Of a stretch of DNA of 64,000 nt, positions 1 through 64,000 are shown piece by piece. How positions within the stretch are numbered: position 1 is the stretch's first letter; every line of letters begins with the position of its first letter. The DNA comes from Candidatus Fimihabitans intestinipullorum (GTDB lineage: Bacteria > Bacillota_I > Bacilli_A > RF39 > UBA660). The notes under the pieces were generated by a model, which saw only the letters and a list, made by a program, of their open reading frames with translations, did no database searches and was not told the origin of the DNA. The stretch is taken from contig DVML01000022.1 in the NCBI GenBank assembly GCA_018714965.1, positions 1,065 to 65,064 of the forward strand, given 5' to 3'. Position numbers and translations under genes: made by a program.

Positions 1-1590
1 AAGGTGGGTGTATATTGCAGATTATCTGATGAAGATAGAGATAAATTAAATAAAAATGATGATAGTAATTCAATAGTAAATCAAAGAAGTATGTGTTTAA
101 AGTTTGCTAATCAAAATGGATGGAATGTTGTTGATATATATTCAGATGATGATTTTTCAGGAGCAGGAACTTATAGACCAGATTTTGAAAGATTAATTAG
201 TGATTGCAAAAGTGGAAAAATAAATTTAGTTTTATGTAAAAGTCAATCAAGATTTTCTAGAGATATGGAAGTTATTGAAAGATATTTGCATAATAAATTT
301 ATAGAATGGGGAGTTAGATTTGTAAGTATTGTTGATAATGCTGATACTAATATTGAATCTAACAAAAAGTCACGACAAATAAACGGACTTATTAATGAGT
401 GGTATTTAGATGATTTGTCGCAAAATATTAAAAAGTCATTAAAGAATAAAAGAGAAGATGGCCTATTTATGGGAAGTTTTGCTCCATATGGTTATGAACG
501 AAATGAAGATGGTCATAAATTAATAGTAGATCCAGTTGCAGCAGAAGTTGTAAAAAAGATATTTGAATTATATGCAAATGGATATGGATATCATAAAATA
601 TGTGAATATTTAAATAACAACAATATTCCAACAAGAGCAATATATAAGAAACAAAAAGGCAGTAAATTTGTATGCAATAATTGTGATTTGAAAAATTCAA
701 GGTGGACTTCTGATACGATTGCTCAAATACTTAAAAATGAAGTTTATATTGGAAACTTAGTTCAAGGGAAAATAACTTCAATGGGTTATAAAGTTCATAA
801 GTTTAAAAAAGTTAATGAAGAAGATTGGTGTAGAATAGAAAACACTCATGAAGCAATTATTGATAAGGAAACTTGGAGCAAAGTACAAAAAAGATTAAAA
901 TCCCATAGTAAACCTATAAAAACAGGAGAAGTTCATTTTTTTACTAAGAAAGTTTATTGTAGTTGCTGTGGAAAACCTTTTATGAGAAATGTTTACAATG
1001 TAAAAAATGAAAGTACTGGTAAAAGAGCATATATGCAGTGTAAAGGAAATAAAAAATATCATATATGCGAAAACAATAAATCTATCAGGATGGATAAATT
1101 AGAAGAAATAATACAAAATGCTATTAACGATTTACTTGATAATTATTATGATAAAAATAATTTAAAAGAGCTCTATGAAAATAGAAAAATGCAAGATACA
1201 AATAATAATGAACGAATTAATATATTAGAAAAGGAAAAAACAAATCTTGAAAAGAAAATAGATGATAATAAATGTTATTATCGCAATCTTTATGAAGATA
1301 AAGTTAAAGGAACTATTAACGATGATATGTTTAGTATGATGTCAAAAGACTATTTAAAGGAAATAGAAATAATGACTAAAAGAATAAATAATATTGATGA
1401 TGAAATAAAAAGTTTAGAAGTAGTTAAAGAAACTAGGAAACAAGCTGAAGATATATTGAAAAAATACAAACATATAAAAGAGTTAAACAAAATAATAATT
1501 GATGAGTTCATAGATAAAATATATATTGGAGAAATTGATAAAGAAACTAATTCAAGAGATATTGAAATAGAATGGAATTTTGAATTTTAG
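1..1590 (+). CDS. Large serine recombinase, the terminal gene of an element lying mostly left of the window; 5' end probably clipped by the window edge
   Basis: ORF 4..1590, with the frame open to base 1. Resolvase-type catalytic region (VYCRLSDED, SQSRFSRD), central recombinase domain, Cys-rich zinc ribbon (CSCCGKP...CKGNKKYHIC), C-terminal coiled coil. Confidence 0.85.
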   Translation, partial: KVGVYCRLSDEDRDKLNKNDDSNSIVNQRSMCLKFANQNGWNVVDIYSDDDFSGAGTYRPDFERLISDCKSGKINLVLCKSQSRFSRDMEVIERYLHNKFIEWGVRFVSIVDNADTNIESNKKSRQINGLINEWYLDDLSQNIKKSLKNKREDGLFMGSFAPYGYERNEDGHKLIVDPVAAEVVKKIFELYANGYGYHKICEYLNNNNIPTRAIYKKQKGSKFVCNNCDLKNSRWTSDTIAQILKNEVYIGNLVQGKITSMGYKVHKFKKVNEEDWCRIENTHEAIIDKETWSKVQKRLKSHSKPIKTGEVHFFTKKVYCSCCGKPFMRNVYNVKNESTGKRAYMQCKGNKKYHICENNKSIRMDKLEEIIQNAINDLLDNYYDKNNLKELYENRKMQDTNNNERINILEKEKTNLEKKIDDNKCYYRNLYEDKVKGTINDDMFSMMSKDYLKEIEIMTKRINNIDDEIKSLEVVKETRKQAEDILKKYKHIKELNKIIIDEFIDKIYIGEIDKETNSRDIEIEWNFEF

Positions 1591-1603
1591 AAAGAAATAA
1601 TAA

Positions 1604-2800
1604 ATTTGGATTTTCTATGTTCCTGCACATGGGGGAAGTGATCCGGGAGCAAGTGGAAATGGAATTATAGAAAAAGATTTAAATTTAAAAATATCTCAGT
1701 ATATGTATGAACGATTTAAAGAGTTGGGAATTCCTGTTTATATTACAAGAGATGAAGATGAAACTTTAAGTCCAACAGAACGCGTGAAACGTATTTTAAA
1801 TGCATTTGGAAACAGAGAAGATGTTATTGTAATTTCTAATCATATTAATGCAGATGCAACGACTGCAGATGGAGCAGAGGTTATATATGCGCTTCGAAAT
1901 AATGATGTATTATCAAGTTTGATTTTAGAAGAATTGCAAAAAGCAGGACAAAATATAAGATATGCATACCAGAGAAAACTGCCAAGTAATCAATCAAAAG
2001 ATTATTACTTTATACATAGAGATACCGGAGTGACACAGCCAGTTATTGTAGAATATGGTTTTTTAGATAGTAACAAAGATGATCCAGAACAGCTTAAAAA
2101 CAACTATAAATTATATGCAGAAGCAGTGGTTACTGCTGTGTTACGCTACTTGGGAATAGAAGGTCAACAACCAGGAACATATACAGTGAAATCTGGAGAT
2201 AGTCTTTGGAGCATAGCGAAGCGATATAATGTTACAGTTGATGCATTAAAAAGTGCGAATAAGTTAACGACTAATGTTTTATCGATTGGTCAAGTTTTAA
2301 AGATACCCGGACCTGTTGTAGATGACAATAACGGTATCGAAACTGAGATTATATATGTGGTTGCTCCTGGTGATAGTTTATGGGCGATTGCAAGACAATA
2401 CGGTGTCACAGTAGATCAATTAAAACAAGCTAATAATCTAGTGAATGATTTATTGAATGTCGGAATGGAATTAAAAATACCAACGAAAAGTACAATTCCG
2501 CCAACAAATGAGATGGAAGTTATCTATACTGTAAAACCTGGAGATTCTCTTTATCGTATTGCACTTGAAAATAATATCACAGTAGATCAATTGAAAAAAT
2601 ATAATAATTTAACAAGTGATATGTTATTGATAGGACAGAAATTGCGTATTCCGTCTGCGACCCAAACAGTATATGTCGTGAAGGCAGGGGACAGTCTTTG
2701 GAGTATAGCAAATCGGTATGGAACGACAATAGATGCACTGCGAAGAAAAAACAATTTAACAACAGACATATTATCGATTGGGCAAAGATTATATATATAA
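1604..2800 (+). pseudogene. N-acetylmuramoyl-L-alanine amidase (Amidase_3 type) with 4 LysM repeats, lacking a start codon and RBS (split or 5'-truncated gene)
   Basis: The frame of ORF 1703..2800 stays open back to 1604 and reads IWIFYVPAHGGSDPGASGNGIIEKDLNLKISQYMYERF. This already includes the HGG metal-binding motif, which lies about 13 aa from the N-terminus of the intact paralogue at 5218. In-frame stops at 1598 and 1601; no ATG/GTG/TTG start and no Shine-Dalgarno upstream. The recombinase stop codon is about 13 nt away. Confidence 0.7.
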
Positions 2801-2866
2801 AATATCTGCACGAAATTATCGTGTGGATTTTTATATTATTATGCTATAATGTGATAGAGGTGACTT

Positions 2867-3868
2867 ATGATTTATCCAAAGTTTTTACAACCAGGATCAC
2901 AAATATTAGTGATATCTCCAAGTGATGGTAATTCAGAACCACTAGCGGAATCAAGAATTACTATGGCAGCAAATAAATTTGAAAAAAGAGGGTATTCTGT
3001 ATTATTGGGAAAAGATATTTTCCACAGTGAAAAGAGTAGAAGTGCAGATGCATTGAAACGGGTAGAGGAAATTCATAATGGAATATCTGATTCTAATATA
3101 CAATTATTGATTGCAAGTGCTGGTGGAGAATATGCTATGGAAATATTACCATACTTAGATTTTTCGATTGTGCGTAAGAATCCAACATGGATTCAAGGCT
3201 TTTCGGACGTGACGATACTAACTTATACAGTTACAACTGTATGTGATATTGCAACTTTATACGCTTCAAATTTTAAGGACTTTAGCATGGAGAAACTTCA
3301 TCCAACGTTAATAAATAATTTAGAAATTTTAAATGGGAGAATCGTAGAACAATCGTCAGCAAAAATGTATCAGGATCAATATATCGAATATGTGGATGGC
3401 AATGAAGGATATCGATTAACTAGACCTGTTAAGTGGAAAGGAAATCCTTGTCATATGGAAGGAAGATTGCTTGGTGGATGTATTGATGTTTTATCTAATA
3501 TAGTGGGTACACCGTATGATCATACAAAGGAATTTATTGAAAAGTATCAAGAAGATGGAATGCTTTGGTATTTAGAAAATTGTGAGTTAAGTGAAGCAGA
3601 GTTTACGAGAGTATTATGGAAAATGCGCGAATGTGGTTGGTTTGAACATACTAATGGGATTTTGTTTGGAAGGTCTACTGTAGATGAAACATTATGGGAA
3701 CAATCTCCAAGTGAAATTGTTGATGAACAATTAGGAAAATATCATATTCCATGTTTATTTGATATTGATTTAGGACATAAACCACCTAGGATGACATTTA
3801 TCAATGGAGCATATGGGATTGTTGACTGGGATGGAAAAGAAGGAAAGTTTCAACAAATTTTAAAATAA
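2867..3868 (+). CDS. LD-carboxypeptidase (peptidase S66, LdcA/MccF-like)
   Basis: 333 aa; N-terminal LQPGSQILVISPS, GFSDVT nucleophile motif, C-terminal DIDLGHKPP. Confidence 0.7.
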   Translation: MIYPKFLQPGSQILVISPSDGNSEPLAESRITMAANKFEKRGYSVLLGKDIFHSEKSRSADALKRVEEIHNGISDSNIQLLIASAGGEYAMEILPYLDFSIVRKNPTWIQGFSDVTILTYTVTTVCDIATLYASNFKDFSMEKLHPTLINNLEILNGRIVEQSSAKMYQDQYIEYVDGNEGYRLTRPVKWKGNPCHMEGRLLGGCIDVLSNIVGTPYDHTKEFIEKYQEDGMLWYLENCELSEAEFTRVLWKMRECGWFEHTNGILFGRSTVDETLWEQSPSEIVDEQLGKYHIPCLFDIDLGHKPPRMTFINGAYGIVDWDGKEGKFQQILK

Positions 3869-3971
3869 AAAAAGATAGCCTTGATTATAATACCTTTAAA
3901 GTTCACACTAAATAAAAAGAACTAAAATATGGTAAAATTTATTTAGAAAGAACTTTGGAGGTATTTTTTTC

Positions 3972-4238
3972 ATGGGAAAACATAAGAAATGGACTTTAGA
4001 ACAAAAAATCAAAATAGTAAAAGAATTTAAAAATGGAACAACCATTTCATATTTAAACAATAAGTATGGAATATCTGGTATGGGTACAATAAGCAGATGG
4101 AATCAAGAATATGATAAAGGAATTCTAGCAAAAGATAATCGTGGTAAGAAAAAATATAATCAAGAATTGGAGGATATAGATATATTAAAAAAATCCTATG
4201 CTCTTCTGATGGAAATCCGCTCTCAGCAACACAAATAG
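3972..4238 (+). CDS. IS3 transposase OrfA (HTH)
   Basis: 88 aa with an HTH and leucine-zipper-like C-terminus; RBS GGAGG at 3957-3961. Confidence 0.8.
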   Translation: MGKHKKWTLEQKIKIVKEFKNGTTISYLNNKYGISGMGTISRWNQEYDKGILAKDNRGKKKYNQELEDIDILKKSYALLMEIRSQQHK

Positions 4239-5092
4239 AAAAATATCAAATTATCGATAGATTAAAATTTGAGTATCCTGTAGTTAGAATATGCAGAGTT
4301 TTAAATGTAAATAGACGAAGTTATTATAAGTGGTGTAAAATAGGAAAACCACTTGCTAATAACTATAAACAAGAAATTGCTGATGTGATATCAGAAGAGC
4401 ATAAAAATGTCAAAGGAATTTATGGAACAATCAGATTAAAAAAACATATAGAGAATAAATCAAATATCGTATTAAATCATAAATTAATACGAAGATATAA
4501 ACATATTTTAGGTTTAGAGACAGTAAAACGTACGAAAAAAGGATTATCAGTTTCTAAAGCAAAAGAAAAGAACCTTATAAACAAGGCTCCATACTTAGTT
4601 GAATGTAACTTTAATTCAGATGTACCCAATCAAAAATTTTCATCTGATGTAAGCTATATAAAATGTAAAGACGGAACTCTTTACTTGTCAGCTATTAAAG
4701 ATTACTTCAACACTGAAATTGTATCATTTTCTACGTCGAATTACAATAACATAGATTTAATAAAAGAAAGTTATAAAAATGTAAGGCCAGAAAAAGGTAC
4801 CATAATTAATACCGATCAAGGAGCGGTTTATTTTGCTTATGAATATGTAGAATTAGCGAATAAAATGGAATTTACTAGAAGTATGTCTCATCGTGGACGT
4901 TGTTGGGAAAATTGTCCGATTGAAAATTGGTTTATGCAATTAAAACATGAATGGCTTTGTCAATTTGATAAACTTACGAGAAAAGAAGCAGAAAAAGAAA
5001 TCAAAAAATACGTTCATTGGTATAACAACGAACGTATTCAAAAGAAACTTGGATATTTATCACCTGTACAATACAGACTTAAATATTCATAA
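4160..5092 (+). CDS. IS3 transposase OrfB frame (DDE/rve integrase core), expressed as an OrfAB fusion by -1 frameshift
   Basis: The -1 frame is open from 4160. TTA AAA AAA TCC slippery heptamer at 4187-4193 in the orfA frame. rve-type motifs (FSSDVSYI, NTDQGAVY, WYNNERIQKKLGYLSP). Confidence 0.8.
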   Translation, partial: SRIGGYRYIKKILCSSDGNPLSATQIEKYQIIDRLKFEYPVVRICRVLNVNRRSYYKWCKIGKPLANNYKQEIADVISEEHKNVKGIYGTIRLKKHIENKSNIVLNHKLIRRYKHILGLETVKRTKKGLSVSKAKEKNLINKAPYLVECNFNSDVPNQKFSSDVSYIKCKDGTLYLSAIKDYFNTEIVSFSTSNYNNIDLIKESYKNVRPEKGTIINTDQGAVYFAYEYVELANKMEFTRSMSHRGRCWENCPIENWFMQLKHEWLCQFDKLTRKEAEKEIKKYVHWYNNERIQKKLGYLSPVQYRLKYS

Positions 5093-5217
5093 AACAAATA
5101 TTTTTATTTAGTGTGTACTTGACAGGTACTAGTATCCTTGGCTATCTTTTTTTATTAATATTGCTACTATGGTAGCAAAGTAGGCATACTTACATATTTT
5201 AATGTAGGGGTGAATTT

Positions 5218-6429
5218 ATGATGGAACGAGCAATTACTGGGGTTGTAATAGATGCGGCACATGGGGGAGAAGATGCTGGCAATACGGGGAACGGAATTGT
5301 AGAGAAGGATCTAGCTCTGCAAATTTCTCAGTATATGTATCGACGTTTACAAGAGTTGGGTGTTCCTGTTACGCTAGTTAGGAATTCAGATGAAACGATT
5401 TCTAATGAAGAGCGTATTCGCCGTATTTTAGCTCCTTATGGAGAAGGAAGTAATGTGATTGTAATTTCTAATCACGTGAATGCGGGAGGTGCGGACGGTG
5501 CTGAAGTTGTATATGCTCTTCGAAATAATTCTACACTAGCAAATCAAATCGCACAAGAATTAGAATTGGCAGGACAAAATGTAATCAAAGTATATCAAAG
5601 AAGATTGCCAAGTGATACATCGAAAGATTACTATTTTATTCACCGAGATACAGGGAATACACAACCGATTATTATCGAATATGGATATGTAGATAGCAGT
5701 CAGGACGATCCAGAACAGTTAAAGAATAATTATGATCGCTATGCGGAAGCGGTGGTAAAGGCGATTGCAGCGTATATTGGAAAATCATATGTCCCAGAAT
5801 TAGATGAAAATAGCTATGTTGTAAAATCTGGCGATAGTTTGTGGAGTATTGCAAATCGTTATGGTCTTACAGTTGATCAGTTGAAGTCTGCCAATGGGTT
5901 AACGAGCAATTTACTACAAGTAGGGCAAGTGTTAACGATTCCTAAGAAAAGTACAGAATCACCGTCAGAATCTAATAATAATATTTATATTGTAAAATCC
6001 GGAGATAGTCTTTGGAGTATAGCAAATCGATATGGAACGACAGTATCAATTCTAAAGCAATTGAATGGTTTAACTTCCGATAATTTAAGTATAGGTCAAA
6101 AATTATATCTTCCTAATCAGGGAAGTGAGGAGAAGCCTGAAAATGTAACTTATGTTGTAAAAAGTGGAGATAGCTTATATACGATTGCGAGAAAGTATAA
6201 TACGACAGTAAATGATTTAATGAACTTGAATCAACTTAAAACGAGTTTACTGAGTATAGGGCAAGTTCTAAAAATCCCAAATAGCTCAGCTGGGACTGTC
6301 TACGTTGTGAAATCAGGAGATAGTCTTTGGAATATTGCAAATCGATATGGAACGACAGTCGATGCAATCAAACAAAAAAATGGATTAACGGGTAATAATT
6401 TAAGTATCGGTCAAGTATTATATATTTAA
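5218..6429 (+). CDS. N-acetylmuramoyl-L-alanine amidase (Amidase_3) with 4 C-terminal LysM repeats, intact
   Basis: 403 aa; VIDAAHGGEDAGN, EKDLAL, ISNHVNAG; four repeats of the YxVKSGDSLWSIAxRYG...IGQxL type. Confidence 0.85.
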   Translation: MMERAITGVVIDAAHGGEDAGNTGNGIVEKDLALQISQYMYRRLQELGVPVTLVRNSDETISNEERIRRILAPYGEGSNVIVISNHVNAGGADGAEVVYALRNNSTLANQIAQELELAGQNVIKVYQRRLPSDTSKDYYFIHRDTGNTQPIIIEYGYVDSSQDDPEQLKNNYDRYAEAVVKAIAAYIGKSYVPELDENSYVVKSGDSLWSIANRYGLTVDQLKSANGLTSNLLQVGQVLTIPKKSTESPSESNNNIYIVKSGDSLWSIANRYGTTVSILKQLNGLTSDNLSIGQKLYLPNQGSEEKPENVTYVVKSGDSLYTIARKYNTTVNDLMNLNQLKTSLLSIGQVLKIPNSSAGTVYVVKSGDSLWNIANRYGTTVDAIKQKNGLTGNNLSIGQVLYI

Positions 6430-6453
6430 AAAAAGCAACTTAGTTGCTTTTTT
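6428..6453. terminator. Bidirectional rho-independent terminator between the amidase and the cwlJ 3' fragment
   Basis: AAAAAAAGCAAC tta GTTGCTTTTTT: stem flanked by an A-run and a T-run. Confidence 0.7.
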
Positions 6454-6697
6454 AATGAAGTTCTTGACATTCTCCTTTATCTGGCTGATAAAAACAATGG
6501 TTTTTATATCTTCCAGCTAGTGTTTGATCCCACCATGTAGATGTACAATTGGTTCCTCTAGCAGGTGCATAAAACCATAAAGCGTTGGTAGCTGGATGAT
6601 AGTATTCTCCTCTAATTACTCGATCTGCTAAAGCTCTTTCTGTCGATGTTGGATTACTGAAAAAAAGAGGGCTATCTACCCCGGAGAAGCCACCAGG
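6452..6697 (-). pseudogene. cwlJ: 3' fragment of a cwlJ-type cell wall hydrolase (Hydrolase_2 family), separated from its 5' part by the prophage
   Basis: The minus-strand frame reads PGGFSGVDSPLFFSNPTSTERALADRVIRGEYYHPATNALWFYAPARGTNCTSTWWDQTLAGRYKNHCFYQPDKGECQELH*. It has no start, and a stop (TAA) lies immediately upstream at 6698-6700. Confidence 0.8.
6690..6694. other. att core, left junction
   Basis: ccccggagaagCCACCaggttattccaagttggtac: host sequence to the left, phage sequence to the right. Confidence 0.6.
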
Positions 6698-6715
6698 TTA
6701 TTCCAAGTTGGTACA

Positions 6716-8083
6716 CTACATTAAAAAGTTAATCTCGAATTCATTTTTACCTTTAATCTCAATCGATTCTATAATACTTCCCCACAGTTCTCTTTTTTCT
6801 TGGTTGTTTAATTTATCATAAGTTTTGAAAATATCACTTGATAAAAATGTTTGAATCTTGTTTAAATTAGTTTTAGTTTTATCGATGCTCTTATATTTTT
6901 TATTTTCTTCTAATATTTTTTTCAGAGAACTATATTGTTCATTGTAGTAATCTATATCAATCATATCATTTAAATATAATTCACTCAATTTGTTCATTTT
7001 TCTTTTAACTGAATCTATATTTATCTTTTTTTCATTTTGATTAACTTCATCAATTTTTAGCTTTTTTTGTTCGAACTGAGTAAAAATATTTTTAATTACA
7101 AACTCTTCTATTCTTTTTTCTGGTACGTTATATTTATTAGAACAATAATTGCTTTCATTTGCTCGTTTGCAACGATAGTAATGCATATTGTTTTTGCTTG
7201 CATATCGCCCTGACATTTTTCTTCCGCATTGTCCACATTTGATTAGTCTAGAAAAAATATACGGATCGGTATTTTTGTGTTTGATTTCTTTGATATTGTT
7301 TTTAAATAGCTCTTGAACGCGATAAAACACGTCCTCGTCAACGATTTGTGGGCAGAAGTCCTCTAATATCTCTCCGGTAGATTTTCTCACATAGCGACCG
7401 ATATAAGCAGTATTTTTTAGATATATTTTAATAGAATCGTAACTCTTCTGTGAACAATTTTGTTGAAACCAACGAACAGTCTTTGATAGATTGTTAGTCA
7501 ATAAATATTGATCAAACAATCCTTGAATATGTGGAGCAGTTTCAGGATCTATGACAATTTTTTTATCGTCAGAAATTTTGTACCCGTAAGGTACTTTTCC
7601 ACTACATACTGTTTTTTGAACGCGAAACTTGTGATCAAATACAGATACGATACGTTCACCCGTTCTCTTTGCTTCCATTTGCCCTAGCGATAGTGACATG
7701 TTAAGCCAAAATTCTCCAGATGCAGTTGTAGTATCATAATCTTCCCAGATTGTTTTCCAGGCAACATTATTTTTCTTCAAAATTTCAATGACCTTATAGA
7801 AATCGGCAATATTCCTAAACCATCTATCTAACTTCGTCATTAAAATTAGATCTATATGTCCGGTTTCTAAGTCTTTTAACATTCGTTGAAGATTAGTTCG
7901 TTTTAATTTTTGGCCAGATTCTCCACCATCGATATAGGTACCATATATTTTATATTTATTTTTCTTTGCGTAATCAGTCAGAGCTTTCTCTTGCGCCTCT
8001 AAAGAATCCCCCTCTTTTGCCTGACGATCCGTTGAAACACGAATATAGAGCGCAACTGTTTTGATTCTGTCTTTTTGTGTCAT
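6716..8083 (-). CDS. Large serine recombinase (phage integrase)
   Basis: 455 aa; VALYIRVSTDRQ catalytic Ser motif, TKLDRWFRN, recombinase domain, zinc ribbon CGQCGRKM...YYRC, coiled-coil tail. The stop codon lies 21 nt from the att core. Confidence 0.9.
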   Translation of the reverse strand: MTQKDRIKTVALYIRVSTDRQAKEGDSLEAQEKALTDYAKKNKYKIYGTYIDGGESGQKLKRTNLQRMLKDLETGHIDLILMTKLDRWFRNIADFYKVIEILKKNNVAWKTIWEDYDTTTASGEFWLNMSLSLGQMEAKRTGERIVSVFDHKFRVQKTVCSGKVPYGYKISDDKKIVIDPETAPHIQGLFDQYLLTNNLSKTVRWFQQNCSQKSYDSIKIYLKNTAYIGRYVRKSTGEILEDFCPQIVDEDVFYRVQELFKNNIKEIKHKNTDPYIFSRLIKCGQCGRKMSGRYASKNNMHYYRCKRANESNYCSNKYNVPEKRIEEFVIKNIFTQFEQKKLKIDEVNQNEKKINIDSVKRKMNKLSELYLNDMIDIDYYNEQYSSLKKILEENKKYKSIDKTKTNLNKIQTFLSSDIFKTYDKLNNQEKRELWGSIIESIEIKGKNEFEINFLM

Positions 8084-8279
8084 TATATCACTTCCATTTT
8101 TTAATGCTTTATGATATAATTATATACGAAAAACTCATATATAATTATTATGTAATTGCTTGTACTAATGTTATATTGTTTTTCATTTCGTTACTGCGCC
8201 AACAGTAACGTTTTTTTGATTTTAATAGTATCAAAGTTTACTAATTAACATATAATAATGATGAAAGAGCCTAAGAATC

Positions 8280-9287
8280 CTACGCGGACTTAGGACTTTT
8301 AATTTCAACCCAATTATCAGGAAAATTCATAATTTTTAATATATCCTGAATATTTAGTGTATGTAAATGTTTTTCCAAACTTTTTATTCGTCCATATATT
8401 TTATTATACATGGTTATAAAATCATCGTGATCTAACAGATTTTTTAATGATATTATTAGTGCAAATAAATCATTTTTTCCTTGTATATACATTTCTCCTT
8501 GACGCTTAATATTTAATTTTTTATGGTAGATATTATCTTTTATATAAATGTATTTGGGAACTTTAGTATTGTAAACTCTTTCATCATGTGCACATAGATT
8601 TCTATAAAAATTCATAATTTTTATAAATTGCATTAGCTCATCTTCTCTACAATTTAAATGTTTGGCAACAAGATTTCTTTCTTTCTGATTCATTAATTCG
8701 AAAAATTTACTAACGTCTCCGAAGGAGAATATGTTAATTAAGACCCATAATGGAACAAATCCATATGTTAACATATAGTGTTTAATATATTCTTTAGTAG
8801 TTATAGATGTTGAGGTTTTTTGCTGGATAATTATAATTAACTCTTGAATATGTTTAATTTGATTTAATTTAATTTTTTCACTTACTTTTACTGAATTGAA
8901 ATTTTCAAAACAATCAATTTTTAAATAATTATCGTTCCCGTGATGCATTGAAAAATAGTAGGAAATTAAAGTTTTAAGGGTATTTTCAATTTTTAAAATA
9001 TATTTCAAAAAGATATCTCTTAATGCACGATCAAAATCATATAACGCAAAAATTTCATCAAAAGTTGTTCCGTCCATATAATTAGTCTCATCTTTTAAAA
9101 AGGGTTCTTTATATCCGTTTATTACGTTGTAATAGTTATTGGTCAATAATTTTTTCTTTGTGTCTTCTGTATCTGTAATTATTACACCTCTAGATCTTAG
9201 TAAATTTATTTGCTCATCTAATGTTTTAAATTGCTTCATAATATAATAAAAAGTCTTCGGTCCCATGGGATACCGAAGCTCATTCAC
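8280..9287 (-). CDS. Abi_2 family (AbiD/AbiF-like) abortive infection protein
   Basis: 335 aa; N-terminal FKTLDEQINLLRSRGVII...LLTNNYYNVINGY, typical of the Abi-like family; CAHDERVYN motif. Confidence 0.7.
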   Translation of the reverse strand: MNELRYPMGPKTFYYIMKQFKTLDEQINLLRSRGVIITDTEDTKKKLLTNNYYNVINGYKEPFLKDETNYMDGTTFDEIFALYDFDRALRDIFLKYILKIENTLKTLISYYFSMHHGNDNYLKIDCFENFNSVKVSEKIKLNQIKHIQELIIIIQQKTSTSITTKEYIKHYMLTYGFVPLWVLINIFSFGDVSKFFELMNQKERNLVAKHLNCREDELMQFIKIMNFYRNLCAHDERVYNTKVPKYIYIKDNIYHKKLNIKRQGEMYIQGKNDLFALIISLKNLLDHDDFITMYNKIYGRIKSLEKHLHTLNIQDILKIMNFPDNWVEIKSPKSA

Positions 9288-9293
9288 ATCAAC

Positions 9294-9322
9294 ATTATAT
9301 AATTAAATGCTTGAACTGTCAA
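9294..9322 (-). promoter_or_regulatory. Consensus sigma-A promoter of the Abi gene; near-leaderless
   Basis: Minus strand TTGACA-17 nt-TATAAT. Only 6 nt separate the -10 from the GTG at 9287, and no Shine-Dalgarno is present. Confidence 0.6.
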
Positions 9323-9397
9323 TACCCACTGTTTAACTTTTTCTCCTTCCTATAAATTATTTAATATTATCTAATTATATACTAATGATATACTTTT

Positions 9398-9526
9398 TTA
9401 TCTTATTATTGTTGGCGCAGTAACGTTTTTTAATAAATATTGATTAGATATCAAGAGTAAAATTATATAATTATTATTCTTAATAATTATATAATTAAAG
9501 CCTATTGGCAAAATATAGTAAATCAT
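9398..9526 (-). CDS. Hypothetical 42-aa hydrophobic peptide
   Basis: Strong RBS TAGGAGGT 5 nt before the ATG; MIYYILPIGFNYIIIKNNNYIILLLISNQYLLKNVTAPTIIR. No homology recognised. Confidence 0.3.
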   Translation of the reverse strand: MIYYILPIGFNYIIIKNNNYIILLLISNQYLLKNVTAPTIIR

Positions 9527-9590
9527 ATAACTACCTCCTAAGAAAATGATATCTTAAAATGTGTAGTTATAAATTGTAATCGCTTTGAAA

Positions 9591-9944
9591 TTACTGTTTT
9601 CGTCCTTCAAAATTTTTTGAGGAAGCTATTTCTTGTTTGAGGAAAGATACATATCGATCAGCATCGTCCTCAAGAACATCTACTTTTAAAGCCAATAAAT
9701 CATTATTGATTTGATTTAATTGGCTCAGCTCAATATGAGCTAGTTCATGCAATATTGTTTTCTTTTTTAAGTAATACGATAAGTTTTTATTGATCATAAT
9801 GTTATGAATATCTTTATAAGAAAATACACATCCTCGAATATTACTAGGCAAAGATTCGTAAGTTATAGTTGCATTGTAATAATTTAATAGATCGGTTTCT
9901 GTTATATTTCCACATAATAAATTATATATATTCAAATTATACAC
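9591..9944 (-). CDS. ImmA/IrrE-family zinc metallopeptidase (anti-repressor protease)
   Basis: 117 aa; HELAHIEL (HExxH) motif; located immediately downstream of the XRE repressors, as in ImmR/ImmA modules. Confidence 0.7.
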   Translation of the reverse strand: MYNLNIYNLLCGNITETDLLNYYNATITYESLPSNIRGCVFSYKDIHNIMINKNLSYYLKKKTILHELAHIELSQLNQINNDLLALKVDVLEDDADRYVSFLKQEIASSKNFEGRKQ

Positions 9945-10040
9945 CCCTTATTGTTCAAATATTGTAAAGAATTAAAATATAAGATAAACAATTCAGATAT
10001 ATGATCCAAACTTTCCATTTGTTTCAACTGTTAGGATGTT

Positions 10041-10505
10041 TTATTTTACTTGCTTATCAATTTCATCCATTCTTTTTCCTATTAAAGATAAAATTGCTTT
10101 TTTTTGTTCTTCTGGTAATTCCATAAGAGCTTTATCAGTTTCGCTTGCATTTTTGAGAAATACTGTTGTGCCATCGGCTTTTTGTATATAGATTCCATCA
10201 TCATTATTTTCTATTTTTTCTTTTTGAATTTCATTTTTATATTTTGGAACATCAAATCCCATTAACCAAGCGGGATTTACGTTTAAGGCTTCTGATAGAA
10301 TAGTCAATTTCCATTGACCAGGTTCATATTTCCCAGAAATCCATTGACTTAAATCGGATTTAGTTATTTTTACTTTTTTTCCGTCCCTAAAATAATATTT
10401 ATTGCTGATAGGTTCACATTTTCTTATTATATCTGCTTGTTTTAAATTTCTTTCGTTCATTATTTTTTTGAGCCTTGTTGCAGTACTCTCTTTAATCATA
10501 ACCAA
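10041..10505 (-). CDS. XRE-family repressor 1 (HTH plus a shared C-terminal domain)
   Basis: 154 aa; HTH_3-like N-terminus ending AWLMG; C-terminal 55 aa almost identical to the neighbouring repressor. Confidence 0.7.
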   Translation of the reverse strand: MVMIKESTATRLKKIMNERNLKQADIIRKCEPISNKYYFRDGKKVKITKSDLSQWISGKYEPGQWKLTILSEALNVNPAWLMGFDVPKYKNEIQKEKIENNDDGIYIQKADGTTVFLKNASETDKALMELPEEQKKAILSLIGKRMDEIDKQVK

Positions 10506-10522
10506 TGTCCTCTCGATAACAT

Positions 10523-10918
10523 TTATTCATCTCCCAGCTGTTTGTCAATTTCATCCATTCTTTTCCCTATTAGGGATAGAATGGCTTTTTTTTGTTCTTC
10601 GGGTAATTCCATAAGAGCTTTATCAGTTTCGCTTGCATTTTTGAGAAATACTGTTGTGCCATCTGCTTTTTTAATATATATACCGTTATCATTATTTTCT
10701 ATAGTTTGAATTCGTAAATCCTTACTGAGTAAATCATTTAAGGGAACATTCAACATTTCTGCTAATTTTAATGCATTATCAATAGTAGTTTCGATTTCTC
10801 CATTTTCAATCCGCGAAATAGTAGATCTGTCAACTCCAATTTTATTTGCTAAATCTTGTTGCGAAATTTTTTTTACTTTTCGTAGATATTTAATGTTATT
10901 ATTTAAAAATTCAGCCAA
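10523..10918 (-). CDS. XRE-family repressor 2 (CI-like)
   Basis: 131 aa; canonical HTH SQQDLANKIGVDRSTISRIENG; divergent to the cro-like gene; RBS GGGAGGT. Confidence 0.8.
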   Translation of the reverse strand: MAEFLNNNIKYLRKVKKISQQDLANKIGVDRSTISRIENGEIETTIDNALKLAEMLNVPLNDLLSKDLRIQTIENNDNGIYIKKADGTTVFLKNASETDKALMELPEEQKKAILSLIGKRMDEIDKQLGDE

Positions 10919-10941
10919 AACAATTACCTCCCAGCACTTTA

Positions 10942-10951
10942 ATTATAACAT
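10942..10951 (-). promoter_or_regulatory. Extended -10 (aTGtTATAAT) for repressor 2
   Basis: The reverse complement of ATTATAACAT gives a TGnTATAAT-type extended -10, about 24 nt upstream of the start codon. Confidence 0.5.
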
Positions 10952-10999
10952 AAAAAAGCAAAAAAACAACACACGTTGTGAAAAAATGCACATTTATTG

Positions 11000-11028
11000 T
11001 TGACAAGTGCATATATGCACGATATAAT
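11000..11028 (+). promoter_or_regulatory. Early rightward promoter with an embedded operator palindrome
   Basis: TTGACA (11000-11005), 17 nt, TATAAT (11023-11028). The spacer holds the perfect palindrome GTGCATATATGCAC (11007-11020), and an additional TGCAC half-site lies at 10987-10991. Confidence 0.75.
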
Positions 11029-11051
11029 AAGTGTAGATAGGAGGTAACATA

Positions 11052-11282
11052 ATGCTGGAAGCAATAGGAAAAGAACTGAAAATTATTAGAATTAGAAATA
11101 ATTTAAAATTAGAAGATGTTGCTAAAGATATTAAATTAAATAGAGAAACTCTTCGTAGATATGAAAATTCAGCTAGTGGACTATCAGTTGAAAGATTAGA
11201 GAATTTATTAAATTATTATGGCGTAGACAGTTCAATTTTTTTTGAAAGAATATGTGAATATATGCACACAAATCGAAGGTAA
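11052..11282 (+). CDS. XRE-family HTH protein (Cro-like)
   Basis: 76 aa; HTH LKLEDVAKDIKLNRETLRRYEN; RBS TAGGAGGT. Confidence 0.7.
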   Translation: MLEAIGKELKIIRIRNNLKLEDVAKDIKLNRETLRRYENSASGLSVERLENLLNYYGVDSSIFFERICEYMHTNRR

Positions 11283-11286
11283 AGAA

Positions 11287-11481
11287 ATGATATCAAAATA
11301 TTTAAAACAATATTTTAAAAATCGAAATATTAGTCAATATGAAGTTTCAAAACGAACGAAAATAGATAGAACAAAAATCAATCTATCGTTCAATAATAAA
11401 CGAAAACTTACAGCAGATGAACTTATTTTGATTGCAAATGTATTTGAAATAGATTTAAACAAAATAAAAAAGATTAAATAA
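11287..11481 (+). CDS. XRE-family HTH protein
   Basis: Start trimmed to the ATG at 11287 (MISKYLKQYFKNRNISQYEVSKRTKIDRTKIN...); the longer track ORF overlaps the previous gene. Confidence 0.6.
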   Translation: MISKYLKQYFKNRNISQYEVSKRTKIDRTKINLSFNNKRKLTADELILIANVFEIDLNKIKKIK

Positions 11482-11940
11482 CAACTAATCGTTACTTAAT
11501 CTTTCTAACAACCCAAAATTGTCCTTTCAAAACAACTTTGGGCGAGTTTTAAAATACTAATTCAATTACTACATTTCACAAATACTGACTATAACTAGTT
11601 AACTGATCAAATAGCCATTATTTATTCAGCATTAAGCGTTGAAAGCACTTAACTGTAATTGTCCATAATATAAGAGTTTTCTTTCTCTGCTACCTCAAGA
11701 AGAAGTAGTTCCCCATAGCTTATAGAACGTCTCAGCAATTAGGCAGGGAATTGGCTATTAAACTTTTGATAAAGCTTCACAACCTTTCTAGCCCACATAA
11801 GGACCAGTATGAGTATATCAAATTATAGTTAGAAATTCAAACTTTTTTTGAGAAAAACTGGAAAATTAGAAAAAATTTTTATCTACAATAATAAAATCAT
11901 ATAGCAAATAAAACATTAGTACAAACGAGGTGAATAAATA

Positions 11941-12141
11941 ATGAATACAGATAAAATAATTAAATTTATAAAATTAGTTGAAGAAAACAAATTTACTTTA
12001 AAAGAATGGGATTATTTAGCATCGATAATAAATACAAGATTCGATCTTATTTCTGGGAAGGTCATTTTTACAGTAGACGATGCAGTTTTAACATTATACG
12101 GTAAAAAAGATTTATTTAAGACAATAGAAAAAAGACAATGA
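11941..12141 (+). CDS. Hypothetical protein
   Basis: 66 aa; RBS ACGAGGTG upstream; no recognisable domain. Confidence 0.4.
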   Translation: MNTDKIIKFIKLVEENKFTLKEWDYLASIINTRFDLISGKVIFTVDDAVLTLYGKKDLFKTIEKRQ

Positions 12142-12153
12142 CTTGCTTTCTTC

Positions 12154-12357
12154 TTAATACTTTTCAATTTGTAAGTAGATAATTGGAACTACATATTTTA
12201 TTGAATTGTGTGTAATACAAATAGTAGGGTTTTCTTTAAACTTATCTTCGACAGTAAAAAAACCGGATACAAAACTACTTGGTTTGACGCCATTTATATT
12301 ATCTAGTTCGTCATCTAATAAAGTCCATTTTCCCAAAATATTAGCATAGACGTTCAC
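12154..12357 (-). CDS. Hypothetical protein on the lysogeny strand
   Basis: 67 aa; GTG start with RBS GGGAGGTGA; preceded by the extended -10 aTGtTATAAT at 12378-12387. Confidence 0.45.
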   Translation of the reverse strand: MNVYANILGKWTLLDDELDNINGVKPSSFVSGFFTVEDKFKENPTICITHNSIKYVVPIIYLQIEKY

Positions 12358-12653
12358 AGTATCACCTCCCTATGTTTATTATAACATGGAGGATAGATAG
12401 GATAAATCAAAGGGAGTATATCAAAGTAGAATTAAAAATACAAATTAGTACAAGCAAGAAAAAATAAAATTATATAGGAGGTGTTAGCATTGCTAACCGA
12501 TAAACAAATAGAAAGATTTTACGATACATTGATCAAGATTTTAGAACGCAAATTTGATGTAAAAATTGAGTATGAAATCGTAGATGTAGAAAGGGGAGAA
12601 AATGCGTGAAGAAAGAGAAAGATTTTGATTTAATAATTCATCATAATTCCTTA

Positions 12654-12836
12654 CTAGCTATTATTATTGTTTTGAGTCAATTGATGTTTACTGTTTTGCA
12701 AACCGCTTTTATTCTCATGACGTTTTCTAATTGAACAGTAAACAAAGTCAATATACCAAATCAAAGTTATCAATAAAAACGCAAACATGAAACAAATAGA
12801 AAAGAATAAATAAATATCTAACCAATTATATTTCAA
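12654..12836 (-). CDS. Hypothetical single-TM membrane peptide (about 60 aa)
   Basis: TTG start 6 nt after GAGGTG; extended -10 at 12862-12871; hydrophobic core IYLFFSICFMFAFLLITLIWYIDFVY. The N-terminal extension in the ORF track was discarded. Confidence 0.3.
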   Translation of the reverse strand: MKYNWLDIYLFFSICFMFAFLLITLIWYIDFVYCSIRKRHENKSGLQNSKHQLTQNNNNS

Positions 12837-12909
12837 TTTAAACACCTCGCTTTCTATTGAAATTATAACATGGCAAAAGATAAAAAAATAAAGAGAAGGA
12901 GGATAGAAA

Positions 12910-13059
12910 ATGAAAGAAATATTAAAAAGTAAAATGATGATTTTATTCACAGTATTTATTTTGGGGATTGCACTAGTGGATGGACTTCAAGCACAAAAAA
13001 AAGACTTGAATGGAGCTGGAACTCAAATTTCAAGTCAATCAAATTATTTACAAAAATAA
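12910..13059 (+). CDS. Small signal-peptide-bearing ORF, copy A (49 aa)
   Basis: RBS GAAGGAGG; MKEILKSKMMILFTVFILGIALVDGLQAQKKDLNGAGTQISSQSNYLQK: n-region, h-region, LQA, then a hydrophilic tail. Paralogue at 13829. Confidence 0.5.
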   Translation: MKEILKSKMMILFTVFILGIALVDGLQAQKKDLNGAGTQISSQSNYLQK

Positions 13060-13172
13060 TTCACTAACAATATAGCATGTGATTTTATAAATGTCAAATT
13101 TTGTTCTTTGAAAACTTAATAAAAACTTAACGTCAAACTAAAGTATATTTTCAATTATTTTGAAAGGAGGTC

Positions 13173-13202
13173 TTGACATCATGGCTTCACACAATGTATA
13201 AT
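13173..13202 (+). promoter_or_regulatory. Promoter embedded in a long inverted repeat, upstream of the RHH gene
   Basis: TTGACA-18 nt-TATAAT lying within GTCTTGAC...CTTCACACAATgtataattATGTTGTGAAGTCAAGA. Confidence 0.55.
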
Positions 13203-13234
13203 TATGTTGTGAAGTCAAGATAGAAAGAAGGGAT

Positions 13235-13390
13235 ATGCGAAAAGGAAGTAAAAAGGAAAATGGAAAAACGCGACGTTTTTCAACTCGATTAACAGAAAGT
13301 GAGTATAAAGAATTTTCTGAAAAAGCGGAAAAAAGAAAAATGACAAAGACAGATTATATGTTGTATCTAATTAAAAATGATAAAATTTAA
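13235..13390 (+). CDS. Ribbon-helix-helix (CopG/Arc-like) small protein, 51 aa
   Basis: MRKGSKKENGKTRRFSTRLTESEYKEFSEKAEKRKMTKTDYMLYLIKNDKI: a basic arm, then a beta-strand (RFSTRL), then two helices. Confidence 0.5.
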   Translation: MRKGSKKENGKTRRFSTRLTESEYKEFSEKAEKRKMTKTDYMLYLIKNDKI

Positions 13391-13403
13391 AAATAACAAA
13401 AAA

Positions 13404-13452
13404 AGATAGAAAATGTGCTTAAGTTTCGAAGTCAAGAACACATAATCTATCT
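13404..13452 (+). other. Structured hairpin 1 of a covarying pair
   Basis: AGATAGAaAATGTG, 21-nt loop, CACATaATCTATCT. Confidence 0.5.
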
Positions 13453-13504
13453 AAATTTGGTAATTATGTACTAAGCCGTTAAACAAAGTACACAATCTTT
13501 TAAG

Positions 13505-13554
13505 GACTGAGAATGTGCTAAATGTTTTGACGAACGAAAGACACATAATCAGTC
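13505..13554 (+). other. Structured hairpin 2 of a covarying pair
   Basis: GACTGAgAATGTG, 24-nt loop, CACATaATCAGTC. The inner stem is the same as in hairpin 1 and the outer 6 bp covary. Confidence 0.5.
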
Positions 13555-13703
13555 TAGATTCTGTGAAACACCTAAAAGGTATTTCTATTTAATTATACAA
13601 AAAATGAGTAGATTTGTCTACTACAAGCAATATTTTTATAATAGAAATTTAACCCTTTTCAGGTAGTTTTCACGAAGAAAATTATGTGAGGAGGGTTTTT
13701 ATT

Positions 13704-13832
13704 ATGAAAAAAACAAGGATGTTATATGAATCTTTACCATTAGGTATAAATAGTATCTCCTATAAAAATGGAGATGAAATGATATATGTAATCAATACAA
13801 ATAAAAATTTATTAGTGGAGGAAATAAAATGA
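13704..13832 (+). CDS. Hypothetical 42-aa ORF, translationally coupled to peptide copy B
   Basis: RBS GAGGAGGG; the stop overlaps the next start (ATGA). Confidence 0.35.
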   Translation: MKKTRMLYESLPLGINSISYKNGDEMIYVINTNKNLLVEEIK

Positions 13833-13975
13833 AGGAAATATTAAAAAGTAAAATGATGATTTTATTCACAGTATTTATTTTGGGAATTGTTTTAGTAGAT
13901 GGATTTCAAGCACAAAAAAAAGACTTGAACGGAGTTGGATCTCAAATTTCAAGTCAAATTATTTCAAAAAAATAA
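13829..13975 (+). CDS. Small signal-peptide-bearing ORF, copy B (48 aa)
   Basis: MKEILKSKMMILFTVFILGIVLVDGFQAQKKDLNGVGSQISSQIISKK. About 90 percent nucleotide identity to copy A by eye, except at the C-terminal codons. Confidence 0.5.
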   Translation: MKEILKSKMMILFTVFILGIVLVDGFQAQKKDLNGVGSQISSQIISKK

Positions 13976-14014
13976 TTCACTAACAATATAACAAAAGTGA
14001 ATTAAAAAGTCAAG

Positions 14015-14206
14015 TTTAGCAGGTTCAGAGTGAACTATCTAATGAATTTTAGTAGGTTCAGAGTGAACCAACTAAGAAAATTTAGTAGGTCCACAGTGAC
14101 CCATACAGTAGGTCCACAGTGAACCCTCTCTATAATGTATTTAACTATACTAAATTAACTATAAATATAAATAATTATATTAGTAGGTTCAGAGTGAACC
14201 AACTAA
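14015..14206 (+). repeat. Iteron-like array: five copies of an approximately 18-bp motif
   Basis: AG(T/C)AGGTTCAGAGTGAAC x3 (about 14018, 14051, 14182) and AGTAGGTCCACAGTGA(A)CC x2 (14084, 14107). Each carries the internal palindrome GTTCA..TGAAC or GTCCA..TGA(A)C. The array lies directly upstream of the 14220 gene. Confidence 0.8.
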
Positions 14207-14219
14207 CTAAGGAGAAAGT

Positions 14220-14573
14220 ATGAATGGGAAATTTGTAATAATTTTAAAAGAACTTGTTACTGATCCAAAAATTGATGCTTACGAATACAGAATTTTAAGT
14301 TATTTGATTTCCTGTTCTAAGGATGGAGAGTGTTTCCCAAGCAGGGGAGATATTAGCGATAAAACAGGAATTCCGATAAGCACAGTAAAGAGGAAATTGA
14401 ATTCGTTAATTTCTAAAAAATATATTAGCAAAAGTAATCGAACTATCGGATCGGGCAAAATAACTTCAAATATTTACACGATCAACAAAAAATATTTGGT
14501 TGTTCGAGAGGCAAGGTACGAAAACGAGAAACAAGAAGAACTATTCGATTACGATTGGATTGGAGATGAGTAA
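14220..14573 (+). CDS. Winged-helix/HTH protein, putative replication-initiation or origin-binding protein
   Basis: 117 aa; FPSRGDISDKTGIPISTVKRKLNSLISKKYI HTH; position at the head of the replication module, next to the iterons. Confidence 0.45.
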   Translation: MNGKFVIILKELVTDPKIDAYEYRILSYLISCSKDGECFPSRGDISDKTGIPISTVKRKLNSLISKKYISKSNRTIGSGKITSNIYTINKKYLVVREARYENEKQEELFDYDWIGDE

Positions 14574-14795
14574 ATGGGAGAAATATTAGTAAACACAAAA
14601 CAGTGCAGTATTGACTGCTTGAAAGAAAAAGATTTATGGACTGTCGAAGAGTTATTGAACAAGATTGCTGATTTGGAATCGGATAATCATTCTTTGCAAG
14701 AGGAATTTGATGATTACAAACAAAATATCGAAGATAATTACGAACCAGTAAGTCTTTTCAAACTATACGGAATAAGCGAGAGTGATTTTCGATGA
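14574..14795 (+). CDS. Hypothetical phage protein
   Basis: 73 aa; tightly packed in the operon. Confidence 0.45.
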   Translation: MGEILVNTKQCSIDCLKEKDLWTVEELLNKIADLESDNHSLQEEFDDYKQNIEDNYEPVSLFKLYGISESDFR

Positions 14796-14986
14796 AATAC
14801 GTCGTCGAGCTAAAGCCAACGAAACGAATGGGAGAAATTAAGGACAAGCTGTATTTGAAATGGATAAAGAGCGATCAACACCATATAGTGGTCGATGAAA
14901 ACGAGGCGAAACGTTTTAGAAGAGATGAAATAAAAAAATTGAAGGAAAGGTTTGGAGAACGAGTAATTCTCCATAGGGTCAAGTAG
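14792..14986 (+). CDS. Hypothetical phage protein
   Basis: 64 aa; start overlaps the previous stop. Confidence 0.45.
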   Translation: MKYVVELKPTKRMGEIKDKLYLKWIKSDQHHIVVDENEAKRFRRDEIKKLKERFGERVILHRVK

Positions 14987-14987
14987 A

Positions 14988-15509
14988 ATGGAAAAGACAA
15001 CTTTAAAAAAGAACAAAGATGGATACGGATACAAGTATACGGAGTTAGCAGAAATTCATAAATATCTTGAAGAAAACAATATGAGATATTATCAAACGAT
15101 TGAAACAAGTGAGTTAAACGGTTGTGATTATATCATGACTTATAGATTCATTGACGGAAAATGGGAGGAAAAACCGAAGAGAGGATGTAAGGTAACTGAT
15201 GCGACACTGCAAGGGGTTAAAAATCCTGCTCAAGAACAAGGAAGCGCATTGACTTATGCAAGACGTTATAGTTTGTTAATGGCGTTCGGCTTAGCGACAG
15301 AAGACGATGATGCTCAATCGTTGAGTAGAACGAAGAAAACAGAAAAGAAAGAAATTTTAGCAACTGATAATCAAATTGATTTAATTGAAAGCTTAATGAC
15401 AGATGATCAAATTGAGAAAGCATGTGAAAAAATTGGAAAGAACAATTTAAGAGAATTTACTATTACAGAAGCAAGTAGCTTAATTAAAAAAATGAAAGGT
15501 GGAAAATAA
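14988..15509 (+). CDS. ERF-family single-strand annealing recombinase
   Basis: GYGYKYTELAEIHKYL and GSALTYARRYSLLMAFGLATEDDDA, characteristic of the ERF superfamily. Confidence 0.75.
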   Translation: MEKTTLKKNKDGYGYKYTELAEIHKYLEENNMRYYQTIETSELNGCDYIMTYRFIDGKWEEKPKRGCKVTDATLQGVKNPAQEQGSALTYARRYSLLMAFGLATEDDDAQSLSRTKKTEKKEILATDNQIDLIESLMTDDQIEKACEKIGKNNLREFTITEASSLIKKMKGGK

Positions 15510-15510
15510 G

Positions 15511-15828
15511 ATGAACGAATTAGTAAAAATTGTAGACGGAGAAATTGAAGTAGCAAACGAGGTAGTAGAACAAATCAAGAAATTTCAAAAGATGAAAGTT
15601 GAAATGGACTTGAAGGAAAAAGAACTAAAGAAAAATTTAAAAGATGCAATGGAAAAATGTGGTATTAAAAAGTGGGTCGCAAATGGGCTTTGCGCAACGA
15701 TTACAGAAGGATCAACAAGAACAACAGTAGATTCAAAACGATTAAAGGAAGAGCTACCAGATATTTACGAAGAGTATTCCAAAACATCAAATGTATCAAG
15801 TTCAATTAGATTAGTGATCGGAGAATAA
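15511..15828 (+). CDS. Hypothetical protein of the recombination module
   Basis: Start trimmed to the ATG at 15511, after RBS AAGGTGG. Confidence 0.45.
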   Translation: MNELVKIVDGEIEVANEVVEQIKKFQKMKVEMDLKEKELKKNLKDAMEKCGIKKWVANGLCATITEGSTRTTVDSKRLKEELPDIYEEYSKTSNVSSSIRLVIGE

Positions 15829-15829
15829 A

Positions 15830-16420
15830 ATGATTGAGTTCATTGAAGAATCTCATACTTATTTGATAGATGGAGTTATAACTCCAAGTGTTTCAGAAAT
15901 ATTAAACTTCATCTTTCCTGATAAGTATTCAAATATTCCAAAACAGATATTAAATACAAAAGCAAATTATGGAAGTAAAGTTCACGAAGCAATCGAACGT
16001 TTGGAAAAAAATGAGGAATTACCAAAGTTGAATTATTTGCAAGAAATTAGTATCGATCAATATAGAAAACTTAAGGACAAATATAAGATAGAAGTTTTAG
16101 AACAGGAAAAAATGGTTCACTATGAAAACTATTATTGTGGTCGATTTGACATGATCGCTGAAATAAACGGATTTTATAGTTTATGTGACATCAAGACAAC
16201 AGCGAAGCTTGATAAAGAAAGCTTATCATGGCAATTAAGTTATTACGCTTTAGCACACAATCTTGATGAATACGAAACAGAATTTAAAAAATTTTATGCA
16301 ATATGGCTTCCTAAAAAAGATCTTGGCGAAATAGTGGAAATTGAGAGGAAAAGTAAACAAGAACTGTTAGAAAAGTTAAAGGAGTTTCGAAAATATTATG
16401 AAAACAATAGTGAAAATTGA
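15830..16420 (+). CDS. PD-(D/E)XK-family nuclease (RecB/Cas4-like exonuclease)
   Basis: 196 aa; GRFDMIAE...LCDIKTT (D...D-x-K) motif; located beside ERF. Confidence 0.55.
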   Translation: MIEFIEESHTYLIDGVITPSVSEILNFIFPDKYSNIPKQILNTKANYGSKVHEAIERLEKNEELPKLNYLQEISIDQYRKLKDKYKIEVLEQEKMVHYENYYCGRFDMIAEINGFYSLCDIKTTAKLDKESLSWQLSYYALAHNLDEYETEFKKFYAIWLPKKDLGEIVEIERKSKQELLEKLKEFRKYYENNSEN

Positions 16421-16892
16421 ATCGATTTTTCAAAATGGAACTAATCAAATGTTATTGATTGAGAATAAATCTTATCATTCTCTCGAACTGGATTTAACAA
16501 AAGAATATCAACTAGAAATTAAGGAATTAAAATCAACAAGAACAATTCAACAAAACAAATATATGTGGTCACTCATTCATGAGATTTCAAAAAAACAAGG
16601 CATGGATGATATGGAAGTATATATTCAGGCACTAGAAGAAGCGAATGCAAAATATGAGTATATTATGGCTCCAGAAGAAGCAGAAGAAAACCTGAAAAAA
16701 GGATTTCGAGCAGTCAAAATTACTAGACCAGAAATTCATAACGGAAAGAAATTTTATATTTACAAATGCTTTCTAGGAAGTAGCAAATTTAACGTTACAG
16801 AAATGAAACAGTTGATAGATGTTATCGTTGGTTGGTGTTACGAATTAAATATACCGACTGATATTTACGAAAAGATTTATTTAGGGGGTTGA
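16398..16892 (+). CDS. NinB/Orf-like recombination mediator
   Basis: STRTIQQNKYMWSLIHEIS and GSSKFNVTEMKQLIDVIVGWCYE resemble lambda NinB motifs (RSLDQN..LW, GQSTS...EF..L). Confidence 0.5.
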   Translation: MKTIVKIESIFQNGTNQMLLIENKSYHSLELDLTKEYQLEIKELKSTRTIQQNKYMWSLIHEISKKQGMDDMEVYIQALEEANAKYEYIMAPEEAEENLKKGFRAVKITRPEIHNGKKFYIYKCFLGSSKFNVTEMKQLIDVIVGWCYELNIPTDIYEKIYLGG

Positions 16893-16896
16893 TTAG

Positions 16897-17217
16897 ATGT
16901 TGGAAGAAGTATTATCACTTACAAAATGGAAAAAGAAACGAGAAATATTAAAAGAACTGCAAAAAATTGGAATCAACATAAGCGAAAGAAAATTCAGAAA
17001 ACAAGTTGAAATAAATAATAAACTTTATGGCGAAGGACAAGCTAATTACTATATCATTCACGGCAATAATGGATATAAATTGTCATTCGATTGGAACGAA
17101 ATTGAGAAGTCTATCGCCGATAAAAGAAAGCGAGCTTTGACTATGCTTGCAGAGTGTAGTAAGGCTGAAAAACAATTTCAAAGAAGAAACAATTTGAGAA
17201 TGGAGGAATTGATATGA
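16897..17217 (+). CDS. Hypothetical phage protein
   Basis: 106 aa; within the operon. Confidence 0.45.
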   Translation: MLEEVLSLTKWKKKREILKELQKIGINISERKFRKQVEINNKLYGEGQANYYIIHGNNGYKLSFDWNEIEKSIADKRKRALTMLAECSKAEKQFQRRNNLRMEELI

Positions 17218-17783
17218 AATTTAAAGTAGGAGATAAAGTAAAAGCAAAAATACACGGACAAGATTTGGTAGGAGTTATAAAAGAGATTGATTCAGACTCT
17301 AAACCGTATTTAGTTTATTTTGACGGTTGGACTGAGGGACATAACGGAAGAGATTTATACAAAGGGAACCATTGCTGGTGGTTTGAAGATGACGAATTAG
17401 AGTTAATTGAGAGAGGAGAAAAAGATATGAAAAAAAGTGATTTAAAAAGTGGAGCAATTGTAGAAACAAGAGAAGGAAATAAATATATTTTGTTATTAAA
17501 TACAAAATTTTATGATAATGAGAAACCGATATTAGTCAACTTGGCAAATGGGTGTTACTTATATTATTTAGACTATAATGAAGATTTAACGCACTATAAC
17601 AAGTTATTAGACATCATGAAAGTTTGTCAACACGAATACGTTGGAGATAATATTAGAAGGCATATTTTAAAACAAAATGAAAATGATTGGACTTGGATCC
17701 GTGAAGAGGAAACAGTAATGACAATTTTTGAAATTGAAGAAAAATTTGGTATTTCTAAATTGAAAATTAAAAAGGAAGATTAA
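17214..17783 (+). CDS. Hypothetical phage protein
   Basis: 189 aa; within the operon. Confidence 0.45.
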   Translation: MKFKVGDKVKAKIHGQDLVGVIKEIDSDSKPYLVYFDGWTEGHNGRDLYKGNHCWWFEDDELELIERGEKDMKKSDLKSGAIVETREGNKYILLLNTKFYDNEKPILVNLANGCYLYYLDYNEDLTHYNKLLDIMKVCQHEYVGDNIRRHILKQNENDWTWIREEETVMTIFEIEEKFGISKLKIKKED

Positions 17784-17784
17784 A

Positions 17785-18135
17785 ATGCCAAAATATACAA
17801 AGCTGTTGAATTTTAGTAAAGAAACAATCAGAGAAATACAAAGAAGAGATAATCGTTCATGTTTATTTTGTAGGATCGGATATCATTGTGAGGAGTTCGA
17901 TCCTAACAAATTAGACTTTATCATTCACGATATTATGCACTTTATTCCAAAATCGAAAATGGGTTTAGGTATTCCTGAAAACGGAGTAGAAGGCTGCCGG
18001 TATCATCATCACATGTTAGATAACGGGAATAAGGGACGCAGATCAGAAATGTTAAAAATCATGGGAAATTATTTAAAAAGTATTTATCCAGGTTGGAATA
18101 AATCAAAATTAGTTTATAGAAAATATGAGGATTAG
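17785..18135 (+). CDS. Cys/His-rich protein, possibly an HNH-like nuclease
   Basis: CLFCRIGYHC...HDIMH...CRYHHHMLDNG; the assignment is tentative. Confidence 0.3.
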   Translation: MPKYTKLLNFSKETIREIQRRDNRSCLFCRIGYHCEEFDPNKLDFIIHDIMHFIPKSKMGLGIPENGVEGCRYHHHMLDNGNKGRRSEMLKIMGNYLKSIYPGWNKSKLVYRKYED

Positions 18136-18137
18136 AT

Positions 18138-18305
18138 ATGAATAAATCATTTATATTTATGTGGATATTTTTATTCCTAATGTGGCTGATGTTAATTTTA
18201 AAATTAGTAACAGGAATGGAACTATTATTCGATATCTTGTGGGTACTAATGATAATTGGTTGGCTTATATCAACATTATTTACAATCAAGGATTTAACGA
18301 AATGA
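18138..18305 (+). CDS. Small two-TM membrane protein (55 aa)
   Basis: RBS GAGGA 6 nt before the ATG; MNKSFIFMWIFLFLMWLMLILKLVTGMELLFDILWVLMIIGWLISTLFTIKDLTK; ATGA overlap with the next gene. Confidence 0.45.
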   Translation: MNKSFIFMWIFLFLMWLMLILKLVTGMELLFDILWVLMIIGWLISTLFTIKDLTK

Positions 18306-18637
18306 GTAAATATCGAAATAAAAAAGTAACAATAGATGGAATTACATTTGATTCAATCAAAGAGAGTAAAAGATATCAAGAATTGAAACTATTAGAGAGA
18401 GCAAAAAAAATTACAGAATTGAAATTACAAGTACCATTTATTTTGTTAGATAGTTATGTTTTAAATGGCAAAAAACGACAAGGAATAAAATATATCGCTG
18501 ACTTTGTTTACATCGATATAAGGACGGGTAAATACGTTGTGGAAGACGTCAAGAGTCCAGCTACAAAAACACAAGTATATAAATTAAAAAAGAAATTATT
18601 TGAACAAAAATATGAAATTGAAATTAGGGAGGTTTAA
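18302..18637 (+). CDS. DUF1064-type protein (RecU-like Holliday junction resolvase fold)
   Basis: MSKYRNKKVTIDGITFDSIKESKRYQELKLLE... typical of DUF1064. The N-terminal extension in track ORF 18161 was rejected. Confidence 0.6.
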   Translation: MSKYRNKKVTIDGITFDSIKESKRYQELKLLERAKKITELKLQVPFILLDSYVLNGKKRQGIKYIADFVYIDIRTGKYVVEDVKSPATKTQVYKLKKKLFEQKYEIEIREV

Positions 18638-18639
18638 AT

Positions 18640-19074
18640 ATGAATCGAGTTTGTTTAATCGGGAGAGTAACAGCAAAACCAGAATTAAGATACACTGCTT
18701 CTAATATTGCATTTGTAAGAATGGGAATAGCAGTAAATAGAAATTTTAGTAACAATCAAGGACAAAGAGAAGCTGACTTTATCAATGTTATTGTTTGGAG
18801 AAAACAAGCTGAAAATGTTTGTAATTTCCTGGATAAAGGAAGTCTAGTCGGTGTTGAGGGAAAGATTCAAACAACAAAATATACAGATCGTGATGGAAAT
18901 AACAGAGTAATGTTTGAAGTGGCAGCTGATTCTGTTCAATTTTTGGAAAATAAGAAGAAGGAAGAAAAAAAAGAAGAAATTGATTTACATAAGGAAAGAA
19001 AGGATGGAATAGAAGTCGATCCGTTTGCCGATTTTGCTGATGAGGTAGTCATTCCGGATGATTTCTTAGATTGA
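18640..19074 (+). CDS. ssb: Single-stranded DNA-binding protein
   Basis: OB-fold N-terminus MNRVCLIGRVTAKPELRYT...DFINVIVWRKQAENV; acidic C-terminal tip IPDDFLD. Confidence 0.9.
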   Translation: MNRVCLIGRVTAKPELRYTASNIAFVRMGIAVNRNFSNNQGQREADFINVIVWRKQAENVCNFLDKGSLVGVEGKIQTTKYTDRDGNNRVMFEVAADSVQFLENKKKEEKKEEIDLHKERKDGIEVDPFADFADEVVIPDDFLD

Positions 19075-19253
19075 GTATGAAAGATATTTTTATAGCAATA
19101 ATTGTTGGGATTGCGATTTTGATGTTCATTTTCATAATGGAATTGTCAATGATCTGCAGTGACTTAAAAGAACAAGTTGATTACTACAAGGAAATGTATC
19201 AAGATCAATCAATCGTAGTTAGAGTGTTACAGGAAAGTTGTTGTGTTGAGTAA
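19071..19253 (+). CDS. Small membrane protein
   Basis: 60 aa; one TM (IFIAIIVGIAILMFIFIM). Confidence 0.4.
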   Translation: MSMKDIFIAIIVGIAILMFIFIMELSMICSDLKEQVDYYKEMYQDQSIVVRVLQESCCVE

Positions 19254-19487
19254 TGTTAAAGATAAAGGATAATGTAGATTTAAAAGAACTTGAAAAATTT
19301 GCCTATGAATGATTTGTATGAAATAGCAAATGATAGAATCGAAAAAAGAATAAAAGAAAATATTTTAGGAGAATAGATAATATGGAGTTATCAAGCAACG
19401 AAAATTATAAGTATTTATTCACAGATGAAATAATTGAGTTAGGTATTTTCGCATATCAAAAAAAACATAGTAAAGGAGTGAGATGAC

Positions 19488-19883
19488 ATGGAAAAAGAGG
19501 AATTAGAAAGTTTAAAAAAAGAAAATGACAAATTGGAATATGATTTAGTTTCAAAACAAAATATATACATAGAACAGTTACAAAACAAAATAAAAGAACT
19601 AGAGAATAAACTAGATATACAAACAATTTGTGGATATCCTGTAGAAGATGTAATTAAAATATTAAGTGCGATAGATATTGAAAGAAAATATGATATCAGA
19701 TTCACGATGGATAACTTACAAAAGTTTATAGAACTATATCAGAAAGAACAAACAGAGATGCTAAAAGAGGCGTTTAGTAAAATAAATTATGAATGGCCAC
19801 CAGGAGGCAAAGAAATTAAGATACAGCCATTTAACAATAGTGGTGTAAAAGATTTTAGGAAAATAGAGGATACAAATGAGTAA
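19488..19883 (+). CDS. Hypothetical coiled-coil protein
   Basis: 131 aa; RBS AAGGAGTGAG. Confidence 0.5.
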   Translation: MEKEELESLKKENDKLEYDLVSKQNIYIEQLQNKIKELENKLDIQTICGYPVEDVIKILSAIDIERKYDIRFTMDNLQKFIELYQKEQTEMLKEAFSKINYEWPPGGKEIKIQPFNNSGVKDFRKIEDTNE

Positions 19884-20046
19884 TAGTTATTATCAATACT
19901 TTAAAGAACTGTGGGTATCTATTTTAAATAAGCAATATCATAAAGGAACTATTTCTGAAAAACGAACAATAAAAGATAATGTATTTAAAAATGTTCATTT
20001 AACAGATAAACAAAAAGAAAGGGTATGGGAGTTAATTATCAGTTAA
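19876..20046 (+). CDS. Hypothetical 56-aa protein
   Basis: The ATG overlaps the previous stop; not in the ORF track (below its length cut-off). Confidence 0.3.
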   Translation: MSNSYYQYFKELWVSILNKQYHKGTISEKRTIKDNVFKNVHLTDKQKERVWELIIS

Positions 20047-20057
20047 GGAGGGGTATA

Positions 20058-20489
20058 TTGAATTTGTTTCAATTGAAAGAAGAATATTGTGAAAAACAAA
20101 AATTCATTCGTTTGAATATGGAAAAAATCAGAATGATTGAATGTAAAATGGAAGGACTAAAGGCAACTGATATAAGATCAGAAATAGTCGAAGGTAGATC
20201 AAAGAGAAAAGATTTAGCTGATCTTTTGCATCAGAAGGTAGAGTTAGAAAAAGAAATTGAATCATTAAATGACGAATTGTTATCGTATAACCCTATTATC
20301 ACTGAATTAGAAGCCATTTATAAGGAATTAGGTAATAGAGATAAACAGATTTATATTGAACGGAAAATAAGAGGATATAGTCCTGTGAGAATAGGAATTA
20401 AATGGGGAATCGATGAGCGAACAGTACGAAGAATAGTAAAAAAAGTTGAAAAAATGATCGAATGTCCGAAAATGTCCGCTCCTTTATGA
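20058..20489 (+). CDS. ArpU/RinA-like late transcriptional activator (sigma region-4-like HTH)
   Basis: TTG start 5 nt after AAGGAGGGG; C-terminal YSPVRIGIKWGIDERTVRRIVKKVEKMI; located just upstream of the packaging genes. Confidence 0.45.
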   Translation: MNLFQLKEEYCEKQKFIRLNMEKIRMIECKMEGLKATDIRSEIVEGRSKRKDLADLLHQKVELEKEIESLNDELLSYNPIITELEAIYKELGNRDKQIYIERKIRGYSPVRIGIKWGIDERTVRRIVKKVEKMIECPKMSAPL

Positions 20490-20558
20490 AAAAATGGTAT
20501 TGTGAGAAAATGAATAAAATCTCACGGTGTTAACCCACGCTCCCCTTTTATTCTTTTT

Positions 20559-20590
20559 AAGAACAATGCTAGTACAGATTGTTCTTTTTT
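20559..20590 (+). terminator. Rho-independent terminator
   Basis: AAGAACAAT, 10-nt loop, ATTGTTCTT, followed by a T-run. Confidence 0.75.
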
Positions 20591-20591
20591 G

Positions 20592-20620
20592 TTGATAACA
20601 ATATGTTTATTTGATATACT
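20592..20620 (+). promoter_or_regulatory. Stand-alone promoter of the 20643 moron
   Basis: TTGATA-17 nt-TATACT with a TGn extended -10. Confidence 0.55.
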
Positions 20621-20642
20621 CTTCATGTGAGGAGTGATAAAA

Positions 20643-21155
20643 ATGGGAATATGGTCTATAGTGATACCGTCTGGGGTTACTGCGATAGGATGGTTTGTAA
20701 GCTATCTCATCAATAGAAATTTATTTAAAAGAGAATTAGAAAAAATGCAAAAAGACAAGTTTTTAAGTAAAAATGAAAATTTAGCAACTGATTTGAGCGA
20801 TTTGTTAGCAAAAGTTACTACAAATGACCACATTGATAAGAAAACGACAGAGCAAATAAGGGAAATTTTTAATAGAATTTATTGTTATGGCTCTAATACT
20901 GTAGTTGCATTGTTAAGTGATATGCAAAATAAGAATTATACTAAATATTTTCAAGGAGAGCGTAAGTATGAATTGCTAGCATATTATACTGTTTTATTAA
21001 CTCAAATTAAATATGACTTGATCGGAGTAAAAACGAATCCGTTACAATGGTTAAAACTAAACATAACTGATTATGATAAATTAGAAAAACAATTCAAACA
21101 ATCAATTGGAAAAATTATTGAAGAATATAATTTAGATTTTAAGACTGACGAATAA
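20643..21155 (+). CDS. Membrane-anchored hypothetical protein (moron candidate)
   Basis: ATG 8 nt after GAGGAG; N-terminal TM WSIVIPSGVTAIGWFVSYLI followed by a helical soluble domain; no family recognised. Confidence 0.6.
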   Translation: MGIWSIVIPSGVTAIGWFVSYLINRNLFKRELEKMQKDKFLSKNENLATDLSDLLAKVTTNDHIDKKTTEQIREIFNRIYCYGSNTVVALLSDMQNKNYTKYFQGERKYELLAYYTVLLTQIKYDLIGVKTNPLQWLKLNITDYDKLEKQFKQSIGKIIEEYNLDFKTDE

Positions 21156-21168
21156 TCAGTCTTTTTTT
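21142..21168 (+). terminator. Rho-independent terminator
   Basis: AGACTGA cgaataa TCAGTCT followed by T7. Confidence 0.7.
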
Positions 21169-21182
21169 AGGAAGTGATATAT

Positions 21183-21659
21183 ATGTTGAATGCAAAGCAA
21201 GAAATGTTTGTGCAAAACTTGGTCAAAGGAATGTCCCAACGAGAAGCATACAAAAAAGCTTACAACGCGACATACGATCCAAAAGCAATTGATAGTAAAG
21301 CATGTAACCTATTTAATTCAGGCAAGATACAGGCAAGGTATAAGGAATTGATGGGAGAAATAAAAGATCAATCTATTATGACTGCTATTGAAAGAAGAAA
21401 ATGGCTAACAAATGTGATCAATGGTAAAGAATTAGAAACTGTTGAAATTACATTACCTGACGGTCAGAAAGAACTGGTAGGGAGTAAAGAAGCTGATCTT
21501 AATACTAAAATGAAAGCTATGGATATGCTTAACAAAATGGATGGAGAATATATCACTAATCATAAAATAAGTGGAGATAAAGATAACCCAGTTAATATTG
21601 TAGATTTATCTCATTTATCAACAGAAGAAATCAGAGAGCTGTTGAAAGATGAGCATTAG
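21183..21659 (+). CDS. Terminase small subunit (Terminase_2 type)
   Basis: MLNAKQEMFVQNLVKGMSQREAYKKAYNATYDPKAIDSKACNLFNSGKIQARYKEL, a family-typical N-terminus. Confidence 0.75.
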   Translation: MLNAKQEMFVQNLVKGMSQREAYKKAYNATYDPKAIDSKACNLFNSGKIQARYKELMGEIKDQSIMTAIERRKWLTNVINGKELETVEITLPDGQKELVGSKEADLNTKMKAMDMLNKMDGEYITNHKISGDKDNPVNIVDLSHLSTEEIRELLKDEH

Positions 21660-23115
21660 AAATGAATTAAAAAAAGAATTATGTAGAAGAGAGTATAGCG
21701 ATTATGTTGAATTTGTTCATGAAGGACGTTGGATTAAAGGCAAAGCAGTATCTTATATTTGTGATAAAGTACAAGAATTTATTGAGGCAGATACTGGACA
21801 CGCTTTTGATATATTAGTTTTGTCTATCCCACCACAACATGGAAAATCGATGACAATCACAGAAACACTCCCTAGTTGGTATTTAGGAAAATTTCCGACC
21901 AAACGAATTATAGAAGCTTCATATAGTGAAGACTTTGCACAATTGTTTGGAAGAAGAAATTTAAGAAAAATAGAACAATTTGGAAAAGAACTCTTTAACA
22001 TAGAAAAAGGAAATATCGCAAATAATACAGAGTTTGAACTGTCAAACGGAATCGGTGGAATGATTTCTCGTGGTATTTTATCGGGAGTCACTGGTAGACC
22101 AGCTGACTTAATGATCATAGATGACCCAGTTAAAAATAGACAAGAAGCAGATAGTAAAACATACCGCGATAGAGTTTGGGCAGAGTGGAATGATTCATTT
22201 AAATCAAGGTTATCATTTGGTGCTAAAGTCATTATTATTCAAACAAGATGGCACGAAGACGATTTTGCTGGACGAATCATAAAAAATGAAAAACATGTCA
22301 CAGTCATTAACTTAAAATGCGAAGCTGATAATAATGATCCACTTGGTAGAAAGCCGGGAGAGGCTTTATGTCCAGAAATAGGTAAAGGAAACGAATGGTT
22401 AAAAGATTTCAAATCAACATTCACTACTAAAGAAGGTAGTAGGACTTGGAACGCTCTATATCAAGGTAGTCCGACTCCAGACGATGGGAACATATTTAAA
22501 AGAAAATGGTTTAAATATTATGAAAAATTACCAACTCTTCCATATATGTTAATTAGTGTTGATGCTACTTTTAAAGATAAAGAAGATAATGATTTCGTGT
22601 CAATTCAAGTATGGGGAAAGAGAAATTCTGACTTTTATTTAATTGACAGAGTTAAAGAACATTTTGGGTTTACCGAAACCTTAAATGTTATTAGACAATT
22701 ACGAAATAAATACAATAAATGTAGTGCTGTATTGATCGAAGACAAAGCAAATGGATCTGCGATTGTAGAGGTACTACAACGCGAATTTTCTGGGATAATA
22801 CCAATCAATCCGGAGGGTGGAAAGATTGCAAGAGCAAATGCAGTATCTCCGTCGTTTGAAAGTGGAAATGTATACTTTCCTAAAAATAAACAGTGGTTAT
22901 ATGACTATGAGACTGAACTAGTTTCATTTCCGAATGCTGAACATGACGATGATGTTGACTGTACTACTCAAGCAGTTAATAGATTGAGGAATATAACAGC
23001 AATTGAAATGAGCGAAGAACAAAAAGAACTATATGAATATGAACAAAAAAAATACAGACAGAAAGTCAAGGTAATAGCTGGGAATACAGCTACAAGATCC
23101 TTTATCAATTATTAG
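21649..23115 (+). CDS. Terminase large subunit
   Basis: Walker A-like PPQHGKS, Walker B LMIIDDP, QTRWHEDDFAGR, C-terminal nuclease HDDDVDC. Confidence 0.9.
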   Translation: MSIRNELKKELCRREYSDYVEFVHEGRWIKGKAVSYICDKVQEFIEADTGHAFDILVLSIPPQHGKSMTITETLPSWYLGKFPTKRIIEASYSEDFAQLFGRRNLRKIEQFGKELFNIEKGNIANNTEFELSNGIGGMISRGILSGVTGRPADLMIIDDPVKNRQEADSKTYRDRVWAEWNDSFKSRLSFGAKVIIIQTRWHEDDFAGRIIKNEKHVTVINLKCEADNNDPLGRKPGEALCPEIGKGNEWLKDFKSTFTTKEGSRTWNALYQGSPTPDDGNIFKRKWFKYYEKLPTLPYMLISVDATFKDKEDNDFVSIQVWGKRNSDFYLIDRVKEHFGFTETLNVIRQLRNKYNKCSAVLIEDKANGSAIVEVLQREFSGIIPINPEGGKIARANAVSPSFESGNVYFPKNKQWLYDYETELVSFPNAEHDDDVDCTTQAVNRLRNITAIEMSEEQKELYEYEQKKYRQKVKVIAGNTATRSFINY

Positions 23116-23125
23116 GAGGTAATAT

Positions 23126-23320
23126 ATGATATTTATTATATTATTATGGATAGCAACAATAATAGTTGCTTTTTTTATTGGAAAAAGTCATAAAGGAAAA
23201 CACAAAAAAGAAAAAATGAGTATCGAAGAGAAAACAAAATTAGAACGAACAAAGAAAGCGTTCAACGAGTTAATGACTTATGATTATGACATTGCGTTAG
23301 GTGGTGTAAAACATGAATAA
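23126..23320 (+). CDS. Small membrane protein
   Basis: 64 aa; N-terminal TM. Confidence 0.4.
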   Translation: MIFIILLWIATIIVAFFIGKSHKGKHKKEKMSIEEKTKLERTKKAFNELMTYDYDIALGGVKHE

Positions 23321-25097
23321 TACAAAGGACTGGGAGTTATACGAGGCTGGGGTTAAATATAATCAAAGCTTGTATGGAGCTGACAGAGACTATTATGATG
23401 TTATCAATACTAATATTGCATTTGCCAACGGAGATCAGTGGAGAAATGTTACTGGAGAAGGATTACCAAAACCAGTCTTTAACATCATCAAACGCGTAAA
23501 ACAATTTAAAATTGCTTCGTTAAAGTCTAACAACGTTGCTATTCAGATCCAACCAATGGAATATAGGCCAGATGATAACGATGCACAAATGCAATCAAGT
23601 ATTCACAAAACAGATTTAGCGAACGCAGAAGTAAAAAACATATTAGAAAATATTAACTTTGATGCTTTGAGCAGGCAATTATTAAACGACGGATTCGACA
23701 CCGGAGATATGTGTTTGCACTTTTACAACGATGTTACAAAAACGCCATATAAAAAATACCCAAACATTAAAGGAGTAATCAACGCAGAAGTAATTGATTG
23801 TACAAACGTGATGTTTGGAAATCCCAACATTAAGAATGTTGAAAAACAACCATATATAATATTAGTCGGACGAGACCTTGTTAAGAATTTACAAGAAGAA
23901 TATAAAAGAAATAATAAAAAGGATCAAAAAAATGCAAATTCTATCACAGAAGATACAATGACAAGTTACCTCGCTGGAGATAATAGCAAGGTAGAGTTAG
24001 AAGCAGACAAATTTGGAAAAGCCTTGTATATATTGAAATACTATCGTGGTAAAAATGGAAAAATATATGTGAATAAATCAGTCCAAAACATGTACATATA
24101 TAAAGAAAAAGAAACAGGATATGATTATTACCCAATCGCATTTAATAACTGGGATGGAATGAAAGGTAGTTATCACGGTAGAGCAGAAACTACAGGTATT
24201 ATTCCAAACCAAATTGCTATAAATAAAATGTTTGCAATGGTTATATATCACTTAATGCTCACTGCTTTCCCCACAGCAGTTTATGATGCTACTAAAGTCG
24301 AGAATTGGACTAATGAAATCGGTGCTGCGATTCCAATCAATAATGTAGGAAATTCAAGCATTCGCAATATTGCTGGATACTTGGAACCAGCTAGTATGAG
24401 TGGTCAGATCATCAATGCTATTGAACTCGCAATGCAATATACGAAAGATACCTTAGGGGTAGGAGATGCTTCGCTAGGAAATATAACAATGGATAATGCG
24501 ACTGCCATTATTGCCGTTCAAAAATCTAATGCAGTGCCTCTAGAAAACGTCAGAGCTAATTTGTATGAACTTATAGAAGATTGTGGAAGAATTATATTAG
24601 ACATGATTGCTACTGACTATGGGATTAGACCAGTTGTTATTTCCGAAGGCGATAATAGAACGGTAGAAGAATTTGACTTTGGAGAGCTAAAAGGTATGTG
24701 GCTCCATATCAAAGCTGATGTAGGAAGTGCTTCATATTTTAGTGAAATCGCATCACTTCAAACACTAGATAATTTATTAAATGCAGGAAGAATTGAATTT
24801 ATTGATTATTTAAAACGAATTCCTGATGAAATAATTCCAAAAAAGCAAGAGTTGATTCAATCATTAGAACAAGGCGACTGGGAAAAACAGGCATTGTATT
24901 CTTTAATGGATAAGTTTATGCAAGGATTAGATCCTATGTTACAGCAACAGTTACAACAATTAGAACCTGAACAAATGGAGAAGGAGATTTTATCTATGAT
25001 GGGAGCATTTGATAATAATCAATCAGAACCAGTTCCAATGCAACCGGAGGCTCAAATAATGCCAGAAATCATGCCAGAAGGAGGAGAAATGTCATGA
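23313..25097 (+). CDS. Portal protein
   Basis: 594 aa; located immediately after the terminase; acidic, Gln-rich C-terminus; size and position are typical. Confidence 0.75.
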   Translation: MNNTKDWELYEAGVKYNQSLYGADRDYYDVINTNIAFANGDQWRNVTGEGLPKPVFNIIKRVKQFKIASLKSNNVAIQIQPMEYRPDDNDAQMQSSIHKTDLANAEVKNILENINFDALSRQLLNDGFDTGDMCLHFYNDVTKTPYKKYPNIKGVINAEVIDCTNVMFGNPNIKNVEKQPYIILVGRDLVKNLQEEYKRNNKKDQKNANSITEDTMTSYLAGDNSKVELEADKFGKALYILKYYRGKNGKIYVNKSVQNMYIYKEKETGYDYYPIAFNNWDGMKGSYHGRAETTGIIPNQIAINKMFAMVIYHLMLTAFPTAVYDATKVENWTNEIGAAIPINNVGNSSIRNIAGYLEPASMSGQIINAIELAMQYTKDTLGVGDASLGNITMDNATAIIAVQKSNAVPLENVRANLYELIEDCGRIILDMIATDYGIRPVVISEGDNRTVEEFDFGELKGMWLHIKADVGSASYFSEIASLQTLDNLLNAGRIEFIDYLKRIPDEIIPKKQELIQSLEQGDWEKQALYSLMDKFMQGLDPMLQQQLQQLEPEQMEKEILSMMGAFDNNQSEPVPMQPEAQIMPEIMPEGGEMS

Positions 25098-25279
25098 AAA
25101 AAATAGAAGTAAGTAAAGAAGAACAAGAGTGGAAAGCAGAAGAAGATGCTAGAACACTCATGAATTATCAAAAAATTTTTAAAGATGAAAAAAGATTGAA
25201 AAAAGCAAAAGAAAAATTAAAAGAACGTGAACTAGAGGTTAAAGAATCTTTAAAAGATATTAACGAGGCTTTAAAGTAG
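25094..25279 (+). CDS. Hypothetical Lys/Glu-rich protein
   Basis: 61 aa; overlapping start. Confidence 0.4.
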   Translation: MKKIEVSKEEQEWKAEEDARTLMNYQKIFKDEKRLKKAKEKLKERELEVKESLKDINEALK

Positions 25280-25422
25280 CCTTTTTATTATGCACTACCT
25301 TATAAGTAGTGTACTGATGATATAATCAAAGTTATTTTTTCTTTTGTAACGCCTTTGAATTTACCATTAGTACAGTGCTTATAAAGCACAATATGCCCAA
25401 CCATAGGCAAGGAGGAATAAGA

Positions 25423-26274
25423 ATGAATGAAGAAGAAAAAGTGGAAGTAGAACAACCAGAAACTACTGAAACAAGTATCGACGAAAACCCATTTGCAGAA
25501 ATTGATAATGAGGTAATATCAGAAAATGCAAATGCAGAAAAGGAAGAAGAATCAGAAAACGGAAAACCAACCGAAAAAGAGGAAACTTCTGAACAAGAAA
25601 TTGATTATGCACCTTTCCTAAAAGTAATTAGTGAAAAGGCAAAGTATAACAAGGAACGTGTCCAAGTAGACAGCATGGACGAAGTTATTACTAATTTTCA
25701 AAAAGGCCTTAATTATGACAAATTAGTAGAACAAAAGAAAGCATTGGAAAATAGCAAAGTATTTTCTTATGTAAGTAAAAAAGCAAGTGATTTAGGCATG
25801 ACGGTGGACGAGTATATGGATTCTGTTGAGAAATATGAACAAGAACAGGAACAAATTCGTCAGCAACAACAAATCGATGAAATGGTTGAGAGTGGTGTGC
25901 CTGAAGAAGTTGCGAAAGAAGTTGTTGCTACCTCACAATTACGTAAACAACTTCAAGAAGAAAAAAACAAATTAGAAGAAGAAAAGAAAAAACGTGCATC
26001 AGAAGAAGCTAAAGACAAAGAATTTATGGAATTTTTAGAGGCATTTCCTGATGTAAAGGCAGAAGACATTCCAAAGGATGTCTTTTTAAATGCACAAAAA
26101 TCTTCTTTAAAACAGGCTTATTTAGAATACCAAAATTCTGAATACAAAAAGCAGTTGGAAATTTTTAAGAATAATCAGAAGAACCAACAAAAAAGTGTTG
26201 GTTCAGTGACTGATACAGGTGTTACTGAACAGGAAGGTTCTGATCCATTCTTAGAAGGTTTCAATTCGGTATAA
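25423..26274 (+). CDS. Scaffolding protein
   Basis: ATG after RBS AAGGAGGA; highly acidic coiled coil, directly upstream of the capsid gene. Confidence 0.6.
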   Translation: MNEEEKVEVEQPETTETSIDENPFAEIDNEVISENANAEKEEESENGKPTEKEETSEQEIDYAPFLKVISEKAKYNKERVQVDSMDEVITNFQKGLNYDKLVEQKKALENSKVFSYVSKKASDLGMTVDEYMDSVEKYEQEQEQIRQQQQIDEMVESGVPEEVAKEVVATSQLRKQLQEEKNKLEEEKKKRASEEAKDKEFMEFLEAFPDVKAEDIPKDVFLNAQKSSLKQAYLEYQNSEYKKQLEIFKNNQKNQQKSVGSVTDTGVTEQEGSDPFLEGFNSV

Positions 26275-26292
26275 AAGAAAGGATGATGAAAA

Positions 26293-27150
26293 ATGGCTAT
26301 TAACTTAGCGGAAAAATATGATAAGAAAGTTGTAGAAAGATTTAAACAAAAATCTTTGACAGAAGCATTCATCAATCGCGATTATGATTGGACGGGTGTT
26401 TCAACAGTTAAAGTGTATAGTATTCCTACTGTACCATTGAATGATTATACAAGATCAGGGACGAGTCGTTATGGTACTCCTACTGAATTAGAGGATACTA
26501 TCCAAGAAATGAAGGTAAGTCAAGATAAATCATTTACGTTCACTATTGACAAAGGAAACAATCAGGATCAGTATAATGTAAAAGATGCTGGTAAAGCATT
26601 AGCACGTGAAATTGATGAAGTAATTGTTCCAACGAAGGATAAATATCGCGTGGCTACAATTGTAACTGCAGGTGTAAAAGCAGGAGGAACAAATACTACA
26701 CCAACTAAATTAACTAAAACGACTGCCTATGAGGCATTTTTAGATGGACAAGCATATCTTGATAACCAAAACGTACCAGTTGCTGGACGCGTTGCAGGTA
26801 TTAGTGCATCAACATATAAACTTTTAAAATTAGATCCAAGTTTTATTAAAAATAGTGATTTAGGTCAAAAAGTTGCCTTTAATGGACAAGTTGGTGAAAT
26901 TGATGGTGTTAAAATCATTAAATTACCTGATGGATATCTTCCAGAAGGATGTGCATTCTTTATTACGCATCCAAGTGTAACAGTTTCGCCAGATAAATTA
27001 CAAGATTATAAGATCCATAATTGTCCTCCAGGAATCAATGGAAATCTTGTGGAAGGACGTGTTCGCTATGATGCGTTTGTGTTAGATGCTAAGAAAACAG
27101 GTATCTATGCTTATCAAAACACTGCAGTTTCAACTGGTGAAGAAGCTTAA
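26293..27150 (+). CDS. Major capsid protein
   Basis: 285 aa; MAINLAEKYDKKVVERF...VKVYSIPTVPLNDYTRSG..RYGTPTEL, an N-terminus typical of Firmicute phage coat proteins; followed by two terminator hairpins. Confidence 0.7.
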   Translation: MAINLAEKYDKKVVERFKQKSLTEAFINRDYDWTGVSTVKVYSIPTVPLNDYTRSGTSRYGTPTELEDTIQEMKVSQDKSFTFTIDKGNNQDQYNVKDAGKALAREIDEVIVPTKDKYRVATIVTAGVKAGGTNTTPTKLTKTTAYEAFLDGQAYLDNQNVPVAGRVAGISASTYKLLKLDPSFIKNSDLGQKVAFNGQVGEIDGVKIIKLPDGYLPEGCAFFITHPSVTVSPDKLQDYKIHNCPPGINGNLVEGRVRYDAFVLDAKKTGIYAYQNTAVSTGEEA

Positions 27151-27234
27151 GATGAACTTTAATAATTGAGAGACTTATGGTCTCTTGATATAAGAAGCTA
27201 AGCGATTAGCTTTTTATATAAGGAGATGATAAAC

Positions 27235-27642
27235 ATGACAGGCGAAGAAATTTTCATTATGACGATGGCGATGATTGATGAGATGCTTGAATCTGGGGAA
27301 TTAGATGCTACTACTACAGGAGAATATAGAGCAAAGACTCCACACATTCTAACTTTATTACAAAATGAAATTATTGGCATTGAGAATAGATATCGTGCTT
27401 TTGATGAACAAATAAAACCAGTGAAAATAGAGGATTTAGAGCAAACAGTACAAGTCGACGACATAAAAGCAAATACCTTGTTGACAAACGGCTTAGCAGC
27501 TCATTTGATGTTGCATGAGAACAAAGCACTTGCTAATTTCTTTCAGCAGAGATATGAAGAAATGAGAAATACATATTTAGTCCCTACTCCAGCGAAAATA
27601 ACAAAAAAGCAAGATGTTTATGGTTCAAATTTAAATTATTAG
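27235..27642 (+). CDS. Hypothetical head-completion/connector protein
   Basis: Called from position only; start trimmed to the ATG at 27235 after AAGGAG. Confidence 0.4.
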   Translation: MTGEEIFIMTMAMIDEMLESGELDATTTGEYRAKTPHILTLLQNEIIGIENRYRAFDEQIKPVKIEDLEQTVQVDDIKANTLLTNGLAAHLMLHENKALANFFQQRYEEMRNTYLVPTPAKITKKQDVYGSNLNY

Positions 27643-27656
27643 ATTGGATGATGTAA

Positions 27657-29462
27657 ATGGCAAATATAACTACAACAGAAACACTTAATCCGATATCTAT
27701 TACTAAGTTTTTGGGATTGAACTTATCAGATACCGGAGACCATCAAATAAAAGATGGAGAGAGCGGTAATATGATCAATTTTTACATCACAGATGATTAT
27801 AAATTGCGAAAAATGTATGGGTATAAAGAAGTAAAGAAATTCACAGATGTCCCACAAGGAATATATGAAACTAATATGAATGGTATTAATTATGTTTTAT
27901 ATGCAACAAATGGACATTTATACGCAGTGCAATCAGAATACTTCACAAATGAAGAATTGTGGGAAGAAATGAGTCCGACTGATCTAGGAGAATTAACTGA
28001 TGATGAAACGACATTTTTTTCTTTCGATGAGAAAGTGTATGTGATGAATGGGCATGAGTATAAAGTATGGGACGGAGAAACATTTAAGGATGTAGATGGC
28101 TATATTCCTAAGGTAATGATTTCTACAAAACCAGATGGTTCAGGAACGTTATATGAACAAATTAATCTCTTAACTGGAAAGAAGCATCAAACCTTTAATG
28201 GAGATGGTACAACAAAAGAATACCAATTAATTGAAAAACAAATTACGTCTGTAGATAAGGTGATTGTGAATACTGTAGAGTTAGAAAACGATAAGTATAG
28301 TATTGATTTAGTGAATGGGAAAGTAACATTTGATGTTGCACCAAGTGAGGCAATGGATAATGTAGATATTTATTGGTCCAAAACAAACAACGATAGACAT
28401 TTTATTGAAAATATGAGAGCTTCTATTTTATTTGGTGGTGGAGTAGACACAAGAGTTTTCTTGTATGGAAATAGAAATGAACAAAATAGAATTAGATATA
28501 GTGCGGTTGCTGATTTAGTTCCAAGTGTGGAATATTTTCCTGGAGTAAATCAAATCGATATAGGAGCTGATAATTTTGCTGTTACTGATTTAAGAAGACA
28601 TTATGATAGGTTACTTGTAACTACAAATAAGCCTGATGCTTATTATATTGCTCTTAGTACATTGGATGTAGATGGACAAACAACACTATCCCCAGAAACG
28701 TTTCCATTAAATGAGGTACATGGGAATGTAGCATTTAATCAAGGACAAGTAATTGATAATGATCCAGTTACGATTGATCCGAATGCAATTATTCGATGGA
28801 AATCAACAAATGTTCGTGATGAAAGAAATATGAAAGATATTTCTCAAAGAATTAAACTAGATTTAGTAAAAGAAAATTTGTCTTATTGTAAAACAGTTGA
28901 TTTTCAATCTAAGAACCAATTATGGATTGGAATTGGAAATAAAGTATATATTTATAATTACTATAATGATACATTTTCATATCTTAATTTGGCACATGAA
29001 ATTAAACAGTTATTTGTCGTTTCTGATAATTTATTTATGATTACAGAAACAGGAGAAATTATGAAGTTTGGTGAAGAGTATCAAACATTCAATGGGACAA
29101 CAATTAAAGCCCATTGGGAAATGAATTTTAGTGACTTTAAAGCCCCATATTTACGAAAAACGATGAATAAATTGTGGGTATTAATGCAACCACAGGCATA
29201 TTCTAGTGCAGAAATAGGATATATTACTAACCGAAATGAATTAATTACTAAAAAGAAAATTAGTTATAAATTGACTATCTTAGATAATGTGGATTTTAGT
29301 GATTTTTCATTTCAAGTTTCTAATAATCCACAACCATTTAGATTAAAAATGAAAGCAAAGAAATTTACTAATTTAAAAATTGTAATAGAAAATAATGAAG
29401 ATACTGATTCTACTATATTGGCACTAACGTTGAAAGTTGAATATGGTGGAGAAAGTAAGTAA
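27657..29462 (+). CDS. Large virion structural protein (putative tail/adaptor)
   Basis: 601 aa; structural module; no family recognised by eye. Confidence 0.45.
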   Translation: MANITTTETLNPISITKFLGLNLSDTGDHQIKDGESGNMINFYITDDYKLRKMYGYKEVKKFTDVPQGIYETNMNGINYVLYATNGHLYAVQSEYFTNEELWEEMSPTDLGELTDDETTFFSFDEKVYVMNGHEYKVWDGETFKDVDGYIPKVMISTKPDGSGTLYEQINLLTGKKHQTFNGDGTTKEYQLIEKQITSVDKVIVNTVELENDKYSIDLVNGKVTFDVAPSEAMDNVDIYWSKTNNDRHFIENMRASILFGGGVDTRVFLYGNRNEQNRIRYSAVADLVPSVEYFPGVNQIDIGADNFAVTDLRRHYDRLLVTTNKPDAYYIALSTLDVDGQTTLSPETFPLNEVHGNVAFNQGQVIDNDPVTIDPNAIIRWKSTNVRDERNMKDISQRIKLDLVKENLSYCKTVDFQSKNQLWIGIGNKVYIYNYYNDTFSYLNLAHEIKQLFVVSDNLFMITETGEIMKFGEEYQTFNGTTIKAHWEMNFSDFKAPYLRKTMNKLWVLMQPQAYSSAEIGYITNRNELITKKKISYKLTILDNVDFSDFSFQVSNNPQPFRLKMKAKKFTNLKIVIENNEDTDSTILALTLKVEYGGESK

Positions 29463-29473
29463 GGAGGTAAAAT

Positions 29474-29809
29474 ATGGCATTGACAAAACTTACTAAAAAT
29501 TTAAATCATATACAAGGATTGAGTGATCGTCCGAATACAGCAGACGGTTTAACAGCGTCAAAATTAAAAGAAAAATTTGATCAAGCTGGAAATGATATTA
29601 AAGATTTTATAAATGAAAGCCTTATTCCAGAACTTGATGATAGTTTTAAAAATGATACGATTGCAGAAGATGATCCACGTTTGACAGATTCCAGAAAATG
29701 TAATAATGAATTTGATAATTATTTGGTTGCATTAGAAAATTTGCATATTAAAAGAGGAACATCTCTTCCTTCTACAGCTCAGGAAGATGATGTTTTTTTA
29801 TTATATTAA
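29474..29809 (+). CDS. Putative fibre/appendage-associated protein
   Basis: N-terminal LSDRPNTADGLTASKLKEKFDQAGNDIKDFINE resembles the N-termini of Firmicute phage fibre proteins. Confidence 0.35.
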   Translation: MALTKLTKNLNHIQGLSDRPNTADGLTASKLKEKFDQAGNDIKDFINESLIPELDDSFKNDTIAEDDPRLTDSRKCNNEFDNYLVALENLHIKRGTSLPSTAQEDDVFLLY

Positions 29810-29818
29810 AGGTGAACT

Positions 29819-30589
29819 ATGCAAGAATTTGCAAGACTTAATTTTTCTGCTGGAAGTTATCGCTTATTGTGGGAGCTTGTTTCACAAAATAAAACTGAAA
29901 ATTATTCTACTATAAGATTACAAGCTGTTATTACAGTTACGAACAATTATATTTCATGGGATCGAGGCAATGCGAGAATATATGACGATAGTTTTGGACT
30001 TTCCAGAACTTATTATAGAGGAGATAATGTAGTACGTGATATTACAAGAAATATATGGCATGATTCTAATGGAAAGAAGACTGTATATATTGATGGTAGT
30101 ATTGATACAACATTTATGTTTAATGGTACCTGTGGTGGTAATATTACTTTACCAGATATACCTAGAAATGCTACATGTACATCTTCACCAGATTTAATAG
30201 TTAATGGCAAAAAAACAAAACATGATCTATATTTTAATAATCCTGGGAATTATTGGTTAAGAATAGAATATGTGTGGAGTAATACTGTACAAATTGGAAA
30301 AAACATGGGGCAAGGTACTCATCACACAATCACTTTTACACAAGGTGAATTAATGAAATTATATAAAAGAGATAATTTTATTTTACGTACTGTAACACAT
30401 TCAAATGGATCATATAATTCAATGATTGGTTATACCGATAAAGAAGGAAAAACAACACATCAAGGTGTTGTTAGAGTGTATAAAAACAATTCTTGGAAAA
30501 AAGGATTGTTTTTTGTTTATAAAAATAAAAAATGGAATTTGGCGACTGTCAATATTTACAAAAATAAGAAATGGAACGGTGGTAAGTAA
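29819..30589 (+). CDS. Putative structural protein
   Basis: 256 aa; the C-terminus carries three YKN(N/K)xW repeats. Confidence 0.4.
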   Translation: MQEFARLNFSAGSYRLLWELVSQNKTENYSTIRLQAVITVTNNYISWDRGNARIYDDSFGLSRTYYRGDNVVRDITRNIWHDSNGKKTVYIDGSIDTTFMFNGTCGGNITLPDIPRNATCTSSPDLIVNGKKTKHDLYFNNPGNYWLRIEYVWSNTVQIGKNMGQGTHHTITFTQGELMKLYKRDNFILRTVTHSNGSYNSMIGYTDKEGKTTHQGVVRVYKNNSWKKGLFFVYKNKKWNLATVNIYKNKKWNGGK

Positions 30590-31467
30590 TGGATTATAAC
30601 TATGAAGCAGATTTACAAAGATTAAAAGAGCAACAACAAAAAAAAGCGATGGAAGATTTAAAAAATCAACAAAATCAATCTTTATCAAATTTAAATGCAG
30701 AAGAAGCTACGATTAAGCCAACGTACTATAAGAAAAAAGACACTGCTAATGTACAAAATCAATTAGCTTCAAAGAATTTTGCAGAATACTTAGCTAACAG
30801 CGGTCGTTCTAATAGTGGAATAGGTGCTCAATACGAAATGAGTAGACAAGCGACTTTACAACGTAATTTGAATGAACTCAATACAGAAGAGGCGGCTGCA
30901 ATTGCTGACATCAATCGAAGAAAAACTGATGTTAATAATGCATATGAAAGTGGCTTAGCGAGTGCTAATGCTCAGATAGAAGCAGATTATATTACAAATT
31001 TATTAAATGAGAGACAAAAGGCTTGGGAACGTCAACAAGCAGAAAAAGAATTTAATGAATCTGTAAGACAATTTAATGCACAATTAGCACTGTCACGCGC
31101 AAGCAGAAGTAGTGGTGGAAGTCGCAGTAGTTCATCCAAAAGCTCCGGATCGGGAACATTACAGTGGAAACCAAATAGTGCTTATCAAGCTGTTGAATCT
31201 GGGAATTATGTAACTTATATTGACAAGAGTAATGCAAATAATAAGTTGACAGTTCCTAAAGGATATAATCCATTTACAGGAACATATAATCAAGATTTAC
31301 AATATGGTTCATTTGGCCCATATCAACCAAATAATGTTGGTGGTAACAAATTGACGAAAACTGGTAAGATGGTAACTTTTAATGGACAAAAACAAAATTT
31401 ATATCAAACGAGTGATGGAACAAAATGGGTATGGAATGGACAAACGAATAGTTATGAGTATTATTAG
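30589..31467 (+). CDS. Putative structural/internal protein
   Basis: 292 aa; Gln/Asn-rich coiled coil, Ser/Arg-rich linker SRSSGGSRSSSSKSSGSG. Confidence 0.4.
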   Translation: MDYNYEADLQRLKEQQQKKAMEDLKNQQNQSLSNLNAEEATIKPTYYKKKDTANVQNQLASKNFAEYLANSGRSNSGIGAQYEMSRQATLQRNLNELNTEEAAAIADINRRKTDVNNAYESGLASANAQIEADYITNLLNERQKAWERQQAEKEFNESVRQFNAQLALSRASRSSGGSRSSSSKSSGSGTLQWKPNSAYQAVESGNYVTYIDKSNANNKLTVPKGYNPFTGTYNQDLQYGSFGPYQPNNVGGNKLTKTGKMVTFNGQKQNLYQTSDGTKWVWNGQTNSYEYY

Positions 31468-31481
31468 AAGGGAATGATTGT

Positions 31482-34400
31482 GTGAAAAAAATTGATTTAT
31501 CAAAATATAGAAAAGCACAGAATGTTCGAATTATTGATGATGATGAAGAGAATATAATGCCAATTGACTATTCTAAGTATAAAAAAGCTAACCTATCTCA
31601 AGAAGCAATTGATATTATAAATGATTATGATCAGCATAATAATAAAAATAAAATTAAAACAACGGTTAACGTTGTTAATAATAAGCCGAATGAAGATGGA
31701 TATACTGATACCGGTAAAAAACTCGGCGATTATGATTATTATGATTACAAAAATAGAGGTCAATATAAAATTTATTCTAAAGACGGAAATTACTATTATT
31801 ATGATGAGAAAAATAAGAGCTATAATACCGTAAACGAACAACGTATGACTACAAAAGAAGAGGATCGAAAACAATATGAAGAAGCTGTAAAGCTTGGCTT
31901 TAAAGGAAATAAGAGTAAATTATCGTTAAATGATCAGTTAAAACTAGATACCTCAAATTTAACTAAAGATGAATATAAAGAATATGAAAAGGATCTTGAA
32001 CGTCAGGAAAACAAACGTGCTAAAGATAGTGAAATACGTTATGGTGGGCCAGGACTAAAAGGAAGTTTAGGAGAAATAAAACAAGGAATAAAAAATATTG
32101 GTGAAAATTTAATTGATCCGATCGCAAGAACTCCAGAAAATATTAAAATAGGGCAGTTAAATGAAAAACTTGGTCGAGAAGCTTATAAAAAAATGGAAGG
32201 TAAGAAAAATAATTATGATGAAGTTAAGCGACAAGTTGATAACTATACTAAATTTAATCAGGATATCGTTACAAGCGAAAATCTTATCGATCAAAACACA
32301 CAAAATATGCCGAATCAAATATCGGCTTTTTTAAGTGGTGTAAAAGGTGGAGGAATCGGTGGTGTTGTAGGAGGATTAGCAGGTGCCACTATTGGAACGG
32401 TAGCCACGGGAAATCCAAGCGGAACAGCTACCGGAGCTGTGCAAGGAGCGAAACTGTTAGGTGGAGCTGGATATGTTGGAGGACAAGCAAAATATACATA
32501 TGAGTTAGAATCTGGGTATCAATATCAAGCGTTGTTAGACTTAGGAGTTCCAGAAGATATCGCTAAAGAAGAAGCTAGAAAAGTAGGAACAACAAATGCA
32601 TTGATAGAATCCGGTGAAAGCTTATTAGATTTGGTTACATTGGGAAAAGCCTCTCAAGTTCGACAAATGCTAACAGATGGTTTAGTCAAAAAATACGGAT
32701 TAGAGACTGTAAAAGATTGGACTAAAGGAGCAGCAACTTCTTATGTCACAAATGTCGCTAGTGAAGGTATTGAAGAAGGACTACAGGAATATAGTTCGAT
32801 TCAAGGAGAAAAACGTGCAACCAAAAAAGCTGGTATAGAAAGAGATGATTCACAAGATTTTGAAAGAATTAAAGATAGTACCATAGCAGGAAGTTTTGGG
32901 GCGTTGCTTTCTGGCGCAGTTACGCGTCCCACAGGTGTTTTTACTAACAGGTATGTAAATAGTAAAATTGGAGGATCAGCCAATAATAATATTCAAAATA
33001 GTTCTTTAACAGAACGATCAATCCAAAATACCGCGAATGCATTGAATTTAGGAAATCTGAATACAAATAATCTTTCAGTTGTTAATAATTCTACCGACGG
33101 TAAAACAACGACTAATAACTTTGTTGAAAGCGCTAGAACATACAACATAGATATTTCTAATAACACAATTAAAAATATCGATAAAACTCTTTCTAATAGA
33201 GGAATTGTATCAAGGTTTGATGCTAGTGAATTTACTAATAATAATGAAAATGCTTTTTGGAAAGTCAATAGCGACGGAACACGGGAAGTTGTGTTCAACC
33301 CAAAGGCTAAAACAAATGATTTATTAGAGAATGTCGCTGTTCATGAATTATACCACGATATATCTAAGTCTGAAGATGGGCAAAAGATAAAAGACGAATT
33401 GTTAGACTTTGCTAAAACAAAAGAAGGATACGAAGAGGCTAGAAAGTCATTGGAACAATTATATTCTAATAAATATGATCCTAATAGTGATCAATTTAAG
33501 ACACTTGTTGATGAAGAAGCAGTAGCTAGTATTCTTGGGAAGAAGTTAGGAAATCAAGAATTCGTTAATTCATTAACCGTAGAAAAACCATCAGTCGCTA
33601 AAAGTGTATATAACTGGGTAGTAGATAAACTTAACAAATTAAATAAACTAACAGGATATAAAAGCGAAAAATTGTTTTGGAAAGACGTAAAAAGCAAGTT
33701 TGACAGTGCTTATAGGAGCAATGTTGATTTTGATGTTGATAGCCGTTTTATGATTACAGGATATAAAGCTGCTAAACAATTGGACAAAAATTTTAAAACA
33801 AAGGAATTTTCGGAGAATTATAAAGAAGCTATAAAAATGGAAAAACATGGTGCTTTAAAGGATAAAATCAGAAAAGAAACTGGATGGTATAAAGATGTTA
33901 ATGGTGATTGGAAGTTCGAAATTAGTGATAAATCTTCAGAATTAAAGATTTCCCCTAAAGCATTTACTGATTATAAATTGAAAGAACTATTGGATCACAA
34001 TATTTTATACAAAGCTTATCCATTTTTAAAAAATACAAACGTTAAATTTTCTAAATTACCAGAAACGACGAGAGGTAAAACAGACAAGTTGACTGGAAAT
34101 ATATATATAAACAATAATTTGATAGGGAATGATTCGCAAATAGAAAGAACACTACTGCACGAAATCCAGCATAAGGTCCAAAGGAAAGAAAAGTTTCAAG
34201 GTGGAACGACACAATATAGAGAAAACTCATATGAAAGATATAGAAACAATTTTGGAGAGACGGAGGCAAGAGAAACATCACAAAGAAAGAAACTTAATTT
34301 TGAAGAAAGACTTGCAACTCCATCATATACACAAACATATAATAAGCAATCGAAGAAAAAACTATATACGAAAGAAGATACAAAGTGGTATAATTATTTA

Positions 34401-37400
34401 AAAGGAGATCGAGATGTTGAAGAAAATTTGGAAAGCTCTAAAAAGACTATACGATTACATCAGATGGGTGGAATAGAGGAACTAGATAATAGTTCTTTTT
34501 CTTTTGATAAAAATAAAACAAGATCATTATCTAATACTGATAATCAAGGAAGAAAATTATCAAAAGGACAACAAGAATTTTTCAAAGACAGTAAAGTAAG
34601 AGATAATAATGGAAATTTAATTACATATTATAATGGTTCTGACAATTTTAATGTTTATGATAAGAATAAGTTAAGCAACAACAGTAAATGGGGTAAAGGA
34701 ATTTATCTTACAAAATATAAAGATATAGCAAGTATGTATGGTAATAATATCAAAGAATTATATGTTAATATTAAAAATCCTATAAGTAGTACGAAAAAAA
34801 CAATTTCTTTTGAAGAATATAATGAATTGTATAAAAAAATAAATGATGGAGAAAGTGGATACATAGAAGAATATAGTATGTATGATAATGATTTAGATTT
34901 ACTATGGGATATGACAAATAGTGGGAATTGGGCTGATTATGCTAAGGAAATAAGAGAAATTACTGGAAAAGATGGACTTATAATAAATGATGATAACAAA
35001 GCAGAAGATATGGTTATTGCCTTTGAGAGTAATCAATTAAAAAGTGTAGATAATCTTAACCCAACAAATACCGAAGATATAAGATATTCACAAAACAGTA
35101 ATAAATGGCAAGGATTCGTAGATCAAAATTTCCAAACCGAAGGAACAGGACATACATTGTCACAGCTAAAAACAAATAAAGTATTGAATCCAACTGAAAT
35201 TGCTAGTTTGACTAGAGAAGATGCTGGTACGACTCCAAATCTCCCAGACGTAAAAGTACCAAAGGGAGATAAAAAATCTAAGTTTACTAAAAACATATCA
35301 GAAAAAACGAAGATGTTAACTGAAGAAAATAGAAAAAAACTATCTCAAGAAAAAGATGTAGCTTTCTATAAAGGAATTACTAATAAACAAAGCCTAGAAG
35401 AAGCTTATGATAGATTAAATGATGGTGGAAGTGGCGAAACATTAAATTGGATATCACGAAATAGCTATGATAAGGATGGGAAATTAAAGAAAAAACCAAC
35501 AGCTACAGATGTGGCAGAAGGATGGATCTTACTAAAGCAATATCAAGATGCTGGTGATTATGATTCAATGGTACAAGTTGCCAAAGTTATGAGACAAATG
35601 GGTACGGAGTCTGGACAAGCAATACAAGCATATAACATTATGTCAAGATTAACACCTGAGGGAATGGTTAAATATGCACAGAGTGAATTGGGCGAAGCCT
35701 ATGATCGTATGGTGAAAAATAAAACGAAAAAGTGGATTGAGAAAAATCGAGATAAATTTACACTTACACCTGACGAAACAGCATATATTGTGAACAACAT
35801 AAAAGAGGCATCCGAATTACCTGATGGATACGAGAAAAAAGTTAAATTAGCGCAGATTCAAAGCCTAATTTCTAATAAATTACCACCTGCTCGTGGAGCT
35901 GGTATTAAAGCATGGATGCGAATTTCTATGCTTTTTAATTTGAAGACACAAATTAGAAATATAATGGGAAATGCAGTAATCACCCCAGTAAATGCTATAG
36001 GTGATACATTTTCGGCGCTTATGGATAAACAAATTGCTAAGAAGACAGGAGTTAGAACAACGGGGGCTCCTAATGTGAAGAATTTTGCAAAAGGATTTAA
36101 AAAAGGTCTTTATGAAAGTTGGAATGATTTTAAACTGGATATTAACACTAGGGATATGCAAGGAAATAGATTTGAAATTGGAGAAGGTAAGTCTTTTACT
36201 GATCAAACAAAAGTAGGAAGAGCATTAAATAGAACTGATAAAATATTAAGTTTCATGCTAGATGCTGGAGATAGGCCGTTTTATGAAGGAACATTTATAA
36301 ATTCAATCAATAATCAGAAAATTCTCAATAACACAAACAAAGTCACTCAAGATATGATTGATATTGCAACTACAGAGGCCCTACAGAGAACGTGGCAAGA
36401 TAACAATGCATATACAAAGTTTGTATTAAATACTAGAAGAGGATTGAATTTCGGAATGAAATATGGATTAGGTGATGCTCTCATCCCTTTTGCTAAGACA
36501 CCTGCCAACTTAACTAAAGCGCTTATAGATTATTCTCCTGCGGGTTTAGTTACCACGTTAATAGAAGGTAAAAAACTTAAAAATGCAATTGAAACGAATC
36601 AGTTTACTCCACAGATGCAACATAAGTTTGTTCAAAATTTAGGAAAAGCGACAGCTGGAAGTCTCCTCTATATTCTTGGGTATATACTTGCAAAAGAGGG
36701 AATAACTACAGGTGCAAACGATGAAGATAAAGATGTTTCTGATTTTATGAGAAATACATTAGGTATTCAACCATATTCAATTAAAATAGGGAATAAAACG
36801 TTTACTTACGATTGGGCTCAGCCTGTTGCAACTCCATTTGCTATGATGGCAGATTTGCAAAAGAAAGATGAAGAGGCAGGAATATTGAATAAGGTTCTTA
36901 GTACTGCTGATGTCGGAGCAAATTTACTCTTACAACAATCCTTTATGGAAAGTATCGAAAATGTATTTTCTGATTATCAAAGTATTCCAAACGGAATAAT
37001 ACAACAGGTATTAGATCTTCCTTCTCGAGCAGTACCTACTCTTGTAAAACAGGTTAATGACATGATAGATACTACTCAAAGAACATCGTTTGAAAAAGGT
37101 GATAATTTAAAAACTGCTAAAAACAGAGTTAAGAGCAAAATCCCAGGAATGAGTACTGACTTAGCACCATCACGTGATAGTTTAGGAAGAGTAATAAAAA
37201 AATATGGTGGAGATGCCAATCTTTTTAACGTGTTTTTAAATCCGGCGAACACTAACAAAGGAAAAGTTAGCGATAGTGCAAAAGAAATATATAAGATATA
37301 TCAAAAAACTGGAGATAAAACAATTATGCCAAGAGTTGCTCCGTATTCTATTGTATCTGGTGGAAAATCCAAAACTTTAGACTCTAAAGAAAGAAGCGAA

Positions 37401-37661
37401 TTTCAAAAAATTAGTGGTCAGATTGTTGAAAAAAATATAAAAGAACTAGCTAAAACTGATGAATACAGGAAAATGGATGATTCTTACAAAACAGAGGCAA
37501 TTAAATCAATTGTTGATTATGCTTATAACTATGCTAAAGCAAAATCCTTAAAACAACCAATTTCAAAAAATTATAAAAAAGCTTACGAATATACTAAAAA
37601 CGGTGGAACTTTGTATGACTTTTACGCAGATAAAATTTATAAAAAAAGTAAAGAAAAGTAG
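31482..37661 (+). CDS. 2059-aa multidomain polyvalent virion protein (two HExxH metallopeptidase-like motifs and an ART-PolyVal-like region)
   Basis: GTG start. Gly-rich hydrophobic segment at about 32320-32480. HELYH at 33342-33356 and HEIQH at 34158-34172. Region about 34560-34800 (FFKDSKVRDNNGNLITYYNGS...WGKGIYLTKY...LYVNIKNP) resembles the ADP-ribosyltransferase-like domain of phage polyvalent proteins. Confidence 0.65.
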   Translation: MKKIDLSKYRKAQNVRIIDDDEENIMPIDYSKYKKANLSQEAIDIINDYDQHNNKNKIKTTVNVVNNKPNEDGYTDTGKKLGDYDYYDYKNRGQYKIYSKDGNYYYYDEKNKSYNTVNEQRMTTKEEDRKQYEEAVKLGFKGNKSKLSLNDQLKLDTSNLTKDEYKEYEKDLERQENKRAKDSEIRYGGPGLKGSLGEIKQGIKNIGENLIDPIARTPENIKIGQLNEKLGREAYKKMEGKKNNYDEVKRQVDNYTKFNQDIVTSENLIDQNTQNMPNQISAFLSGVKGGGIGGVVGGLAGATIGTVATGNPSGTATGAVQGAKLLGGAGYVGGQAKYTYELESGYQYQALLDLGVPEDIAKEEARKVGTTNALIESGESLLDLVTLGKASQVRQMLTDGLVKKYGLETVKDWTKGAATSYVTNVASEGIEEGLQEYSSIQGEKRATKKAGIERDDSQDFERIKDSTIAGSFGALLSGAVTRPTGVFTNRYVNSKIGGSANNNIQNSSLTERSIQNTANALNLGNLNTNNLSVVNNSTDGKTTTNNFVESARTYNIDISNNTIKNIDKTLSNRGIVSRFDASEFTNNNENAFWKVNSDGTREVVFNPKAKTNDLLENVAVHELYHDISKSEDGQKIKDELLDFAKTKEGYEEARKSLEQLYSNKYDPNSDQFKTLVDEEAVASILGKKLGNQEFVNSLTVEKPSVAKSVYNWVVDKLNKLNKLTGYKSEKLFWKDVKSKFDSAYRSNVDFDVDSRFMITGYKAAKQLDKNFKTKEFSENYKEAIKMEKHGALKDKIRKETGWYKDVNGDWKFEISDKSSELKISPKAFTDYKLKELLDHNILYKAYPFLKNTNVKFSKLPETTRGKTDKLTGNIYINNNLIGNDSQIERTLLHEIQHKVQRKEKFQGGTTQYRENSYERYRNNFGETEARETSQRKKLNFEERLATPSYTQTYNKQSKKKLYTKEDTKWYNYLKGDRDVEENLESSKKTIRLHQMGGIEELDNSSFSFDKNKTRSLSNTDNQGRKLSKGQQEFFKDSKVRDNNGNLITYYNGSDNFNVYDKNKLSNNSKWGKGIYLTKYKDIASMYGNNIKELYVNIKNPISSTKKTISFEEYNELYKKINDGESGYIEEYSMYDNDLDLLWDMTNSGNWADYAKEIREITGKDGLIINDDNKAEDMVIAFESNQLKSVDNLNPTNTEDIRYSQNSNKWQGFVDQNFQTEGTGHTLSQLKTNKVLNPTEIASLTREDAGTTPNLPDVKVPKGDKKSKFTKNISEKTKMLTEENRKKLSQEKDVAFYKGITNKQSLEEAYDRLNDGGSGETLNWISRNSYDKDGKLKKKPTATDVAEGWILLKQYQDAGDYDSMVQVAKVMRQMGTESGQAIQAYNIMSRLTPEGMVKYAQSELGEAYDRMVKNKTKKWIEKNRDKFTLTPDETAYIVNNIKEASELPDGYEKKVKLAQIQSLISNKLPPARGAGIKAWMRISMLFNLKTQIRNIMGNAVITPVNAIGDTFSALMDKQIAKKTGVRTTGAPNVKNFAKGFKKGLYESWNDFKLDINTRDMQGNRFEIGEGKSFTDQTKVGRALNRTDKILSFMLDAGDRPFYEGTFINSINNQKILNNTNKVTQDMIDIATTEALQRTWQDNNAYTKFVLNTRRGLNFGMKYGLGDALIPFAKTPANLTKALIDYSPAGLVTTLIEGKKLKNAIETNQFTPQMQHKFVQNLGKATAGSLLYILGYILAKEGITTGANDEDKDVSDFMRNTLGIQPYSIKIGNKTFTYDWAQPVATPFAMMADLQKKDEEAGILNKVLSTADVGANLLLQQSFMESIENVFSDYQSIPNGIIQQVLDLPSRAVPTLVKQVNDMIDTTQRTSFEKGDNLKTAKNRVKSKIPGMSTDLAPSRDSLGRVIKKYGGDANLFNVFLNPANTNKGKVSDSAKEIYKIYQKTGDKTIMPRVAPYSIVSGGKSKTLDSKERSEFQKISGQIVEKNIKELAKTDEYRKMDDSYKTEAIKSIVDYAYNYAKAKSLKQPISKNYKKAYEYTKNGGTLYDFYADKIYKKSKEK

Positions 37662-37668
37662 GTGAAAT

Positions 37669-38022
37669 ATGATATATATAGAGAAAAGTACAATGAATTT
37701 AGAACTCGTGATCGGAGACACGGGTTCTTTTTCTTTAAAACCTAAAATTAACAAGGAAACATATTTATCAGAAGGAGATAAAATCTATTTTACTGTCAAA
37801 AAAAAGAAAACTGGAGATGTTGTGTTAAATAAGGAAATCACAGAATTTCGCAATGGAATCGTTGATATTATTATAGAGCCAAAAGATACGCTTGATCTTG
37901 AACCGGGAAATTATATATATGATATTAAATCAGTTCGAAAAGACGGAACCGTCGATACGTTAATTCCGAATAATCCGTCTGCTAGTTTGACGTTGAAAAG
38001 AGGTGTTAAATCATGGAAATAG
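37669..38022 (+). CDS. Small tail-associated protein (Ig-like/BppU_N-like?)
   Basis: 117 aa; overlaps the fibre gene start. Confidence 0.35.
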   Translation: MIYIEKSTMNLELVIGDTGSFSLKPKINKETYLSEGDKIYFTVKKKKTGDVVLNKEITEFRNGIVDIIIEPKDTLDLEPGNYIYDIKSVRKDGTVDTLIPNNPSASLTLKRGVKSWK

Positions 38023-39596
38023 AAACTCCGATAATAGAAATTGAACTTCCTGGAGGAACAAGAGGATTACAAGGTGTTCCTGGACCAAAGGGAGAAACTG
38101 GAGAGCCAGGGCCTAAAGGAGAAACTGGAGAGCCAGGACCAGGAAATTTTTTAACGATAGGTTCTGTTACGTCTGGCACTGTCGCATCGGCAACAATCAC
38201 GGGAGAAAGCCCTACACAAGTTTTAAATTTGATTTTGCCAAAAGGAGAAAAGGGAGAAACTGGAGAGCCAGGGCCTAAAGGAGAAACTGGAGAGCCAGGT
38301 ATACAGGGAATTCCAGGAATGCCGGGAGAACAAGGGTATTCAATTGCTAAAGTTGAAAAAAAATCAGGGACAGGGGCGCCTGGAACAGCAGATATATACG
38401 GTTGTTACTTAAACGATCAAACGGGTACTGAAGTGGGGGAGTTTAGTGTATTTAATGGGATGAATGGAATAGCAGGAGCAGATGGAATTGATGTGACAAG
38501 TGCAACAACTGGGACACCAATACAAAGTGATGAGTATACAGTAACACCAATCACGTTTAATAAAAGCGATAATACGGCTGTGACAGTTAACGTACAAGCT
38601 AAAAATGGTATCAATGGAGAGGGAGTTCCAGACGGTGGAACTACTGGACAAGTATTGGCGAAAGCAAGTGATACTGACGGCGACGTTGAATGGGTAAATC
38701 AAACCGGAGGCACTACCGATTATGATTCCGCTCCAGTAGGATCAATATTCGGTTATCCTAGTTTAACTCCACCAACGGGGTATATGATATGCGATGGAAG
38801 CGAATTGAGTCGTACTGAATATGCATCATTATTCGCAGTTATTGGAACATCATATGGAGTGGGTGATGGCTCAACAACATTCAACATTCCAAATATCAAA
38901 GGTCGAATGATTGTTGGGCATAATATTGGCGATAGCGATTTCAACACTTTAGGGAATACTGGAGGAAGCAAGACCCATACACAAACAGTTTCGGAAATGG
39001 CTCGACATACACACGTCTTGAAAAAAGGCGGAGCCGTTGGTGGAGACGGTAGTGGGTTAGCTTATTCAGGGACTACGGCTTCAAATAATGCTGGGGTTGA
39101 ACCGGCAGGAGAAGGCGAACCAATGGATATCATGAATCCATATATCGTTGCTTGTTATATTATTAAAGTTTCGGGAACAGCTATTTTGAACGGAAATGTA
39201 GTTGATGATTTGAATGAAAACTCAACGACTAATTCTCCAAGTCAAAACGCAGTAAATCAAGGATTGTTATCAATAAATAATTTTATTGGAGATTTATTCA
39301 AGTTTCAAACTTTGTCCGTACCAATTGAAATTGCTGGAAGTGGACACGCATCGTTCCAAATGGGGTGGCTTGATACAACTGATGGGTATTCTTATTTAGG
39401 AATTCTTTCAAAAGAAAGCGGATATGGAGATCAATGGCAAATAACATATTCATTGTATCAAGGTAATAAAATTTTTGCTGTTGTGAGAAATAACTATAGT
39501 CAAACTTTAAGCAATACAATAACTTGTACCGTAGTATATATAAAATCAGACTATCTAACGGATGCAATCGTAGGTGATGAAAATGGAACAGAATAA
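38013..39596 (+). CDS. Tail fibre with collagen-like repeats and a phage tail-collar domain
   Basis: Gly-X-Y tracts GLQGVPGPKGETGEPGPKGETGEPGPG and GEKGETGEPGPKGETGEPGIQGIPGMPGEQG; collar motif GYMICDGSELSRTEYASLFAVIGTSYGVGDGSTTFNIPNIKGR. Confidence 0.8.
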   Translation: MEIETPIIEIELPGGTRGLQGVPGPKGETGEPGPKGETGEPGPGNFLTIGSVTSGTVASATITGESPTQVLNLILPKGEKGETGEPGPKGETGEPGIQGIPGMPGEQGYSIAKVEKKSGTGAPGTADIYGCYLNDQTGTEVGEFSVFNGMNGIAGADGIDVTSATTGTPIQSDEYTVTPITFNKSDNTAVTVNVQAKNGINGEGVPDGGTTGQVLAKASDTDGDVEWVNQTGGTTDYDSAPVGSIFGYPSLTPPTGYMICDGSELSRTEYASLFAVIGTSYGVGDGSTTFNIPNIKGRMIVGHNIGDSDFNTLGNTGGSKTHTQTVSEMARHTHVLKKGGAVGGDGSGLAYSGTTASNNAGVEPAGEGEPMDIMNPYIVACYIIKVSGTAILNGNVVDDLNENSTTNSPSQNAVNQGLLSINNFIGDLFKFQTLSVPIEIAGSGHASFQMGWLDTTDGYSYLGILSKESGYGDQWQITYSLYQGNKIFAVVRNNYSQTLSNTITCTVVYIKSDYLTDAIVGDENGTE

Positions 39597-39780
39597 ATAT
39601 ATTCCAATTTTATGGATCGCAATATTGTTTATTTTGATTGTTGAACTAATTTATACAGTTTATTCATATATTGATTACAATTCTCGAAAAGAAAGTGGAA
39701 ATGAACGGTGGAAACAAGTAGAGGAGAGAATTCAACGATTGGAGGAAGAACATGGAAGAGTTTGTAAAAGTAGTTGCTAA
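39574..39780 (+). CDS. Small membrane protein (lysis cassette)
   Basis: One TM (IPILWIAILFILIVELIYTVY). Confidence 0.4.
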   Translation: MMKMEQNKYIPILWIAILFILIVELIYTVYSYIDYNSRKESGNERWKQVEERIQRLEEEHGRVCKSSC

Positions 39781-39967
39781 TTATGGTGTTTCAATTGTTA
39801 TAGTCGCATTGTTTTTATGGGATTGGTTTACTAATAAAAAAGAAATGAAGAGTACTTTGGATGTAATCAAAGATACCTCCATAAATATTTCAAAGAGTCT
39901 TGATTTATTACAAAAGTCAATGGATAGACATGACGAAAAGTTAGATAAAATTATAGAAAGAAGGTAG
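39752..39967 (+). CDS. BhlA/UviB-family holin-like protein
   Basis: 71 aa; N-terminal TM followed by a charged coiled-coil tail, an architecture matching BhlA. Confidence 0.55.
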   Translation: MEEFVKVVANYGVSIVIVALFLWDWFTNKKEMKSTLDVIKDTSINISKSLDLLQKSMDRHDEKLDKIIERR

Positions 39968-39972
39968 AAAAT

Positions 39973-40173
39973 ATGAAAAATAAAACTTATGATATTTTAA
40001 AATGGATTGCACAAATTGTTTTGCCGGCAATCGCAACATTTTATGTAACAGTGGCAAGTTTGTGGAATTTGCCATTTCCTGAGGAAATTTCAGGAACAAT
40101 TATGGCAGTAGATACTTTATTAGGAGCAGTCTTAATGATTTCTAGTGCTAATTATAAAAAGGAGAGTGAGTAG
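39973..40173 (+). CDS. Holin (Dp-1-type)
   Basis: MKNKTYDILKWIAQIVLPAIATFYVTVASLWNLPFPEEISGTIMAVDTLLG matches the Dp-1 holin family pattern. Confidence 0.65.
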   Translation: MKNKTYDILKWIAQIVLPAIATFYVTVASLWNLPFPEEISGTIMAVDTLLGAVLMISSANYKKESE

Positions 40174-40175
40174 AT

Positions 40176-41045
40176 ATGAAATATAGACAAATGTTGGTTG
40201 ATGAATCAAAATGGAATATTAAGTGTCCGTATAAAATGGAACCGGAATATATTACAGTTCATAACACCGCAAATGATGCATCAGCTGAGAACGAAGTTAA
40301 ATATATGATTTCAAATAATAACGAAGTATCATTTCATTATGCCGTTGACGACAAAGAGGCGGTGCAAGGAATTCTAACAGACAGGAATACTTGGAATGCA
40401 GGCGACGGAGCAAACGGAACTGGTAATAGAAAATCTATTGCGGTTGAAATTTGTTATTCTAAATCAGGTGGGGATCGTTTTATTCGAGCTGAAAAGAACG
40501 CAGCAATTGTTGTTGCAGATCTTTTAAAAGGATGGGATTTAGGGCTTGACAGAGTTCGTAAACATCAAGATTGGAATGGAAAATATTGTCCGCATCGTAC
40601 ACTCGACATGGGCTGGGAAAGATTCATGGATATGGTTAAATTAGCGTATAACGGTTCAAATTCGAATGAAAACGGTTCATCCAATACAAATACACCAACA
40701 GTACAAAAAAACATTGAACAAGTGGCGTATGACGTTATTAACGGTAAATATGGAAACAATCCTGAACGTCGTCAAAAATTAGAAGCAGAAGGATATGACT
40801 ATAATAAAGTGCAGACAAAAGTCAATGAAATTCTGGATGGACAAAACAGTATGACCAAAAAATTGGCAGTTGGGAGTAAAGTAAAAATCAATTCAAGTGC
40901 TTCTACATATGCGACGGGAGAGAAAATTCCAAATATTTACAAAAATAAAACTTATACCGTTCAGCAACTTCATAAAAACGGTGATAAAGTTTTAATAAAA
41001 GAGCTTTATTCTTGGGTTTTCATTAAAGATATTACAGTCTTATAA
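40176..41045 (+). CDS. Endolysin: N-acetylmuramoyl-L-alanine amidase (Amidase_2/PGRP) with a CW_7 repeat and an SH3-like C-terminus
   Basis: ITVHNTAN, SFHYAVDD, SIAVEICY, HQDWNGKYCPHR; CW_7-like VAYDVINGKYGNNPERRQKLEAEGYDYNKVQTKVNEIL. Confidence 0.85.
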   Translation: MKYRQMLVDESKWNIKCPYKMEPEYITVHNTANDASAENEVKYMISNNNEVSFHYAVDDKEAVQGILTDRNTWNAGDGANGTGNRKSIAVEICYSKSGGDRFIRAEKNAAIVVADLLKGWDLGLDRVRKHQDWNGKYCPHRTLDMGWERFMDMVKLAYNGSNSNENGSSNTNTPTVQKNIEQVAYDVINGKYGNNPERRQKLEAEGYDYNKVQTKVNEILDGQNSMTKKLAVGSKVKINSSASTYATGEKIPNIYKNKTYTVQQLHKNGDKVLIKELYSWVFIKDITVL

Positions 41046-41076
41046 TGACACATTTTTTATTGAATAGATATTATAA

Positions 41077-41109
41077 AACCAGTCTTCATGGAAGGCTGGT
41101 TCTTTTTTT
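41077..41109 (+). terminator. Rho-independent terminator ending the late operon
   Basis: AACCAGTCTTC atg GAAGGCTGGTT followed by CTTTTTTT. Confidence 0.75.
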
Positions 41110-41157
41110 ATGGTATAATTTTTATAGATCCTATTATCCCGTGTGGAAATAGGACTT

Positions 41158-41628
41158 TTATTTACTGAAATTTGTTTCATCACAAATAAGTTTTAATTCA
41201 TCTAACTCAAATGCGTTATTTTGGACAGTTTCATCAGAAAATTCGCAAGCGTCATATTGGAATAATCCTTTAAAATCACTATAAATTTCATTATCTTTTT
41301 TGTCGGTTTTTAATTTAATAGAATTATAAAACTTCTCCGCCTCATTTTTGTTGTCAAAAACTTTTGATTTTTTTGTGTCTTTTAAGATTTCTATAAACCC
41401 TTGATCGTTAAAATGTTGAGTCACTTTCACAACCAAAAATTTTCTCATATAAATTCCTCTCTCTAAAATTTTTTTGGCTTCTAAAACCAACTCTCTTTTA
41501 TTCATATTGTTTTTTGCTAAAAATTCGTTAATTTGATCTAATTCTTCGGGTTTTAATTTTGCTTTGAATTGTTTGTAATTATCTTTGTCGAACTGATTTT
41601 TGTATTCTCTTAATTCTTTTTTATTCAT
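41158..41628 (-). CDS. RHH-like N-terminal domain protein (156 aa), accessory cassette 1
   Basis: N-terminal REYKNQFDKDNYKQFKAKLKPEELDQINEFLAKNNMNKRELVLEAKKILE is paralogous to the 41874 ORF and fits a strand-helix-helix pattern; no Shine-Dalgarno. Confidence 0.45.
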   Translation of the reverse strand: MNKKELREYKNQFDKDNYKQFKAKLKPEELDQINEFLAKNNMNKRELVLEAKKILERGIYMRKFLVVKVTQHFNDQGFIEILKDTKKSKVFDNKNEAEKFYNSIKLKTDKKDNEIYSDFKGLFQYDACEFSDETVQNNAFELDELKLICDETNFSK

Positions 41629-41637
41629 ATATTAAAA

Positions 41638-41665
41638 TTGACAATTTCTATAATTATGATAAAAT
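41638..41665 (+). promoter_or_regulatory. Antisense promoter, cassette 1
   Basis: TTGACA-16 nt-TAAAAT with a TGn extended -10; fires towards the small ORF on the opposite strand. Confidence 0.55.
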
Positions 41666-41671
41666 AATTAG

Positions 41672-41709
41672 TGAGAAGGGGGTTAACCCCATCTCGTAAT
41701 CACTTTTTT
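41672..41709 (+). ncRNA. Predicted short antisense RNA, cassette 1
   Basis: Predicted start about 7 nt after the -10. GTGAgaagGGGGttaaCCCCatctcgtaaTCAC followed by T6. Complementary to the 3' end of the 31-codon ORF. A second possible terminator lies near 41745-41755. Confidence 0.35.
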
Positions 41710-41778
41710 GGTTTTCTTTCCACAGACTTGAAATCCAAGAGTGATTTTTATTTTCCATATTTTTATAGAAATTTCCAT
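41683..41778 (-). CDS. 31-aa basic peptide, cassette 1
   Basis: RBS GGTGGG 7 nt before the ATG; MEISIKIWKIKITLGFQVCGKKTKKVITRWG; paralogue at 42111. Confidence 0.4.
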   Translation of the reverse strand: MEISIKIWKIKITLGFQVCGKKTKKVITRWG

Positions 41779-41821
41779 CTTTAATCCCACCTTTCTAGTA
41801 ATCTTTCTTGATTACATACTA

Positions 41822-41850
41822 ATTATATCATATCGTGTACACGATATCAA
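41822..41850 (-). promoter_or_regulatory. Sense promoter of cassette 1 with an operator palindrome
   Basis: Minus strand TTGATA-17 nt-TATAAT; the spacer holds ATATCGTGTACACGATAT. Confidence 0.6.
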
Positions 41851-41873
41851 CTGTTTTTATGGAGATAGGAGTT

Positions 41874-42059
41874 TTATTTTTTATATTTTTCTTTTAATAT
41901 TTTATATGCTTCACGAATAAATTGAGTATTGTTCATATTGATTTGATCCAAAAATGAATCTATTTCTTCTTTTTCTTCTACCGGAAGTTTTGCGGTGAAT
42001 TGCCTGTAATTTATCTTCTTGTATTCACGAATATATTTCTTTTGATCAAACTTTTCCAT
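41874..42059 (-). CDS. RHH-like protein (61 aa), accessory cassette 2
   Basis: MEKFDQKKYIREYKKINYRQFTAKLPVEEKEEIDSFLDQINMNNTQFIREAYKILKEKYKK. Start chosen by analogy to cassette 1 (the track ORF extends to 42077); no Shine-Dalgarno. Confidence 0.45.
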   Translation of the reverse strand: MEKFDQKKYIREYKKINYRQFTAKLPVEEKEEIDSFLDQINMNNTQFIREAYKILKEKYKK

Positions 42060-42063
42060 AATT

Positions 42064-42092
42064 TTGACAATCATCAATAAATTGGTTATAAT
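42064..42092 (+). promoter_or_regulatory. Antisense promoter, cassette 2
   Basis: Perfect TTGACA-17 nt-TATAAT. Confidence 0.6.
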
Positions 42093-42098
42093 GGTAAT

Positions 42099-42191
42099 AG
42101 AAGGAGTGGCTTATCGCCAACTCTTTCTGATTACTTTAGTAGTTTTAGTAGATTTTCTTTCTCGTAGAATTGCTAAAACTACTTTTATTTT
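42099..42191 (+). ncRNA. Predicted antisense RNA (about 90 nt), cassette 2
   Basis: Ends in an 11-bp perfect stem, AGTAGTTTTAG (42138) with CTAAAACTACT (42173), followed by TTTATTTT. Complementary to most of the 34-codon ORF. Confidence 0.4.
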
Positions 42192-42215
42192 ACCAATTTT
42201 TATTGATAATTCCAT
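42111..42215 (-). CDS. 34-aa basic peptide, cassette 2
   Basis: RBS GAGAGGTG 6 nt before the ATG; MELSIKIGKIKVVLAILRERKSTKTTKVIRKSWR. Confidence 0.4.
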   Translation of the reverse strand: MELSIKIGKIKVVLAILRERKSTKTTKVIRKSWR

Positions 42216-42239
42216 GTCTTCACCTCTCTTTCTATATAC

Positions 42240-42268
42240 ATTATATCACATGGTGTAGACCATGTCAA
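42240..42268 (-). promoter_or_regulatory. Sense promoter of cassette 2 with an operator palindrome
   Basis: Minus strand, perfect TTGACA-17 nt-TATAAT; the spacer holds CATGGTctacACCATG. Confidence 0.6.
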
Positions 42269-42482
42269 GAGATTTGTTCATTTTTCTTTAAATTTGTAAA
42301 ATTTATGTTAAAATAATTGAGGTTACTTTTTTGGTATCCTTATTCTTTTATTCTCATCATAAAACTCGCAAAGATTATATTGAAATAATTTTTTATATAA
42401 CTATAAATTTAATTTTTAATAAATAGATATTATGTATAAATACAAGTTAACATAATTAAAATTATATATAACATATAATAAT

Positions 42483-42510
42483 TTGACATATATTAAAAAA
42501 AATGTATAAT
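42483..42510 (+). promoter_or_regulatory. Consensus promoter inside an ORF-free region that is visibly very AT-rich
   Basis: TTGACA-16 nt-TATAAT; reads towards and antisense to the 51-aa peptide gene. Confidence 0.5.
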
Positions 42511-42516
42511 ATTTCT

Positions 42517-42754
42517 CATATTATATAATTTGTTTACATTTATCAATTAAAAGTTGTTGCAAAAATAATATATAAATTATATAATAATATTGAATGATTA
42601 ACATATATTATCATTTATTATCATTTCACTTTAGTATATTATAGTTATTTTTAACTATAATAAAAAAGAGATACACCCAATATAGCCTGTTAGGTGTCAT
42701 CTCCACAATTTGTGGTAGGCACCATAACTCTTAGTTGAGTTAGGTGTCTTTTTT
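42517..42754 (+). ncRNA. Predicted antisense/non-coding transcript overlapping the 3' end of the 51-aa ORF
   Basis: No plausible ORF. Plus-strand hairpin GGCACC...GGTGTC followed by T6 at 42718-42754, which would terminate it inside the peptide gene. Confidence 0.3.
42662..42703 (-). terminator. Terminator of the 51-aa peptide gene
   Basis: Minus strand GAGATGACACC, 14-nt loop, GGGTGTATCTC followed by T6; overlaps the stop codon. Confidence 0.65.
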
Positions 42755-42852
42755 GTCATTAGTTGTTTAAAAACTTTTCTAGTAATGCCAAGATTACTAT
42801 CAAAGCTACTAAAAACTCCATTGGTCTCCTTATATATAATAAGTTGATTCAT
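42697..42852 (-). CDS. 51-aa hydrophilic peptide of unknown function
   Basis: Very strong RBS AAGGAGGTG 6 nt before the ATG; MNQLIIYKETNGVFSSFDSNLGITRKVFKQLMTKKTPNSTKSYGAYHKLWR; own promoter and terminator. Confidence 0.5.
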   Translation of the reverse strand: MNQLIIYKETNGVFSSFDSNLGITRKVFKQLMTKKTPNSTKSYGAYHKLWR

Positions 42853-42932
42853 GTGGACCACCTCCTTACATATCTTGATTGAAAAGTTATGTGGAGGCAA
42901 CACCTAACTATCGGATGTATCTCATAACTAGA

Positions 42933-42977
42933 ATTATATAATTTTTTTCGACAATAATCAATATATGTGATCCACAT
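42933..42977 (-). promoter_or_regulatory. Promoter plus upstream palindrome of the 51-aa peptide gene
   Basis: Minus strand TTGATT-17 nt-TATAAT (42961 to 42933); palindrome ATGTGgatCACAT at 42965-42977. Confidence 0.55.
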
Positions 42978-43011
42978 TTTGCAAAAAAATAGAGTGATAT
43001 AAAGCACCGTG

Positions 43012-43707
43012 CTATAAGCTAACCGGTATATCGAGTTCTTTTCCGTTATTTAAAACAATCTTCCCCTTTGATTTCATTTTGATGTACTTTCTGTTTATGA
43101 TTAACGATCTACCATATGGCTCAAAATTACTATTTAATTGTTTATTTATATCCTTTATCGATTGATAGATTGGTGCTTTTCCATGAGCGATATGTACTGA
43201 GCAATATTTTTGATTCTTTTCTTTTTCTATATATAATATTTCATCCAATTGTAATGTATATGTAATCCCTTTCGATTTGAATTGTAATACACTATTTTCT
43301 TGAATAATATTTAACGCTTTTGAGAGAGAACGATATAGGTTCTCTTTTAATCTGTCGAACTTGTCAATATACGTTAAGCACATAATATCATCTCCGATAA
43401 TAGTGCTTTTATACTCTTCGTGGCCAGTCAAAAAAATGATTATGCTGTTGTAGTCATAATCACGTATATCGCGTGCGAGATCTATTCCAGAATCATATCC
43501 AACATGAATATCCAAAAGGAATATTTTTCTTTTATTATTTTTTATTAAATCGTATATCTTGGAGTTAACTGATGTGAATTTATATATTTTATAATCAATA
43601 TCATTATGCATCATGTATTTATCAATAAGATCACACTCTTTGTTTAAAAAATATAGTTCATCTTCCACTACAACTAACTCAACAACCGATGAGCTTATAT
43701 TTTCCAT
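43012..43707 (-). CDS. Orphan LytTR-family response regulator (receiver plus LytTR DNA-binding domain)
   Basis: 231 aa. Receiver motifs VVVEDE, FLLDIHV (phospho-acceptor Asp), IIFLTGH, YIDK. C-terminal LytTR pattern LDEILYIEKEKNQKYCSVHIA...FEPYGRSLIINRKYI. Confidence 0.75.
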   Translation of the reverse strand: MENISSSVVELVVVEDELYFLNKECDLIDKYMMHNDIDYKIYKFTSVNSKIYDLIKNNKRKIFLLDIHVGYDSGIDLARDIRDYDYNSIIIFLTGHEEYKSTIIGDDIMCLTYIDKFDRLKENLYRSLSKALNIIQENSVLQFKSKGITYTLQLDEILYIEKEKNQKYCSVHIAHGKAPIYQSIKDINKQLNSNFEPYGRSLIINRKYIKMKSKGKIVLNNGKELDIPVSL

Positions 43708-43729
43708 TATTTTCCAACTCCCTATTTAC

Positions 43730-43766
43730 ATTATAACATTTTGGAGTTTGGTTTTCCACTGGAAAA
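43730..43766 (-). promoter_or_regulatory. Extended -10 (aTGtTATAAT) and operator palindrome upstream of the LytTR gene
   Basis: ATTATAACAT at 43730-43739; TTTTCCAcTGGAAAA at 43752-43766. Confidence 0.5.
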
Positions 43767-43800
43767 AATTCCCAATTTATAAGTGTACTAATTAAGAATA

Positions 43801-43992
43801 TCCACCGGGATTTTGATAAGCGACTTCGGATATCGTACGAACGTTTTTAAATGTTAAGCAATTAGAAATGCCTCTATTTACAACGACGTTACCAACCATT
43901 AGCATACCAAGATCGCCTTCACCCACTGCTTCTGCACGCATTAATCTCGCGAGTAAATCGCGTTCTTTGCTAGTTGCTTTTATAATTGCCAC
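43801..43992 (-). pseudogene. cwlJ: 5' fragment of the cwlJ-type cell wall hydrolase
   Basis: GTG at 43992, 6 nt after AGGTG. (M)AIIKATSKERDLLARLMRAEAVGEGDLGMLMVGNVVVNRGISNCLTFKNVRTISEVAYQNPGG, then the phage-derived YS* (stop at 43792). Collinear with the N-terminus of B. subtilis CwlJ as I recall it. Confidence 0.8.
43802..43806. other. att core, right junction
   Basis: gtactaattaagaatatCCACCgggattttgataagc: phage sequence to the left, host sequence to the right. Confidence 0.6.
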
Positions 43993-44095
43993 ATATATCA
44001 CCTAGTTTATTATATGGGAAAAAGATGGATGGTTTCGTAAATTTGACAAAAACTTTGTATTTGCATAGAATAATGGTACTAATGGAGATGGTATT

Positions 44096-44827
44096 ATGAT
44101 TAAAAGATTAGATGTAAAAAAAGTAGGATTAGGTTTGTTTTTGGGAGTCAGTTTATGTATTAGCGGATGTGGTTCGAAAGGTGATGAAGCAAAGATATCA
44201 CAGTCAAATGCGAGCGAGAATACACAAGAGGTAGATGATCAAGTAAGTCAAAAATCTCAAGAAGATACACTAACTCCGCAAGAGCAACAACAACTCTTAT
44301 CAGGAGAAACTAATATTCAAACAGAATCAGATGTAGCTACCTATTACGAAAGTGTCAAAAACACGTTGCAAGAATATATTAATAAAGAAAATGCTCAAAA
44401 AGCATTACAGGCAGGTGAAGACGTGTTAAAAAAAGGTGCTAAATTTTTAGTTGGTACAGAACCAATCGGTGGTTATTATATTAGTGATTTGTCAGAAGAG
44501 ACGAAAGAACGTTTTATCAACACTTTTGATACCATTGATTCTATGGTGGAACAAAAATTCCCAAATTATAAAGAACGAGTGTCTAATGCGACTTCTCAGT
44601 TGATTGACAAGGGAAAAGAAAAAGCAAATGAATTTAAAGATTATGCACGTAGAAAATTAGAGGAAAATTTGACGGAAGAACAATTGCAATCATTAGATGA
44701 TGCTGTCGAAAAAGGAAAAACGACCTATTCAGAAGCGAAAGATTATGTTACAGAAAAGGGAAGCCAGTTTTCTGACTGGTTGAAAGAGAAAAAAGACGAT
44801 GTAAAGCAGAAAATAATAGAATGGTAA
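44096..44827 (+). CDS. Lipoprotein, function unknown
   Basis: Signal peptide with lipobox LCISGC; Gln/Glu-rich helical body. Confidence 0.6.
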   Translation: MIKRLDVKKVGLGLFLGVSLCISGCGSKGDEAKISQSNASENTQEVDDQVSQKSQEDTLTPQEQQQLLSGETNIQTESDVATYYESVKNTLQEYINKENAQKALQAGEDVLKKGAKFLVGTEPIGGYYISDLSEETKERFINTFDTIDSMVEQKFPNYKERVSNATSQLIDKGKEKANEFKDYARRKLEENLTEEQLQSLDDAVEKGKTTYSEAKDYVTEKGSQFSDWLKEKKDDVKQKIIEW

Positions 44828-44878
44828 AGAGAACTGTTCAAAAGATAAAAACTATAGTATAATAAAAATAGAAAATAG

Positions 44879-45082
44879 ATGTTAAAGGAGTATCAGAGTG
44901 TGAAGAAAAAAAGGCGAGCATTGATAGGTATCGTAATTGGAATTTTGATGGTCCTTTTAGGTATCTTTTTACTAAATGACTATAGTTTTCCGTTGATAGG
45001 AATGGCGCTAGTGATTATAGCTCTTTCTCTCAGAAGTTTTGCAATTACAACAGATTTATTTCGTATCGATAAAAAACCTTAA
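44879..45082 (+). CDS. Small two-TM membrane protein
   Basis: The start could instead be the GTG at 44900 (RBS AAGGAG). Confidence 0.4.
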   Translation: MLKEYQSVKKKRRALIGIVIGILMVLLGIFLLNDYSFPLIGMALVIIALSLRSFAITTDLFRIDKKP

Positions 45083-45145
45083 TATAGGTTTTTTTGCATC
45101 TTTTTTATAATATGTTATAATAGCTAGTACGAAAGAAGGGATATT

Positions 45146-45703
45146 ATGGTTTGTCCAAATTGTCAGCAGCAGATTAACGTTGATGATATCGTTTGTCCTT
45201 ATTGCGGGTTAAAGTTAAAATTAACTAAAAGACAAAATGACTGGGTGGCAACTGTTACACCAAGATTTGAATTTGTTTATGAACTTGTTCCGACAATTCA
45301 AGGTATATTAATTTTCATTATGACATGGATTGTGGGAAACTTGGTATGTGAATATTTTGATTATCCTATACAATATGTTATATATGCTATGATGTTCTTG
45401 TTCCTTGTATACATTGCTGGAATCGTTTTTCGATTTTTTCATCGTAAAGCGATGAAATATGAGATTTACGAAGATAGCGTCCTTTTTATCGATAATTTTT
45501 TACAACATCGTGAATACAAATTGGAATATGAAAATGTTATGGATGTAGAGCATTCCCAGACGTTTTTGCAACGGATTTTCCATATTGGGACGATTCGAAT
45601 TTATGCAGATCGGTCAATATGTAAGGGATTAGCGCTGTATTCTATTCCAAATAGTCAAACTTTATATAAAAATTTGAAAACATTAATTAAAAATGCAAAA
45701 TAA
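45146..45703 (+). CDS. Zinc-ribbon plus membrane plus bacterial PH (bPH_2/YdbS-like) domain protein
   Basis: CPNCQQ...CPYCG zinc ribbon; two TM segments; C-terminal PH-like segment. Confidence 0.5.
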   Translation: MVCPNCQQQINVDDIVCPYCGLKLKLTKRQNDWVATVTPRFEFVYELVPTIQGILIFIMTWIVGNLVCEYFDYPIQYVIYAMMFLFLVYIAGIVFRFFHRKAMKYEIYEDSVLFIDNFLQHREYKLEYENVMDVEHSQTFLQRIFHIGTIRIYADRSICKGLALYSIPNSQTLYKNLKTLIKNAK

Positions 45704-45725
45704 CATACGAAAGTATGTTTTTTTA

Positions 45726-45780
45726 TTGACTTTTTCAAGTTTATTGACATATAATGGAATATATGAGCGAATATTCATAT
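45726..45780 (+). promoter_or_regulatory. Promoter and ArsR-type operator of the metal-efflux operon
   Basis: TTGACT-18 nt-TATAAT (45726-45755), followed by the inverted repeat ATATGAgcgaatatTCATAT (45761-45780). Confidence 0.55.
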
Positions 45781-45794
45781 GAAAGGAGACTAAT

Positions 45795-46160
45795 ATGAGA
45801 GATAAATGTGAAGTAACACTCGTTCATCCAGAAGTTGTTCAAAGGGTGGAACGACAATTAGAGTCACGTGAAAAAATATACGGTTTGGCCATTTTTTTTA
45901 AAGCGTTTGCAGATGAGACAAGATTGCGAATTATGAACGCACTTTTATATGACACATTATGCGTATGTGATTTGGCACAATTATTAAATATGACGCAATC
46001 TGCAATTTCTCACCAATTACAATATTTACGTCAGATGAATTTTGTTGTGTCACAAAAAGTTGGAAAAGTTGTATATTACCGATTAGCAGATGATCATATT
46101 GAACAAATTATAAAAGTAGGATTAGAACACATAGAGGAAGGAGGAAAATATGAAAAATAA
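45795..46160 (+). CDS. ArsR/SmtB-family metalloregulator (CadC-like)
   Basis: ETRLRIMNALLYDTLCVCDLAQLLNMTQSAISHQLQYLR. Confidence 0.85.
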   Translation: MRDKCEVTLVHPEVVQRVERQLESREKIYGLAIFFKAFADETRLRIMNALLYDTLCVCDLAQLLNMTQSAISHQLQYLRQMNFVVSQKVGKVVYYRLADDHIEQIIKVGLEHIEEGGKYEK

Positions 46161-47970
46161 ACAATTGTTACGTATTTTGATCAGTGCTATATTTTTCGCT
46201 TTGGGATTCATTTTAGGTTCTTTTGATACGATCAGTTTTATTTGTTTTATTATTAGTTACTTGGTTATAGGATATGATATTTTATGGAAAGCTATAAAGA
46301 ATTGTTTTCATTTAGAATTGTTTGACGAAGCATTTTTGATGACGATCGCGACGATTGGAGCATTTTGCATTGGTGAATTTCCCGAAGGTGTAGCAGTTAT
46401 GTTATTTTTTCAAATTGGAGAATATATTCAGGATATTGCAATGAACCGTTCACGGAAATCGATTACACATTTGATGGAATTAAAAGTGGATATGGCAACT
46501 GTCGTTCGTGGTGGGAATGAGAAAAATGTCGCTGCTGAAGAAGTGAAAATAGACGAAGTTATCGTAGTAAGACCTGGTGAAAAAATACCGTTAGATGGTG
46601 TGGTTTTAGAAGGTAGTAGTAATTTGGATACGATGAGTTTAACTGGAGAATCAAAACCACTATCGGTTCGTGAAAATGATGTTGTATTAAGTGGTGGTAT
46701 CAATATGGATCGTTTATTAAAAATTAAAGTGACGAGTACATTTGAAAATTCGACAGTATCGAAAATTCTGAAAATGATGGAAGAAATTGATCAAAATAAA
46801 GCTACGACGGAAAAGTTTATTACACGTTTTTCAAAAGTTTATACGCCGATTGTTGTCATATTAGCTCTTTTCTTAGCAATCGTGCCATCTATTATAGTTG
46901 GAAATCCGAGTGAGTGGGTTTATCGAGCTTTGGTATTTTTAGTTATCTCATGTCCGTGTGCTCTTGTCTTATCTATTCCATTAGGATTCTTTTGTGGAAT
47001 AGGAAAATCTAGCAAATATGGAATTCTCGTTAAAAATAGTGAAGCGATGGAAAAAATTTCTAAAATTGATACCATTGTCTTTGATAAAACAGGTACTTTG
47101 ACAGAAGGAAAATTTAAAGTAAATCAGATACGTTCAGAATTTTTGAAAGAATCAGAATTGTTAAAGATTGCGGCTTATGCAGAATATTATTCAAATCATC
47201 CGATCGCTCTATCGATTAAACAAGTGTATCGTGATGAAATAGATGAATCACAAATTTCTGATTATCAAGAAGTACCAGGACAAGGGATTAAAGTAAAAAT
47301 TGGATCTGATGAGGTATTAGCTGGAAACGAGGAAATGTTGAAAAAAGCTAATCTTCCTATACCGGAAGAGGATGCGATCGGTACAATTGTATATTTTGTA
47401 ATCAATGGAAAGTATGTTGGAAATATTTTGATTTCAGATGAAATTAAAGAGGATAGTTATTCTTTGGTTGAAAAGTTAAAACAAGTAGGCGTACAACATT
47501 TTGCAGTGTTATCTGGAGATCATGAATCAATTGTATCTAGTGTTTGTAAAAAATTAGGAATCGCAGAATATCACAGTAGATTACTTCCGATCGATAAGGT
47601 GGAATATTTAAAGAAGTTAGAGAAAACGTCGAAAAATCCTGTTGCGTTTGTAGGAGATGGAATGAATGATGCTTTAGTTTTAGCGAGTGCAGATGTAGGA
47701 ATTTCTCTTGGTGGAATCGGAAGTGATGCAGCAATTGAAGCGAGTGATATGGTTTTAATGAATGATCGTATCTCTTTGATTGCAAAAGCAATTCAGATTT
47801 CAAAGAAAACGCAGAACATCATATGGCAAAATATCATTTTTGCAATTTCTATAAAAGTATTGGTTTTAATTCTGGGAAGTTTAGGTATTGCCAATATTTG
47901 GAGTGCAGTCTTCTCTGATGTAGGAGTTACTGTATTAGCTATTATGAATTCGATTCGCATTTTAAAATAA
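46150..47970 (+). CDS. Heavy-metal P1B-type ATPase (Cd/Zn/Co type), lacking an N-terminal HMA domain
   Basis: TGES, CPC (SCPCALV), DKTGTLT, GDGMNDA. Confidence 0.9.
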   Translation: MKNKQLLRILISAIFFALGFILGSFDTISFICFIISYLVIGYDILWKAIKNCFHLELFDEAFLMTIATIGAFCIGEFPEGVAVMLFFQIGEYIQDIAMNRSRKSITHLMELKVDMATVVRGGNEKNVAAEEVKIDEVIVVRPGEKIPLDGVVLEGSSNLDTMSLTGESKPLSVRENDVVLSGGINMDRLLKIKVTSTFENSTVSKILKMMEEIDQNKATTEKFITRFSKVYTPIVVILALFLAIVPSIIVGNPSEWVYRALVFLVISCPCALVLSIPLGFFCGIGKSSKYGILVKNSEAMEKISKIDTIVFDKTGTLTEGKFKVNQIRSEFLKESELLKIAAYAEYYSNHPIALSIKQVYRDEIDESQISDYQEVPGQGIKVKIGSDEVLAGNEEMLKKANLPIPEEDAIGTIVYFVINGKYVGNILISDEIKEDSYSLVEKLKQVGVQHFAVLSGDHESIVSSVCKKLGIAEYHSRLLPIDKVEYLKKLEKTSKNPVAFVGDGMNDALVLASADVGISLGGIGSDAAIEASDMVLMNDRISLIAKAIQISKKTQNIIWQNIIFAISIKVLVLILGSLGIANIWSAVFSDVGVTVLAIMNSIRILK

Positions 47971-48038
47971 AGAATATAGAAATATATTCTTTTTTTCATA
48001 TTTTGGGAGGTTGTACATAAGTTATTGTGAGGGGTTAT

Positions 48039-48890
48039 ATGGATTGTATTATTTTAATAATAAAAGGATTTGTCATTGGTATAGCTAAAATTATTCCAGG
48101 GGTGAGTGGAGCTTTGCTTGCCATTTCATTAGGATTATACGAAAAAGCAATGGATGCCCTCGCACACTTTTGGAAACATCCGAAACGATATTTACCTTTT
48201 TTGTTCTGCCTTGGATTCGGAATTATATTAGCGATTGTCTTTGGAAGTCATGCAATTAAATTTTTGCTCCACCATTGGTATTTACCGACGATGTTATTCT
48301 TTATTGGTTTGATGGCTGGTGGCTTTCCGTCTTTTTATCGAGCAATATCACATAAGGCATCACAAAAAAAATACATCTTTATCGTTGTATTATCTTTCTT
48401 ATTAGTGCTCTTTTTTTCATTTCAGTTTCGATATGTATCAGAAAAGACTTTAGAAAACGTCAGTTGGGGTTGGCTATTTTTCATGGGATTGTTGGAAATG
48501 GCTACGACGATTATTCCGGGAATTAGTGGTACGGCTATTTTTATGTTATTAGGTTCGTACTCTTTGATATTGGAATTGTTTTCTATGTTGAGTTCTCTAT
48601 CGTTAATGGGGCAGTATTTATCTCTTTATATTCCGTTTGGAGTCGGTATTATTTTGGGGTTATTTCTTGTTGCAAAAAGTATGGATTATTTATTCCGACA
48701 TCATTATTATGGAAGCCATTTTGCTATTTTAGGATTATCGCTTGGTTCTGTTATTACGTTATTTATTCAAACATTTCAAAGAAATTATTCTGTCATCGAA
48801 GTTTTACTATCGTTAGTGTTACTTGTTTTAGGCTATCGGATTGCACAATTTTTTCCGGAATCTAATCATAATGAAAATTTAGACTCATAA
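48039..48890 (+). CDS. DUF368-family membrane protein
   Basis: GFVIGIAKIIPGVSGALLAISLGLYEK and a second IIPGISGTAIFMLLG repeat. Confidence 0.7.
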   Translation: MDCIILIIKGFVIGIAKIIPGVSGALLAISLGLYEKAMDALAHFWKHPKRYLPFLFCLGFGIILAIVFGSHAIKFLLHHWYLPTMLFFIGLMAGGFPSFYRAISHKASQKKYIFIVVLSFLLVLFFSFQFRYVSEKTLENVSWGWLFFMGLLEMATTIIPGISGTAIFMLLGSYSLILELFSMLSSLSLMGQYLSLYIPFGVGIILGLFLVAKSMDYLFRHHYYGSHFAILGLSLGSVITLFIQTFQRNYSVIEVLLSLVLLVLGYRIAQFFPESNHNENLDS

Positions 48891-48910
48891 GATAAATTAG
48901 AGGTGATGAT

Positions 48911-49252
48911 ATGGAGAAGAAATTACCCAAAGTATATGCTAATAAAATTGACAAGGATGTTAAAAATAATAAGCGAGTATATTATTCTTCTTTTGACGAG
49001 AAAAAAGAGGATGTTCGCTCTGCTACTACGGTAGATATAAATCGACCAAACTTAGATGGTAAAACGGTTCCACAAAAATTATATGCAATTTTTCATGGAC
49101 CTAACTATGTCTATAAAGCAGATGTAACTTTGAGAATCAAAGGTAGAGACATAAATAAAAAAATTATAGGTTACAACGCCCAAAATATTATCACGGTCGA
49201 TAATGATGTGATTCCGATTGCAGATATTGAAGATATTTATTTTTCTTCATAA
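48911..49252 (+). CDS. Hypothetical protein
   Basis: 113 aa; RBS AGAGGTGATG. Confidence 0.5.
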   Translation: MEKKLPKVYANKIDKDVKNNKRVYYSSFDEKKEDVRSATTVDINRPNLDGKTVPQKLYAIFHGPNYVYKADVTLRIKGRDINKKIIGYNAQNIITVDNDVIPIADIEDIYFSS

Positions 49253-49278
49253 AAAAAGCAGAACTTCTGCTTTTTCTT

Positions 49279-49728
49279 TTAAATTCCTTCGACAAATGTA
49301 TCTTGAAGACAACGAATCACGCAACAGCAATTTAAATCCATTGTAAAGAAAGAATTTGTTGTGACGTATGGTGTGATTGCGGCTTGTGTTGTATCTGGAT
49401 TTGGAGCTAATACTCTGAATGTGGCGCAACATCCGTCTACTTTTTCTACTCTGAATACAGATGAACATGTTACTCCTGCTGTTCCGCACGGATCATCTGT
49501 CTTAGTTGTTGGCATTGACCATGCTACGCCGTTTCCACAGCATGTATATAGCATGATAGGACGGGTATTGCATCGTACTGTCGTTGTTCCACATCCTAAG
49601 AAGCCACGATCACATGTATCTAAACAAGTATTAGGACATTCTGCATTGTTTTGTAGAATGTTGATTACTGTTAAGATTTCTGAGATGCAGCAAGTATCGT
49701 CTTTTTGATTATTACACATATAATCCAC
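49279..49728 (-). CDS. CotY/CotZ-family Cys-rich spore coat/exosporium protein
   Basis: CCISEILTVINILQ, FRVEKVDGCCATFRVL, MDLNCCCVIRCL, collinear with CotZ motifs. Confidence 0.7.
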   Translation of the reverse strand: MDYMCNNQKDDTCCISEILTVINILQNNAECPNTCLDTCDRGFLGCGTTTVRCNTRPIMLYTCCGNGVAWSMPTTKTDDPCGTAGVTCSSVFRVEKVDGCCATFRVLAPNPDTTQAAITPYVTTNSFFTMDLNCCCVIRCLQDTFVEGI

Positions 49729-49817
49729 CCCTTCATATATTTTTCAATATACTATATGAAACGATTAAGATATTGGTGTGCACAAAAGCCCCGTATCGAC
49801 GAAGAAAGAGGTAAAAA

Positions 49818-50501
49818 ATGAAAAAACCATTAATTGGAATTATCGCACGATGTGAATTATCGGAAACGAAAATGAATTTGAATGTCGTTCACGAAGCTGA
49901 AAGAATAGCTATTTTGAAAAGTGGTGGGATTCCTATTCTGATTCTTCCTCCACAATCGGTTGAGTACAATAGCGAGGTTCCTCGAGAGATGAAACGTCTA
50001 AGCGAGGAAGAAAAGGAAATATTGCAAACTCAAATAGATATGTGTGATGGTATTTTAATGCCTGGTGGCGATAAGATGTATGAATATGATCGATATGTTA
50101 CAGAGTATGTAATACAAAGCAAAAAACCACTTTTGGGAATCTGTATGGGAATGCAATTGATGTGTACTTACAATAAAAAAATCACGCTAGAAGCGAATGC
50201 TTCTAAAATTTGCCATTTTAGTAAAAAGAAAAAAGCACATATCGTATACCTTAAAGAACATTCAAAATTGCGTTACCTTTGTAGAAAAGATCATTTTGCT
50301 GTAAATAGTAGACACCACAGACATGTAGTAGATGCAAACGGATTTCGTGTTGTGGCTCGTGCTGAGGATGGTGTGATAGAAGCGATAGAGGGGACGGAAG
50401 ATGTATTTCAACTAGGTGTACAGTGGCATCCAGAACTAGATTACGAACAGAGTGAGGAAAGTAGACAAATTTTCCTTGCTTTCATCAATAGTATGTTATA
50501 A
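49818..50501 (+). CDS. Class-I glutamine amidotransferase-like hydrolase (peptidase C26 / gamma-glutamyl-GABA hydrolase family)
   Basis: LLGICMGMQLM nucleophile elbow; VQWHPE. Confidence 0.75.
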   Translation: MKKPLIGIIARCELSETKMNLNVVHEAERIAILKSGGIPILILPPQSVEYNSEVPREMKRLSEEEKEILQTQIDMCDGILMPGGDKMYEYDRYVTEYVIQSKKPLLGICMGMQLMCTYNKKITLEANASKICHFSKKKKAHIVYLKEHSKLRYLCRKDHFAVNSRHHRHVVDANGFRVVARAEDGVIEAIEGTEDVFQLGVQWHPELDYEQSEESRQIFLAFINSML

Positions 50502-50525
50502 TAATTTAAGAAGGTTGGTGTAGAT

Positions 50526-51770
50526 ATGCGAGCAATTGTTTTATCAGGCGGTGGTGCTAAGGGGGCATATCAAATAGGAGTATGGAAGGCACTTAGAAAA
50601 CTAAATATACATTATGATATCGTAACAGGTACTAGTGTAGGTGCCTTGAATGGAGCATTTATGGTTCAGAGAGACTATTTGCACGCACTTTGGATGTGGT
50701 ATCACATTAATTTTGATATGATTACAGCGGAAAAAATGGATGTAAACTATAAGACTTTTTCTGGATTGAAAAAGATTATTAAATTATATGCAAAGGGAGT
50801 CTTAGATGGAGGTATCGATGTTACAAAGTTAGAACAGACAATGCAGCAATATATCAATTTGAATAAATTTTATCATTCTCCGATAAAATATGGTTTGGTA
50901 ACAGTGAATTTGACAACATTGAAACCAGTGGAATTAAAAAAAGAAGATATTCCGAAAGATAAGTTAAAAGACTATTTAATGGCAAGTGCAACTTGTTTTC
51001 CTGCTTTCAAAAAGAAAAAAATTGGTGATCAGGATTTCGTTGATGGGGGATATTATGACAATCTCCCGATTCATCTTGCTATCGAATTGGGAGCTACGGA
51101 AGTAATTGCAGTTGATTTGAAGGCAATCGGGGTAAAGAAGAAAGTGAAGGAGGACATTCCGATTACTTATATACGGCCTCGTACAGATATTGGATCTTTT
51201 TTGATATTTGATAAGGAGTTGTCACGACGCGCAATGCGATTAGGTTATTTAGATACATTAAAGACATTTCATAAATTAGAAGGAAATATTTTTACTTTTC
51301 GCAATGGAGAATTAGATAAGAATAAGAGAAAATACAAGGATATCATGATTCGTCGTATGAAAGAAATTTTCCATTTAGATACAGGTGGTACCATGAAGGA
51401 GCTATTTATGGTTTCTAAATACCGTGCTTTTTTCCAAGATACAAAAAGAGTTGGAAACGAGATGAATGAAATTTTGGAATATTTAGGACGTGCGTTTGAA
51501 CTAAGCGATACGAGAATTTATACACTGTCTTCATTTCAAAGAGAAATTAAGAAGAGAATGAAGTATTTAGAACCGTTTGAATTTTCACAACTGGAGGAAA
51601 AATGGAAAAATAAAAATTTGAAGAACATTCGATATTCTAAAACAATTTTGCAATACCTAGTTCAAAAAATAGAGCAGCAAGATAATAAGAATCATACAGA
51701 ATTTATGATGCTAGCAATGCTTTTTCCGAAAGATATGTTAGCTGCAATTTACATGACATTACTTTCATGA
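50526..51770 (+). CDS. Patatin-like phospholipase
   Basis: SGGGAKGAYQIG, GTSVGALNG, DGG. Confidence 0.8.
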   Translation: MRAIVLSGGGAKGAYQIGVWKALRKLNIHYDIVTGTSVGALNGAFMVQRDYLHALWMWYHINFDMITAEKMDVNYKTFSGLKKIIKLYAKGVLDGGIDVTKLEQTMQQYINLNKFYHSPIKYGLVTVNLTTLKPVELKKEDIPKDKLKDYLMASATCFPAFKKKKIGDQDFVDGGYYDNLPIHLAIELGATEVIAVDLKAIGVKKKVKEDIPITYIRPRTDIGSFLIFDKELSRRAMRLGYLDTLKTFHKLEGNIFTFRNGELDKNKRKYKDIMIRRMKEIFHLDTGGTMKELFMVSKYRAFFQDTKRVGNEMNEILEYLGRAFELSDTRIYTLSSFQREIKKRMKYLEPFEFSQLEEKWKNKNLKNIRYSKTILQYLVQKIEQQDNKNHTEFMMLAMLFPKDMLAAIYMTLLS

Positions 51771-51811
51771 TATAATTTCACTATCGATAATTTGTTTTAA
51801 GGAGGGATTAT

Positions 51812-52825
51812 ATGAAACAAACAATTTTAACTGGAATTCGTCCAACAGGGAAGTTACATTTAGGACATTATTTTGGAGCAACGAGAAATTGGGTATCCCT
51901 TCAAAACGATTACCGTACTTTTATAGAAATTGCTGATGTTCAAGCGTTAACTGATAATTTTCATCATCCAGAAAAGGTAAGGGAGAATGTTCGTGAAATT
52001 ACGCTTGATCTATTAGCGGCAGGAATCGATCCTAATAAGGCTACCATTTTTATTCAATCGATGATACCTGAAATTGCTGAATTGACTGTTTTTTATTCTA
52101 ATTTGGTTACGATTGCGAGACTTCATCGTAATCCAACAGTGAAAACAGAAGTAAAGCAAAAAAAGGAATTGTTTGGAAACCAAGGAGAAAGCATTACATA
52201 TGGCTTCTTAGGCTATCCTGTAAGTCAAGCTGCCGATATCACTGCATTTCACGGAGAATTGATCCCTGTGGGAGAAGATCAGTTACCGCTTATTGAACAG
52301 TGTAGAGAGATTGTTCGTAAATTTAATTCAATTTATGGAGAGTCTCTGATAGAACCAGAACCATTATTGAGTGAAAATGCTCGTATTAAGGGATTAGATG
52401 GAAATGAAAAAATGGGAAAAAGCTTAGGGAATGCAATTTATTTAGCTGACTCAGAAGAAGAAGTTTCTAAGAAAATTATGGCGGCAGTTACGGATCCTAA
52501 TAAAATTAAGAAGGATGATCCAGCAAATCCAGAAGTTTGTATGGTATACTATTATCATAAACTGGTAAGTCAAACAAATTTGAATACAATATGCTCAGAA
52601 TGTAAAAAAGGTTCGAGAGGTTGTGTTGCTTGTAAAAAAGAATTGGTTCAAAATATGATGGAATTTTTAAAACCGATTCAAGAAAAGCGACATTATTATG
52701 AAGAACGACCGGAATTAGTAGATAAAATTTTAAAAGATGGAACAGAAGTCGCTCGAAAAGAAGCTCGCAATACAATGAGAGCTGTTAGGGAAAAAATGCA
52801 AATTGATTATTTTGAAGAAAAGTAG
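51812..52825 (+). CDS. trpS: Tryptophan--tRNA ligase
   Basis: GIRPTGKLHLGHYFG (HIGH), KMGKS (KMSKS); 337 aa. Confidence 0.9.
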   Translation: MKQTILTGIRPTGKLHLGHYFGATRNWVSLQNDYRTFIEIADVQALTDNFHHPEKVRENVREITLDLLAAGIDPNKATIFIQSMIPEIAELTVFYSNLVTIARLHRNPTVKTEVKQKKELFGNQGESITYGFLGYPVSQAADITAFHGELIPVGEDQLPLIEQCREIVRKFNSIYGESLIEPEPLLSENARIKGLDGNEKMGKSLGNAIYLADSEEEVSKKIMAAVTDPNKIKKDDPANPEVCMVYYYHKLVSQTNLNTICSECKKGSRGCVACKKELVQNMMEFLKPIQEKRHYYEERPELVDKILKDGTEVARKEARNTMRAVREKMQIDYFEEK

Positions 52826-52897
52826 GAAACTACTTTTTTTGTTGACAAAATAAAATTGCTTGCTATAATAGTTAGTCGATTAGAAAGAAGTGGGTTT

Positions 52898-53494
52898 ATG
52901 AAATATTGGAAGTGGGGACTAGCATTTATAATAGGAACACCAATAGGTTTGGGGATCGCCGGATTATACATGTTGATCATTATGGGGAATTATCCTCTTT
53001 GGATGTGGTTGGTATCTATTGTAGGTGCTGGTGTGTTAGCAACAGGAATTACTAAGTTTTGCGATCGACGAAGTGGGCAACAAGATACATCGGATGAGAA
53101 TTTGACCATTGATTGGAAAACGGTAGATTTTGAAGCTGAGGCAAAACAAGAGTTAAATAAAAGTAACAAACCAAACAAAACAATGCAAGTGCAAGCTTCA
53201 ACTTCGAAAAAAATAGTGTCAGAAGAATTAACTTATGATCGAGAACTGGAGAATCAAATTTTTGCTGATTGTTTTGCTAATGCTATATCGGAGATGCAAC
53301 AGTCCGAAGCGTTAACAGAACCACATACGGTATTGGATGCGAGTGATCATAATAACTCACAAAATGATGGTTTGAATAACACAAAAAGTTATGATGATTT
53401 GGATCCATTTGATGTTAATGAAATTTATTTTGAAGCATTACAATCATACTTATCAAAGACAAAAGAAGAAAACGGTTATCAAAAAAGAAAATAA
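52898..53494 (+). CDS. Membrane protein, unknown function
   Basis: Start trimmed to MKYWKW; two TM segments then an acidic tail. Confidence 0.5.
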   Translation: MKYWKWGLAFIIGTPIGLGIAGLYMLIIMGNYPLWMWLVSIVGAGVLATGITKFCDRRSGQQDTSDENLTIDWKTVDFEAEAKQELNKSNKPNKTMQVQASTSKKIVSEELTYDRELENQIFADCFANAISEMQQSEALTEPHTVLDASDHNNSQNDGLNNTKSYDDLDPFDVNEIYFEALQSYLSKTKEENGYQKRK

Positions 53495-53566
53495 CTGTTT
53501 TTTTTTGACAATTGACATTGCTGTAAAAAAGATTTAAAATTGCATTGATTAAAGAATAGAGGGAAG

Positions 53567-54301
53567 ATGAACATGAAAAAGAAGTATCGTAAAAAACTGC
53601 AAATAACTCTAATTGGTATTTTGCTATGTGGAATTGGAGGAATTGGGTATTATCAAGAAGATGTGATTCATTGGATCCAATCGTTGCAACCTGTTGCTTC
53701 CTATGATATGAGTTCTATCCCTAACTATAGTGGGGATAGTTATGTTGTAATCAATGAAAACCAACCTGATTTTAATGAAGAAGATATGATGACGGCATCA
53801 TTCGAATCATATAGTGATCAAGATGTGTTAGGAAGAAGTGGAATTGCCTTTGCCAATATTGGAAAAGATTTGATGCCAACAGAAGAAAGAGGATCTATTG
53901 GGATGATTAAGCCAACGGGATGGCACACTGTAAAGTATGATATTGTAGATGGAAAATATCTTTATAATCGTTGCCATTTGATTGGATATCAATTAACGGG
54001 AGAAAATGCAAACGAGAAGAATTTGATTACTTGTACAAGATCTATGAATACTGAGGGAATGTTGCCTTTTGAGAATCAAGTGGCAGAATACATTGAAAAG
54101 ACGGGGAATCATGTTTTATATCGAGTTACCCCTGTCTATAAAGATCGTAATTTATTAGCAAGTGGAGTTCAAATAGAGGCTAAATCAGTCGAAGACAATG
54201 GAGAAGGAGTCTGTTTTAATGTCTATGTTTATAATGTTCAAGAAGGAATTGAAATAGATTACCGAACAGGTGAGAGTCAATTACTTTCAGAGGCTCATTA
54301 A
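53567..54301 (+). CDS. Secreted/membrane-anchored DNA/RNA non-specific endonuclease (DNA-entry nuclease family)
   Basis: N-terminal anchor; GWH...YLYNRCHLIGYQLTGENANEKNLITCTRSMN. Confidence 0.7.
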   Translation: MNMKKKYRKKLQITLIGILLCGIGGIGYYQEDVIHWIQSLQPVASYDMSSIPNYSGDSYVVINENQPDFNEEDMMTASFESYSDQDVLGRSGIAFANIGKDLMPTEERGSIGMIKPTGWHTVKYDIVDGKYLYNRCHLIGYQLTGENANEKNLITCTRSMNTEGMLPFENQVAEYIEKTGNHVLYRVTPVYKDRNLLASGVQIEAKSVEDNGEGVCFNVYVYNVQEGIEIDYRTGESQLLSEAH

Positions 54302-54371
54302 GAAACTTTTTACCACCGCTTGTAAACTGAGATGAAAAACGATATACTAATACCTATAGGATGTTGGTGGT

Positions 54372-55646
54372 ATGATGAGAAAGTTAGTATTAGAATTTGT
54401 CATTGTTTGGATTGCTTTTTTCGGAATTCAAGCAATTGTAAAACATTATCGAGGTGGGCAATTGATTACTTATATGGTTTCTGAAAAAGGAACTAAGTAT
54501 AAGATTACAGAAAATTATACAAAGAGAAAAAAGAATAATAGAAATGCTTATTACTTTGATATTAAAGCGAACGACGAACATTTTATCTTTCAAACATATG
54601 AATCTTTTGGCCATCAACAAAATTTAATTCAAGCGATACATGAATATCGCGATGATCAAGTTCAATGTATTCTACCTGTTTTGAAAGAAAATAAAGTTGT
54701 TACAGATATGATCTGTAAAGAACAGGAAGATCAAATATATTATCGCGAAATTCAGGGGAAATATGAAAAGTTAGATGAGTATGTATCAAATTTGAAATTG
54801 TTACAAGAAGCATATCGCACATTTCTAAAAAAGGAAAATACAGTGAAAGTGGGAACATCTAAAATTTATACACAGGCTCTACCAGATGATAAAGCGATCG
54901 CAGTAAGCGATTATCGTGGTATTACGATGATAAATGCGGACGGAAAAAAAGAAGCGCAAGATGTTTTTAAAGGTGATGTCTACGATCAAAAAATCAAAGC
55001 ACTGATCGGGAAATATTATTTGATTGCTGATTATGAACAGCCATTTGAAATCGATCGTTTTTATCTGGTGGATTTAGCAAAAAATAAAAAAGAAGTCATC
55101 GAATCTAAATATATGATTTCGAAAGATTCTTATGTTCAAGGAATTGTTGAAAATTCAGTTTATTTATATGATCGAAGTAATCAAAAACAGTATGAAATAA
55201 ATGTGGTAGATAAAACAGTTTATGAGGTTGGAAATGTTAATTTGAAGATTCAATATTACGATGGCGCAAAATGGAGTCAAAAGGAAATGTACGATATAGC
55301 AACCACCGATATCTATTTTGAAACATATCCGGTGGTGACTGAAAAAAATTCTAATTATGATAAAGTGATCCGAGTTGGAGGAACAGTGACAGGATATTAT
55401 TATTACTTTCAAAGCGTTGGAGATGCATATAAAGTGTATCGTGCACCGGTTCAAAACAGCGAGATTAAGACATATGTGTTTACAACCACCTCCCTTTCTC
55501 AGATTTATTATGCCGGAGACGATGTTTATTTTATGAATCATAATGATGTTCAAAAGTTCTGTGAAATTTCAGGGGTTCAAACAGTCTTGACAAATACGGA
55601 GTTTGAATTTAATTCGACAATTTTGTATGGAATATATGAACAATAA
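54372..55646 (+). CDS. Membrane-anchored hypothetical protein
   Basis: 424 aa; N-terminal TM. Confidence 0.5.
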   Translation: MMRKLVLEFVIVWIAFFGIQAIVKHYRGGQLITYMVSEKGTKYKITENYTKRKKNNRNAYYFDIKANDEHFIFQTYESFGHQQNLIQAIHEYRDDQVQCILPVLKENKVVTDMICKEQEDQIYYREIQGKYEKLDEYVSNLKLLQEAYRTFLKKENTVKVGTSKIYTQALPDDKAIAVSDYRGITMINADGKKEAQDVFKGDVYDQKIKALIGKYYLIADYEQPFEIDRFYLVDLAKNKKEVIESKYMISKDSYVQGIVENSVYLYDRSNQKQYEINVVDKTVYEVGNVNLKIQYYDGAKWSQKEMYDIATTDIYFETYPVVTEKNSNYDKVIRVGGTVTGYYYYFQSVGDAYKVYRAPVQNSEIKTYVFTTTSLSQIYYAGDDVYFMNHNDVQKFCEISGVQTVLTNTEFEFNSTILYGIYEQ

Positions 55647-55647
55647 G

Positions 55648-55672
55648 AAGGAAATTTAGTTTCCTTTTTTTA
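55648..55672 (+). terminator. Rho-independent terminator
   Basis: AAGGAAA tttag TTTCCTT followed by a T-run. Confidence 0.65.
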
Positions 55673-55704
55673 ATGATTACATATTGTAAAATAGGGGGGA
55701 TATC

Positions 55705-56160
55705 ATGTATCGAATCTATCAAGTACAGAAAGAGGAAACTTTGGATCAAATCGCTAAAAACTTTGATGTTACTGCAAACTTGTTACGAGAATTAAATGGT
55801 TTTTCAAATGATTATGTAGTGAGAGAAGGGGAAAGAATCATCGTTCCAAGAGAACCATCGACATTTTCTAGGTATGTAGTAAAAAAAGGAGATACCTTAT
55901 ACAGTCTGGCGCAAAAGCATGGAGTGACAGTCGCACAACTTGCTATGTTAAATGGACTAGATGACGATGATTATTTATATGTTGATCAGGTGCTTGTTGT
56001 ACCAAAAGAAAATACAGAATTTTATATTACAGAAGACAATGATACTTTAACAAAGGTGGCAAGTTATTTTCAGACGACACCAAAAGTGTTAGTGGAACAG
56101 AATAAGACAATCTATTTGATGCCAGAACAATTGATAATTTATAAAAAAGAGAAAATATAG
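55705..56160 (+). CDS. Protein with three LysM repeats
   Basis: Three LysM-like repeats (YQVQKEETLDQIAKNF..., YVVKKGDTLYSLAQKHG..., YITEDNDTLTKVASYF...). Confidence 0.7.
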   Translation: MYRIYQVQKEETLDQIAKNFDVTANLLRELNGFSNDYVVREGERIIVPREPSTFSRYVVKKGDTLYSLAQKHGVTVAQLAMLNGLDDDDYLYVDQVLVVPKENTEFYITEDNDTLTKVASYFQTTPKVLVEQNKTIYLMPEQLIIYKKEKI

Positions 56161-56217
56161 TAAATCTCTTTTTTTTTGTTAATCTTTGGTATATAATAAA
56201 AAAAGTAGGTGGTAGAT

Positions 56218-56634
56218 ATGAAGAAATTATGTATGATTGTTTTATGCTCTTGCCTTATGATGTTGTTTGTTGGATGTTCTTCTAAACTATCCACTTATAC
56301 GACAATTTCATTAGATGAGGTATATGAGAAACTAGATCAAAAAGATAGCTTTATCTTGACTATTGGTTCTGCAAGTTGTAGTCATTGTGCCAGCTTTAAG
56401 CCGAAAATGGAGACCGTAATTAAGCTACATCAAGTTGAGGTATTCTACATAGATGTTTCAAAATTAAGCGAAGATGATTATAAGGGATTTATACAACGAA
56501 TGAATTTCACTGGAACGCCAACAACTATTTTCTTTGAAGATGGAAAAGAAACAGCGATGTCCAATCGAATAGAAGGAGATAAAGATATCGAAGTGATTGA
56601 ATCTAAAATGCGAAAAATGGGATACATAGAATAA
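56218..56634 (+). CDS. Thioredoxin-fold lipoprotein
   Basis: Lipobox LFVGC; CSHC redox motif. Confidence 0.6.
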   Translation: MKKLCMIVLCSCLMMLFVGCSSKLSTYTTISLDEVYEKLDQKDSFILTIGSASCSHCASFKPKMETVIKLHQVEVFYIDVSKLSEDDYKGFIQRMNFTGTPTTIFFEDGKETAMSNRIEGDKDIEVIESKMRKMGYIE

Positions 56635-56644
56635 GGAGGGATTT

Positions 56645-57742
56645 ATGAACGGAAATCAGGATGTATTTGATCCGATGGGAACTGGAAAATATCGTGGTGA
56701 ATCAGTTTCTAACGTGGCACCGGTGGATGTGCAACCAATTGTGGTACCTGAAACTCCGCAGGAAAACGTGACCGAAAGTCCAAAACAGACACCATTAACG
56801 TTTAGTGTTTTGGAGCGTTATGGGGAAGATTTGACAGCGAAACAATATATTACAAATCCTGCTATCGCACGAGAAGAAGAAATAAAGCGAATGATTATCA
56901 TATTGTTGACTCCAGAAAAATCAGCGCTTTTGGTTGGAAAACCTGGTATCGGGAAGACAGCTATAGTGGAAGGGCTTGCTTATCTAATAGAGAGAGATCA
57001 AGTTCCGGATGCTCTAAAAGGATATCGCATTATTAAATTGAATTCGACTTCTTTAGTGGGAAAGATTTTAATTAACGGAAAAGAAGAACTCATTATGAAT
57101 ATTTTAGTTGATGAGTTAAAACACGCAACGAAAACGATCGTCTTTATTGATGAAATTCATACTTTGATTGGAGGTCAAACAGAGTCCATGGATTTGGCTA
57201 ATATGCTAAAGGCTGGACTGGATCGTGGAGAAATTAAAGCAATTGGAGCGACGACAACGATAGAATACGATACTTATATCGTAAGAGACCGTGCTTTTTT
57301 AAGACGATTTGATCGTATTGATATTGCAGAGCCTGATGAGGCAACAACGGTAAAAATATTGATGGGAACGTTGCCTAAAATATCAAAGCAAACAGGAATA
57401 TCATTTAAATATAACGATTATGTTTGTGAATTATTAATGGAATCTATCGTAAGTGCGACATCCGAATATAAACGTGTATACGGATTATCTGCTATGTACC
57501 CAGACGTTTCTCTTTCTGTTTTGACACAAGCTTTTTCTCAGGCATTGTTTCATAACAAAAAAGAAGTAACGATCGAGGATGTTTATAATGCGATTAAAAC
57601 AAGCAAACGAATCTATCCTGACAGTATTGTGAAGGAATTAGCTCTTTTTAAGCAAAAGTTTGCTAAATTGTGTGCAGAAGAAAATATCGTGCTGCCAGAT
57701 GTCACATTAGAGGAGATACAAGGACCAGTAGATGCTTTTTAA
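56645..57742 (+). CDS. Stand-alone AAA+ ATPase resembling the ClpA/B/C D1 module
   Basis: LERYGEDLT...ITNPAIAREEEIKRMIIIL...LLVGKPGIGKTAIVEGLA, Walker B VFIDEIHTL; no D2 or N-domain. Confidence 0.7.
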   Translation: MNGNQDVFDPMGTGKYRGESVSNVAPVDVQPIVVPETPQENVTESPKQTPLTFSVLERYGEDLTAKQYITNPAIAREEEIKRMIIILLTPEKSALLVGKPGIGKTAIVEGLAYLIERDQVPDALKGYRIIKLNSTSLVGKILINGKEELIMNILVDELKHATKTIVFIDEIHTLIGGQTESMDLANMLKAGLDRGEIKAIGATTTIEYDTYIVRDRAFLRRFDRIDIAEPDEATTVKILMGTLPKISKQTGISFKYNDYVCELLMESIVSATSEYKRVYGLSAMYPDVSLSVLTQAFSQALFHNKKEVTIEDVYNAIKTSKRIYPDSIVKELALFKQKFAKLCAEENIVLPDVTLEEIQGPVDAF

Positions 57743-57854
57743 CAAGCATCTTTTTTTGAGAAAATATTGTCATTTTGTAGAATAAAAGTTGTGAAAAGGA
57801 AATTGAAAAAGATACTAACTTATGGTAAAATGAAAGCAGAGTGGAGGCGATGAT

Positions 57855-58379
57855 ATGAAGAAAGAAAAGATAGAGATGAAAAACTATGTCATCTTTGGGT
57901 TTGTCTGCGTTGTTTCTGTTTTTCTTGTGTGGTATTGTGCTAGCTGGTATCGTACAACAGAGGAGTACCGTGTAGAAACATCGCCGATCGTGGAAATGAT
58001 ATCCGAAATTCACATGGATGAGGTATCAAATTATATTTTAGACAATGGAAATATTACTATTTATGTCACTTCTTTTGCGGCGGAACCAAACATGGAATTC
58101 GAGAAGGAACTAAAGAAATTGATTTTAAAACACGAATTAAACGATACAATTGTCGTACTCGATCGAGACAAAATCACAAATGATCAATTTTTCCAATCTT
58201 TAGCAGATCAATTTTTATCTGAAGAATTGAAGCAAAAAAACATCAGTTTAGGATACGTACCAAATTTACTTGTGTTTGAGAATGGAAAGATTGTGGATGT
58301 ATATAATACTAACAATCAAATTACATCTTATGATAAATTAGAAGAGTTTGTTTTAAAACATCAGGAGATGGAAGAATGA
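57855..58379 (+). CDS. Membrane-anchored thioredoxin-like protein lacking CxxC
   Basis: N-terminal TM; fold inferred from similarity in layout to 56218; weak. Confidence 0.35.
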   Translation: MKKEKIEMKNYVIFGFVCVVSVFLVWYCASWYRTTEEYRVETSPIVEMISEIHMDEVSNYILDNGNITIYVTSFAAEPNMEFEKELKKLILKHELNDTIVVLDRDKITNDQFFQSLADQFLSEELKQKNISLGYVPNLLVFENGKIVDVYNTNNQITSYDKLEEFVLKHQEMEE

Positions 58380-58894
58380 TACATATTGTTTTATATCAAC
58401 CAGAAATACCACAAAATACAGGAAATATTATGAGAACCTGCGCGGGGACTGGTGCACATTTACATTTGATAAAACCATTAGGATTTTCAATGGATGAAAG
58501 TCGTCTACGCCGTAGTGGTGTTAATTATTTAGAACATTGTCATTATACAATCTATGAAAATTTCGATGAATTTAAGGAAAAAAATCCAGGAACGTATTAT
58601 TATTTGACAAGGTACGGGACTAAACCTTACACGTCGTTTGATTATAGTGATCAAGAGGAAGAGATTTATTTGATATTTGGAAAAGAAAGCACAGGAATTC
58701 CAAAGGAACTATTACAACAAGATCTAGAACATTGCATGAGAATACCGATTAACGAACATATCAGAGCGCTTAATTTATCGAATTGTGTAGCTATTATGCT
58801 GTTTGAAGTTTTGAGACAACAGAATTATCGTGATTTATTACAATTTGATCCATTTAAGGGAGCAGATTACTTGACACAGAGCGAAAAACAATAA
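58376..58894 (+). CDS. trmL: tRNA (cytidine/uridine-2'-O)-methyltransferase TrmL (SpoU family)
   Basis: IVLYQPEIPQNTGNIMRTCAGTGAHLHLIKPLGF; LNLSNCVAIMLFE. Confidence 0.8.
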   Translation: MIHIVLYQPEIPQNTGNIMRTCAGTGAHLHLIKPLGFSMDESRLRRSGVNYLEHCHYTIYENFDEFKEKNPGTYYYLTRYGTKPYTSFDYSDQEEEIYLIFGKESTGIPKELLQQDLEHCMRIPINEHIRALNLSNCVAIMLFEVLRQQNYRDLLQFDPFKGADYLTQSEKQ

Positions 58895-58956
58895 AAAAAA
58901 TATTGTTATTTTTCTAAAATAATGATAACATATAAGAAGAATAAAGGAGGGGCTGT

Positions 58957-59580
58957 ATGGATTTTGTCATCGAAAATTATATATGGTTTTTAATTATCGG
59001 AGTTGTTTTAGTTATGGCTTTGATTGGATATATTGCGGAAAAAACAGATTTTGTTAAAGAAAAAGAGCCTAAAGAGAAGAAGCAAAAAAAATCGAAAAAG
59101 AATGTAAAAGAGGTTGCCGAAGAAACAAAAGAAGAACCACAATTAGAACAAAGTGAAGTGGCACCACAGCCAGAAGTCCCACAATCAACGACAGGGACAG
59201 CAATGGATTGGGAGTTACCTTCTACAGTTGGAGAAGTTTCAAGTTCATCTGTAGATGACATTTCTAATATACCAGTTGATGTCATGAATGACATGAGTAC
59301 TTCAACGGTAGAACCAGAGGAGATGTCTTCATTACCAGAGGCAAATTTGGAGATCAATAATGATTCCGAAGAGGAAGTTGTTGATTTATCTGATGTTACA
59401 ACACAATTAGAGCCTCAATTAGCAGAAGCAAAATTTCAAATTGCTCCAGAACCGGAGGAGATTACTCCAATCGACGAGAAGAAAACTTCAGCGAAACAAA
59501 AGAAGGGAAAAAAGAAAAAGGAAACAAAAGAAACAAGTGTGGATGATAATTCATCACTAGATGATATATGGAAATTTTAG
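58957..59580 (+). CDS. Membrane-anchored acidic low-complexity protein
   Basis: N-terminal TM; Glu/Ser/Pro-rich body. Confidence 0.5.
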   Translation: MDFVIENYIWFLIIGVVLVMALIGYIAEKTDFVKEKEPKEKKQKKSKKNVKEVAEETKEEPQLEQSEVAPQPEVPQSTTGTAMDWELPSTVGEVSSSSVDDISNIPVDVMNDMSTSTVEPEEMSSLPEANLEINNDSEEEVVDLSDVTTQLEPQLAEAKFQIAPEPEEITPIDEKKTSAKQKKGKKKKETKETSVDDNSSLDDIWKF

Positions 59581-59672
59581 AATGGATTTACCATTCTTTT
59601 TCTTTCTCTTGTTATTTCCAAACGAAGCTGAATATGATATAATGGGTAGGACAGGTTAGATGGAGGTTAGAT

Positions 59673-60491
59673 ATGACATTTGATAGTATTGTATTATTTG
59701 CCAGAAGATTTTTAGACGTATTGCTCGTATGGCTCGTTTTATACTACATGTTAAAAAGCTTGCGAAAAAACGTCAAAATGGTGTTATTATTTAAAGGAAT
59801 TTTATTTATTGTAATTTTAAAAATTATTAGTGATGTTTTAAATTTAGTTACGATAGGATATTTGTTAGATTATGTAATCATGTGGGGGCCTTTAGCAATT
59901 ATCATTATTTTCCAACCTGAGATACGTACCGTATTGGAACAATTAGGGCGAAGTCAGCTGTTGGGTCGTCATAAAGTTTTAACTGTAGACGAACGTGAAA
60001 AAATAGTATATGAAATTATGCAGGCAGTAGAATATTTAAAACGCGCACGAATCGGAGCATTGATCGTTATCGAACGTGACAACAGTCTTGTTGAGTATAT
60101 TGAAAAATCAAAAAAGATTTATGCGGATATTTCTAGTGAACTTTTAATTTCATTGTTTTTTCCGAATAATCCAATGCATGATGGTGGTGTTATTATTCAA
60201 GGAGATAAGATTACGAGTGCAGGGGCAGTATTTCCTACGAGCGATAATTTAAAAATTAGTAAACGTCTTGGAACTCGCCATAGAGCTGCACTAGGAATCT
60301 CAGAAGAAACTGATTGTATTGCATTGATCGTATCAGAAGAGACAGGTCGAATTTCCATCGCGATCGGTGGAGAATTGAACTACAATCTGACTCTTGACGA
60401 GTTTAAATTGATGCTTTTAGACGAATTAAGACCTAAGAAGGCATTGATTTTAGAAGAGGAGGATGAAGAAACTGATGAGATGGATAAGTAA
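59673..60491 (+). CDS. cdaA: Diadenylate cyclase CdaA
   Basis: Three N-terminal TM segments; DAC domain motifs HDGGVII and GTRHRAALGISEETD. Confidence 0.9.
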   Translation: MTFDSIVLFARRFLDVLLVWLVLYYMLKSLRKNVKMVLLFKGILFIVILKIISDVLNLVTIGYLLDYVIMWGPLAIIIIFQPEIRTVLEQLGRSQLLGRHKVLTVDEREKIVYEIMQAVEYLKRARIGALIVIERDNSLVEYIEKSKKIYADISSELLISLFFPNNPMHDGGVIIQGDKITSAGAVFPTSDNLKISKRLGTRHRAALGISEETDCIALIVSEETGRISIAIGGELNYNLTLDEFKLMLLDELRPKKALILEEEDEETDEMDK

Positions 60492-61821
60492 TTTTTTTCG
60501 AAATATTTGGAAATTAATCGATAAAAAAATTGTAGTTCCAATTACAAAATTGATTTTGTATTTTACGGAACAATTTGAAAAGTCAGGAAAGCGCGTTGAA
60601 AAATGGCTTTCTAAAAGTACTACATTATTATTTATTTCTTTATTCTTAGCAATTGTAATGTTTGTGATTGTCGATCAAAAGGTATTATTATTTAGTGAAA
60701 ATTCAGCAGAGGTGTTGAAAAAGCAACCTGTAAATGTCATTTATAATGAAGAAGCTTATGTGATTGAAGGATTACCTTCGACAGTAGATGTTACTCTGAT
60801 TGGACGCAAAGCAGATTTATATTTTGCAAAGCAATCTCCGTCTAATGATATCAATGTTGATTTATCAGGATTGAAACCTGGGACACACAAGGTTAATATT
60901 AAATATAATCAAGTGCTACCATCTATAGACTATAAAGTCAATCCTTCCGTAGCAACAGTTATTATATATCCAAAAGTATCAGAGACGCGTACGCTAACAC
61001 TAGATGTATTAAATCAAGACAGTTTGGATTCAAAATTGGTGATCAAAGATATTAATGTTGATAGTGATAAAGTGGTTATCAAAGGAGCTGAACATGTTTT
61101 GTCTAATGTTGCAACTGTAAAGGGACTTGTAGATGTAAAAAAATTAGTGACGCAAGAAGTCGGAACAGTAGAATTAAAAGATGTGGTGTTAAAAGCATAT
61201 GACGACAACGGAAATGTTGTAAAAAATGTCGAAATTGTACCAAATAAGATTGATGCCGAAATTGAAATTGCATCTCCTAGTAAAGAATTACCAATCAAAG
61301 TAGTGCCAAAAGGAGATGTAAGCTTTGGTAAGGCAATTAAATCTATTGAACTGTCTGATACAAAGGTAACTGTATATGGTTCGGAAGAAGTGCTTGCTGA
61401 GTTAAAATCTGTTCCAGTAGAAGTTGACGTTAAAGACTTGAAAGAAGATCGAGAGTATAAATTATCATTGAAAAAACCAGTAGGCGTGAATGCAATGTCG
61501 GTAAATAACGTGACTGTCGGAATTACGTTAGGAGATTCTGTTGATAAAGAAATTAGTGGAATCAATATAGAATATCGTAATTTAAATGATAATTATGCAG
61601 TTCAAGGAATTAGTCAAGAAGATACGATGGTTTCTGTCATCGTTAAAGGAGTATCGACCGTTATCAATAGTATTCGTACAGAGGATGTAGTCGCATATCT
61701 TGATCTAAAAGGATATGGTGAAGGAGAACACGAGGTGGCTGTTGAAGTAGATCAGACTGATAGTCGTGTGCAATATGTTCCAAAGACGAAAAAAGTTAAA
61801 ATAAGAATTGTACGAAAATAA
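60463..61821 (+). CDS. cdaR: CdaA regulator CdaR (YbbR-domain repeats)
   Basis: N-terminal TM followed by repeated YbbR-like beta domains; overlaps the cdaA stop. Confidence 0.8.
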   Translation: MKKLMRWISNFFRNIWKLIDKKIVVPITKLILYFTEQFEKSGKRVEKWLSKSTTLLFISLFLAIVMFVIVDQKVLLFSENSAEVLKKQPVNVIYNEEAYVIEGLPSTVDVTLIGRKADLYFAKQSPSNDINVDLSGLKPGTHKVNIKYNQVLPSIDYKVNPSVATVIIYPKVSETRTLTLDVLNQDSLDSKLVIKDINVDSDKVVIKGAEHVLSNVATVKGLVDVKKLVTQEVGTVELKDVVLKAYDDNGNVVKNVEIVPNKIDAEIEIASPSKELPIKVVPKGDVSFGKAIKSIELSDTKVTVYGSEEVLAELKSVPVEVDVKDLKEDREYKLSLKKPVGVNAMSVNNVTVGITLGDSVDKEISGINIEYRNLNDNYAVQGISQEDTMVSVIVKGVSTVINSIRTEDVVAYLDLKGYGEGEHEVAVEVDQTDSRVQYVPKTKKVKIRIVRK

Positions 61822-61851
61822 AACTTCAGCAATAAAACGCTGAAGTTTTTT
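61821..61851. terminator. Terminator hairpin between convergent genes
   Basis: AACTTCAGC aataaaac GCTGAAGTT followed by a T-run. Confidence 0.7.
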
Positions 61852-62077
61852 AATGATCGCTGTGCAAATGATGGAAAAATATTCCGATGTTAATTAGTCC
61901 ACAGATTGCTACGATTACATATATAATTCGAGACAACATACTCATGTCTCCAAATAGTGTTGCCACGAGATCGAATTCGAAAAGCCCGATTAATCCCCAA
62001 TTGATAGCACCGATAATTGTAAACACGAGCGCTGTTTTTTGAATTGTTTCCATTTCCTTACTCCTTTCAGTTATCAT
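61850..62077 (-). CDS. DUF378-family small membrane protein
   Basis: ALVFTIIGAINWGLIGLFEFDLVATLFG pattern. Confidence 0.65.
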   Translation of the reverse strand: MITERSKEMETIQKTALVFTIIGAINWGLIGLFEFDLVATLFGDMSMLSRIIYVIVAICGLINIGIFFHHLHSDH

Positions 62078-62165
62078 TAATTATCATGGCTAGAAAAAAG
62101 TAAAATATTCGTTCATATTTGAAAAAAATGTCCATATAATTTAATAGATAAAAAATTGGGGTGAG

Positions 62166-63170
62166 ATGATGAAAAAAAGTATATTATTGTTAATGATGTT
62201 GGTTGGGAGTTTTTTACTTTTTGGATGTGGTAATTATGGTGAAAAAGATTTTTTGAAAGACTTTACAAAGAGAGTAGAAGATGCAAAAGGATATCATTTG
62301 AGTGGCGTTTTAAAAATTATAAACAACGAAGAAGCATATATATATGATGTAGATGTTGCTTATAAAAAAGAAGAACAATATCGTGTTAGCTTGAAAAATC
62401 AAACAAACAATCACGAGCAGATTATATTGAAAAATACAGATGGAGTGTATGTATTGACGCCATCGCTAAACAAAAGTTTTAAATTTCAAAGTGAATGGCC
62501 ATATAACAATTCTCAATCTTATCTGTTACAAACACTTTTAAAAGATATCAAAGAAGATAAAAATAGAAAGTTCAAAAAGGAAAAAGACGGGTATGTTTAT
62601 ACGACGAAAGTGACATATTCAAGTAATACCAATTTAAAAAGTCAAAAAATAATGTTTGATAAAGATTTAAATGTTAAAAAGGTCGAAGTTTATGATCGAG
62701 ATGGAAATGTACAAATAGAAATGAAATTTAGTCAACAAGATATGAAGGCAACATACGAAGATAAATATTTTACATTAAAGGATAATATGGCGGCTTCGGT
62801 AGAAGTGGAAGAGACGAATGAAGTGTCAGAGATCGAAGATATTATTTACCCTATGTATATACCAACGAACACACATTTAACGGACGAAGAAACGGTAAAA
62901 AAAGATGATGGAGAACGAGTTATATTGACTTTCTCAGGTGATAAGCCATTTATGTTTGTGCAAGAAACAGCATCTGTATCTGAGGATATGCTGACGATTC
63001 CGGTGTTTGGGGAACCGACAATATTGACAGATACAGTAGCAGCAGTTAGTGATGGTTCAGTTTCGTGGTCTAGTAATGGAATTGACTATTACGTTGTAAG
63101 TGATGTTATGAGTGAGCAGGAACTTTTAGATGTTGCACGATCTGTTAGTGTTATGCCACTAGGGAAATAG
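62166..63170 (+). CDS. Lipoprotein, LolA-like/DUF4367-like
   Basis: Lipobox LLFGC; LolA-like N-terminal half. Confidence 0.5.
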   Translation: MMKKSILLLMMLVGSFLLFGCGNYGEKDFLKDFTKRVEDAKGYHLSGVLKIINNEEAYIYDVDVAYKKEEQYRVSLKNQTNNHEQIILKNTDGVYVLTPSLNKSFKFQSEWPYNNSQSYLLQTLLKDIKEDKNRKFKKEKDGYVYTTKVTYSSNTNLKSQKIMFDKDLNVKKVEVYDRDGNVQIEMKFSQQDMKATYEDKYFTLKDNMAASVEVEETNEVSEIEDIIYPMYIPTNTHLTDEETVKKDDGERVILTFSGDKPFMFVQETASVSEDMLTIPVFGEPTILTDTVAAVSDGSVSWSSNGIDYYVVSDVMSEQELLDVARSVSVMPLGK

Positions 63171-63207
63171 ATACGAAAGCTGTGAAAAGCTGTATCTATT
63201 TTTTTTG
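63167..63207 (+). terminator. Rho-independent terminator
   Basis: ATAGATAC...GTATCTAT followed by T8. Confidence 0.65.
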
Positions 63208-63241
63208 TTGAAAGTATGCTATAATACTAAAAGGTGATAAA

Positions 63242-63787
63242 ATGAAACAAAAGAAAAACAACAAAAAACAGATGAAACAACAGTCAATTCAATTGACATC
63301 TCACACTGATGAATTAAGCCGATTATTTAAAATCGTATTGGTCGTCATTGTATTGTTTGCTATCTTTTATGCTATTACTTATTATGTGACAAAACATCAA
63401 AAGAATGCTACAAATAACACTACTCCAACGGAAAATGCAGTTATTCAATACGATGAAATTATGCTTGGAACTTTGCTAACACAATCACCGAGTAGTTACT
63501 ACGTATTGATAGAAAAAGATGGGGATCAATTTAATCAAACTTACGAAAGATATTTAGATACTTATAAAAATAGTGGAAAAGAAGAGGTATTACGTGTATA
63601 TACAGCGGATTTATCTGACGGATTAAATGCAAATTACATTGGAGAGGAAAATAATTTTGACTTTGAGTCGCTTTCAGACTTTAAAGTAAAAGAAACTGCA
63701 TTAGTGAAAGTAACAGATGGAAAATTGGTAGAACACTATGTTGGATCACAAGATATTTTAAATCATTTAAAAAGTATAACAGAATAA
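63242..63787 (+). CDS. Membrane-anchored hypothetical protein
   Basis: Basic N-terminus, one TM, soluble domain. Confidence 0.5.
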   Translation: MKQKKNNKKQMKQQSIQLTSHTDELSRLFKIVLVVIVLFAIFYAITYYVTKHQKNATNNTTPTENAVIQYDEIMLGTLLTQSPSSYYVLIEKDGDQFNQTYERYLDTYKNSGKEEVLRVYTADLSDGLNANYIGEENNFDFESLSDFKVKETALVKVTDGKLVEHYVGSQDILNHLKSITE

Positions 63788-63891
63788 AGTGGCAATTAAG
63801 GTTGCCATTTTATTGTGTAAAATTATGTATTTTAAGTAATTGCAATAGACATAATTTTTAAAATTGTGTTATATTATTTAAAGGTGATACT

Positions 63892-64000
63892 ATGGGAGAA
63901 GAACAAAAAAAAGTAAAGAAAACAACTGCAAAAAAAACGAAGGCAACACAATCTACAAAAAAAACTACAGCAAAAGTGACGAAAAAGCCAAGTAGTAAGA
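63892..64000 (+). CDS. 5' part of a Lys/Thr-rich protein, truncated by the window end
   Basis: RBS AAGGTGA; MGEEQKKVKKTTAKKTKATQSTKKTTAKVTKKPSSK... Confidence 0.3.
   Translation, partial: MGEEQKKVKKTTAKKTKATQSTKKTTAKVTKKPSSK

What the first reader, a model, noticed from the sequence alone, without database searches (positions are those of the whole stretch)
1..2800. A second, unrelated large serine recombinase abuts a start-less Amidase_3/LysM gene only 5 kb from the cwlJ-integrated prophage
The amidase reading frame is open from 1604 and already contains the near-N-terminal HGG metal-binding motif (IWIFYVPAHGGSDPGASG). It has no start codon and no RBS, two in-frame stops lie just upstream, and the recombinase stop codon is about 13 nt away. 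The geometry matches the prophage: the 3' end of the recombinase gene points at the junction with an interrupted cell-wall hydrolase gene. This suggests that an element extending left of the window is inserted within the first few codons of this amidase, with the missing codons and promoter at its far end. The two recombinases are clearly different proteins, with different catalytic-region and zinc-ribbon sequences. If so, two independent serine-recombinase elements interrupt two peptidoglycan hydrolase genes in one neighbourhood, while an intact paralogue (5218-6429) sits between them.
Basis: partly seen in the sequence, partly recalled or inferred. Interest (0 to 1): 0.6.

Follow-up and report, generated by a model that had tools for sequence, protein, structure and literature searches.

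The report
Recombinase defence island splits sporulation-type amidase
A mobile DNA island carrying anti-phage genes and its own serine recombinase sits inside the active-site codons of a cell-wall amidase gene of a tiny-genome, spore-forming gut bacterium; exact removal would rebuild the gene, which adds a new target and cargo to the known 'split sporulation gene' phenomenon, although timed excision is not shown.

Summary

**What is there**
- The amidase frame (window 1604-2800) has no start. Its His-Gly-Gly codons lie 38 nt after the stop of a 534-aa large serine recombinase (LSR).
- The missing RBS, ATG and first 16 codons lie on another contig (C28:7338-7397). They are followed by the element's left end.
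- Two same-genus genomes carry the uninterrupted 403-codon gene in the same neighbourhood.
- The element carries GajA, a GajB cut by an insertion sequence (IS), and a conserved core of structured leader, Rep-like HTH protein, 47-aa ORF and LSR.

**How widespread**
- LSR relatives lie directly before an amidase fragment starting at the same motif in 63 of 80 loci, and 62 of the 63 frames are open.
- The host has Spo0A and sigK/gerE/cotE-type promoters.
- A third LSR family splits the paralogous amidase in a sister genome, and a prophage splits cwlJ 5 kb away.

**What remains open**
- A 99.8% identical copy sits in a different amidase gene and carries a Mob relaxase, so the element is a recently mobile integrative mobilizable element.
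- No mother-cell-type promoter was found in the recombination module, and no excised form was seen.
- Sporulation-timed excision is therefore plausible but unproven.

The parts
1..1590 (+). Large serine recombinase (534 aa; the ATG lies 15 nt left of the window, at C12:1050). It is the last gene of the element and reads towards the junction.
   Evidence: ORF. Pfam Resolvase, Recombinase, Zn_ribbon_recom and DUF4368. PHROG integrase E 3e-112. Nearest solved catalytic domains are 3g13 and TnpX 2mhc.
1595..1627 (+). Element-side arm of attR (P arm): AATAATAAATTTGGATTTTCTATGTTCCTGCA.
   Evidence: The motif TTTGGAYTTTTC...CCTGCACAYGG is conserved after the recombinase stop in relatives. It is inverted relative to the left-end arm on C28.
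1628..1632 (+). Crossover region CATGG: the His codon plus the first two bases of the first Gly codon of the HGG motif.
   Evidence: Identical in attL (C28:7389-7393) and attR. Host-variable and element-constant positions switch sides across these 5 nt in 17 attL and 34 attR junctions.
1628..2800 (+). 3' part of amidase-1 (codons 14-403): Amidase_3 from the HGG motif onward, plus four LysM repeats and the stop codon.
   Evidence: It is 91% identical to the intact orthologues in G001 and G002. dN/dS is 0.05-0.075.
2867..3868 (+). LD-carboxypeptidase (Peptidase_S66). This flanking host gene serves as the synteny marker.
   Evidence: Pfam. It is adjacent to amidase-1 in G001 and G002.
3972..5092 (+). 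IS3-family insertion sequence (orfA 3972-4238, orfB 4385-5092) between the two amidase genes.
   Evidence: ORFs. Precomputed Pfam HTH_Tnp_1 and rve on the identical contig L127. Absent at this place in G001 and G002.
5218..6429 (+). Intact paralogue amidase-2 (403 aa, Amidase_3 plus LysM). In the sister genome G001 this gene is split at codon ~90 by another LSR island.
   Evidence: Split copy in G001. CATATTTTA (CATAnnnTA) lies 12 nt upstream of the GGGGTG ribosome-binding site.
6455..6690 (-). 3' piece of cwlJ-type (SleB/CwlJ) hydrolase gene at the left junction of the 37-kb prophage.
   Evidence: Translation.
6716..8083 (-). Second, unrelated large serine recombinase (455 aa) of the cwlJ-integrated prophage.
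   Evidence: It is 23% identical to the first LSR and is conserved in G001.
43795..43992 (-). 5' piece of cwlJ with its own AC-N15-CATATAATA promoter-like motif and GTG start.

Best explanation
**What it is (shown).** An integrative element moved by a TnpX-like large serine recombinase (LSR) is inserted in the His-Gly-Gly active-site codons of a CwlC-like Amidase_3-LysM gene. The host is an uncultured gut Bacilli species with a 1.3-Mb genome that carries sporulation genes.

- The element starts on contig C28 after codon 16 of the gene and ends at window 1632.
- From left to right it carries GajA, a GajB cut at residue ~243 by an IS3-like insertion sequence, an internal segment that is missing from this assembly, and a conserved core.
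- The core consists of a ~110-nt three-hairpin leader, a Rep-like winged-helix protein, a 9-codon uORF, a 47-aa ORF and the LSR.
- Integration was an attP x attB exchange within CAYGG, most simply at the GG of the first Gly codon.
- Joining the flanks restores a 403-codon gene identical in layout to the intact orthologues of two sister species.

**How it probably works (inferred).**
- The split allele is null, because the 3' part has no start and the 5' part stops after 17 codons.
- The LSR, probably helped by the conserved 47-aa protein as directionality factor, excises the island precisely and rebuilds the amidase gene.
- I think the most likely setting is the terminally differentiated mother cell during sporulation, as for skin, SPbeta and gin. 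The spore chromosome would then keep the island and its defence genes, while the lytic enzyme is made only where it is needed.
- The element is also a recently mobile integrative mobilizable element, so excision must serve transfer too.
For: **Structure**
- attL with RBS, ATG and 16 codons on C28, sharing the core ACATGG with the window junction.
- Intact orthologues and conserved synteny in G001 and G002.
- Restored ORF of 403 codons without a stop.
- GajA E 1e-146; GajB matches profile positions 9-240 of 471. IS ends at the contig breaks.

**Dedicated site**
- 63 of 80 LSR-relative loci have an Amidase_3 piece beginning at xHGG downstream of the LSR. Of the 63 frames, 62 are open; 18 of them stop at ~88 codons, at SNHINAGG, a second recurrent split site.
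- All 17 metagenome hits to the left arm are amidase N-termini.
- The crossover maps to CAYGG.

**Function retained**
- dN/dS of the split gene is 0.05-0.075, against 0.065 for the intact pair.
- In G061 (a circular MAG), G062 and G063 the only CwlC-like gene is the split one.
- About 10 targets are CwlD-like genes.
- The LSR, the 47-aa ORF and both att sites are intact although the cargo is IS-damaged.
- The 47-aa ORF is conserved next to the LSR in about 55 loci.

**Sporulation context**
- Spo0A_C is found in 19 of 19 family genomes.
- A scan for AC-N15-17-CATAnnnTA plus RBS in this genome picks ORFs that I read as pro-sigma-K, GerE, CotE, CotJA and a CotY/Z-like protein, plus the cwlJ 5' piece.
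- The same motif precedes the RBS of the amidase homologues in 7 of 15 genera, and the CATAnnnTA -10 part alone precedes several split 5' ends.
- 82% of cargo coding length is co-oriented with the amidase promoter.

**Precedents:** PMC4191935, PMC5595907, PMC5025042.
Against: - No AC-N15-17-CATAnnnTA motif lies within 1 kb upstream of the LSR in 0 of 75 loci, and no CATAnnnTA lies in the 170 nt upstream of the HTH gene.
- The promoter of amidase-1 in this genus (GAATATAnATAnTATAG) does not fit the sigma-K/E pattern, so its sporulation role rests on homology.
- The element behaves as a mobile IME. A 99.7-99.8% identical left part sits in a different amidase gene in another metagenome, and that copy carries a Mob_Pre relaxase and an R-M pair.
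- The LSR clade is patchy: it occurs in 29 of 201 genera, is absent from both sister species, and reaches 82% identity across genera.
- If the insertion is recent, the low dN/dS and the open frames say little about function after insertion.
- An intact paralogue could make the loss harmless in this genome.
- TnpX-type LSRs need no directionality factor (PMC5704250).
- No attP junction was found in metagenome or viral contigs.
- All 14 same-strain contigs from other samples show the occupied site.
Confidence: 0.55

Rival explanations
1. It is a plain integrative mobilizable element. The LSR uses the conserved DxGHGG codons of Amidase_3 genes only as a reliable landing site in a gene that is dispensable or backed up. 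The gene stays off while the element is resident. Excision occurs only stochastically or on a transfer signal, with no link to sporulation.
For: - A near-identical copy sits in another amidase gene and carries a Mob_Pre relaxase.
- The LSR clade is patchy across genera and absent from sister species.
- An intact 58%-identical paralogue lies 2.4 kb away.
- No mother-cell-type promoter was found in the recombination module.
- The IME review states that serine-recombinase IMEs typically disrupt dispensable genes and that TnpX needs no RDF (PMC5704250).
- The catalytic domain is nearest to TnpX and to a C. difficile transposon recombinase.
Against: - In several genomes the only CwlC-like gene is the split one, sometimes split twice.
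- CwlD-like genes are also hit. By established knowledge these are needed for cortex muramic lactam and for germination.
- 62 of 63 interrupted frames are open.
- At least three LSR families and a prophage all target sporulation-type hydrolase genes in this lineage. That is hard to explain by neutrality alone.
Confidence: 0.33
2. It is a fixed, decaying remnant. The island can no longer excise, and amidase-1 is a young pseudogene in this species whose function has passed to amidase-2.
For: - GajB is cut by an IS in every sample of this strain.
- At least two IS copies lie inside the element.
- All 14 contigs from other samples are occupied and none is empty.
Against: - The LSR (534 aa), the 47-aa ORF, the leader and both att arms are intact, and they match the family consensus.
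- dN/dS on the G000 branch is about 0.06, and the 1.2-kb 3' part has no stop or frameshift.
Confidence: 0.1
3. It is an artefact or an ordinary gene: a chimeric contig join, or an amidase that naturally begins at an internal or non-canonical start.
For: The genome is a fragmented MAG of 41 contigs, and the two halves lie on different contigs.
Against: - Independent assemblies from other samples give identical junctions.
- The same junction anatomy is seen in 60 or more unrelated MAGs and in 17 metagenome contigs.
- Orthologues begin 16 codons upstream with an RBS.
- A protein starting at the first ATG (1703) would lack the HGG motif.
Confidence: 0.02

Closest known systems
gin element in gerE of Bacillus cereus ATCC 10987 (GirC LSR plus 42-aa GirX; PMC5595907)
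   Same: A non-prophage island splits a small region of a sporulation gene. An LSR sits in the element with a tiny conserved partner ORF. Precise excision rebuilds the gene.
   Different: - The target here is an amidase active-site motif, not gerE.
- The cargo is an anti-phage system.
- Developmental timing and the RDF role of the 47-aa ORF are untested.
- This element shows recent horizontal movement and has a relaxase-bearing twin.
skin elements in sigK (B. subtilis SpoIVCA; C. difficile CD1231 plus RDF CD1234; PMC5025042) and SPbeta in spsM (SprA/SprB; PMC4191935, PMC5499854)
   Same: An LSR gene lies inside an element that interrupts a mother-cell gene. attL and attR have short shared cores. 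The spore line keeps the element.
   Different: - skin and SPbeta are prophages or their remnants, with sigma-E/K control of the recombinase or RDF.
- No such promoter is detectable in this module.
- SprA is only a distant match (E 6e-10).
Tn4451/Tn4453 integrative mobilizable elements (TnpX LSR plus TnpZ Mob relaxase; PMC5704250)
   Same: - The catalytic domain is among the nearest solved matches (2mhc, E 5.6e-13).
- A C-terminal DUF4368 is present.
- The 99.8% twin L117 carries a Mob_Pre relaxase.
- Both are small non-phage elements.
   Different: - Tn4451 has low target specificity and carries catP.
- Its TnpX needs no RDF, and tnpX lies at the other end of the element.
- This family is strictly site-specific for xGHGG codons of Amidase_3 genes.
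Heterocyst-specific excision elements of cyanobacteria (fdxN element, XisF)
   Same: A serine recombinase removes an element from a gene in a terminally differentiated cell. Several elements can interrupt genes of one pathway.
   Different: The phylum and the developmental programme differ. The XisF NCBIfam match is far below its cut-off (103 against 375 bits).

Membership tests
Large serine recombinase (phage-integrase type) | N-terminal resolvase catalytic domain, recombinase domain and zinc-ribbon domain with coiled coil | tested here: met
   Pfam PF00239, PF07508 and PF13408, all above their cut-offs. PHROG integrase E 3e-112. Matches to solved LSR chains.
Large serine recombinase (phage-integrase type) | att sites with imperfect inverted arms around a short shared core, with the recombinase gene next to one junction | tested here: met
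   Arms TTTGGATTTTC (attR) and GAAAAATCCAAA (attL) flank the shared ACATGG. They are conserved across 34 attR and 17 attL junctions.
Sporulation gene-intervening element (skin / SPbeta / gin kind) | Interrupts the coding frame of a sporulation gene expressed in the mother cell | tested here: inconclusive
   - The frame interruption is shown.
- The host has Spo0A and sigK/gerE/cotE-type promoters.
- Homologues in 7 of 15 genera have AC-N16-CATAnnnTA.
- The promoter of this genus's amidase-1 does not fit that pattern, and no expression data exist.
Sporulation gene-intervening element (skin / SPbeta / gin kind) | Exact excision restores an intact functional ORF | tested here: met
   In silico only. 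The joined flanks give 403 codons that are collinear with, and 91% identical to, the intact orthologues.
Sporulation gene-intervening element (skin / SPbeta / gin kind) | Excision occurs, and occurs specifically during sporulation in the mother cell | not testable with these tools
- No attP was found in assembled collections.
- No sigma-E/K-type motif lies in the recombination module.
Sporulation gene-intervening element (skin / SPbeta / gin kind) | A recombination directionality factor is encoded in the element | tested here: inconclusive
   A 47-aa ORF with a strong RBS is conserved directly upstream of the LSR in about 55 loci. It matches no Pfam or PHROG family. Its function is untested.
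Gabija defence system | GajA (OLD-family ATPase/Toprim nuclease) together with a full GajB (UvrD-like helicase) | tested here: not met
   GajA is complete (PDLC04168, E 1e-146). GajB covers only profile positions 9-240 of 471 because an IS cuts it. The twin L117 has the full 461-aa GajB.
Integrative mobilizable element (Tn4451-like) | Integration/excision module plus its own relaxase and oriT | tested here: inconclusive
   - No relaxase is found in this assembly.
- The 99.8% identical copy L117 has Mob_Pre (E 7e-27).
- An internal segment of the element is missing from this MAG.
- oriT was not identified.

The most novel reading that the evidence does not exclude
In a whole family of tiny-genome, spore-forming gut Bacilli, the genes for the lytic enzymes of the sporulation end-game (CwlC-like amidases, CwlD, CwlJ) would serve as shared docking sites for exchangeable, mobilizable defence islands. 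Several unrelated serine-recombinase families would each home to the codons of a different catalytic motif.

Excision would be self-timed. The interrupted gene's own late mother-cell promoter reads into the co-oriented island, past a conserved three-hairpin gate, and into the 47-aa-ORF/LSR module. The gene to be repaired would thus trigger its own repair only in the cell that is about to lyse.
Probability: 0.2. Interest if true: 0.85.

Novelty: new variant of a known kind. Interest (0 to 1): 0.6.

Why it matters
Known sporulation gene-intervening elements split regulators or envelope-synthesis genes (sigK, spsM, gerE, spoVFB, spoVR) in Bacillus and Clostridium species. In the full-text library searched, none is reported in a peptidoglycan amidase.

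This case adds four things:
- The target is the catalytic HGG codons of a lytic enzyme.
- The cargo is an anti-phage system.
- The recombinase is TnpX-like.
- The host lineage is uncultured, with genomes of only ~1-1.3 Mb that still keep sporulation genes.

If excision is developmentally timed, defence islands ride in the germline at no cost to sporulation, and mother-cell lysis or germination competence is gated by DNA rearrangement. If it is not timed, this is a clean example of a strictly motif-specific IME family.

Either way, the LSR with its ~50-bp att sites and candidate 47-aa partner forms a compact, testable integrase/RDF pair.

Tried and rejected
2. **attP junction pattern** (P arm + core + P' arm). 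It gave 0 hits in metagenome contigs and viral contigs. A looser P'-arm pattern found only attL junctions.
3. **Joining C28 to C12 through one IS copy.** The contig ends are the two ends of one IS3-like element in consistent orientation. However, the 3-bp target duplications do not match (aat against gtc). Another assembly (L127) shows 1.1 kb of extra element sequence left of C12:130. I therefore rejected both a simple single-IS join and an IS-mediated deletion. At least two IS copies and an unassembled internal segment are more likely, and the element's length stays unknown (over 6 kb).
4. **Sigma-K/E-type promoter in the recombination module.** None was found in 75 loci.
5. **Sporulation promoter for amidase-1 of this genus.** No convincing sigma-K, E, H or A assignment emerged by eye.
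6. **Rfam on the element's right part.** No family matched.
7. **An inverted copy of the attR arm ~65 nt upstream of the HTH gene.** The signal is weak: 15.8 of 24 matches, against 14.8 for mismatched pairs and 13.5 for shuffles. I kept it only as a passing note.
8. **dN/dS as evidence of function after insertion.** It is low, but it is uninformative if the insertion is recent, which one search suggests.
Full report
**1. The observation**

The window is C12:1065-65064 of a 1.30-Mb assembly of 41 contigs, rated 94% complete.

- A 534-aa ORF ends at TAG 1588-1590. Its ATG lies 15 nt left of the window.
- Pfam finds Resolvase, Recombinase, Zn_ribbon_recom and DUF4368 in it, so it is a large serine recombinase (LSR).
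- Thirteen nucleotides later, after TAA TAA at 1598-1603, a frame opens at 1604. It reads IWIFYVPAHGGSDPGASG... and continues to 2800 as Amidase_3 plus four LysM repeats.
- No start codon or ribosome-binding site serves the HGG codons. The first in-frame ATG is at 1703.
- The intact paralogue at 5218-6429 is 58% identical.
- The second LSR at 6716-8083 (-) is 23% identical to the first.
- It sits at the left junction of a ~37-kb prophage that splits a cwlJ-type gene. The pieces are at about 6455-6690 and 43795-43992, minus strand.

**2. The missing 5' end**

A low-stringency tblastn with the paralogue's N-terminus found MNSEIRGIVIDPGHGG on contig C28:7350-7397. It is preceded by AGAGGTGATAAA and followed by Tyr-stop and unrelated DNA.

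- attL reads ...GATCCGGGACATGG-AGGATACTGAAAAATCCAAAAA...
- attR reads ...AAATTTGGATTTTCTATGTTCCTGCACATGG-GGGAAGTGATCC...
- The two share ACATGG. The element-side arms are inverted copies of each other (TTTGGATTTTC and GAAAAATCCAAA).

**3. The empty site**

Two genomes of the same genus carry an uninterrupted 403-codon orthologue. It is 91% identical over the 240-aa query and begins MN[ST]EIRGIVIDPGHGGSDPGATGNG, preceded by a ribosome-binding site.

Gene order in both is CwlD-AbiD-HtrA-VanZ/RDD-(2-4 kb)-amidase-1-LD-carboxypeptidase-amidase-2. C28 carries CwlD-AbiD-HtrA-VanZ/RDD and the 16 codons. The window carries the rest. C28 and C12 are therefore the two sides of one locus with the element between them.

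Joining the flanks at CATGG gives a 403-codon ORF without a stop.

**4. Contents of the element**

- *Left part (C28:7394-9909).* It holds a complete GajA (PADLOC E 1e-146) and a GajB that matches only the first half of its profile. The GajB is cut by the end of an IS3-like element at the contig break.
- *Right part (C12:130-2696).* It holds a ~110-nt conserved leader, a 152-aa HTH_36 protein, a 9-codon uORF, a 47-aa ORF and the LSR. The HTH_36 protein's N-terminus resembles phage replication-initiator or DnaD-like winged helices.
- *The gap.* The IS target duplications at the two breaks do not match. Another assembly of the same strain, L127, is 100% identical over 12.8 kb. It continues 1.1 kb further left through an 87-aa ORF, which the IS interrupts here, and a divergent HTH_19 repressor-like gene. 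An internal segment of the element is therefore missing from this MAG, and the element's length is unknown.

**5. A family dedicated to one site**

- A scan of one genome per species found 141 LSR relatives. The 80 kept are 50-82% identical and come from gut 'Bacilli', 'Tenericutes' or 'Mollicutes' MAGs. They include Candidatus Onthousia, Clostridium sp. CAG:417 and a circular 1.31-Mb MAG.
- In 63 of the 80 loci an Amidase_3 fragment starting at xHGG follows the LSR. In 46 it follows within 70 nt. In the rest, a gene of about 0.4-1.4 kb lies between them.
- The element-side arm TTTGGAYTTTTC...CCTGCACAYGG is conserved, whereas the amidase side varies with the host.
- All 17 metagenome matches to the left arm are amidase N-termini fused to the same arm.
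- Across 17 attL junctions, the codon before His varies with the host and the wobble base of the first Gly is A in 15. Across 34 attR junctions, that wobble base varies (T16, A12, G4, C2). The exchange therefore lies within CAYGG, most simply at the non-palindromic GG.
- The targets are mostly CwlC-like Amidase_3-LysM genes. About ten are CwlD-like.

**6. Is the split gene kept alive?**

- Of the 63 interrupted frames, 62 are open. Forty-one run 170 or more codons. Eighteen stop after ~82-95 codons, at SNHINAGG. Four run off their contig, and one (L071) is broken.
- SNHINAGG is the second recurrent split site. One search shows it in about half of the family's genera, with pieces 10-13 kb apart on one strand.
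- In G001 that site in amidase-2 holds a 12.6-kb island. The island carries two large ORFs that I read as SIR2-like and HerA-like, two methyltransferases, a nuclease-like ORF and a third LSR that is 33% identical to the first.
- In G061 (circular), G062 and G063 the only CwlC-like gene is the split one.
- In this genome, dN/dS of the restored gene against the intact orthologues is 0.05-0.075, compared with 0.065 for the intact pair.

These facts favour a gene that still works after excision. They are weakened if the insertions are young.

**7. Mobility**

- A metagenome contig (L117) is 99.7-99.8% identical to the left 2.5 kb of the element, but it is joined to a different amidase N-terminus (MNNLQVVIDAGHGG).
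- L117 continues with a full 461-aa GajB, a Mob_Pre relaxase, a Bsp6I-like nuclease and a C5 methyltransferase.
- The LSR clade occurs in 29 of 201 genera of the family and is absent from both sister species. It reaches 82% identity between genera whose amidases are ~65% identical.
- The element is therefore a recently mobile integrative mobilizable element.
- Within this strain the site is occupied in all 14 contigs from other samples, and GajB is always cut by the IS.

**8. Sporulation context**

- Spo0A_C is present in all 19 family genomes searched, and among the 14 control genomes it rings only in Bacillus subtilis.
- A strict scan for AC-N15-17-CATAnnnTA followed by an RBS and an ORF gives 19 hits in this genome. 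By my reading of their N-termini they include pro-sigma-K, GerE, CotE, CotJA, a CotY/Z-like protein and a SpoVIF-like protein. They also include the cwlJ 5' piece.
- The same motif sits just before the RBS of the amidase homologues in 7 of 15 genera, and its CATAnnnTA -10 part sits before several split 5' ends.
- Amidase-2 here has CATATTTTA 12 nt before its RBS.
- Amidase-1 of this genus has a different, conserved upstream block (GAATATAnATAnTATAG) that I could not assign to a sigma factor.
- The recombination module shows no such motif in 0 of 75 loci. The region before the LSR has a conserved TATAAT-like box instead.
- Cargo genes are 82% co-oriented with the amidase promoter. Read-through from the host promoter is therefore conceivable, and the conserved hairpin-plus-T-run in the leader could gate it. 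This is speculation.

**9. Comparison with known systems**

- *Layout.* It matches sporulation gene-intervening elements: skin, SPbeta, vfbin and vrin (PMC4191935); gin with GirC and the 42-aa GirX (PMC5595907); and C. difficile skin with the RDF CD1234 (PMC5025042).
- *The recombinase.* It is closer to TnpX and C. difficile transposon recombinases. The twin's relaxase recalls Tn4451-type IMEs. The IME review says that serine-recombinase IMEs disrupt dispensable genes and that TnpX needs no RDF (PMC5704250).
- *Literature.* Full-text searches found no report of an intervening element in an amidase gene.
- *Earlier notes of this scan.* They describe the same phenomenon in other genomes. I treated them as leads and re-derived the site specificity, the second split site and the CwlD targets from my own data.

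**10. Verdict**

- *Shown:* the split gene, both junctions, the empty site in sister species, the family-wide site specificity, the Gabija cargo with IS damage, and recent mobility.
- *Inferred:* that the LSR still excises the island and rebuilds the gene, that the 47-aa protein is its directionality factor, and that excision is linked to sporulation.

I put sporulation-linked or otherwise functional reconstitution at about 0.55, a plain IME insertion at about 0.33, a fixed remnant at about 0.1, and an artefact at about 0.02.

Noticed in passing
L026 (=G000 C12) 160-272, just left of the window; alignment A1: A conserved ~110-nt three-hairpin element lies at the cargo/core boundary of the element family. 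Hairpin 1 has compensatory changes at 7 of 9 pairs. Hairpins 2 (GGTAC...GTACC followed by TTTTCT) and 3 (TTCTATA...TATAGAA) are invariant in sequence. Rfam gives no match. It could be a terminator or attenuator, an operator, or an origin.
   Followed up: partly
L026 290-330 and 792-821: The HTH_36 gene seems to start at ATT or ATA 5-9 nt after a strong RBS in most relatives. A conserved 9-codon uORF (M-x-M-[IK]-G-G-x-x-L-stop) lies between it and the 47-aa ORF.
   Followed up: no
L023 (G001 C16) about 3840-16450: In the sister genome the paralogue amidase-2 is split at codon ~90 (SNHINAGG) by a 12.6-kb island. The island holds two large ORFs that I read as SIR2-like and HerA-like, two DNA methyltransferases, a nuclease-like ORF and a 553-aa LSR. 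The same split position recurs in about half of the family's genera.
   Followed up: partly
L031, L034, L036, L039, L045, L049, L056, L057, L062, L077, L082, L087, L093 and others: In 18 loci the amidase piece that follows the HGG-site element stops after ~88 codons, at the second split site. One gene is therefore cut into three pieces by two different LSR elements. This includes the circular MAG OZ006981.1.
   Followed up: partly
L117 (ERZ1643249 contig, 6.5 kb): A 99.7-99.8% identical copy of this element's left part is inserted in a different amidase gene. It carries a full GajB, a Mob_Pre relaxase, a Bsp6I-like nuclease and a C5 methyltransferase.
   Followed up: yes
L030, L031, L038, L043, L053, L054, L055, L061, L062, L083, L119: In about 11 loci a ~0.9-kb gene (product starting MNEIKEYNE...) is inserted inside the right arm, directly after TTTGGACTTTTCT and before the att core. 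A 72% identical copy lies on own contig C37:28553-29352.
   Followed up: no
L026 about 255-285 and homologous places in relatives: A motif GGAAAAGTCC (GAAAATCC here), the reverse complement of the attR arm core, lies ~65 nt upstream of the HTH gene. The match to the locus's own arm is only slightly better than to other loci's arms (15.8, 14.8 and 13.5 of 24).
   Followed up: partly
window 3972-5092; contig ends C28, C18, C25, C7 / C12, C21, C15; C17, C37, C41, C15: At least three IS types cause most contig breaks in this small genome. One IS3-family copy sits between the LD-carboxypeptidase gene and amidase-2, and it is absent there in both sister species.
   Followed up: partly
G000 C25:~9640(-), C26:6216(+), C40:~1642(-), C7:8864(+), C12:50783(-), C22:27795(+): The strict AC-N15-17-CATAnnnTA promoter scan picks out ORFs that I read as sigK, gerE, cotE, cotJA, cotY/Z-like and spoVIF-like genes. 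A genome of only 1.3 Mb thus retains a mother-cell sporulation programme with Bacillus-like promoter logic.
   Followed up: partly
L025 (G000 C28) 3132-4844: An AbiD-type abortive-infection gene sits immediately after cwlD in the chromosome. It is conserved at 97-100% identity in both sister species.
   Followed up: no

Follow-up and report, generated by a model that had tools for sequence, protein, structure and literature searches.

Several mother-cell sporulation genes are interrupted by elements that carry serine recombinases: sigK by skin (in Bacillus subtilis and Clostridioides difficile), spoVFB by vfbin, spoVR by vrin, gerE by gin, and yabG by yin. Most of these elements are defective or are not phages, and they are often fixed within a lineage. 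SPbeta, which interrupts spsM in B. subtilis and has the integrase SprA and the directionality factor SprB, is a complete, inducible temperate phage with a large serine integrase; its insertion site lies within the coding sequence of a gene needed for the spore envelope, and its precise excision rebuilds the open reading frame (ORF) (PMC4191935, PMC5499854). Skin, SPbeta, vfbin, vrin, and gin are excised during sporulation or in a growth-phase-dependent manner (PMC4191935, PMC5595907), and yin was found excised at all time points (PMC10747680).

We analyzed a 64-kb stretch of DNA (referred to as the window) from an uncultured, Candidatus Fimihabitans-like gut bacterium of the order RF39, in which a prophage of 37,112 bp (6695–43806, including one copy of the core) lies within a cwlJ-type gene. 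As with SPbeta, a full temperate phage with a large serine integrase occupies the coding sequence of a spore gene. The target differs, however, being a polysaccharide synthesis gene in the case of spsM and a germination cortex hydrolase gene here; the integrases are unrelated beyond the family level, and the virion genes point to a different phage type. We found neither an SprB-like factor nor a σE/σK promoter in the element, and sporulation-specific excision in this uncultured RF39 host is hypothetical. In contrast to skin, vfbin, vrin, gin, and yin, the cwlJ element is a full phage that is present in a minority of strains and has a free attP form. We found no report in the literature of cwlJ as the target of a prophage or intervening element, and the list of known targets in a 2023 paper omits it; as far as that search goes, cwlJ is a new target gene for the established phenomenon of prophages in mother-cell sporulation genes (sigK, spsM, spoVFB, spoVR, gerE, and yabG).

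The split cwlJ gene and its host

The initial annotation described a split CwlJ-type gene that gives an ORF of about 142 aa on joining, and our analysis confirmed its coordinates and translations. The 5′ fragment (codons 1–64) runs from 43992 to 43802 on the minus strand, starts with GTG, and ends ...AYQNPGG. Its ORF continues into phage DNA, which contributes YS before a stop codon at 43792, and at least 21 contigs, drawn from many samples, carry an exact copy of the resulting 66-aa truncated product (...NPGGYS). The 3′ fragment (codons 62–142 and the stop codon) runs from 6697 to 6452 on the minus strand and reads PGGFSGV...QELH, with an in-frame TAA directly upstream. The break falls in frame at codons 62–64 (Pro-Gly-Gly), and joining the two fragments in silico at the core produces an ORF of 429 nt (142 aa).

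When the joined ORF was compared with the Pfam Hydrolase_2 profile, a check proposed in that annotation, the match extended from end to end (profile positions 1–100 of 100, E = 1.4e-16, 61 bits against a cut-off of 27). The joined protein can also be aligned, over residues 11–129, with the catalytic domains of SleB (4F55 and 4FET). The protein has a single domain, its length of 142 aa compares with 140–151 aa for the listed homologues, and it lacks the N-terminal peptidoglycan-binding domain of SleB; the SleB equivalog TIGR02869 scored 47 bits (cut-off 236.5) and aligned through its C-terminal domain only. In the 4F55 alignment, RAEAVGEG is aligned with the GESRGE motif of SleB, and residues E21, G24, E25, and G26 are invariant in an alignment of 23 homologues; from what is known of SleB, we take this motif to supply a putative catalytic glutamate. 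By its Hydrolase_2 match, size, and motif, the host gene is a predicted CwlJ-type cortex hydrolase of the SleB/CwlJ family, and integration cuts its single Hydrolase_2 catalytic domain in two. CwlJ has 4,962 homologues, and about half of the columns are invariant in the 23-sequence alignment; such strong conservation argues that loss of cwlJ is costly. The gene 3′ of cwlJ is a convergent amidase gene, and a search for a second cortex hydrolase (SleB) within the 64-kb window found none.

In B. subtilis, cwlJ is σE dependent and is expressed in the mother cell. A σK/σE-type -10-like motif, CATATAATA (44008–44016, minus strand), lies 4 nt upstream of the ribosome-binding site of the interrupted gene. 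CATAnnnTA occurs at positions -20 to -24 relative to the start codon in all nine cwlJ upstream regions examined; these represent five host lineages that have no other similarity in this upstream DNA. The motif has no clear -35 element and is unusually close to the ribosome-binding site. To our knowledge, no RF39 bacterium has yet been grown in culture. The suggestion that the host is a spore-former, made on the basis of a CotY/Z-like gene at 49279–49728, is supported both by that gene, which is CotZ-like (PF10612, E = 1.2e-14), and by published genome-based predictions that the RF39 order sporulates (PMC10868615); gerQ is reported to be mostly or entirely absent from RF39 genomes (PMC10868615).

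Attachment sites in natural samples

The two ends of the prophage share an exact core, GGTGG (CCACC on the plus strand), at 6690–6694 and 43802–43806, with a core-to-core spacing of 37,112 bp; allowing one mismatch, the core widens to 8 bp, CC[T/C]GGTGG. On the minus strand, attR (43780–43830) consists of the host left arm, the core at 43802–43806, and the phage right arm ...ATATTCTTAATTAGTACAC, and attL (6666–6718) consists of the phage left arm GTGTACCAACTTGGAATAACCT, the core at 6690–6694, and the host right arm. In the attR sites of other lysogens, the wobble base beside the GG co-varies with the host flank.

Related strains do carry an uninterrupted allele, which the initial annotation had suggested seeking. 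A natural cwlJ allele (L017) is identical to the in silico join at 429 of 429 nt and is the empty attB, and on a 21-kb contig (L015) synteny holds to either side of the site, the breakpoints falling at exactly 43802 and 6697; these two observations place the join far beyond chance. The attP form was found on a 37,603-bp contig in which the 3′ end of the integrase gene is joined to the far end of the prophage, with 100% identity to that end and 34x coverage (a figure taken from the contig's own name). All four att forms thus occur in natural samples, attL and attR in the window and attB and attP elsewhere. The attP site is symmetrical at 15 of 22 positions around a centre on GG, and sister phages carry an intact palindromic attP directly after the int stop codon.

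We conclude that attP is an imperfect palindrome of about 50 bp that begins at the integrase's own stop codon, and that the integrase recombines it with the stretch of cwlJ encoding the invariant Pro62-Gly63-Gly64. The crossover falls inside GGTGG, on the right-hand side of the Pro62 wobble base, and the centre of the attP palindrome points to the first GG. Precise reversal of integration rebuilds cwlJ. The prophage is polymorphic, with intact cwlJ alleles on far more contigs (65, 51, 11, 9, and so on) than the split form (at least 21).

The prophage and its integrase

The claim that a 37.1-kb prophage lies inside cwlJ was upheld by a full set of phage genes over the 37,112 bp. An Abi_2 abortive-infection-like gene (8280–9287, minus strand) is preceded by a σ70 promoter that matches the consensus at 12 of 12 positions (9322–9294) and probably also drives int. 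The lysogeny switch (9591–11481) comprises an ImmA-like peptidase gene (9591–9944, minus strand), two HTH repressor-like genes (10041–10918, minus strand), and divergent Cro-like HTH genes (11052–11481, plus strand). Three modules follow on the plus strand: replication and recombination (14220–19253; replication initiator, Erf, exonuclease, NinB, HNH, RusA-like resolvase, and SSB), packaging and virion (21174–39596; TerS, TerL, portal, major head protein, tail proteins, tail fibre, and a 2059-aa protein with an LPD23 domain), and lysis (39973–41045; holin and amidase endolysin). TerL is closest to that of the B. megaterium phages Page, Pony, and Pookie (47% identity). No tape-measure or tail-tube family was recognized in the virion module, parts of which have no family match, and there was no DNA match for the prophage among 50,697 GenBank phage records. 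Judged from its modules, all of which are present, and from its free or excised genome form, the element is an intact temperate tailed phage, and it is apparently active.

The attR-proximal module (41158–43707, minus strand) is co-directional with cwlJ and encodes a LytTR regulator (43012–43707, minus strand), the product of a 68-aa ORF, and a pair of small paralogous proteins that lack a family match and that we judge, by sequence only, to be ribbon-helix-helix-like. The LytTR protein is 96.5% conserved in a sister prophage (L023), and a third host (L024) has a LytTR-like ORF following attR. From the cwlJ 5′ fragment to the LytTR gene, no terminator-like site was detected on the minus strand. 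No recombination directionality factor was recognizable in the prophage; in this class of factor neither sequence nor synteny is conserved (PMC12286644). The initial annotation had proposed to look for a σE/σK-type promoter ahead of a small candidate directionality factor. No promoter of the host type was recognized ahead of a prophage ORF: the 34 CATAnnnTA motifs in the prophage are at about the chance level, and none of its approximately 54 ORFs has the arrangement of CATAnnnTA, ribosome-binding site, and start codon, as against six host genes in the flanks that have CATAnnnTA with a ribosome-binding site (Fisher p = 0.007).

The integrase (6716–8083, minus strand, 455 aa) has Resolvase, Recombinase, and Zn_ribbon_recom domains (PF00239, E = 3e-31; PF07508; PF13408) and the catalytic motif YIRVSTDRQ. 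As had been claimed, it is the only site-specific recombinase of the element, and its stop codon lies 21 nt from GGTGG and 18 nt from the core in its 8-bp form. Outside the element, at 4–1590, lies the gene for another large serine recombinase, which is unrelated. The closest integrases among GenBank phages are those of Enterococcus phiFL1-3 and Clostridioides phiCD27, which at 37–38% identity over the full length are too distant for common attachment sites and whose targets are not cwlJ. The U153 integrase, which is related to those of A118 and phi10403S, is a distant match (28.5%). In Listeria, A118 and phi10403S are serine-integrase prophages within the comK ORF, and their excision restores the gene without a need for phage production (active lysogeny); the trigger there is the phagosome environment rather than development, and no spore biology is involved.

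The GG of cwlJ targeted here also serves a 95%-related phage and, in the opposite orientation, a second integrase lineage (40% identity) in other host species. In all, the site is used in at least three further host species and by two integrase lineages, which makes cwlJ a recurrent attB. Sister integrases (53–57% identity; 53–56% for L003 and L007) sit in another gene, at an HN(F/I)PEGL motif with the core CCTGAAGG. We read this gene as encoding a ZIP-type zinc transporter, with no role in sporulation, and the clade thus picks conserved coding motifs rather than sporulation genes as such. The cores of the related integrases (CCTGGTGG, CCTGGAGG, and CCTGAAGG) differ but are similar.

Lysogeny or developmental excision

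The source of the window is a metagenome-type assembly, the organism is uncultured, and parts of the virion module have no family match, as might be expected of a defective, decaying remnant or of a chimera that mimics a split gene. Either is very improbable: every functional module is present with intact ORFs, the same junctions recur in independent samples and with different assemblers, and a genome-length contig has the attP form. The identity of attB with the join, base for base, the split contigs (at least 21), and the attP junction effectively refute such an origin. cwlJ is the regular chromosomal attachment site of this phage, and the data do not require a dedicated sporulation programme. 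With middling confidence, we favour ordinary lysogeny at a conserved intragenic site, with exit by ImmA/repressor-type induction; loss of CwlJ would be tolerated because cwlJ is not expressed during growth and another cortex hydrolase probably serves as a backup. With the prophage in place, the lysogen would be unable to make CwlJ. Integrase would be made constitutively from the consensus promoter before abi2-int, and excision would then have to be gated by a putative directionality factor. Ordinary lysogeny is supported by the complete gene set and lysogeny switch, the attB that equals the join and is syntenic on both sides, the attP on the 37.6-kb contig, the palindrome centred on GG and its intact counterparts after int in sister phages, the attR wobble base that follows the host flank, the predominance of intact alleles, the sister integrases in the zinc-transporter gene, and the lack of the host-type CATAnnnTA arrangement among the prophage ORFs. 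The very strong conservation of cwlJ and the lack of a SleB gene in the window argue against it, as does the targeting of the same GG in several host species by two integrase lineages of just 40% identity. So does the fact that all tested elements in mother-cell sporulation genes are excised in sporulation or growth-phase-dependently, because this base rate favours programmed excision.

An SPbeta-type developmental switch, in which programmed excision in the mother cell rebuilds cwlJ, is a possibility that we entertain tentatively. The prophage would stay integrated in growing cells and in the forespore; the mother cell would express the phage directionality factor, the integrase would excise the element, the mother-cell promoter of the rebuilt cwlJ would drive its expression, and CwlJ would be laid down on the spore. 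Spores of the lysogen would then be able to germinate while still carrying the prophage. The structural prerequisites are all in place (the gene is split in frame, the junction carries a serine integrase, and exact attB and attP forms occur in nature), and int is seemingly constitutive, as reported for SprA (PMC4191935). The fixed position of CATAnnnTA before cwlJ in five independent host lineages, the recurrence of the site, the conservation of cwlJ, and the precedents from sigK to yabG also fit a switch, as does the lack of inactivating mutations in either half of cwlJ in every lysogen seen. However, the phage is complete and polymorphic rather than fixed or decayed, so the intact halves may simply mean recent integration; no prophage ORF follows a host-type sporulation promoter, a directionality factor is not recognizable (though such factors lack sequence conservation; PMC12286644), and sister integrases hit the zinc-transporter gene. 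We think it unlikely that transcription from the cwlJ promoter reads through the 5′ fragment and attR into the LytTR module and so leads to mother-cell-only excision or another phage programme, an idea that rests on the lack of a detected terminator-like site, the retention of LytTR by attR in the sister prophage, and the LytTR-like ORF after attR in a different host species. If it were true, the orientation of integration would itself couple the phage to sporulation, a family of phages would gate whether RF39 gut bacteria are competent to germinate, and reads across the attB/attP junctions would serve as an in situ marker of sporulation in an uncultured lineage.

The locus reaches beyond a single case, as the site is recurrent across two integrase lineages and several host species, and its hosts belong to an uncultured, genome-reduced gut order in which sporulation is only predicted. 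The complete set of attB, attP, attL, and attR, together with related integrases that have similar cores, is material for tests of integrase specificity. If excision is developmental, phages would control whether the spores that these transmissible gut bacteria form can germinate; otherwise, lysogens would make spores that lack CwlJ, a phage-imposed change in germination behaviour.

The interrupted cwlJ gene and its intact alleles

The two fragments of cwlJ, a spore cortex hydrolase gene, lie on the minus strand of the window exactly where the initial annotation placed them. The 5' fragment starts with GTG at 43992 and ends ...AYQNPGG at 43802, after which come two phage-derived codons and, at 43792, a stop; the 3' fragment runs from PGGFSGV at 6697 to its end at 6452 and has an in-frame TAA directly before it. 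GGTGG is exactly common to the two junctions (6690-6694 and 43802-43806), the shared stretch becomes CC[T/C]GGTGG if one mismatch is allowed, and the cores are 37,112 bp apart. Joined across the core, the fragments encode the proposed 142-aa protein, which matches Pfam Hydrolase_2 across the whole profile. Residues 11-129 align with the catalytic domains of the SleB structures 4F55 and 4FET, homologues of 140-151 aa number in the thousands, and the joined protein is present as an exact match in a public protein collection. The insertion point, Pro62-Gly63-Gly64-Phe65, is invariant in a 23-sequence alignment. No replacement Hydrolase_2 gene, in the prophage or as a nearby paralogue, was found within the window.

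The uninterrupted allele that the reconstruction implied exists in nature: one contig (L017) is identical to the in silico join at 429/429 nt, and another (L015, 21 kb) matches both window flanks; the two matches break at 43802 and 6697 and overlap by 8 bp. A 159-kb scaffold (L001) carries an intact cwlJ that is 94% identical and has the same neighbours as in the window. A 243/244-aa protein and an Amidase_3/LysM gene flank cwlJ, one on either side, and the neighbours beyond include a P-type ATPase and a CotZ gene. At least 21 contigs encode the truncated 66-aa product of the split gene; they come from many samples, which excludes an assembly error. Together with these contigs, the identity of the empty site (attB) and a natural contig carrying the phage site (attP) show that the split gene is neither an artefact of assembly nor the work of a defective prophage.

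The NCBI MAG of Candidatus Fimihabitans intestinipullorum has an annotated 54-aa C-terminal fragment of the cwlJ protein, and in a MAG labelled "uncultured Tenericutes" an integrase that is 95% identical lies beside the same fragment. Candidatus Fimihabitans belongs to GTDB order RF39, family CAG-822 (PMC8035907), and spore formation in RF39 has been predicted from gene content (PMC10868615). That prediction and the CotZ gene in the window, which also holds several LysM/amidase genes, support the earlier view of the host as a spore-former.

The prophage and its attachment sites

Judged by its gene content, the element is a complete temperate phage. The large serine integrase (6716-8083, minus strand, 455 aa) has Resolvase, Recombinase and Zn-ribbon domains and the motif YIRVSTDRQ. 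An Abi_2 gene is preceded by a perfect sigma-70 consensus promoter, and the lysogeny genes comprise an ImmA-like peptidase, two HTH repressor-like genes and divergent Cro-like genes. The prophage also carries a replication and recombination module and genes for TerS, TerL, portal, major head protein, tail proteins, tail fibre, holin and amidase. A 2059-aa protein of the virion module (31482-37661, plus strand) matches only the "large polyvalent protein" domain LPD23 and has no PHROG match. A gene for a LytTR regulator (43012-43707, minus strand) belongs to a minus-strand module adjoining attR, the junction at the cwlJ 5' fragment. We found no DNA match to the prophage among GenBank phages; the best phage integrase match is 37-38% identical, and the nearest relatives of TerL are those of the B. 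megaterium phages Page, Pony and Pookie (47%).

Two paralogous small proteins (41158-41628 and 41874-42077, minus strand), which we judge from their sequences to be ribbon-helix-helix-like, lie in the interval that separates the lysis genes from the LytTR gene. Two variant prophages (L029 and L030) lack both, and their LytTR gene still adjoins attR. The early region contains a direct repeat of 165 nt (12874-13038 and 13793-13957, 86% identity, 919 nt apart) that duplicates a 48-49-aa ORF (12910-13059 and 13829-13975, plus strand) with a signal-peptide-like N-terminus, MKEILKSKMMILFTVFILGI... These duplicated ORFs and the LytTR response-regulator-like protein could be a phage peptide-signalling system.

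When attP is rebuilt from the phage arms, it forms an imperfect palindrome (15/22 positions) with its centre at the first GG of GGTGG. A look-up with the LytTR protein led to a natural attP on contig BRZ_BQ NODE_1150 (37,603 bp; coverage 34x, the value in the contig's own name), in which a single junction across CCCGGTGG links the LytTR phage end with the final 72 nt of the int region; compared with the window, the phage-right side is 100% identical and the left side has one mismatch. Exact-pattern attP searches of IMG/VR and the JGI metagenomes gave no match with a pattern that had CCT, where the natural attP has CCC at the wobble base. In attR of other lysogens, the wobble base before GG (CCC or CCA) varies along with host-flank SNPs, and in attL, the junction at the int end, it is phage-derived (CCT), so the crossover lies rightward of this base, within GG(TGG). 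One further contig (L042) begins exactly at the core, which would fit an assembly-graph branch there and proves nothing.

Recurrent targets of serine recombinases

A sister prophage, whose integrase is 94.5% identical, occupies the same cwlJ site on four contigs (L002, L009, L019 and L023). A CwlJ-alignment scan found four further IMG/VR contigs with cwlJ genes that are only 70-74% identical and are cut at the same residues. One of these has both cwlJ halves, ~39 kb apart; its integrase, 40% identical to that of the window, adjoins the 5' fragment in the opposite orientation, and its shared core, TGG, includes the same Gly63-codon GG. More distant integrases (L003, 56%; L007, 53%) sit in another gene, read from its translation as a probable ZIP-family zinc transporter, at an HN(F/I)PEGL motif with the core CCTGAAGG downstream of the integrase. 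The same core is found in the L005/L012 attP, and other members of this 53-57% clade have intact attP palindromes right after the int stop codon. The insertions in the transporter gene and in cwlJ indicate that what the clade selects is a short coding motif, conserved and built as CCTG-R-W-GG, and cwlJ is one such target, in use by at least two integrase lineages.

The neighbouring amidase locus is also interrupted. A second large serine recombinase, unrelated to int, has 528 aa and a DUF4368 tail and ends 35 nt before a 5'-truncated Amidase_3 gene with four LysM domains; the two span 4-2800 (plus strand), and the recombinase's element extends past the left end of the window. The truncated amidase is homologous to its intact paralogue (5218-6429), which bears CATAnnnTA as cwlJ does, from residue 14 onward, where the conserved AHGG motif lies. 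In L001 (10452-13256), an element with a 531-aa recombinase interrupts the orthologue of the intact amidase at that very residue; in L015 (5452-8168), an element with a 561-aa recombinase does so at residue 74. These cuts make the amidase genes beside cwlJ a second recurrent serine-recombinase target. Between an LD-carboxypeptidase gene and amiA, the window has an IS3-family insertion sequence (3972-5092, plus strand), whose orfA encodes 88 aa and whose orfB encodes 235 aa with an rve domain; the syntenic loci of L001 and L015 lack it.

Promoter motifs and the timing of excision

CATAnnnTA matches the B. subtilis sigmaK -10 consensus and is close to that of sigmaE. It is present at -20 to -24 from the start codon in 9/9 cwlJ upstream regions examined, from five lineages whose cwlJ upstream DNA is otherwise unrelated. 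In the window, it stands 0-8 nt before the ribosome-binding site of six host genes: amiA (5193), cwlJ (44016, minus strand), a 243-aa lipoprotein gene (44064), a VCA0040-like gene (48016), a 113-aa gene beside cotZ (48886) and a 365-aa AAA ATPase gene (56625). This arrangement is found before none of the ~54 prophage ORFs, compared with the six host genes in the flanks (p=0.007), and the six may be clustered mother-cell genes of an RF39 genome whose leaders are unusually short.

The initial annotation had also proposed a look for a sporulation-type promoter in front of a small candidate directionality factor, and a motif scan of the prophage found none: its 34 CATAnnnTA motifs are close to chance level and none is plausible as the promoter of a small gene, and its two CATACAnT matches (8363, minus strand; 14102, plus strand) lack a credible -35 element. 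Family searches recognised no recombination directionality factor in the prophage; such factors cannot be recognised by sequence (PMC12286644). On the minus strand, we detected no terminator-like site from the cwlJ 5' fragment to the LytTR gene, and in a third host, too, attR is followed by an ORF that we read from its sequence as LytTR-like. Read-through from the cwlJ promoter into the LytTR gene is therefore possible, if unproven.

The structure is SPbeta-like: an active serine-integrase phage in a spore-related gene, whose excision restores the gene exactly. Plain insertional lysogeny, to which we assign an even chance, is favored by the absence of a sporulation-type promoter from the phage, by the completeness and polymorphism of the element, and by the sister integrases that sit in a transporter gene. 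CwlJ and SleB are redundant in B. subtilis, a species other than this host, which would also accord with simple lysogeny. Programmed excision in the mother cell, by which the prophage would act as a developmental switch, has in our estimate somewhat less than an even chance. It draws on the precedent of every case tested so far, on the mother-cell-type motif before cwlJ, on how strongly cwlJ is conserved, and on repeated insertion at its site.

Our literature searches turned up no report in which an intervening element or prophage targets cwlJ. The interrupted genes listed in a 2023 paper are sigK, spsM, spoVFB, gerE and yabG, spoVR is among the targets in PMC4191935, and the abstract of a preprint names spoVK. 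The split cwlJ is a further case of a known phenomenon, to which its recurrence and its RF39 host add value, and the cwlJ-targeting and transporter-targeting integrases provide a natural series of relatives with shifted core specificity.

What the first reader, a model, noticed from the sequence alone, without database searches (positions are those of the whole stretch)
42483..43766. An orphan LytTR response regulator followed by a strongly signalled 51-aa peptide gene, with an antisense promoter and 5'/3' complementary 9-mers
The prophage carries a receiver plus LytTR regulator. The acidic pocket, the phospho-acceptor Asp in FLLDIHV, and the T and K positions are all present, yet no histidine kinase is anywhere in the window. 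Directly downstream is an independent unit. It has a TTGATT-17-TATAAT promoter with the upstream palindrome ATGTGgatCACAT, an AAGGAGGTG RBS, a 51-codon ORF (MNQLIIYKETNGVFSSFDSNLGITRKVFKQLMTKKTPNSTKSYGAYHKLWR) and a clean terminator. The mRNA 5' UTR contains GUUAGGUGU (from 42908-42900). Its exact complement, ACACCUAAC, occurs twice near the 3' end (42747-42739 and 42697-42689), which allows long-range 5'-3' pairing. A consensus promoter on the other strand (42483-42510) sits in an ORF-free stretch of about 390 bp that is visibly very AT-rich. It would read antisense into the last approximately 60 nt of the peptide gene, where a plus-strand hairpin and T-run (42718-42754) occur. LytTR regulators normally belong to peptide quorum-sensing circuits (Agr, Com and Pln types), so a phage-borne orphan copy next to a regulated mini-protein is unusual. 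I could not assign the peptide to any family.
Basis: partly seen in the sequence, partly recalled or inferred. Interest (0 to 1): 0.65.

Follow-up and report, generated by a model that had tools for sequence, protein, structure and literature searches.

The report
Prophage orphan AgrA regulator plus antisense-gated mini-gene
At the right end of a prophage sit an intact quorum-sensing-type response regulator with no kinase and, next to it, a tiny gene whose RNA is built like a type I toxin-antitoxin cassette; each part resembles known systems, and nothing shows that the two work together.

Summary
The 231-aa protein is a full-length AgrA/ComE-family response regulator with the phospho-acceptor residues intact. 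It is under purifying selection (pN/pS 0.08-0.18). It lies about 95 bp inside attR of a 37-kb serine-integrase prophage that splits a CwlJ/SleB-like hydrolase gene. No kinase was found in the window or in related prophage ends. Its nearest relatives (32-38% identity) sit in chromosomal agrA-agrC/agrD-agrB loci.

The 51-codon unit is not simply "strongly signalled". Its Shine-Dalgarno is predicted paired (P 0.92-0.99) to an upstream anti-SD. The three 9-mers belong to a helix of about 33 bp joining the transcript's 5' and 3' ends (fold z = -7.4). A convergent 12/12 consensus promoter would give an antisense RNA of about 240 nt with its own terminator. This is the architecture of a type I toxin-antitoxin mRNA.

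The peptide, however, is basic and not hydrophobic, has no homologues outside this prophage lineage, has no confident fold, and evolves almost neutrally (pN/pS 0.6-0.75; one lineage is frameshifted near the end). The antisense RNA body is nearly invariant.

I found no evidence linking the regulator to the peptide beyond adjacency, and the peptide is not an Agr/Com-type signal. Interest is moderate.

The parts
43012..43707 (-). Orphan AgrA/ComE-family response regulator (receiver + LytTR), 231 aa
   Evidence: Pfam LytTR 6.7e-11. The best NCBIfam model is quorum_RR_AgrA, aligned over the full length at E 2e-10 but far below the equivalog cut-off. A family profile hits ComE 4cbv at 1e-20 and AgrA 3bs1 at 7e-11. 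D16, D66, T/S93 and K116 are conserved. pN/pS is 0.08-0.18.
43730..43758 (-). Promoter-like site for the regulator (TGGAAA-17-TATAAT with TG), just inside attR
   Evidence: No terminator separates it from the truncated host hydrolase ORF upstream (sequence), so read-through from the host promoter is possible (inference).
42933..42961 (-). Promoter of the small-ORF unit (TTGATT-17-TATAAT)
   Evidence: There are 1-2 substitutions among 7 haplotypes in 42961-42927, the promoter plus the bases down to the predicted start.
42890..42923 (-). 5' arm of the long-range 5'-3' helix; includes GTTAGGTGT (42900-42908) and the anti-SD CCTCCAC (42893-42898 pairs the SD)
   Evidence: Inverted repeat I13. MFE and consensus folds. 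Duplex energy -47.7 kcal/mol and about 25 expected 5'-3' pairs in the ensemble.
42859..42867 (-). Shine-Dalgarno AAGGAGGTG, predicted sequestered
   Evidence: The GGAGGU bases are paired with P 0.92-0.99 in the full-length RNA and are paired in the MFE fold of every nascent length tested, 80-235 nt.
42697..42852 (-). 51-codon ORF (basic, non-hydrophobic peptide)
   Evidence: GRAVY -0.62 and net charge +7. No Pfam, PHROG, NCBIfam or PADLOC match. AF2 pLDDT 53.5. pN/pS 0.6-0.75. Codon-frame score +4.9 against -16 and -58 in the other frames.
42662..42707 (-). 3' arm of the long-range helix, which is also the intrinsic terminator (hairpin 42704-42668, T-run 42667-42662); includes ACACCTAAC at 42689-42697
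42483..42510 (+). Consensus antisense promoter TTGACA-16-TATAAT
   Evidence: 12/12 match. Both hexamers are invariant in 7 haplotypes.
42517..42760 (+). Predicted antisense RNA of about 240 nt. Its 3' part of about 100 nt overlaps the last 19 codons and the terminator of the peptide mRNA. Its own terminator is the hairpin 42718-42748 plus T6 at 42749-42754 (uses GTTAGGTGTC at 42739-42748).
   Evidence: Fold -59.1 kcal/mol, z = -5.6. The non-overlapping body 42517-42661 has 0-1 substitutions in 145 nt, against 6-21 in the 145-nt ORF core.
42300..42655 (.). AT-rich (13.5% GC), ORF-free spacer that carries the antisense RNA body and further promoter-like sites
   Evidence: Homology among related prophages extends to about 42390-42407.
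43802..43806 (-). attR crossover core GGTGG (attL copy at 6690-6694); the prophage spans about 6695-43801
   Evidence: Joining the two hydrolase fragments across GGTGG gives a 145-aa protein that matches Hydrolase_2 over 1-100/100 at 61.3 bits. The serine integrase lies at 6716-8083.

Best explanation
There are two adjacent but separate accessory modules in the variable cargo region between the endolysin and attR of a serine-integrase prophage.

(1) An orphan AgrA-family response regulator. It is an intact, selected protein. The likely mechanism (inferred) is that a host AgrC-type kinase phosphorylates it, so that it ties phage or host promoters to the host's quorum signal. Its targets are unknown.

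(2) A small-ORF cassette controlled by a cis-antisense RNA, with the architecture of a type I toxin-antitoxin locus. A near-consensus promoter makes an mRNA of about 265 nt. Its Shine-Dalgarno is closed by an upstream anti-SD as soon as it is transcribed. Its two ends then zip into a helix of about 33 bp that includes the terminator. A convergent, highly conserved RNA of about 240 nt pairs perfectly with the last 100 nt or so of the mRNA. This pairing would trigger decay or keep the mRNA closed.

The RNA anatomy is shown by prediction. Transcription, translation, any toxicity of the 51-aa basic peptide, and any cross-talk with the regulator are all inferred or unknown.
For: Location. The prophage boundaries, and the position of both genes inside the element, follow from the split hydrolase gene.

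Regulator.
- It aligns over its full length with the AgrA family, and the catalytic residues are conserved.
- It is under purifying selection.
- Relatives at 32-38% identity sit next to AgrC (HATPase_c_5) and to AgrB/AgrD.
- No kinase was found in the window or in the right ends of related prophages.
- Phages with related integrases (53-57% identity) carry other cargo at the same place.

Cassette.
- Both promoters are present.
- The mRNA folds at -87.5 kcal/mol against -53.9 +/- 4.5 for shuffles, z = -7.4.
- The SD is paired with P 0.92-0.99 in the full-length RNA and is paired in every nascent fold tested; the 5'-3' duplex energy is -47.7 kcal/mol.
- The same helix is the consensus structure in 6 haplotypes. 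Substitutions fall in the loop between anti-SD and SD, not in the stems.
- The antisense RNA fold has z = -5.6 and ends in its own terminator.
- The antisense body has 0-1 substitutions in 145 nt, against 6-21 in the ORF core. The binomial probability against the regulator's synonymous rate is 1e-7 or less.
- These are the descriptors used to define type I toxin mRNAs (PMC8594479).
- Type I modules are common in prophages of low-GC Gram-positives (PMC7699646).
Against: - The peptide has no hydrophobic or transmembrane segment, unlike almost all type I toxins.
- It has no homologue outside this lineage and no family match.
- Rfam has no match on either strand.
- Amino-acid constraint is weak, and one lineage is frameshifted.
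- The helices are almost invariant, so there is no covariation support.
- Mosaic recombination could inflate the apparent conservation of the antisense region.
- There are no expression data.
- No binding sites for the regulator were found.
- Whether the host has an Agr kinase is unknown.
Confidence: 0.5

Rival explanations
1. The regulator and the mini-protein form one functional unit. The regulator would sense host quorum state and control the adjacent small gene, which would act as an effector. The analogy is the phage VP882 receptor VqmA-Phi, which activates the small antirepressor gene qtip and so sets prophage induction.
For: The two genes are adjacent and co-oriented in all 20 related loci. 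No terminator lies between them. The peptide region is the most variable part while the regulator is conserved, as expected of a specificity or effector element. Phage-borne quorum-sensing receptor homologues are known (PMC11945551).
Against: All 20 loci belong to one prophage lineage at one integration site, so the co-occurrence carries no information. The peptide promoter is near consensus with 17-nt spacing, unlike activator-dependent AgrA promoters (own knowledge). The 50 bp upstream hold no direct repeats with a period of about 21 bp, and the palindrome there is not conserved. The CI-type operator GTGCATATATGCAC at the immunity region is unrelated to that palindrome.
Confidence: 0.13
2. 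The ORF is incidental, or its product does not matter. The unit would be a sense/antisense pair of structured non-coding RNAs, with the conserved antisense RNA as the functional product (for example a phage sRNA acting in trans on host or phage mRNAs).
For: pN/pS is 0.6-0.75, no better than the off-frame controls. One lineage has a 3' frameshift. The AF2 model has low confidence. The antisense body is nearly invariant whereas the ORF is the most variable segment. The SD is almost always occluded.
Against: A perfect SD sits 7 nt before an invariant ATG. The frame is open in all 7 haplotypes, and the N-terminal indel is in frame (3 nt). About 1.4% of 51-codon frames would stay open by chance at this composition (my calculation). 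The codon-frame score favours the annotated frame, at +4.9 against -16 and -58. A dedicated anti-SD makes sense only if translation has to be prevented. No trans target of at least 11 nt stands out in the window.
Confidence: 0.2
3. The 51-aa basic protein is the recombination directionality factor (excisionase) of the large serine integrase. RNA structure and antisense RNA would keep it tightly off in the lysogen.
For: Small basic RDFs are known for serine integrases of Firmicutes phages (own knowledge: TP901-1 Orf7, SPbeta SprB). The gene lies next to attR and, in the circular phage, next to the integrase. Tight repression would suit an RDF.
Against: It has no similarity to any excisionase or RDF family in Pfam or PHROGs. 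The integrase is 95% identical in the IMG/VR relative whereas the peptide is 76-77% identical. Phages with 53-57% identical integrases have no analogous small gene at that position. Its promoter looks constitutive rather than part of an early lytic operon.
Confidence: 0.07
4. The inverted repeats act at the DNA level, either as ends of a miniature transposable element or as sites of an invertible switch. They would not be RNA pairing partners.
For: Arms of about 34-40 bp flank a segment of about 180 bp. Serine recombinases are encoded in the window.
Against: The arms coincide with the predicted transcript start and with the terminator T-run. There is a single copy per locus in 21 loci and in only one IMG/VR contig. 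All 20 loci have the same orientation. The promoter lies outside the segment, so inversion would not make an on/off switch.
Confidence: 0.03

Closest known systems
AgrA / ComE family response regulators of agr-type quorum-sensing loci (agrBDCA)
   Same: It has the same two-domain architecture (receiver + LytTR) and the same length. The acidic pocket, phospho-acceptor Asp, T/S and K are conserved. The best curated model is AgrA, and a family profile matches the ComE and AgrA structures. The closest relatives are true agrA genes.
   Different: It is only 32-38% identical to them and far below the AgrA equivalog cut-off (40.6 against 400 bits). It has no AgrC, AgrB or AgrD beside it. It lies on a prophage. 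No AgrA-box repeats were found.
Phage-borne quorum-sensing components: C. difficile phage phiCDHM1 agrB/agrD/agrC without agrA, LytTR proteins in Pseudomonas phages, VP882 VqmA-Phi (PMC11945551, PMC4124054)
   Same: In both cases a temperate phage carries only part of a host-type quorum-sensing pathway, which implies dependence on host components.
   Different: Here the part carried is the response regulator alone, the reverse of phiCDHM1. No ligand receptor is present. PHROG 8810 (E 1.9e-22) shows that such proteins already occur in phage collections, with unknown function.
Type I toxin-antitoxin loci with convergent, 3'-overlapping antitoxin RNA (B. subtilis txpA/RatA, bsrG/SR4, yonT/SR6; C. 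difficile prophage CD0977.1/RCd11) and with 5'-3' fold-back (hok/sok, aapA1/IsoA1)
   Same: The shared features are a small ORF under 60 codons with its own strong promoter, an SD closed by an anti-SD, pairing of the mRNA 5' and 3' ends, a convergent sRNA with its own promoter and terminator that overlaps the mRNA 3' end, and a prophage location.
   Different: The product is hydrophilic and basic with no membrane segment. It is poorly constrained. There is no sequence or Rfam relation to any known family. Toxicity is untested.
Lambda cII / OOP antisense RNA (own knowledge)
   Same: A short antisense RNA from a strong promoter overlaps the 3' end of a small phage regulatory gene.
   Different: There is no sequence relation. 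The product here is much smaller, and the mRNA additionally has an anti-SD and end-to-end pairing.

Membership tests
Agr-type quorum-sensing system | Response regulator with receiver + LytTR domains of the AgrA/ComE family | tested here: met
Agr-type quorum-sensing system | Intact phospho-acceptor site (acidic pair, Asp, T/S, Lys) | tested here: met
   D16, D66, T/S93 and K116 are invariant or nearly invariant in alignments A2 and A5. The Asp aligns with the ComE phospho-acceptor region.
Agr-type quorum-sensing system | Cognate AgrC-type histidine kinase (HATPase_c_5) encoded beside the regulator | tested here: not met
   None was found in the window or in related prophage ends. It is present next to relatives.
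Agr-type quorum-sensing system | AgrB processing protein and AgrD precursor peptide (hydrophobic N-terminus, Cys ring, acidic tail) | tested here: not met
   There is no AgrB. The 51-aa peptide lacks Cys, is basic, and is unlike the AgrD sequences of relatives' loci.
Agr-type quorum-sensing system | Paired 9-bp direct repeats about 12 bp apart upstream of target promoters | tested here: inconclusive
   The generic LytTR consensus is not enriched (57 observed against 81 in shuffles). The only strong repeats with a period of about 23 bp are replication-type iterons at 14010-14205. The motif of this regulator is unknown.
Type I toxin-antitoxin | Small ORF (<60 codons) with its own promoter and SD | tested here: met
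Type I toxin-antitoxin | SD sequestered by an anti-SD, and/or 5'-3' long-distance interaction in the toxin mRNA | tested here: met
   This is prediction only. SD pairing has P 0.92-0.99; the 33-bp end helix has z = -7.4. There is no covariation, because the arms are invariant.
Type I toxin-antitoxin | Cis-encoded antisense RNA with its own promoter and terminator | tested here: met
   A 12/12 promoter, a terminator hairpin with T6, and a fold with z = -5.6. Actual expression cannot be tested here.
Type I toxin-antitoxin | Toxin is a small hydrophobic, membrane-active peptide (usual but not universal) | tested here: not met
   GRAVY -0.62; the best 15-residue window scores 0.28.
Type I toxin-antitoxin | The ORF is toxic when expressed and the RNA neutralises it | not testable with these tools
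   This needs inducible expression in the host or in a surrogate.
Type I toxin-antitoxin | Homology to a described toxin or antitoxin family | tested here: not met
   Rfam gives no match at E <= 1. Pfam, PHROGs, NCBIfam and PADLOC give none.
LytTR regulatory systems (HdrRM/BrsRM type) | LytTR regulator without a receiver domain, paired with a membrane-protein inhibitor | tested here: not met
   The protein has a full receiver domain. The neighbouring peptide has no membrane segment.
Secreted signalling pro-peptides (ComC, Phr, AimP) | N-terminal signal or double-glycine leader and a short mature C-terminal peptide | tested here: not met
   The sequence has no hydrophobic leader and no GG motif.

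The most novel reading that the evidence does not exclude
The prophage may listen to its host's Agr quorum signal through its own kinase-less AgrA homologue and use that input to decide its fate. The neighbouring RNA-gated mini-protein would be the executing effector, either a new non-membrane type I toxin or an antirepressor. If so, this would be a phage decision switch made from a hijacked two-component output plus an antisense-locked effector, in a prophage that also interrupts a spore cortex hydrolase gene.
Probability: 0.1. Interest if true: 0.8.

Novelty: new variant of a known kind. Interest (0 to 1): 0.45.

Why it matters
If the regulator really receives phosphate from a host AgrC, this would be a clean case of a Gram-positive gut phage wiring itself into host peptide quorum sensing from the output side. 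That would complement phages known to carry agrBDC without agrA. If the 51-aa basic peptide is toxic, it would extend type I toxin-antitoxin systems to a soluble, fast-evolving toxin class. The near-invariant 145-nt AT-rich antisense body would then be an unusually constrained phage sRNA. If neither holds, the locus is ordinary prophage cargo. It would still be a useful worked example showing that a 'perfect' RBS can be fully masked by RNA structure.

Tried and rejected
- Homologue searches for the peptide found only the same prophage lineage. These covered the 5.8-billion-protein index, phage GenBank by tblastn, IMG/VR and JGI metagenomes.
- The 65-aa 'read-through' variant P0001 is an artefact of gene calling with code 4 on identical DNA.
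- AlphaFold of the peptide gave no usable model (pLDDT 53.5), so no fold search was run.
The three closest relatives have no viral-contig homologues.
- Cultured-phage hits to the regulator are weak (23-29% identity) and lie in unannotated fragments.
- Searches for LytTR boxes, for a shared operator with the CI/Cro region and for trans targets of the antisense RNA found nothing.
- The transposable-element or invertible-switch reading was rejected on copy number and orientation.
- A single-sequence PDB search found nothing. A profile search was needed.
- L011 looked at first like an empty site. It is a truncated prophage remnant that retains an endolysin C-terminal fragment.
Full report
SETTING. 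The window is low-GC DNA (about 30%). It contains a prophage of about 37 kb. At the left end is a large serine recombinase at 6716-8083(-) (Resolvase + Recombinase + Zn_ribbon_recom; best NCBIfam model XisF). At the right end is an endolysin at 40176-41045(+) (Amidase_2 + CW_7).

A 69-aa fragment at 43792-44001(-) weakly matches the N-terminus of Pfam Hydrolase_2. The minus strand at about 6455-6690 encodes the missing C-terminus. Joining the two across a shared GGTGG core gives a 145-aa protein that matches Hydrolase_2 end to end (1-100/100, 61.3 bits). The prophage therefore spans about 6695-43801 and splits a CwlJ/SleB-type cell-wall hydrolase gene. The regulator and the 51-codon ORF lie inside the element, within 1.1 kb of attR. 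The only named source is a MAG labelled 'uncultured Tenericutes bacterium'. The flanks carry spore-coat genes (CotZ), so the host is a spore former.

CHECK OF THE OBSERVATION. All the listed features are present at the stated coordinates.
- The three exact ACACCTAAC copies are the only ones in 64 kb.
- The plus-strand promoter at 42483-42510 is a perfect 12/12 match.
- The spacer 42300-42655 has 13.5% GC.
- The palindrome upstream of the peptide promoter is real but is not kept in related prophages. It is not unusual at one mismatch.
- No histidine kinase was found in any ORF scanned or pre-annotated.

THE REGULATOR. Pfam finds the LytTR domain (6.7e-11) but only a partial, sub-threshold receiver match. 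An exhaustive HMMER search of 1.84 billion representatives found 4131 relatives. The best non-self hits are 33-38% identical and align over residues 9-227.

In alignments with those relatives D16, D66, the T/S after beta4 and K116 are invariant or nearly so, so the receiver is not degenerate. The best curated model is AgrA. A family profile matches full-length ComE (4cbv, 1e-20) and the AgrA LytTR domain (3bs1, 7e-11).

Between prophage variants the gene shows pN/pS of 0.08-0.18, which marks a protein in use. Three relatives at 32-38% identity all sit in canonical loci: agrA followed by an AgrC-type kinase (HATPase_c_5), with a 40-aa AgrD and an AgrB alongside. The AgrD sequences are textbook examples. 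Some of these contigs come from the same sample series as the prophage contigs, but I could not show that they belong to the same organism.

A PHROG family (8810, unknown function) matches at 1.9e-22, so phage-borne copies of this architecture already exist in collections. Cultured phages give only weak hits. Phages with 53-57% identical integrases carry unrelated cargo between integrase and endolysin. The regulator is therefore lineage-specific cargo (a 'moron').

THE SMALL-ORF UNIT. Homologues of the peptide exist only in this prophage lineage, always directly after the regulator. Because it is one lineage at one integration site, that co-occurrence carries no weight. The 65-aa 'variant' is an artefact of code-4 gene calling.

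Seven DNA haplotypes were aligned. The promoter, SD and ATG are kept in all of them (the SD has one base change in one haplotype). The 9-mers and the antisense promoter hexamers are identical in all of them.

The ORF, in contrast, is the most variable segment. It has 6-21 substitutions in 145 nt, almost all changing the amino acid, plus an in-frame 3-nt indel. One lineage (16 contigs) has a 1-nt deletion that rewrites the last seven residues. pN/pS is 0.6-0.75, no better than the other two frames.

The frame nevertheless looks coding. The codon-frame log-odds are +4.9 against -16 and -58. That is low for a real gene (2.8th percentile) but above every off-frame window. The peptide is basic (+7) and hydrophilic (GRAVY -0.62), with no membrane segment. 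It has no family match and no confident AlphaFold model.

RNA ANATOMY. Folding the predicted transcript (42927-42655) gives -87.5 kcal/mol against -53.9 +/- 4.5 for shuffles (z = -7.4).

Two features dominate.
- First, the SD bases GGAGGU (42865-42860) pair with an anti-SD at 42898-42893. The probability is 0.92-0.99 in the full-length RNA, and the SD is paired in the fold of every nascent length from 80 nt on. The substitutions in the 5' UTR fall in the loop between anti-SD and SD.
Positions 42923-42890 pair with 42707-42668, giving about 33 bp at -47.7 kcal/mol. The arms begin a few bases after the predicted start and end at the terminator T-run. They therefore join the two ends of the transcript and include both arms of the terminator hairpin.

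The consensus fold of six haplotypes keeps this helix. The arms hardly vary, so there is no covariation evidence.

On the other strand, the perfect promoter would start an RNA near 42517. That RNA folds with z = -5.6 and ends in a 12-bp hairpin plus T6 at 42718-42754. The hairpin uses the second copy of the repeat, which explains the direct repeat GTTAGGTGTC with 50-bp spacing. The RNA overlaps the last 100 nt or so of the mRNA.

The non-overlapping 145-nt body of this RNA shows 0-1 substitutions among haplotypes whose regulator genes differ at 10-31% of synonymous sites (binomial P of 1e-7 or less). Mosaic recombination in this region weakens that statistic. Rfam has no match.

INTERPRETATION. 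Four traits together are the descriptors used to recognise type I toxin mRNAs (PMC8594479):
- an SD closed by an anti-SD;
- 5'-3' end pairing;
- a terminator inside the pairing region;
- a convergent sRNA overlapping the 3' end.

Such modules are frequent in prophages of low-GC Gram-positives (PMC7699646). The cassette works like one at the RNA level. I do not file it as a member, for three reasons: the product lacks the hydrophobic segment, it has no homology to any known family, and its toxicity is untested.

The alternatives are an RNA-only function, an antirepressor-like effector controlled by the regulator, and an RDF. They are scored in the rivals section. I found nothing that couples the regulator to the cassette:
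- no LytTR-type repeats;
- a promoter that needs no activator;
- a palindrome that is not conserved.

The peptide is not an Agr, Com or Phr type signal.

The regulator itself is best read as a kinase-less AgrA homologue that depends on a host kinase. This is the mirror image of phiCDHM1, which carries agrB, agrC and agrD but no agrA (PMC11945551). That step is inference.

VERDICT. Both modules are variants of known kinds. Interest is moderate (0.45). The combined reading of a quorum-sensing-driven effector switch remains possible but unlikely (about 0.1).

Noticed in passing
window 6690-6694 and 43802-43806; fragments ~6455-6690(-) and 43792-44001(-); integrase 6716-8083(-): The prophage interrupts a CwlJ/SleB-like cell-wall hydrolase gene (Hydrolase_2) at a GGTGG core. 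Its large serine recombinase is closest to XisF, the excisase of a developmental element. This resembles the 'intervening elements' that split sporulation genes and excise during sporulation (skin, SPbeta; own knowledge). The upstream region of the hydrolase gene has a CATATAATA motif that could be a mother-cell sigma -10 element; this is not established.
   Followed up: partly
window 41625-42290 (-): There are two paralogous units (75% identical). Each has a consensus-like promoter with a palindromic spacer (CATGGTctacACCATG), an SD and a small basic ORF. The ORFs are 34 aa (MELSIKIGKIKVVLAILRERKSTKTTKVIRKSWR) and 31 aa (MEISIKIWKIKITLGFQVCGKKTKKVITRWG). Each unit also has a convergent plus-strand consensus promoter (42064-42092, 12/12; 41638-41665, 11/12) reading antisense into the small ORF. 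Paralogous proteins without a Pfam match follow (67 and 156 aa). The sense RNAs fold with z = -4.4 and -4.7. Three antisense-faced small ORFs therefore sit in a row next to the finding.
   Followed up: partly
window 14010-14205 (+): Five iterons, TAGTAGGT(T/C)CA(G/C)AGTGAAC, two of them 23 bp apart, lie upstream of a 117-aa gene (14220-14573). This is probably the phage replication origin or initiator operator. It was the only strong hit of the periodic direct-repeat scan, and it is not LytTR-like.
   Followed up: partly
window 8280-9287 (-): An AbiD/Abi_2 abortive-infection gene lies in the lysogeny module, between the integrase and an M78/HTH repressor pair (PADLOC AbiD 7e-61).
   Followed up: no
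window 10960-11030 (+): The CI/Cro-type divergent region holds the palindromic operator GTGCATATATGCAC inside a TTGACA...TATAAT promoter. Two repressor-like paralogues (131 and 154 aa) share an identical C-terminal half.
   Followed up: no
window 4-6429 (+): The left flank of the prophage is itself mobile-looking. It holds a second large serine recombinase (4-1590), an IS with an rve integrase (4385-5092), and two paralogous Amidase_3 + 4xLysM genes (1703-2800, 5218-6429).
   Followed up: no
L011 2243-3020: One metagenomic contig keeps the hydrolase N-fragment, the regulator, the peptide cassette and unit A. It then jumps to a C-terminal endolysin fragment and unrelated host genes (iPGM and others). 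This is either a deleted prophage remnant that retained the cargo end or a chimeric assembly.
   Followed up: partly
L015, L017, L018 (protein P0001): Some ENA gene calls read the peptide as 65 aa because TGA was translated as Trp (code 4, probably because of the 'Tenericutes' label). The window's long ORFs show that the organism uses code 11.
   Followed up: yes
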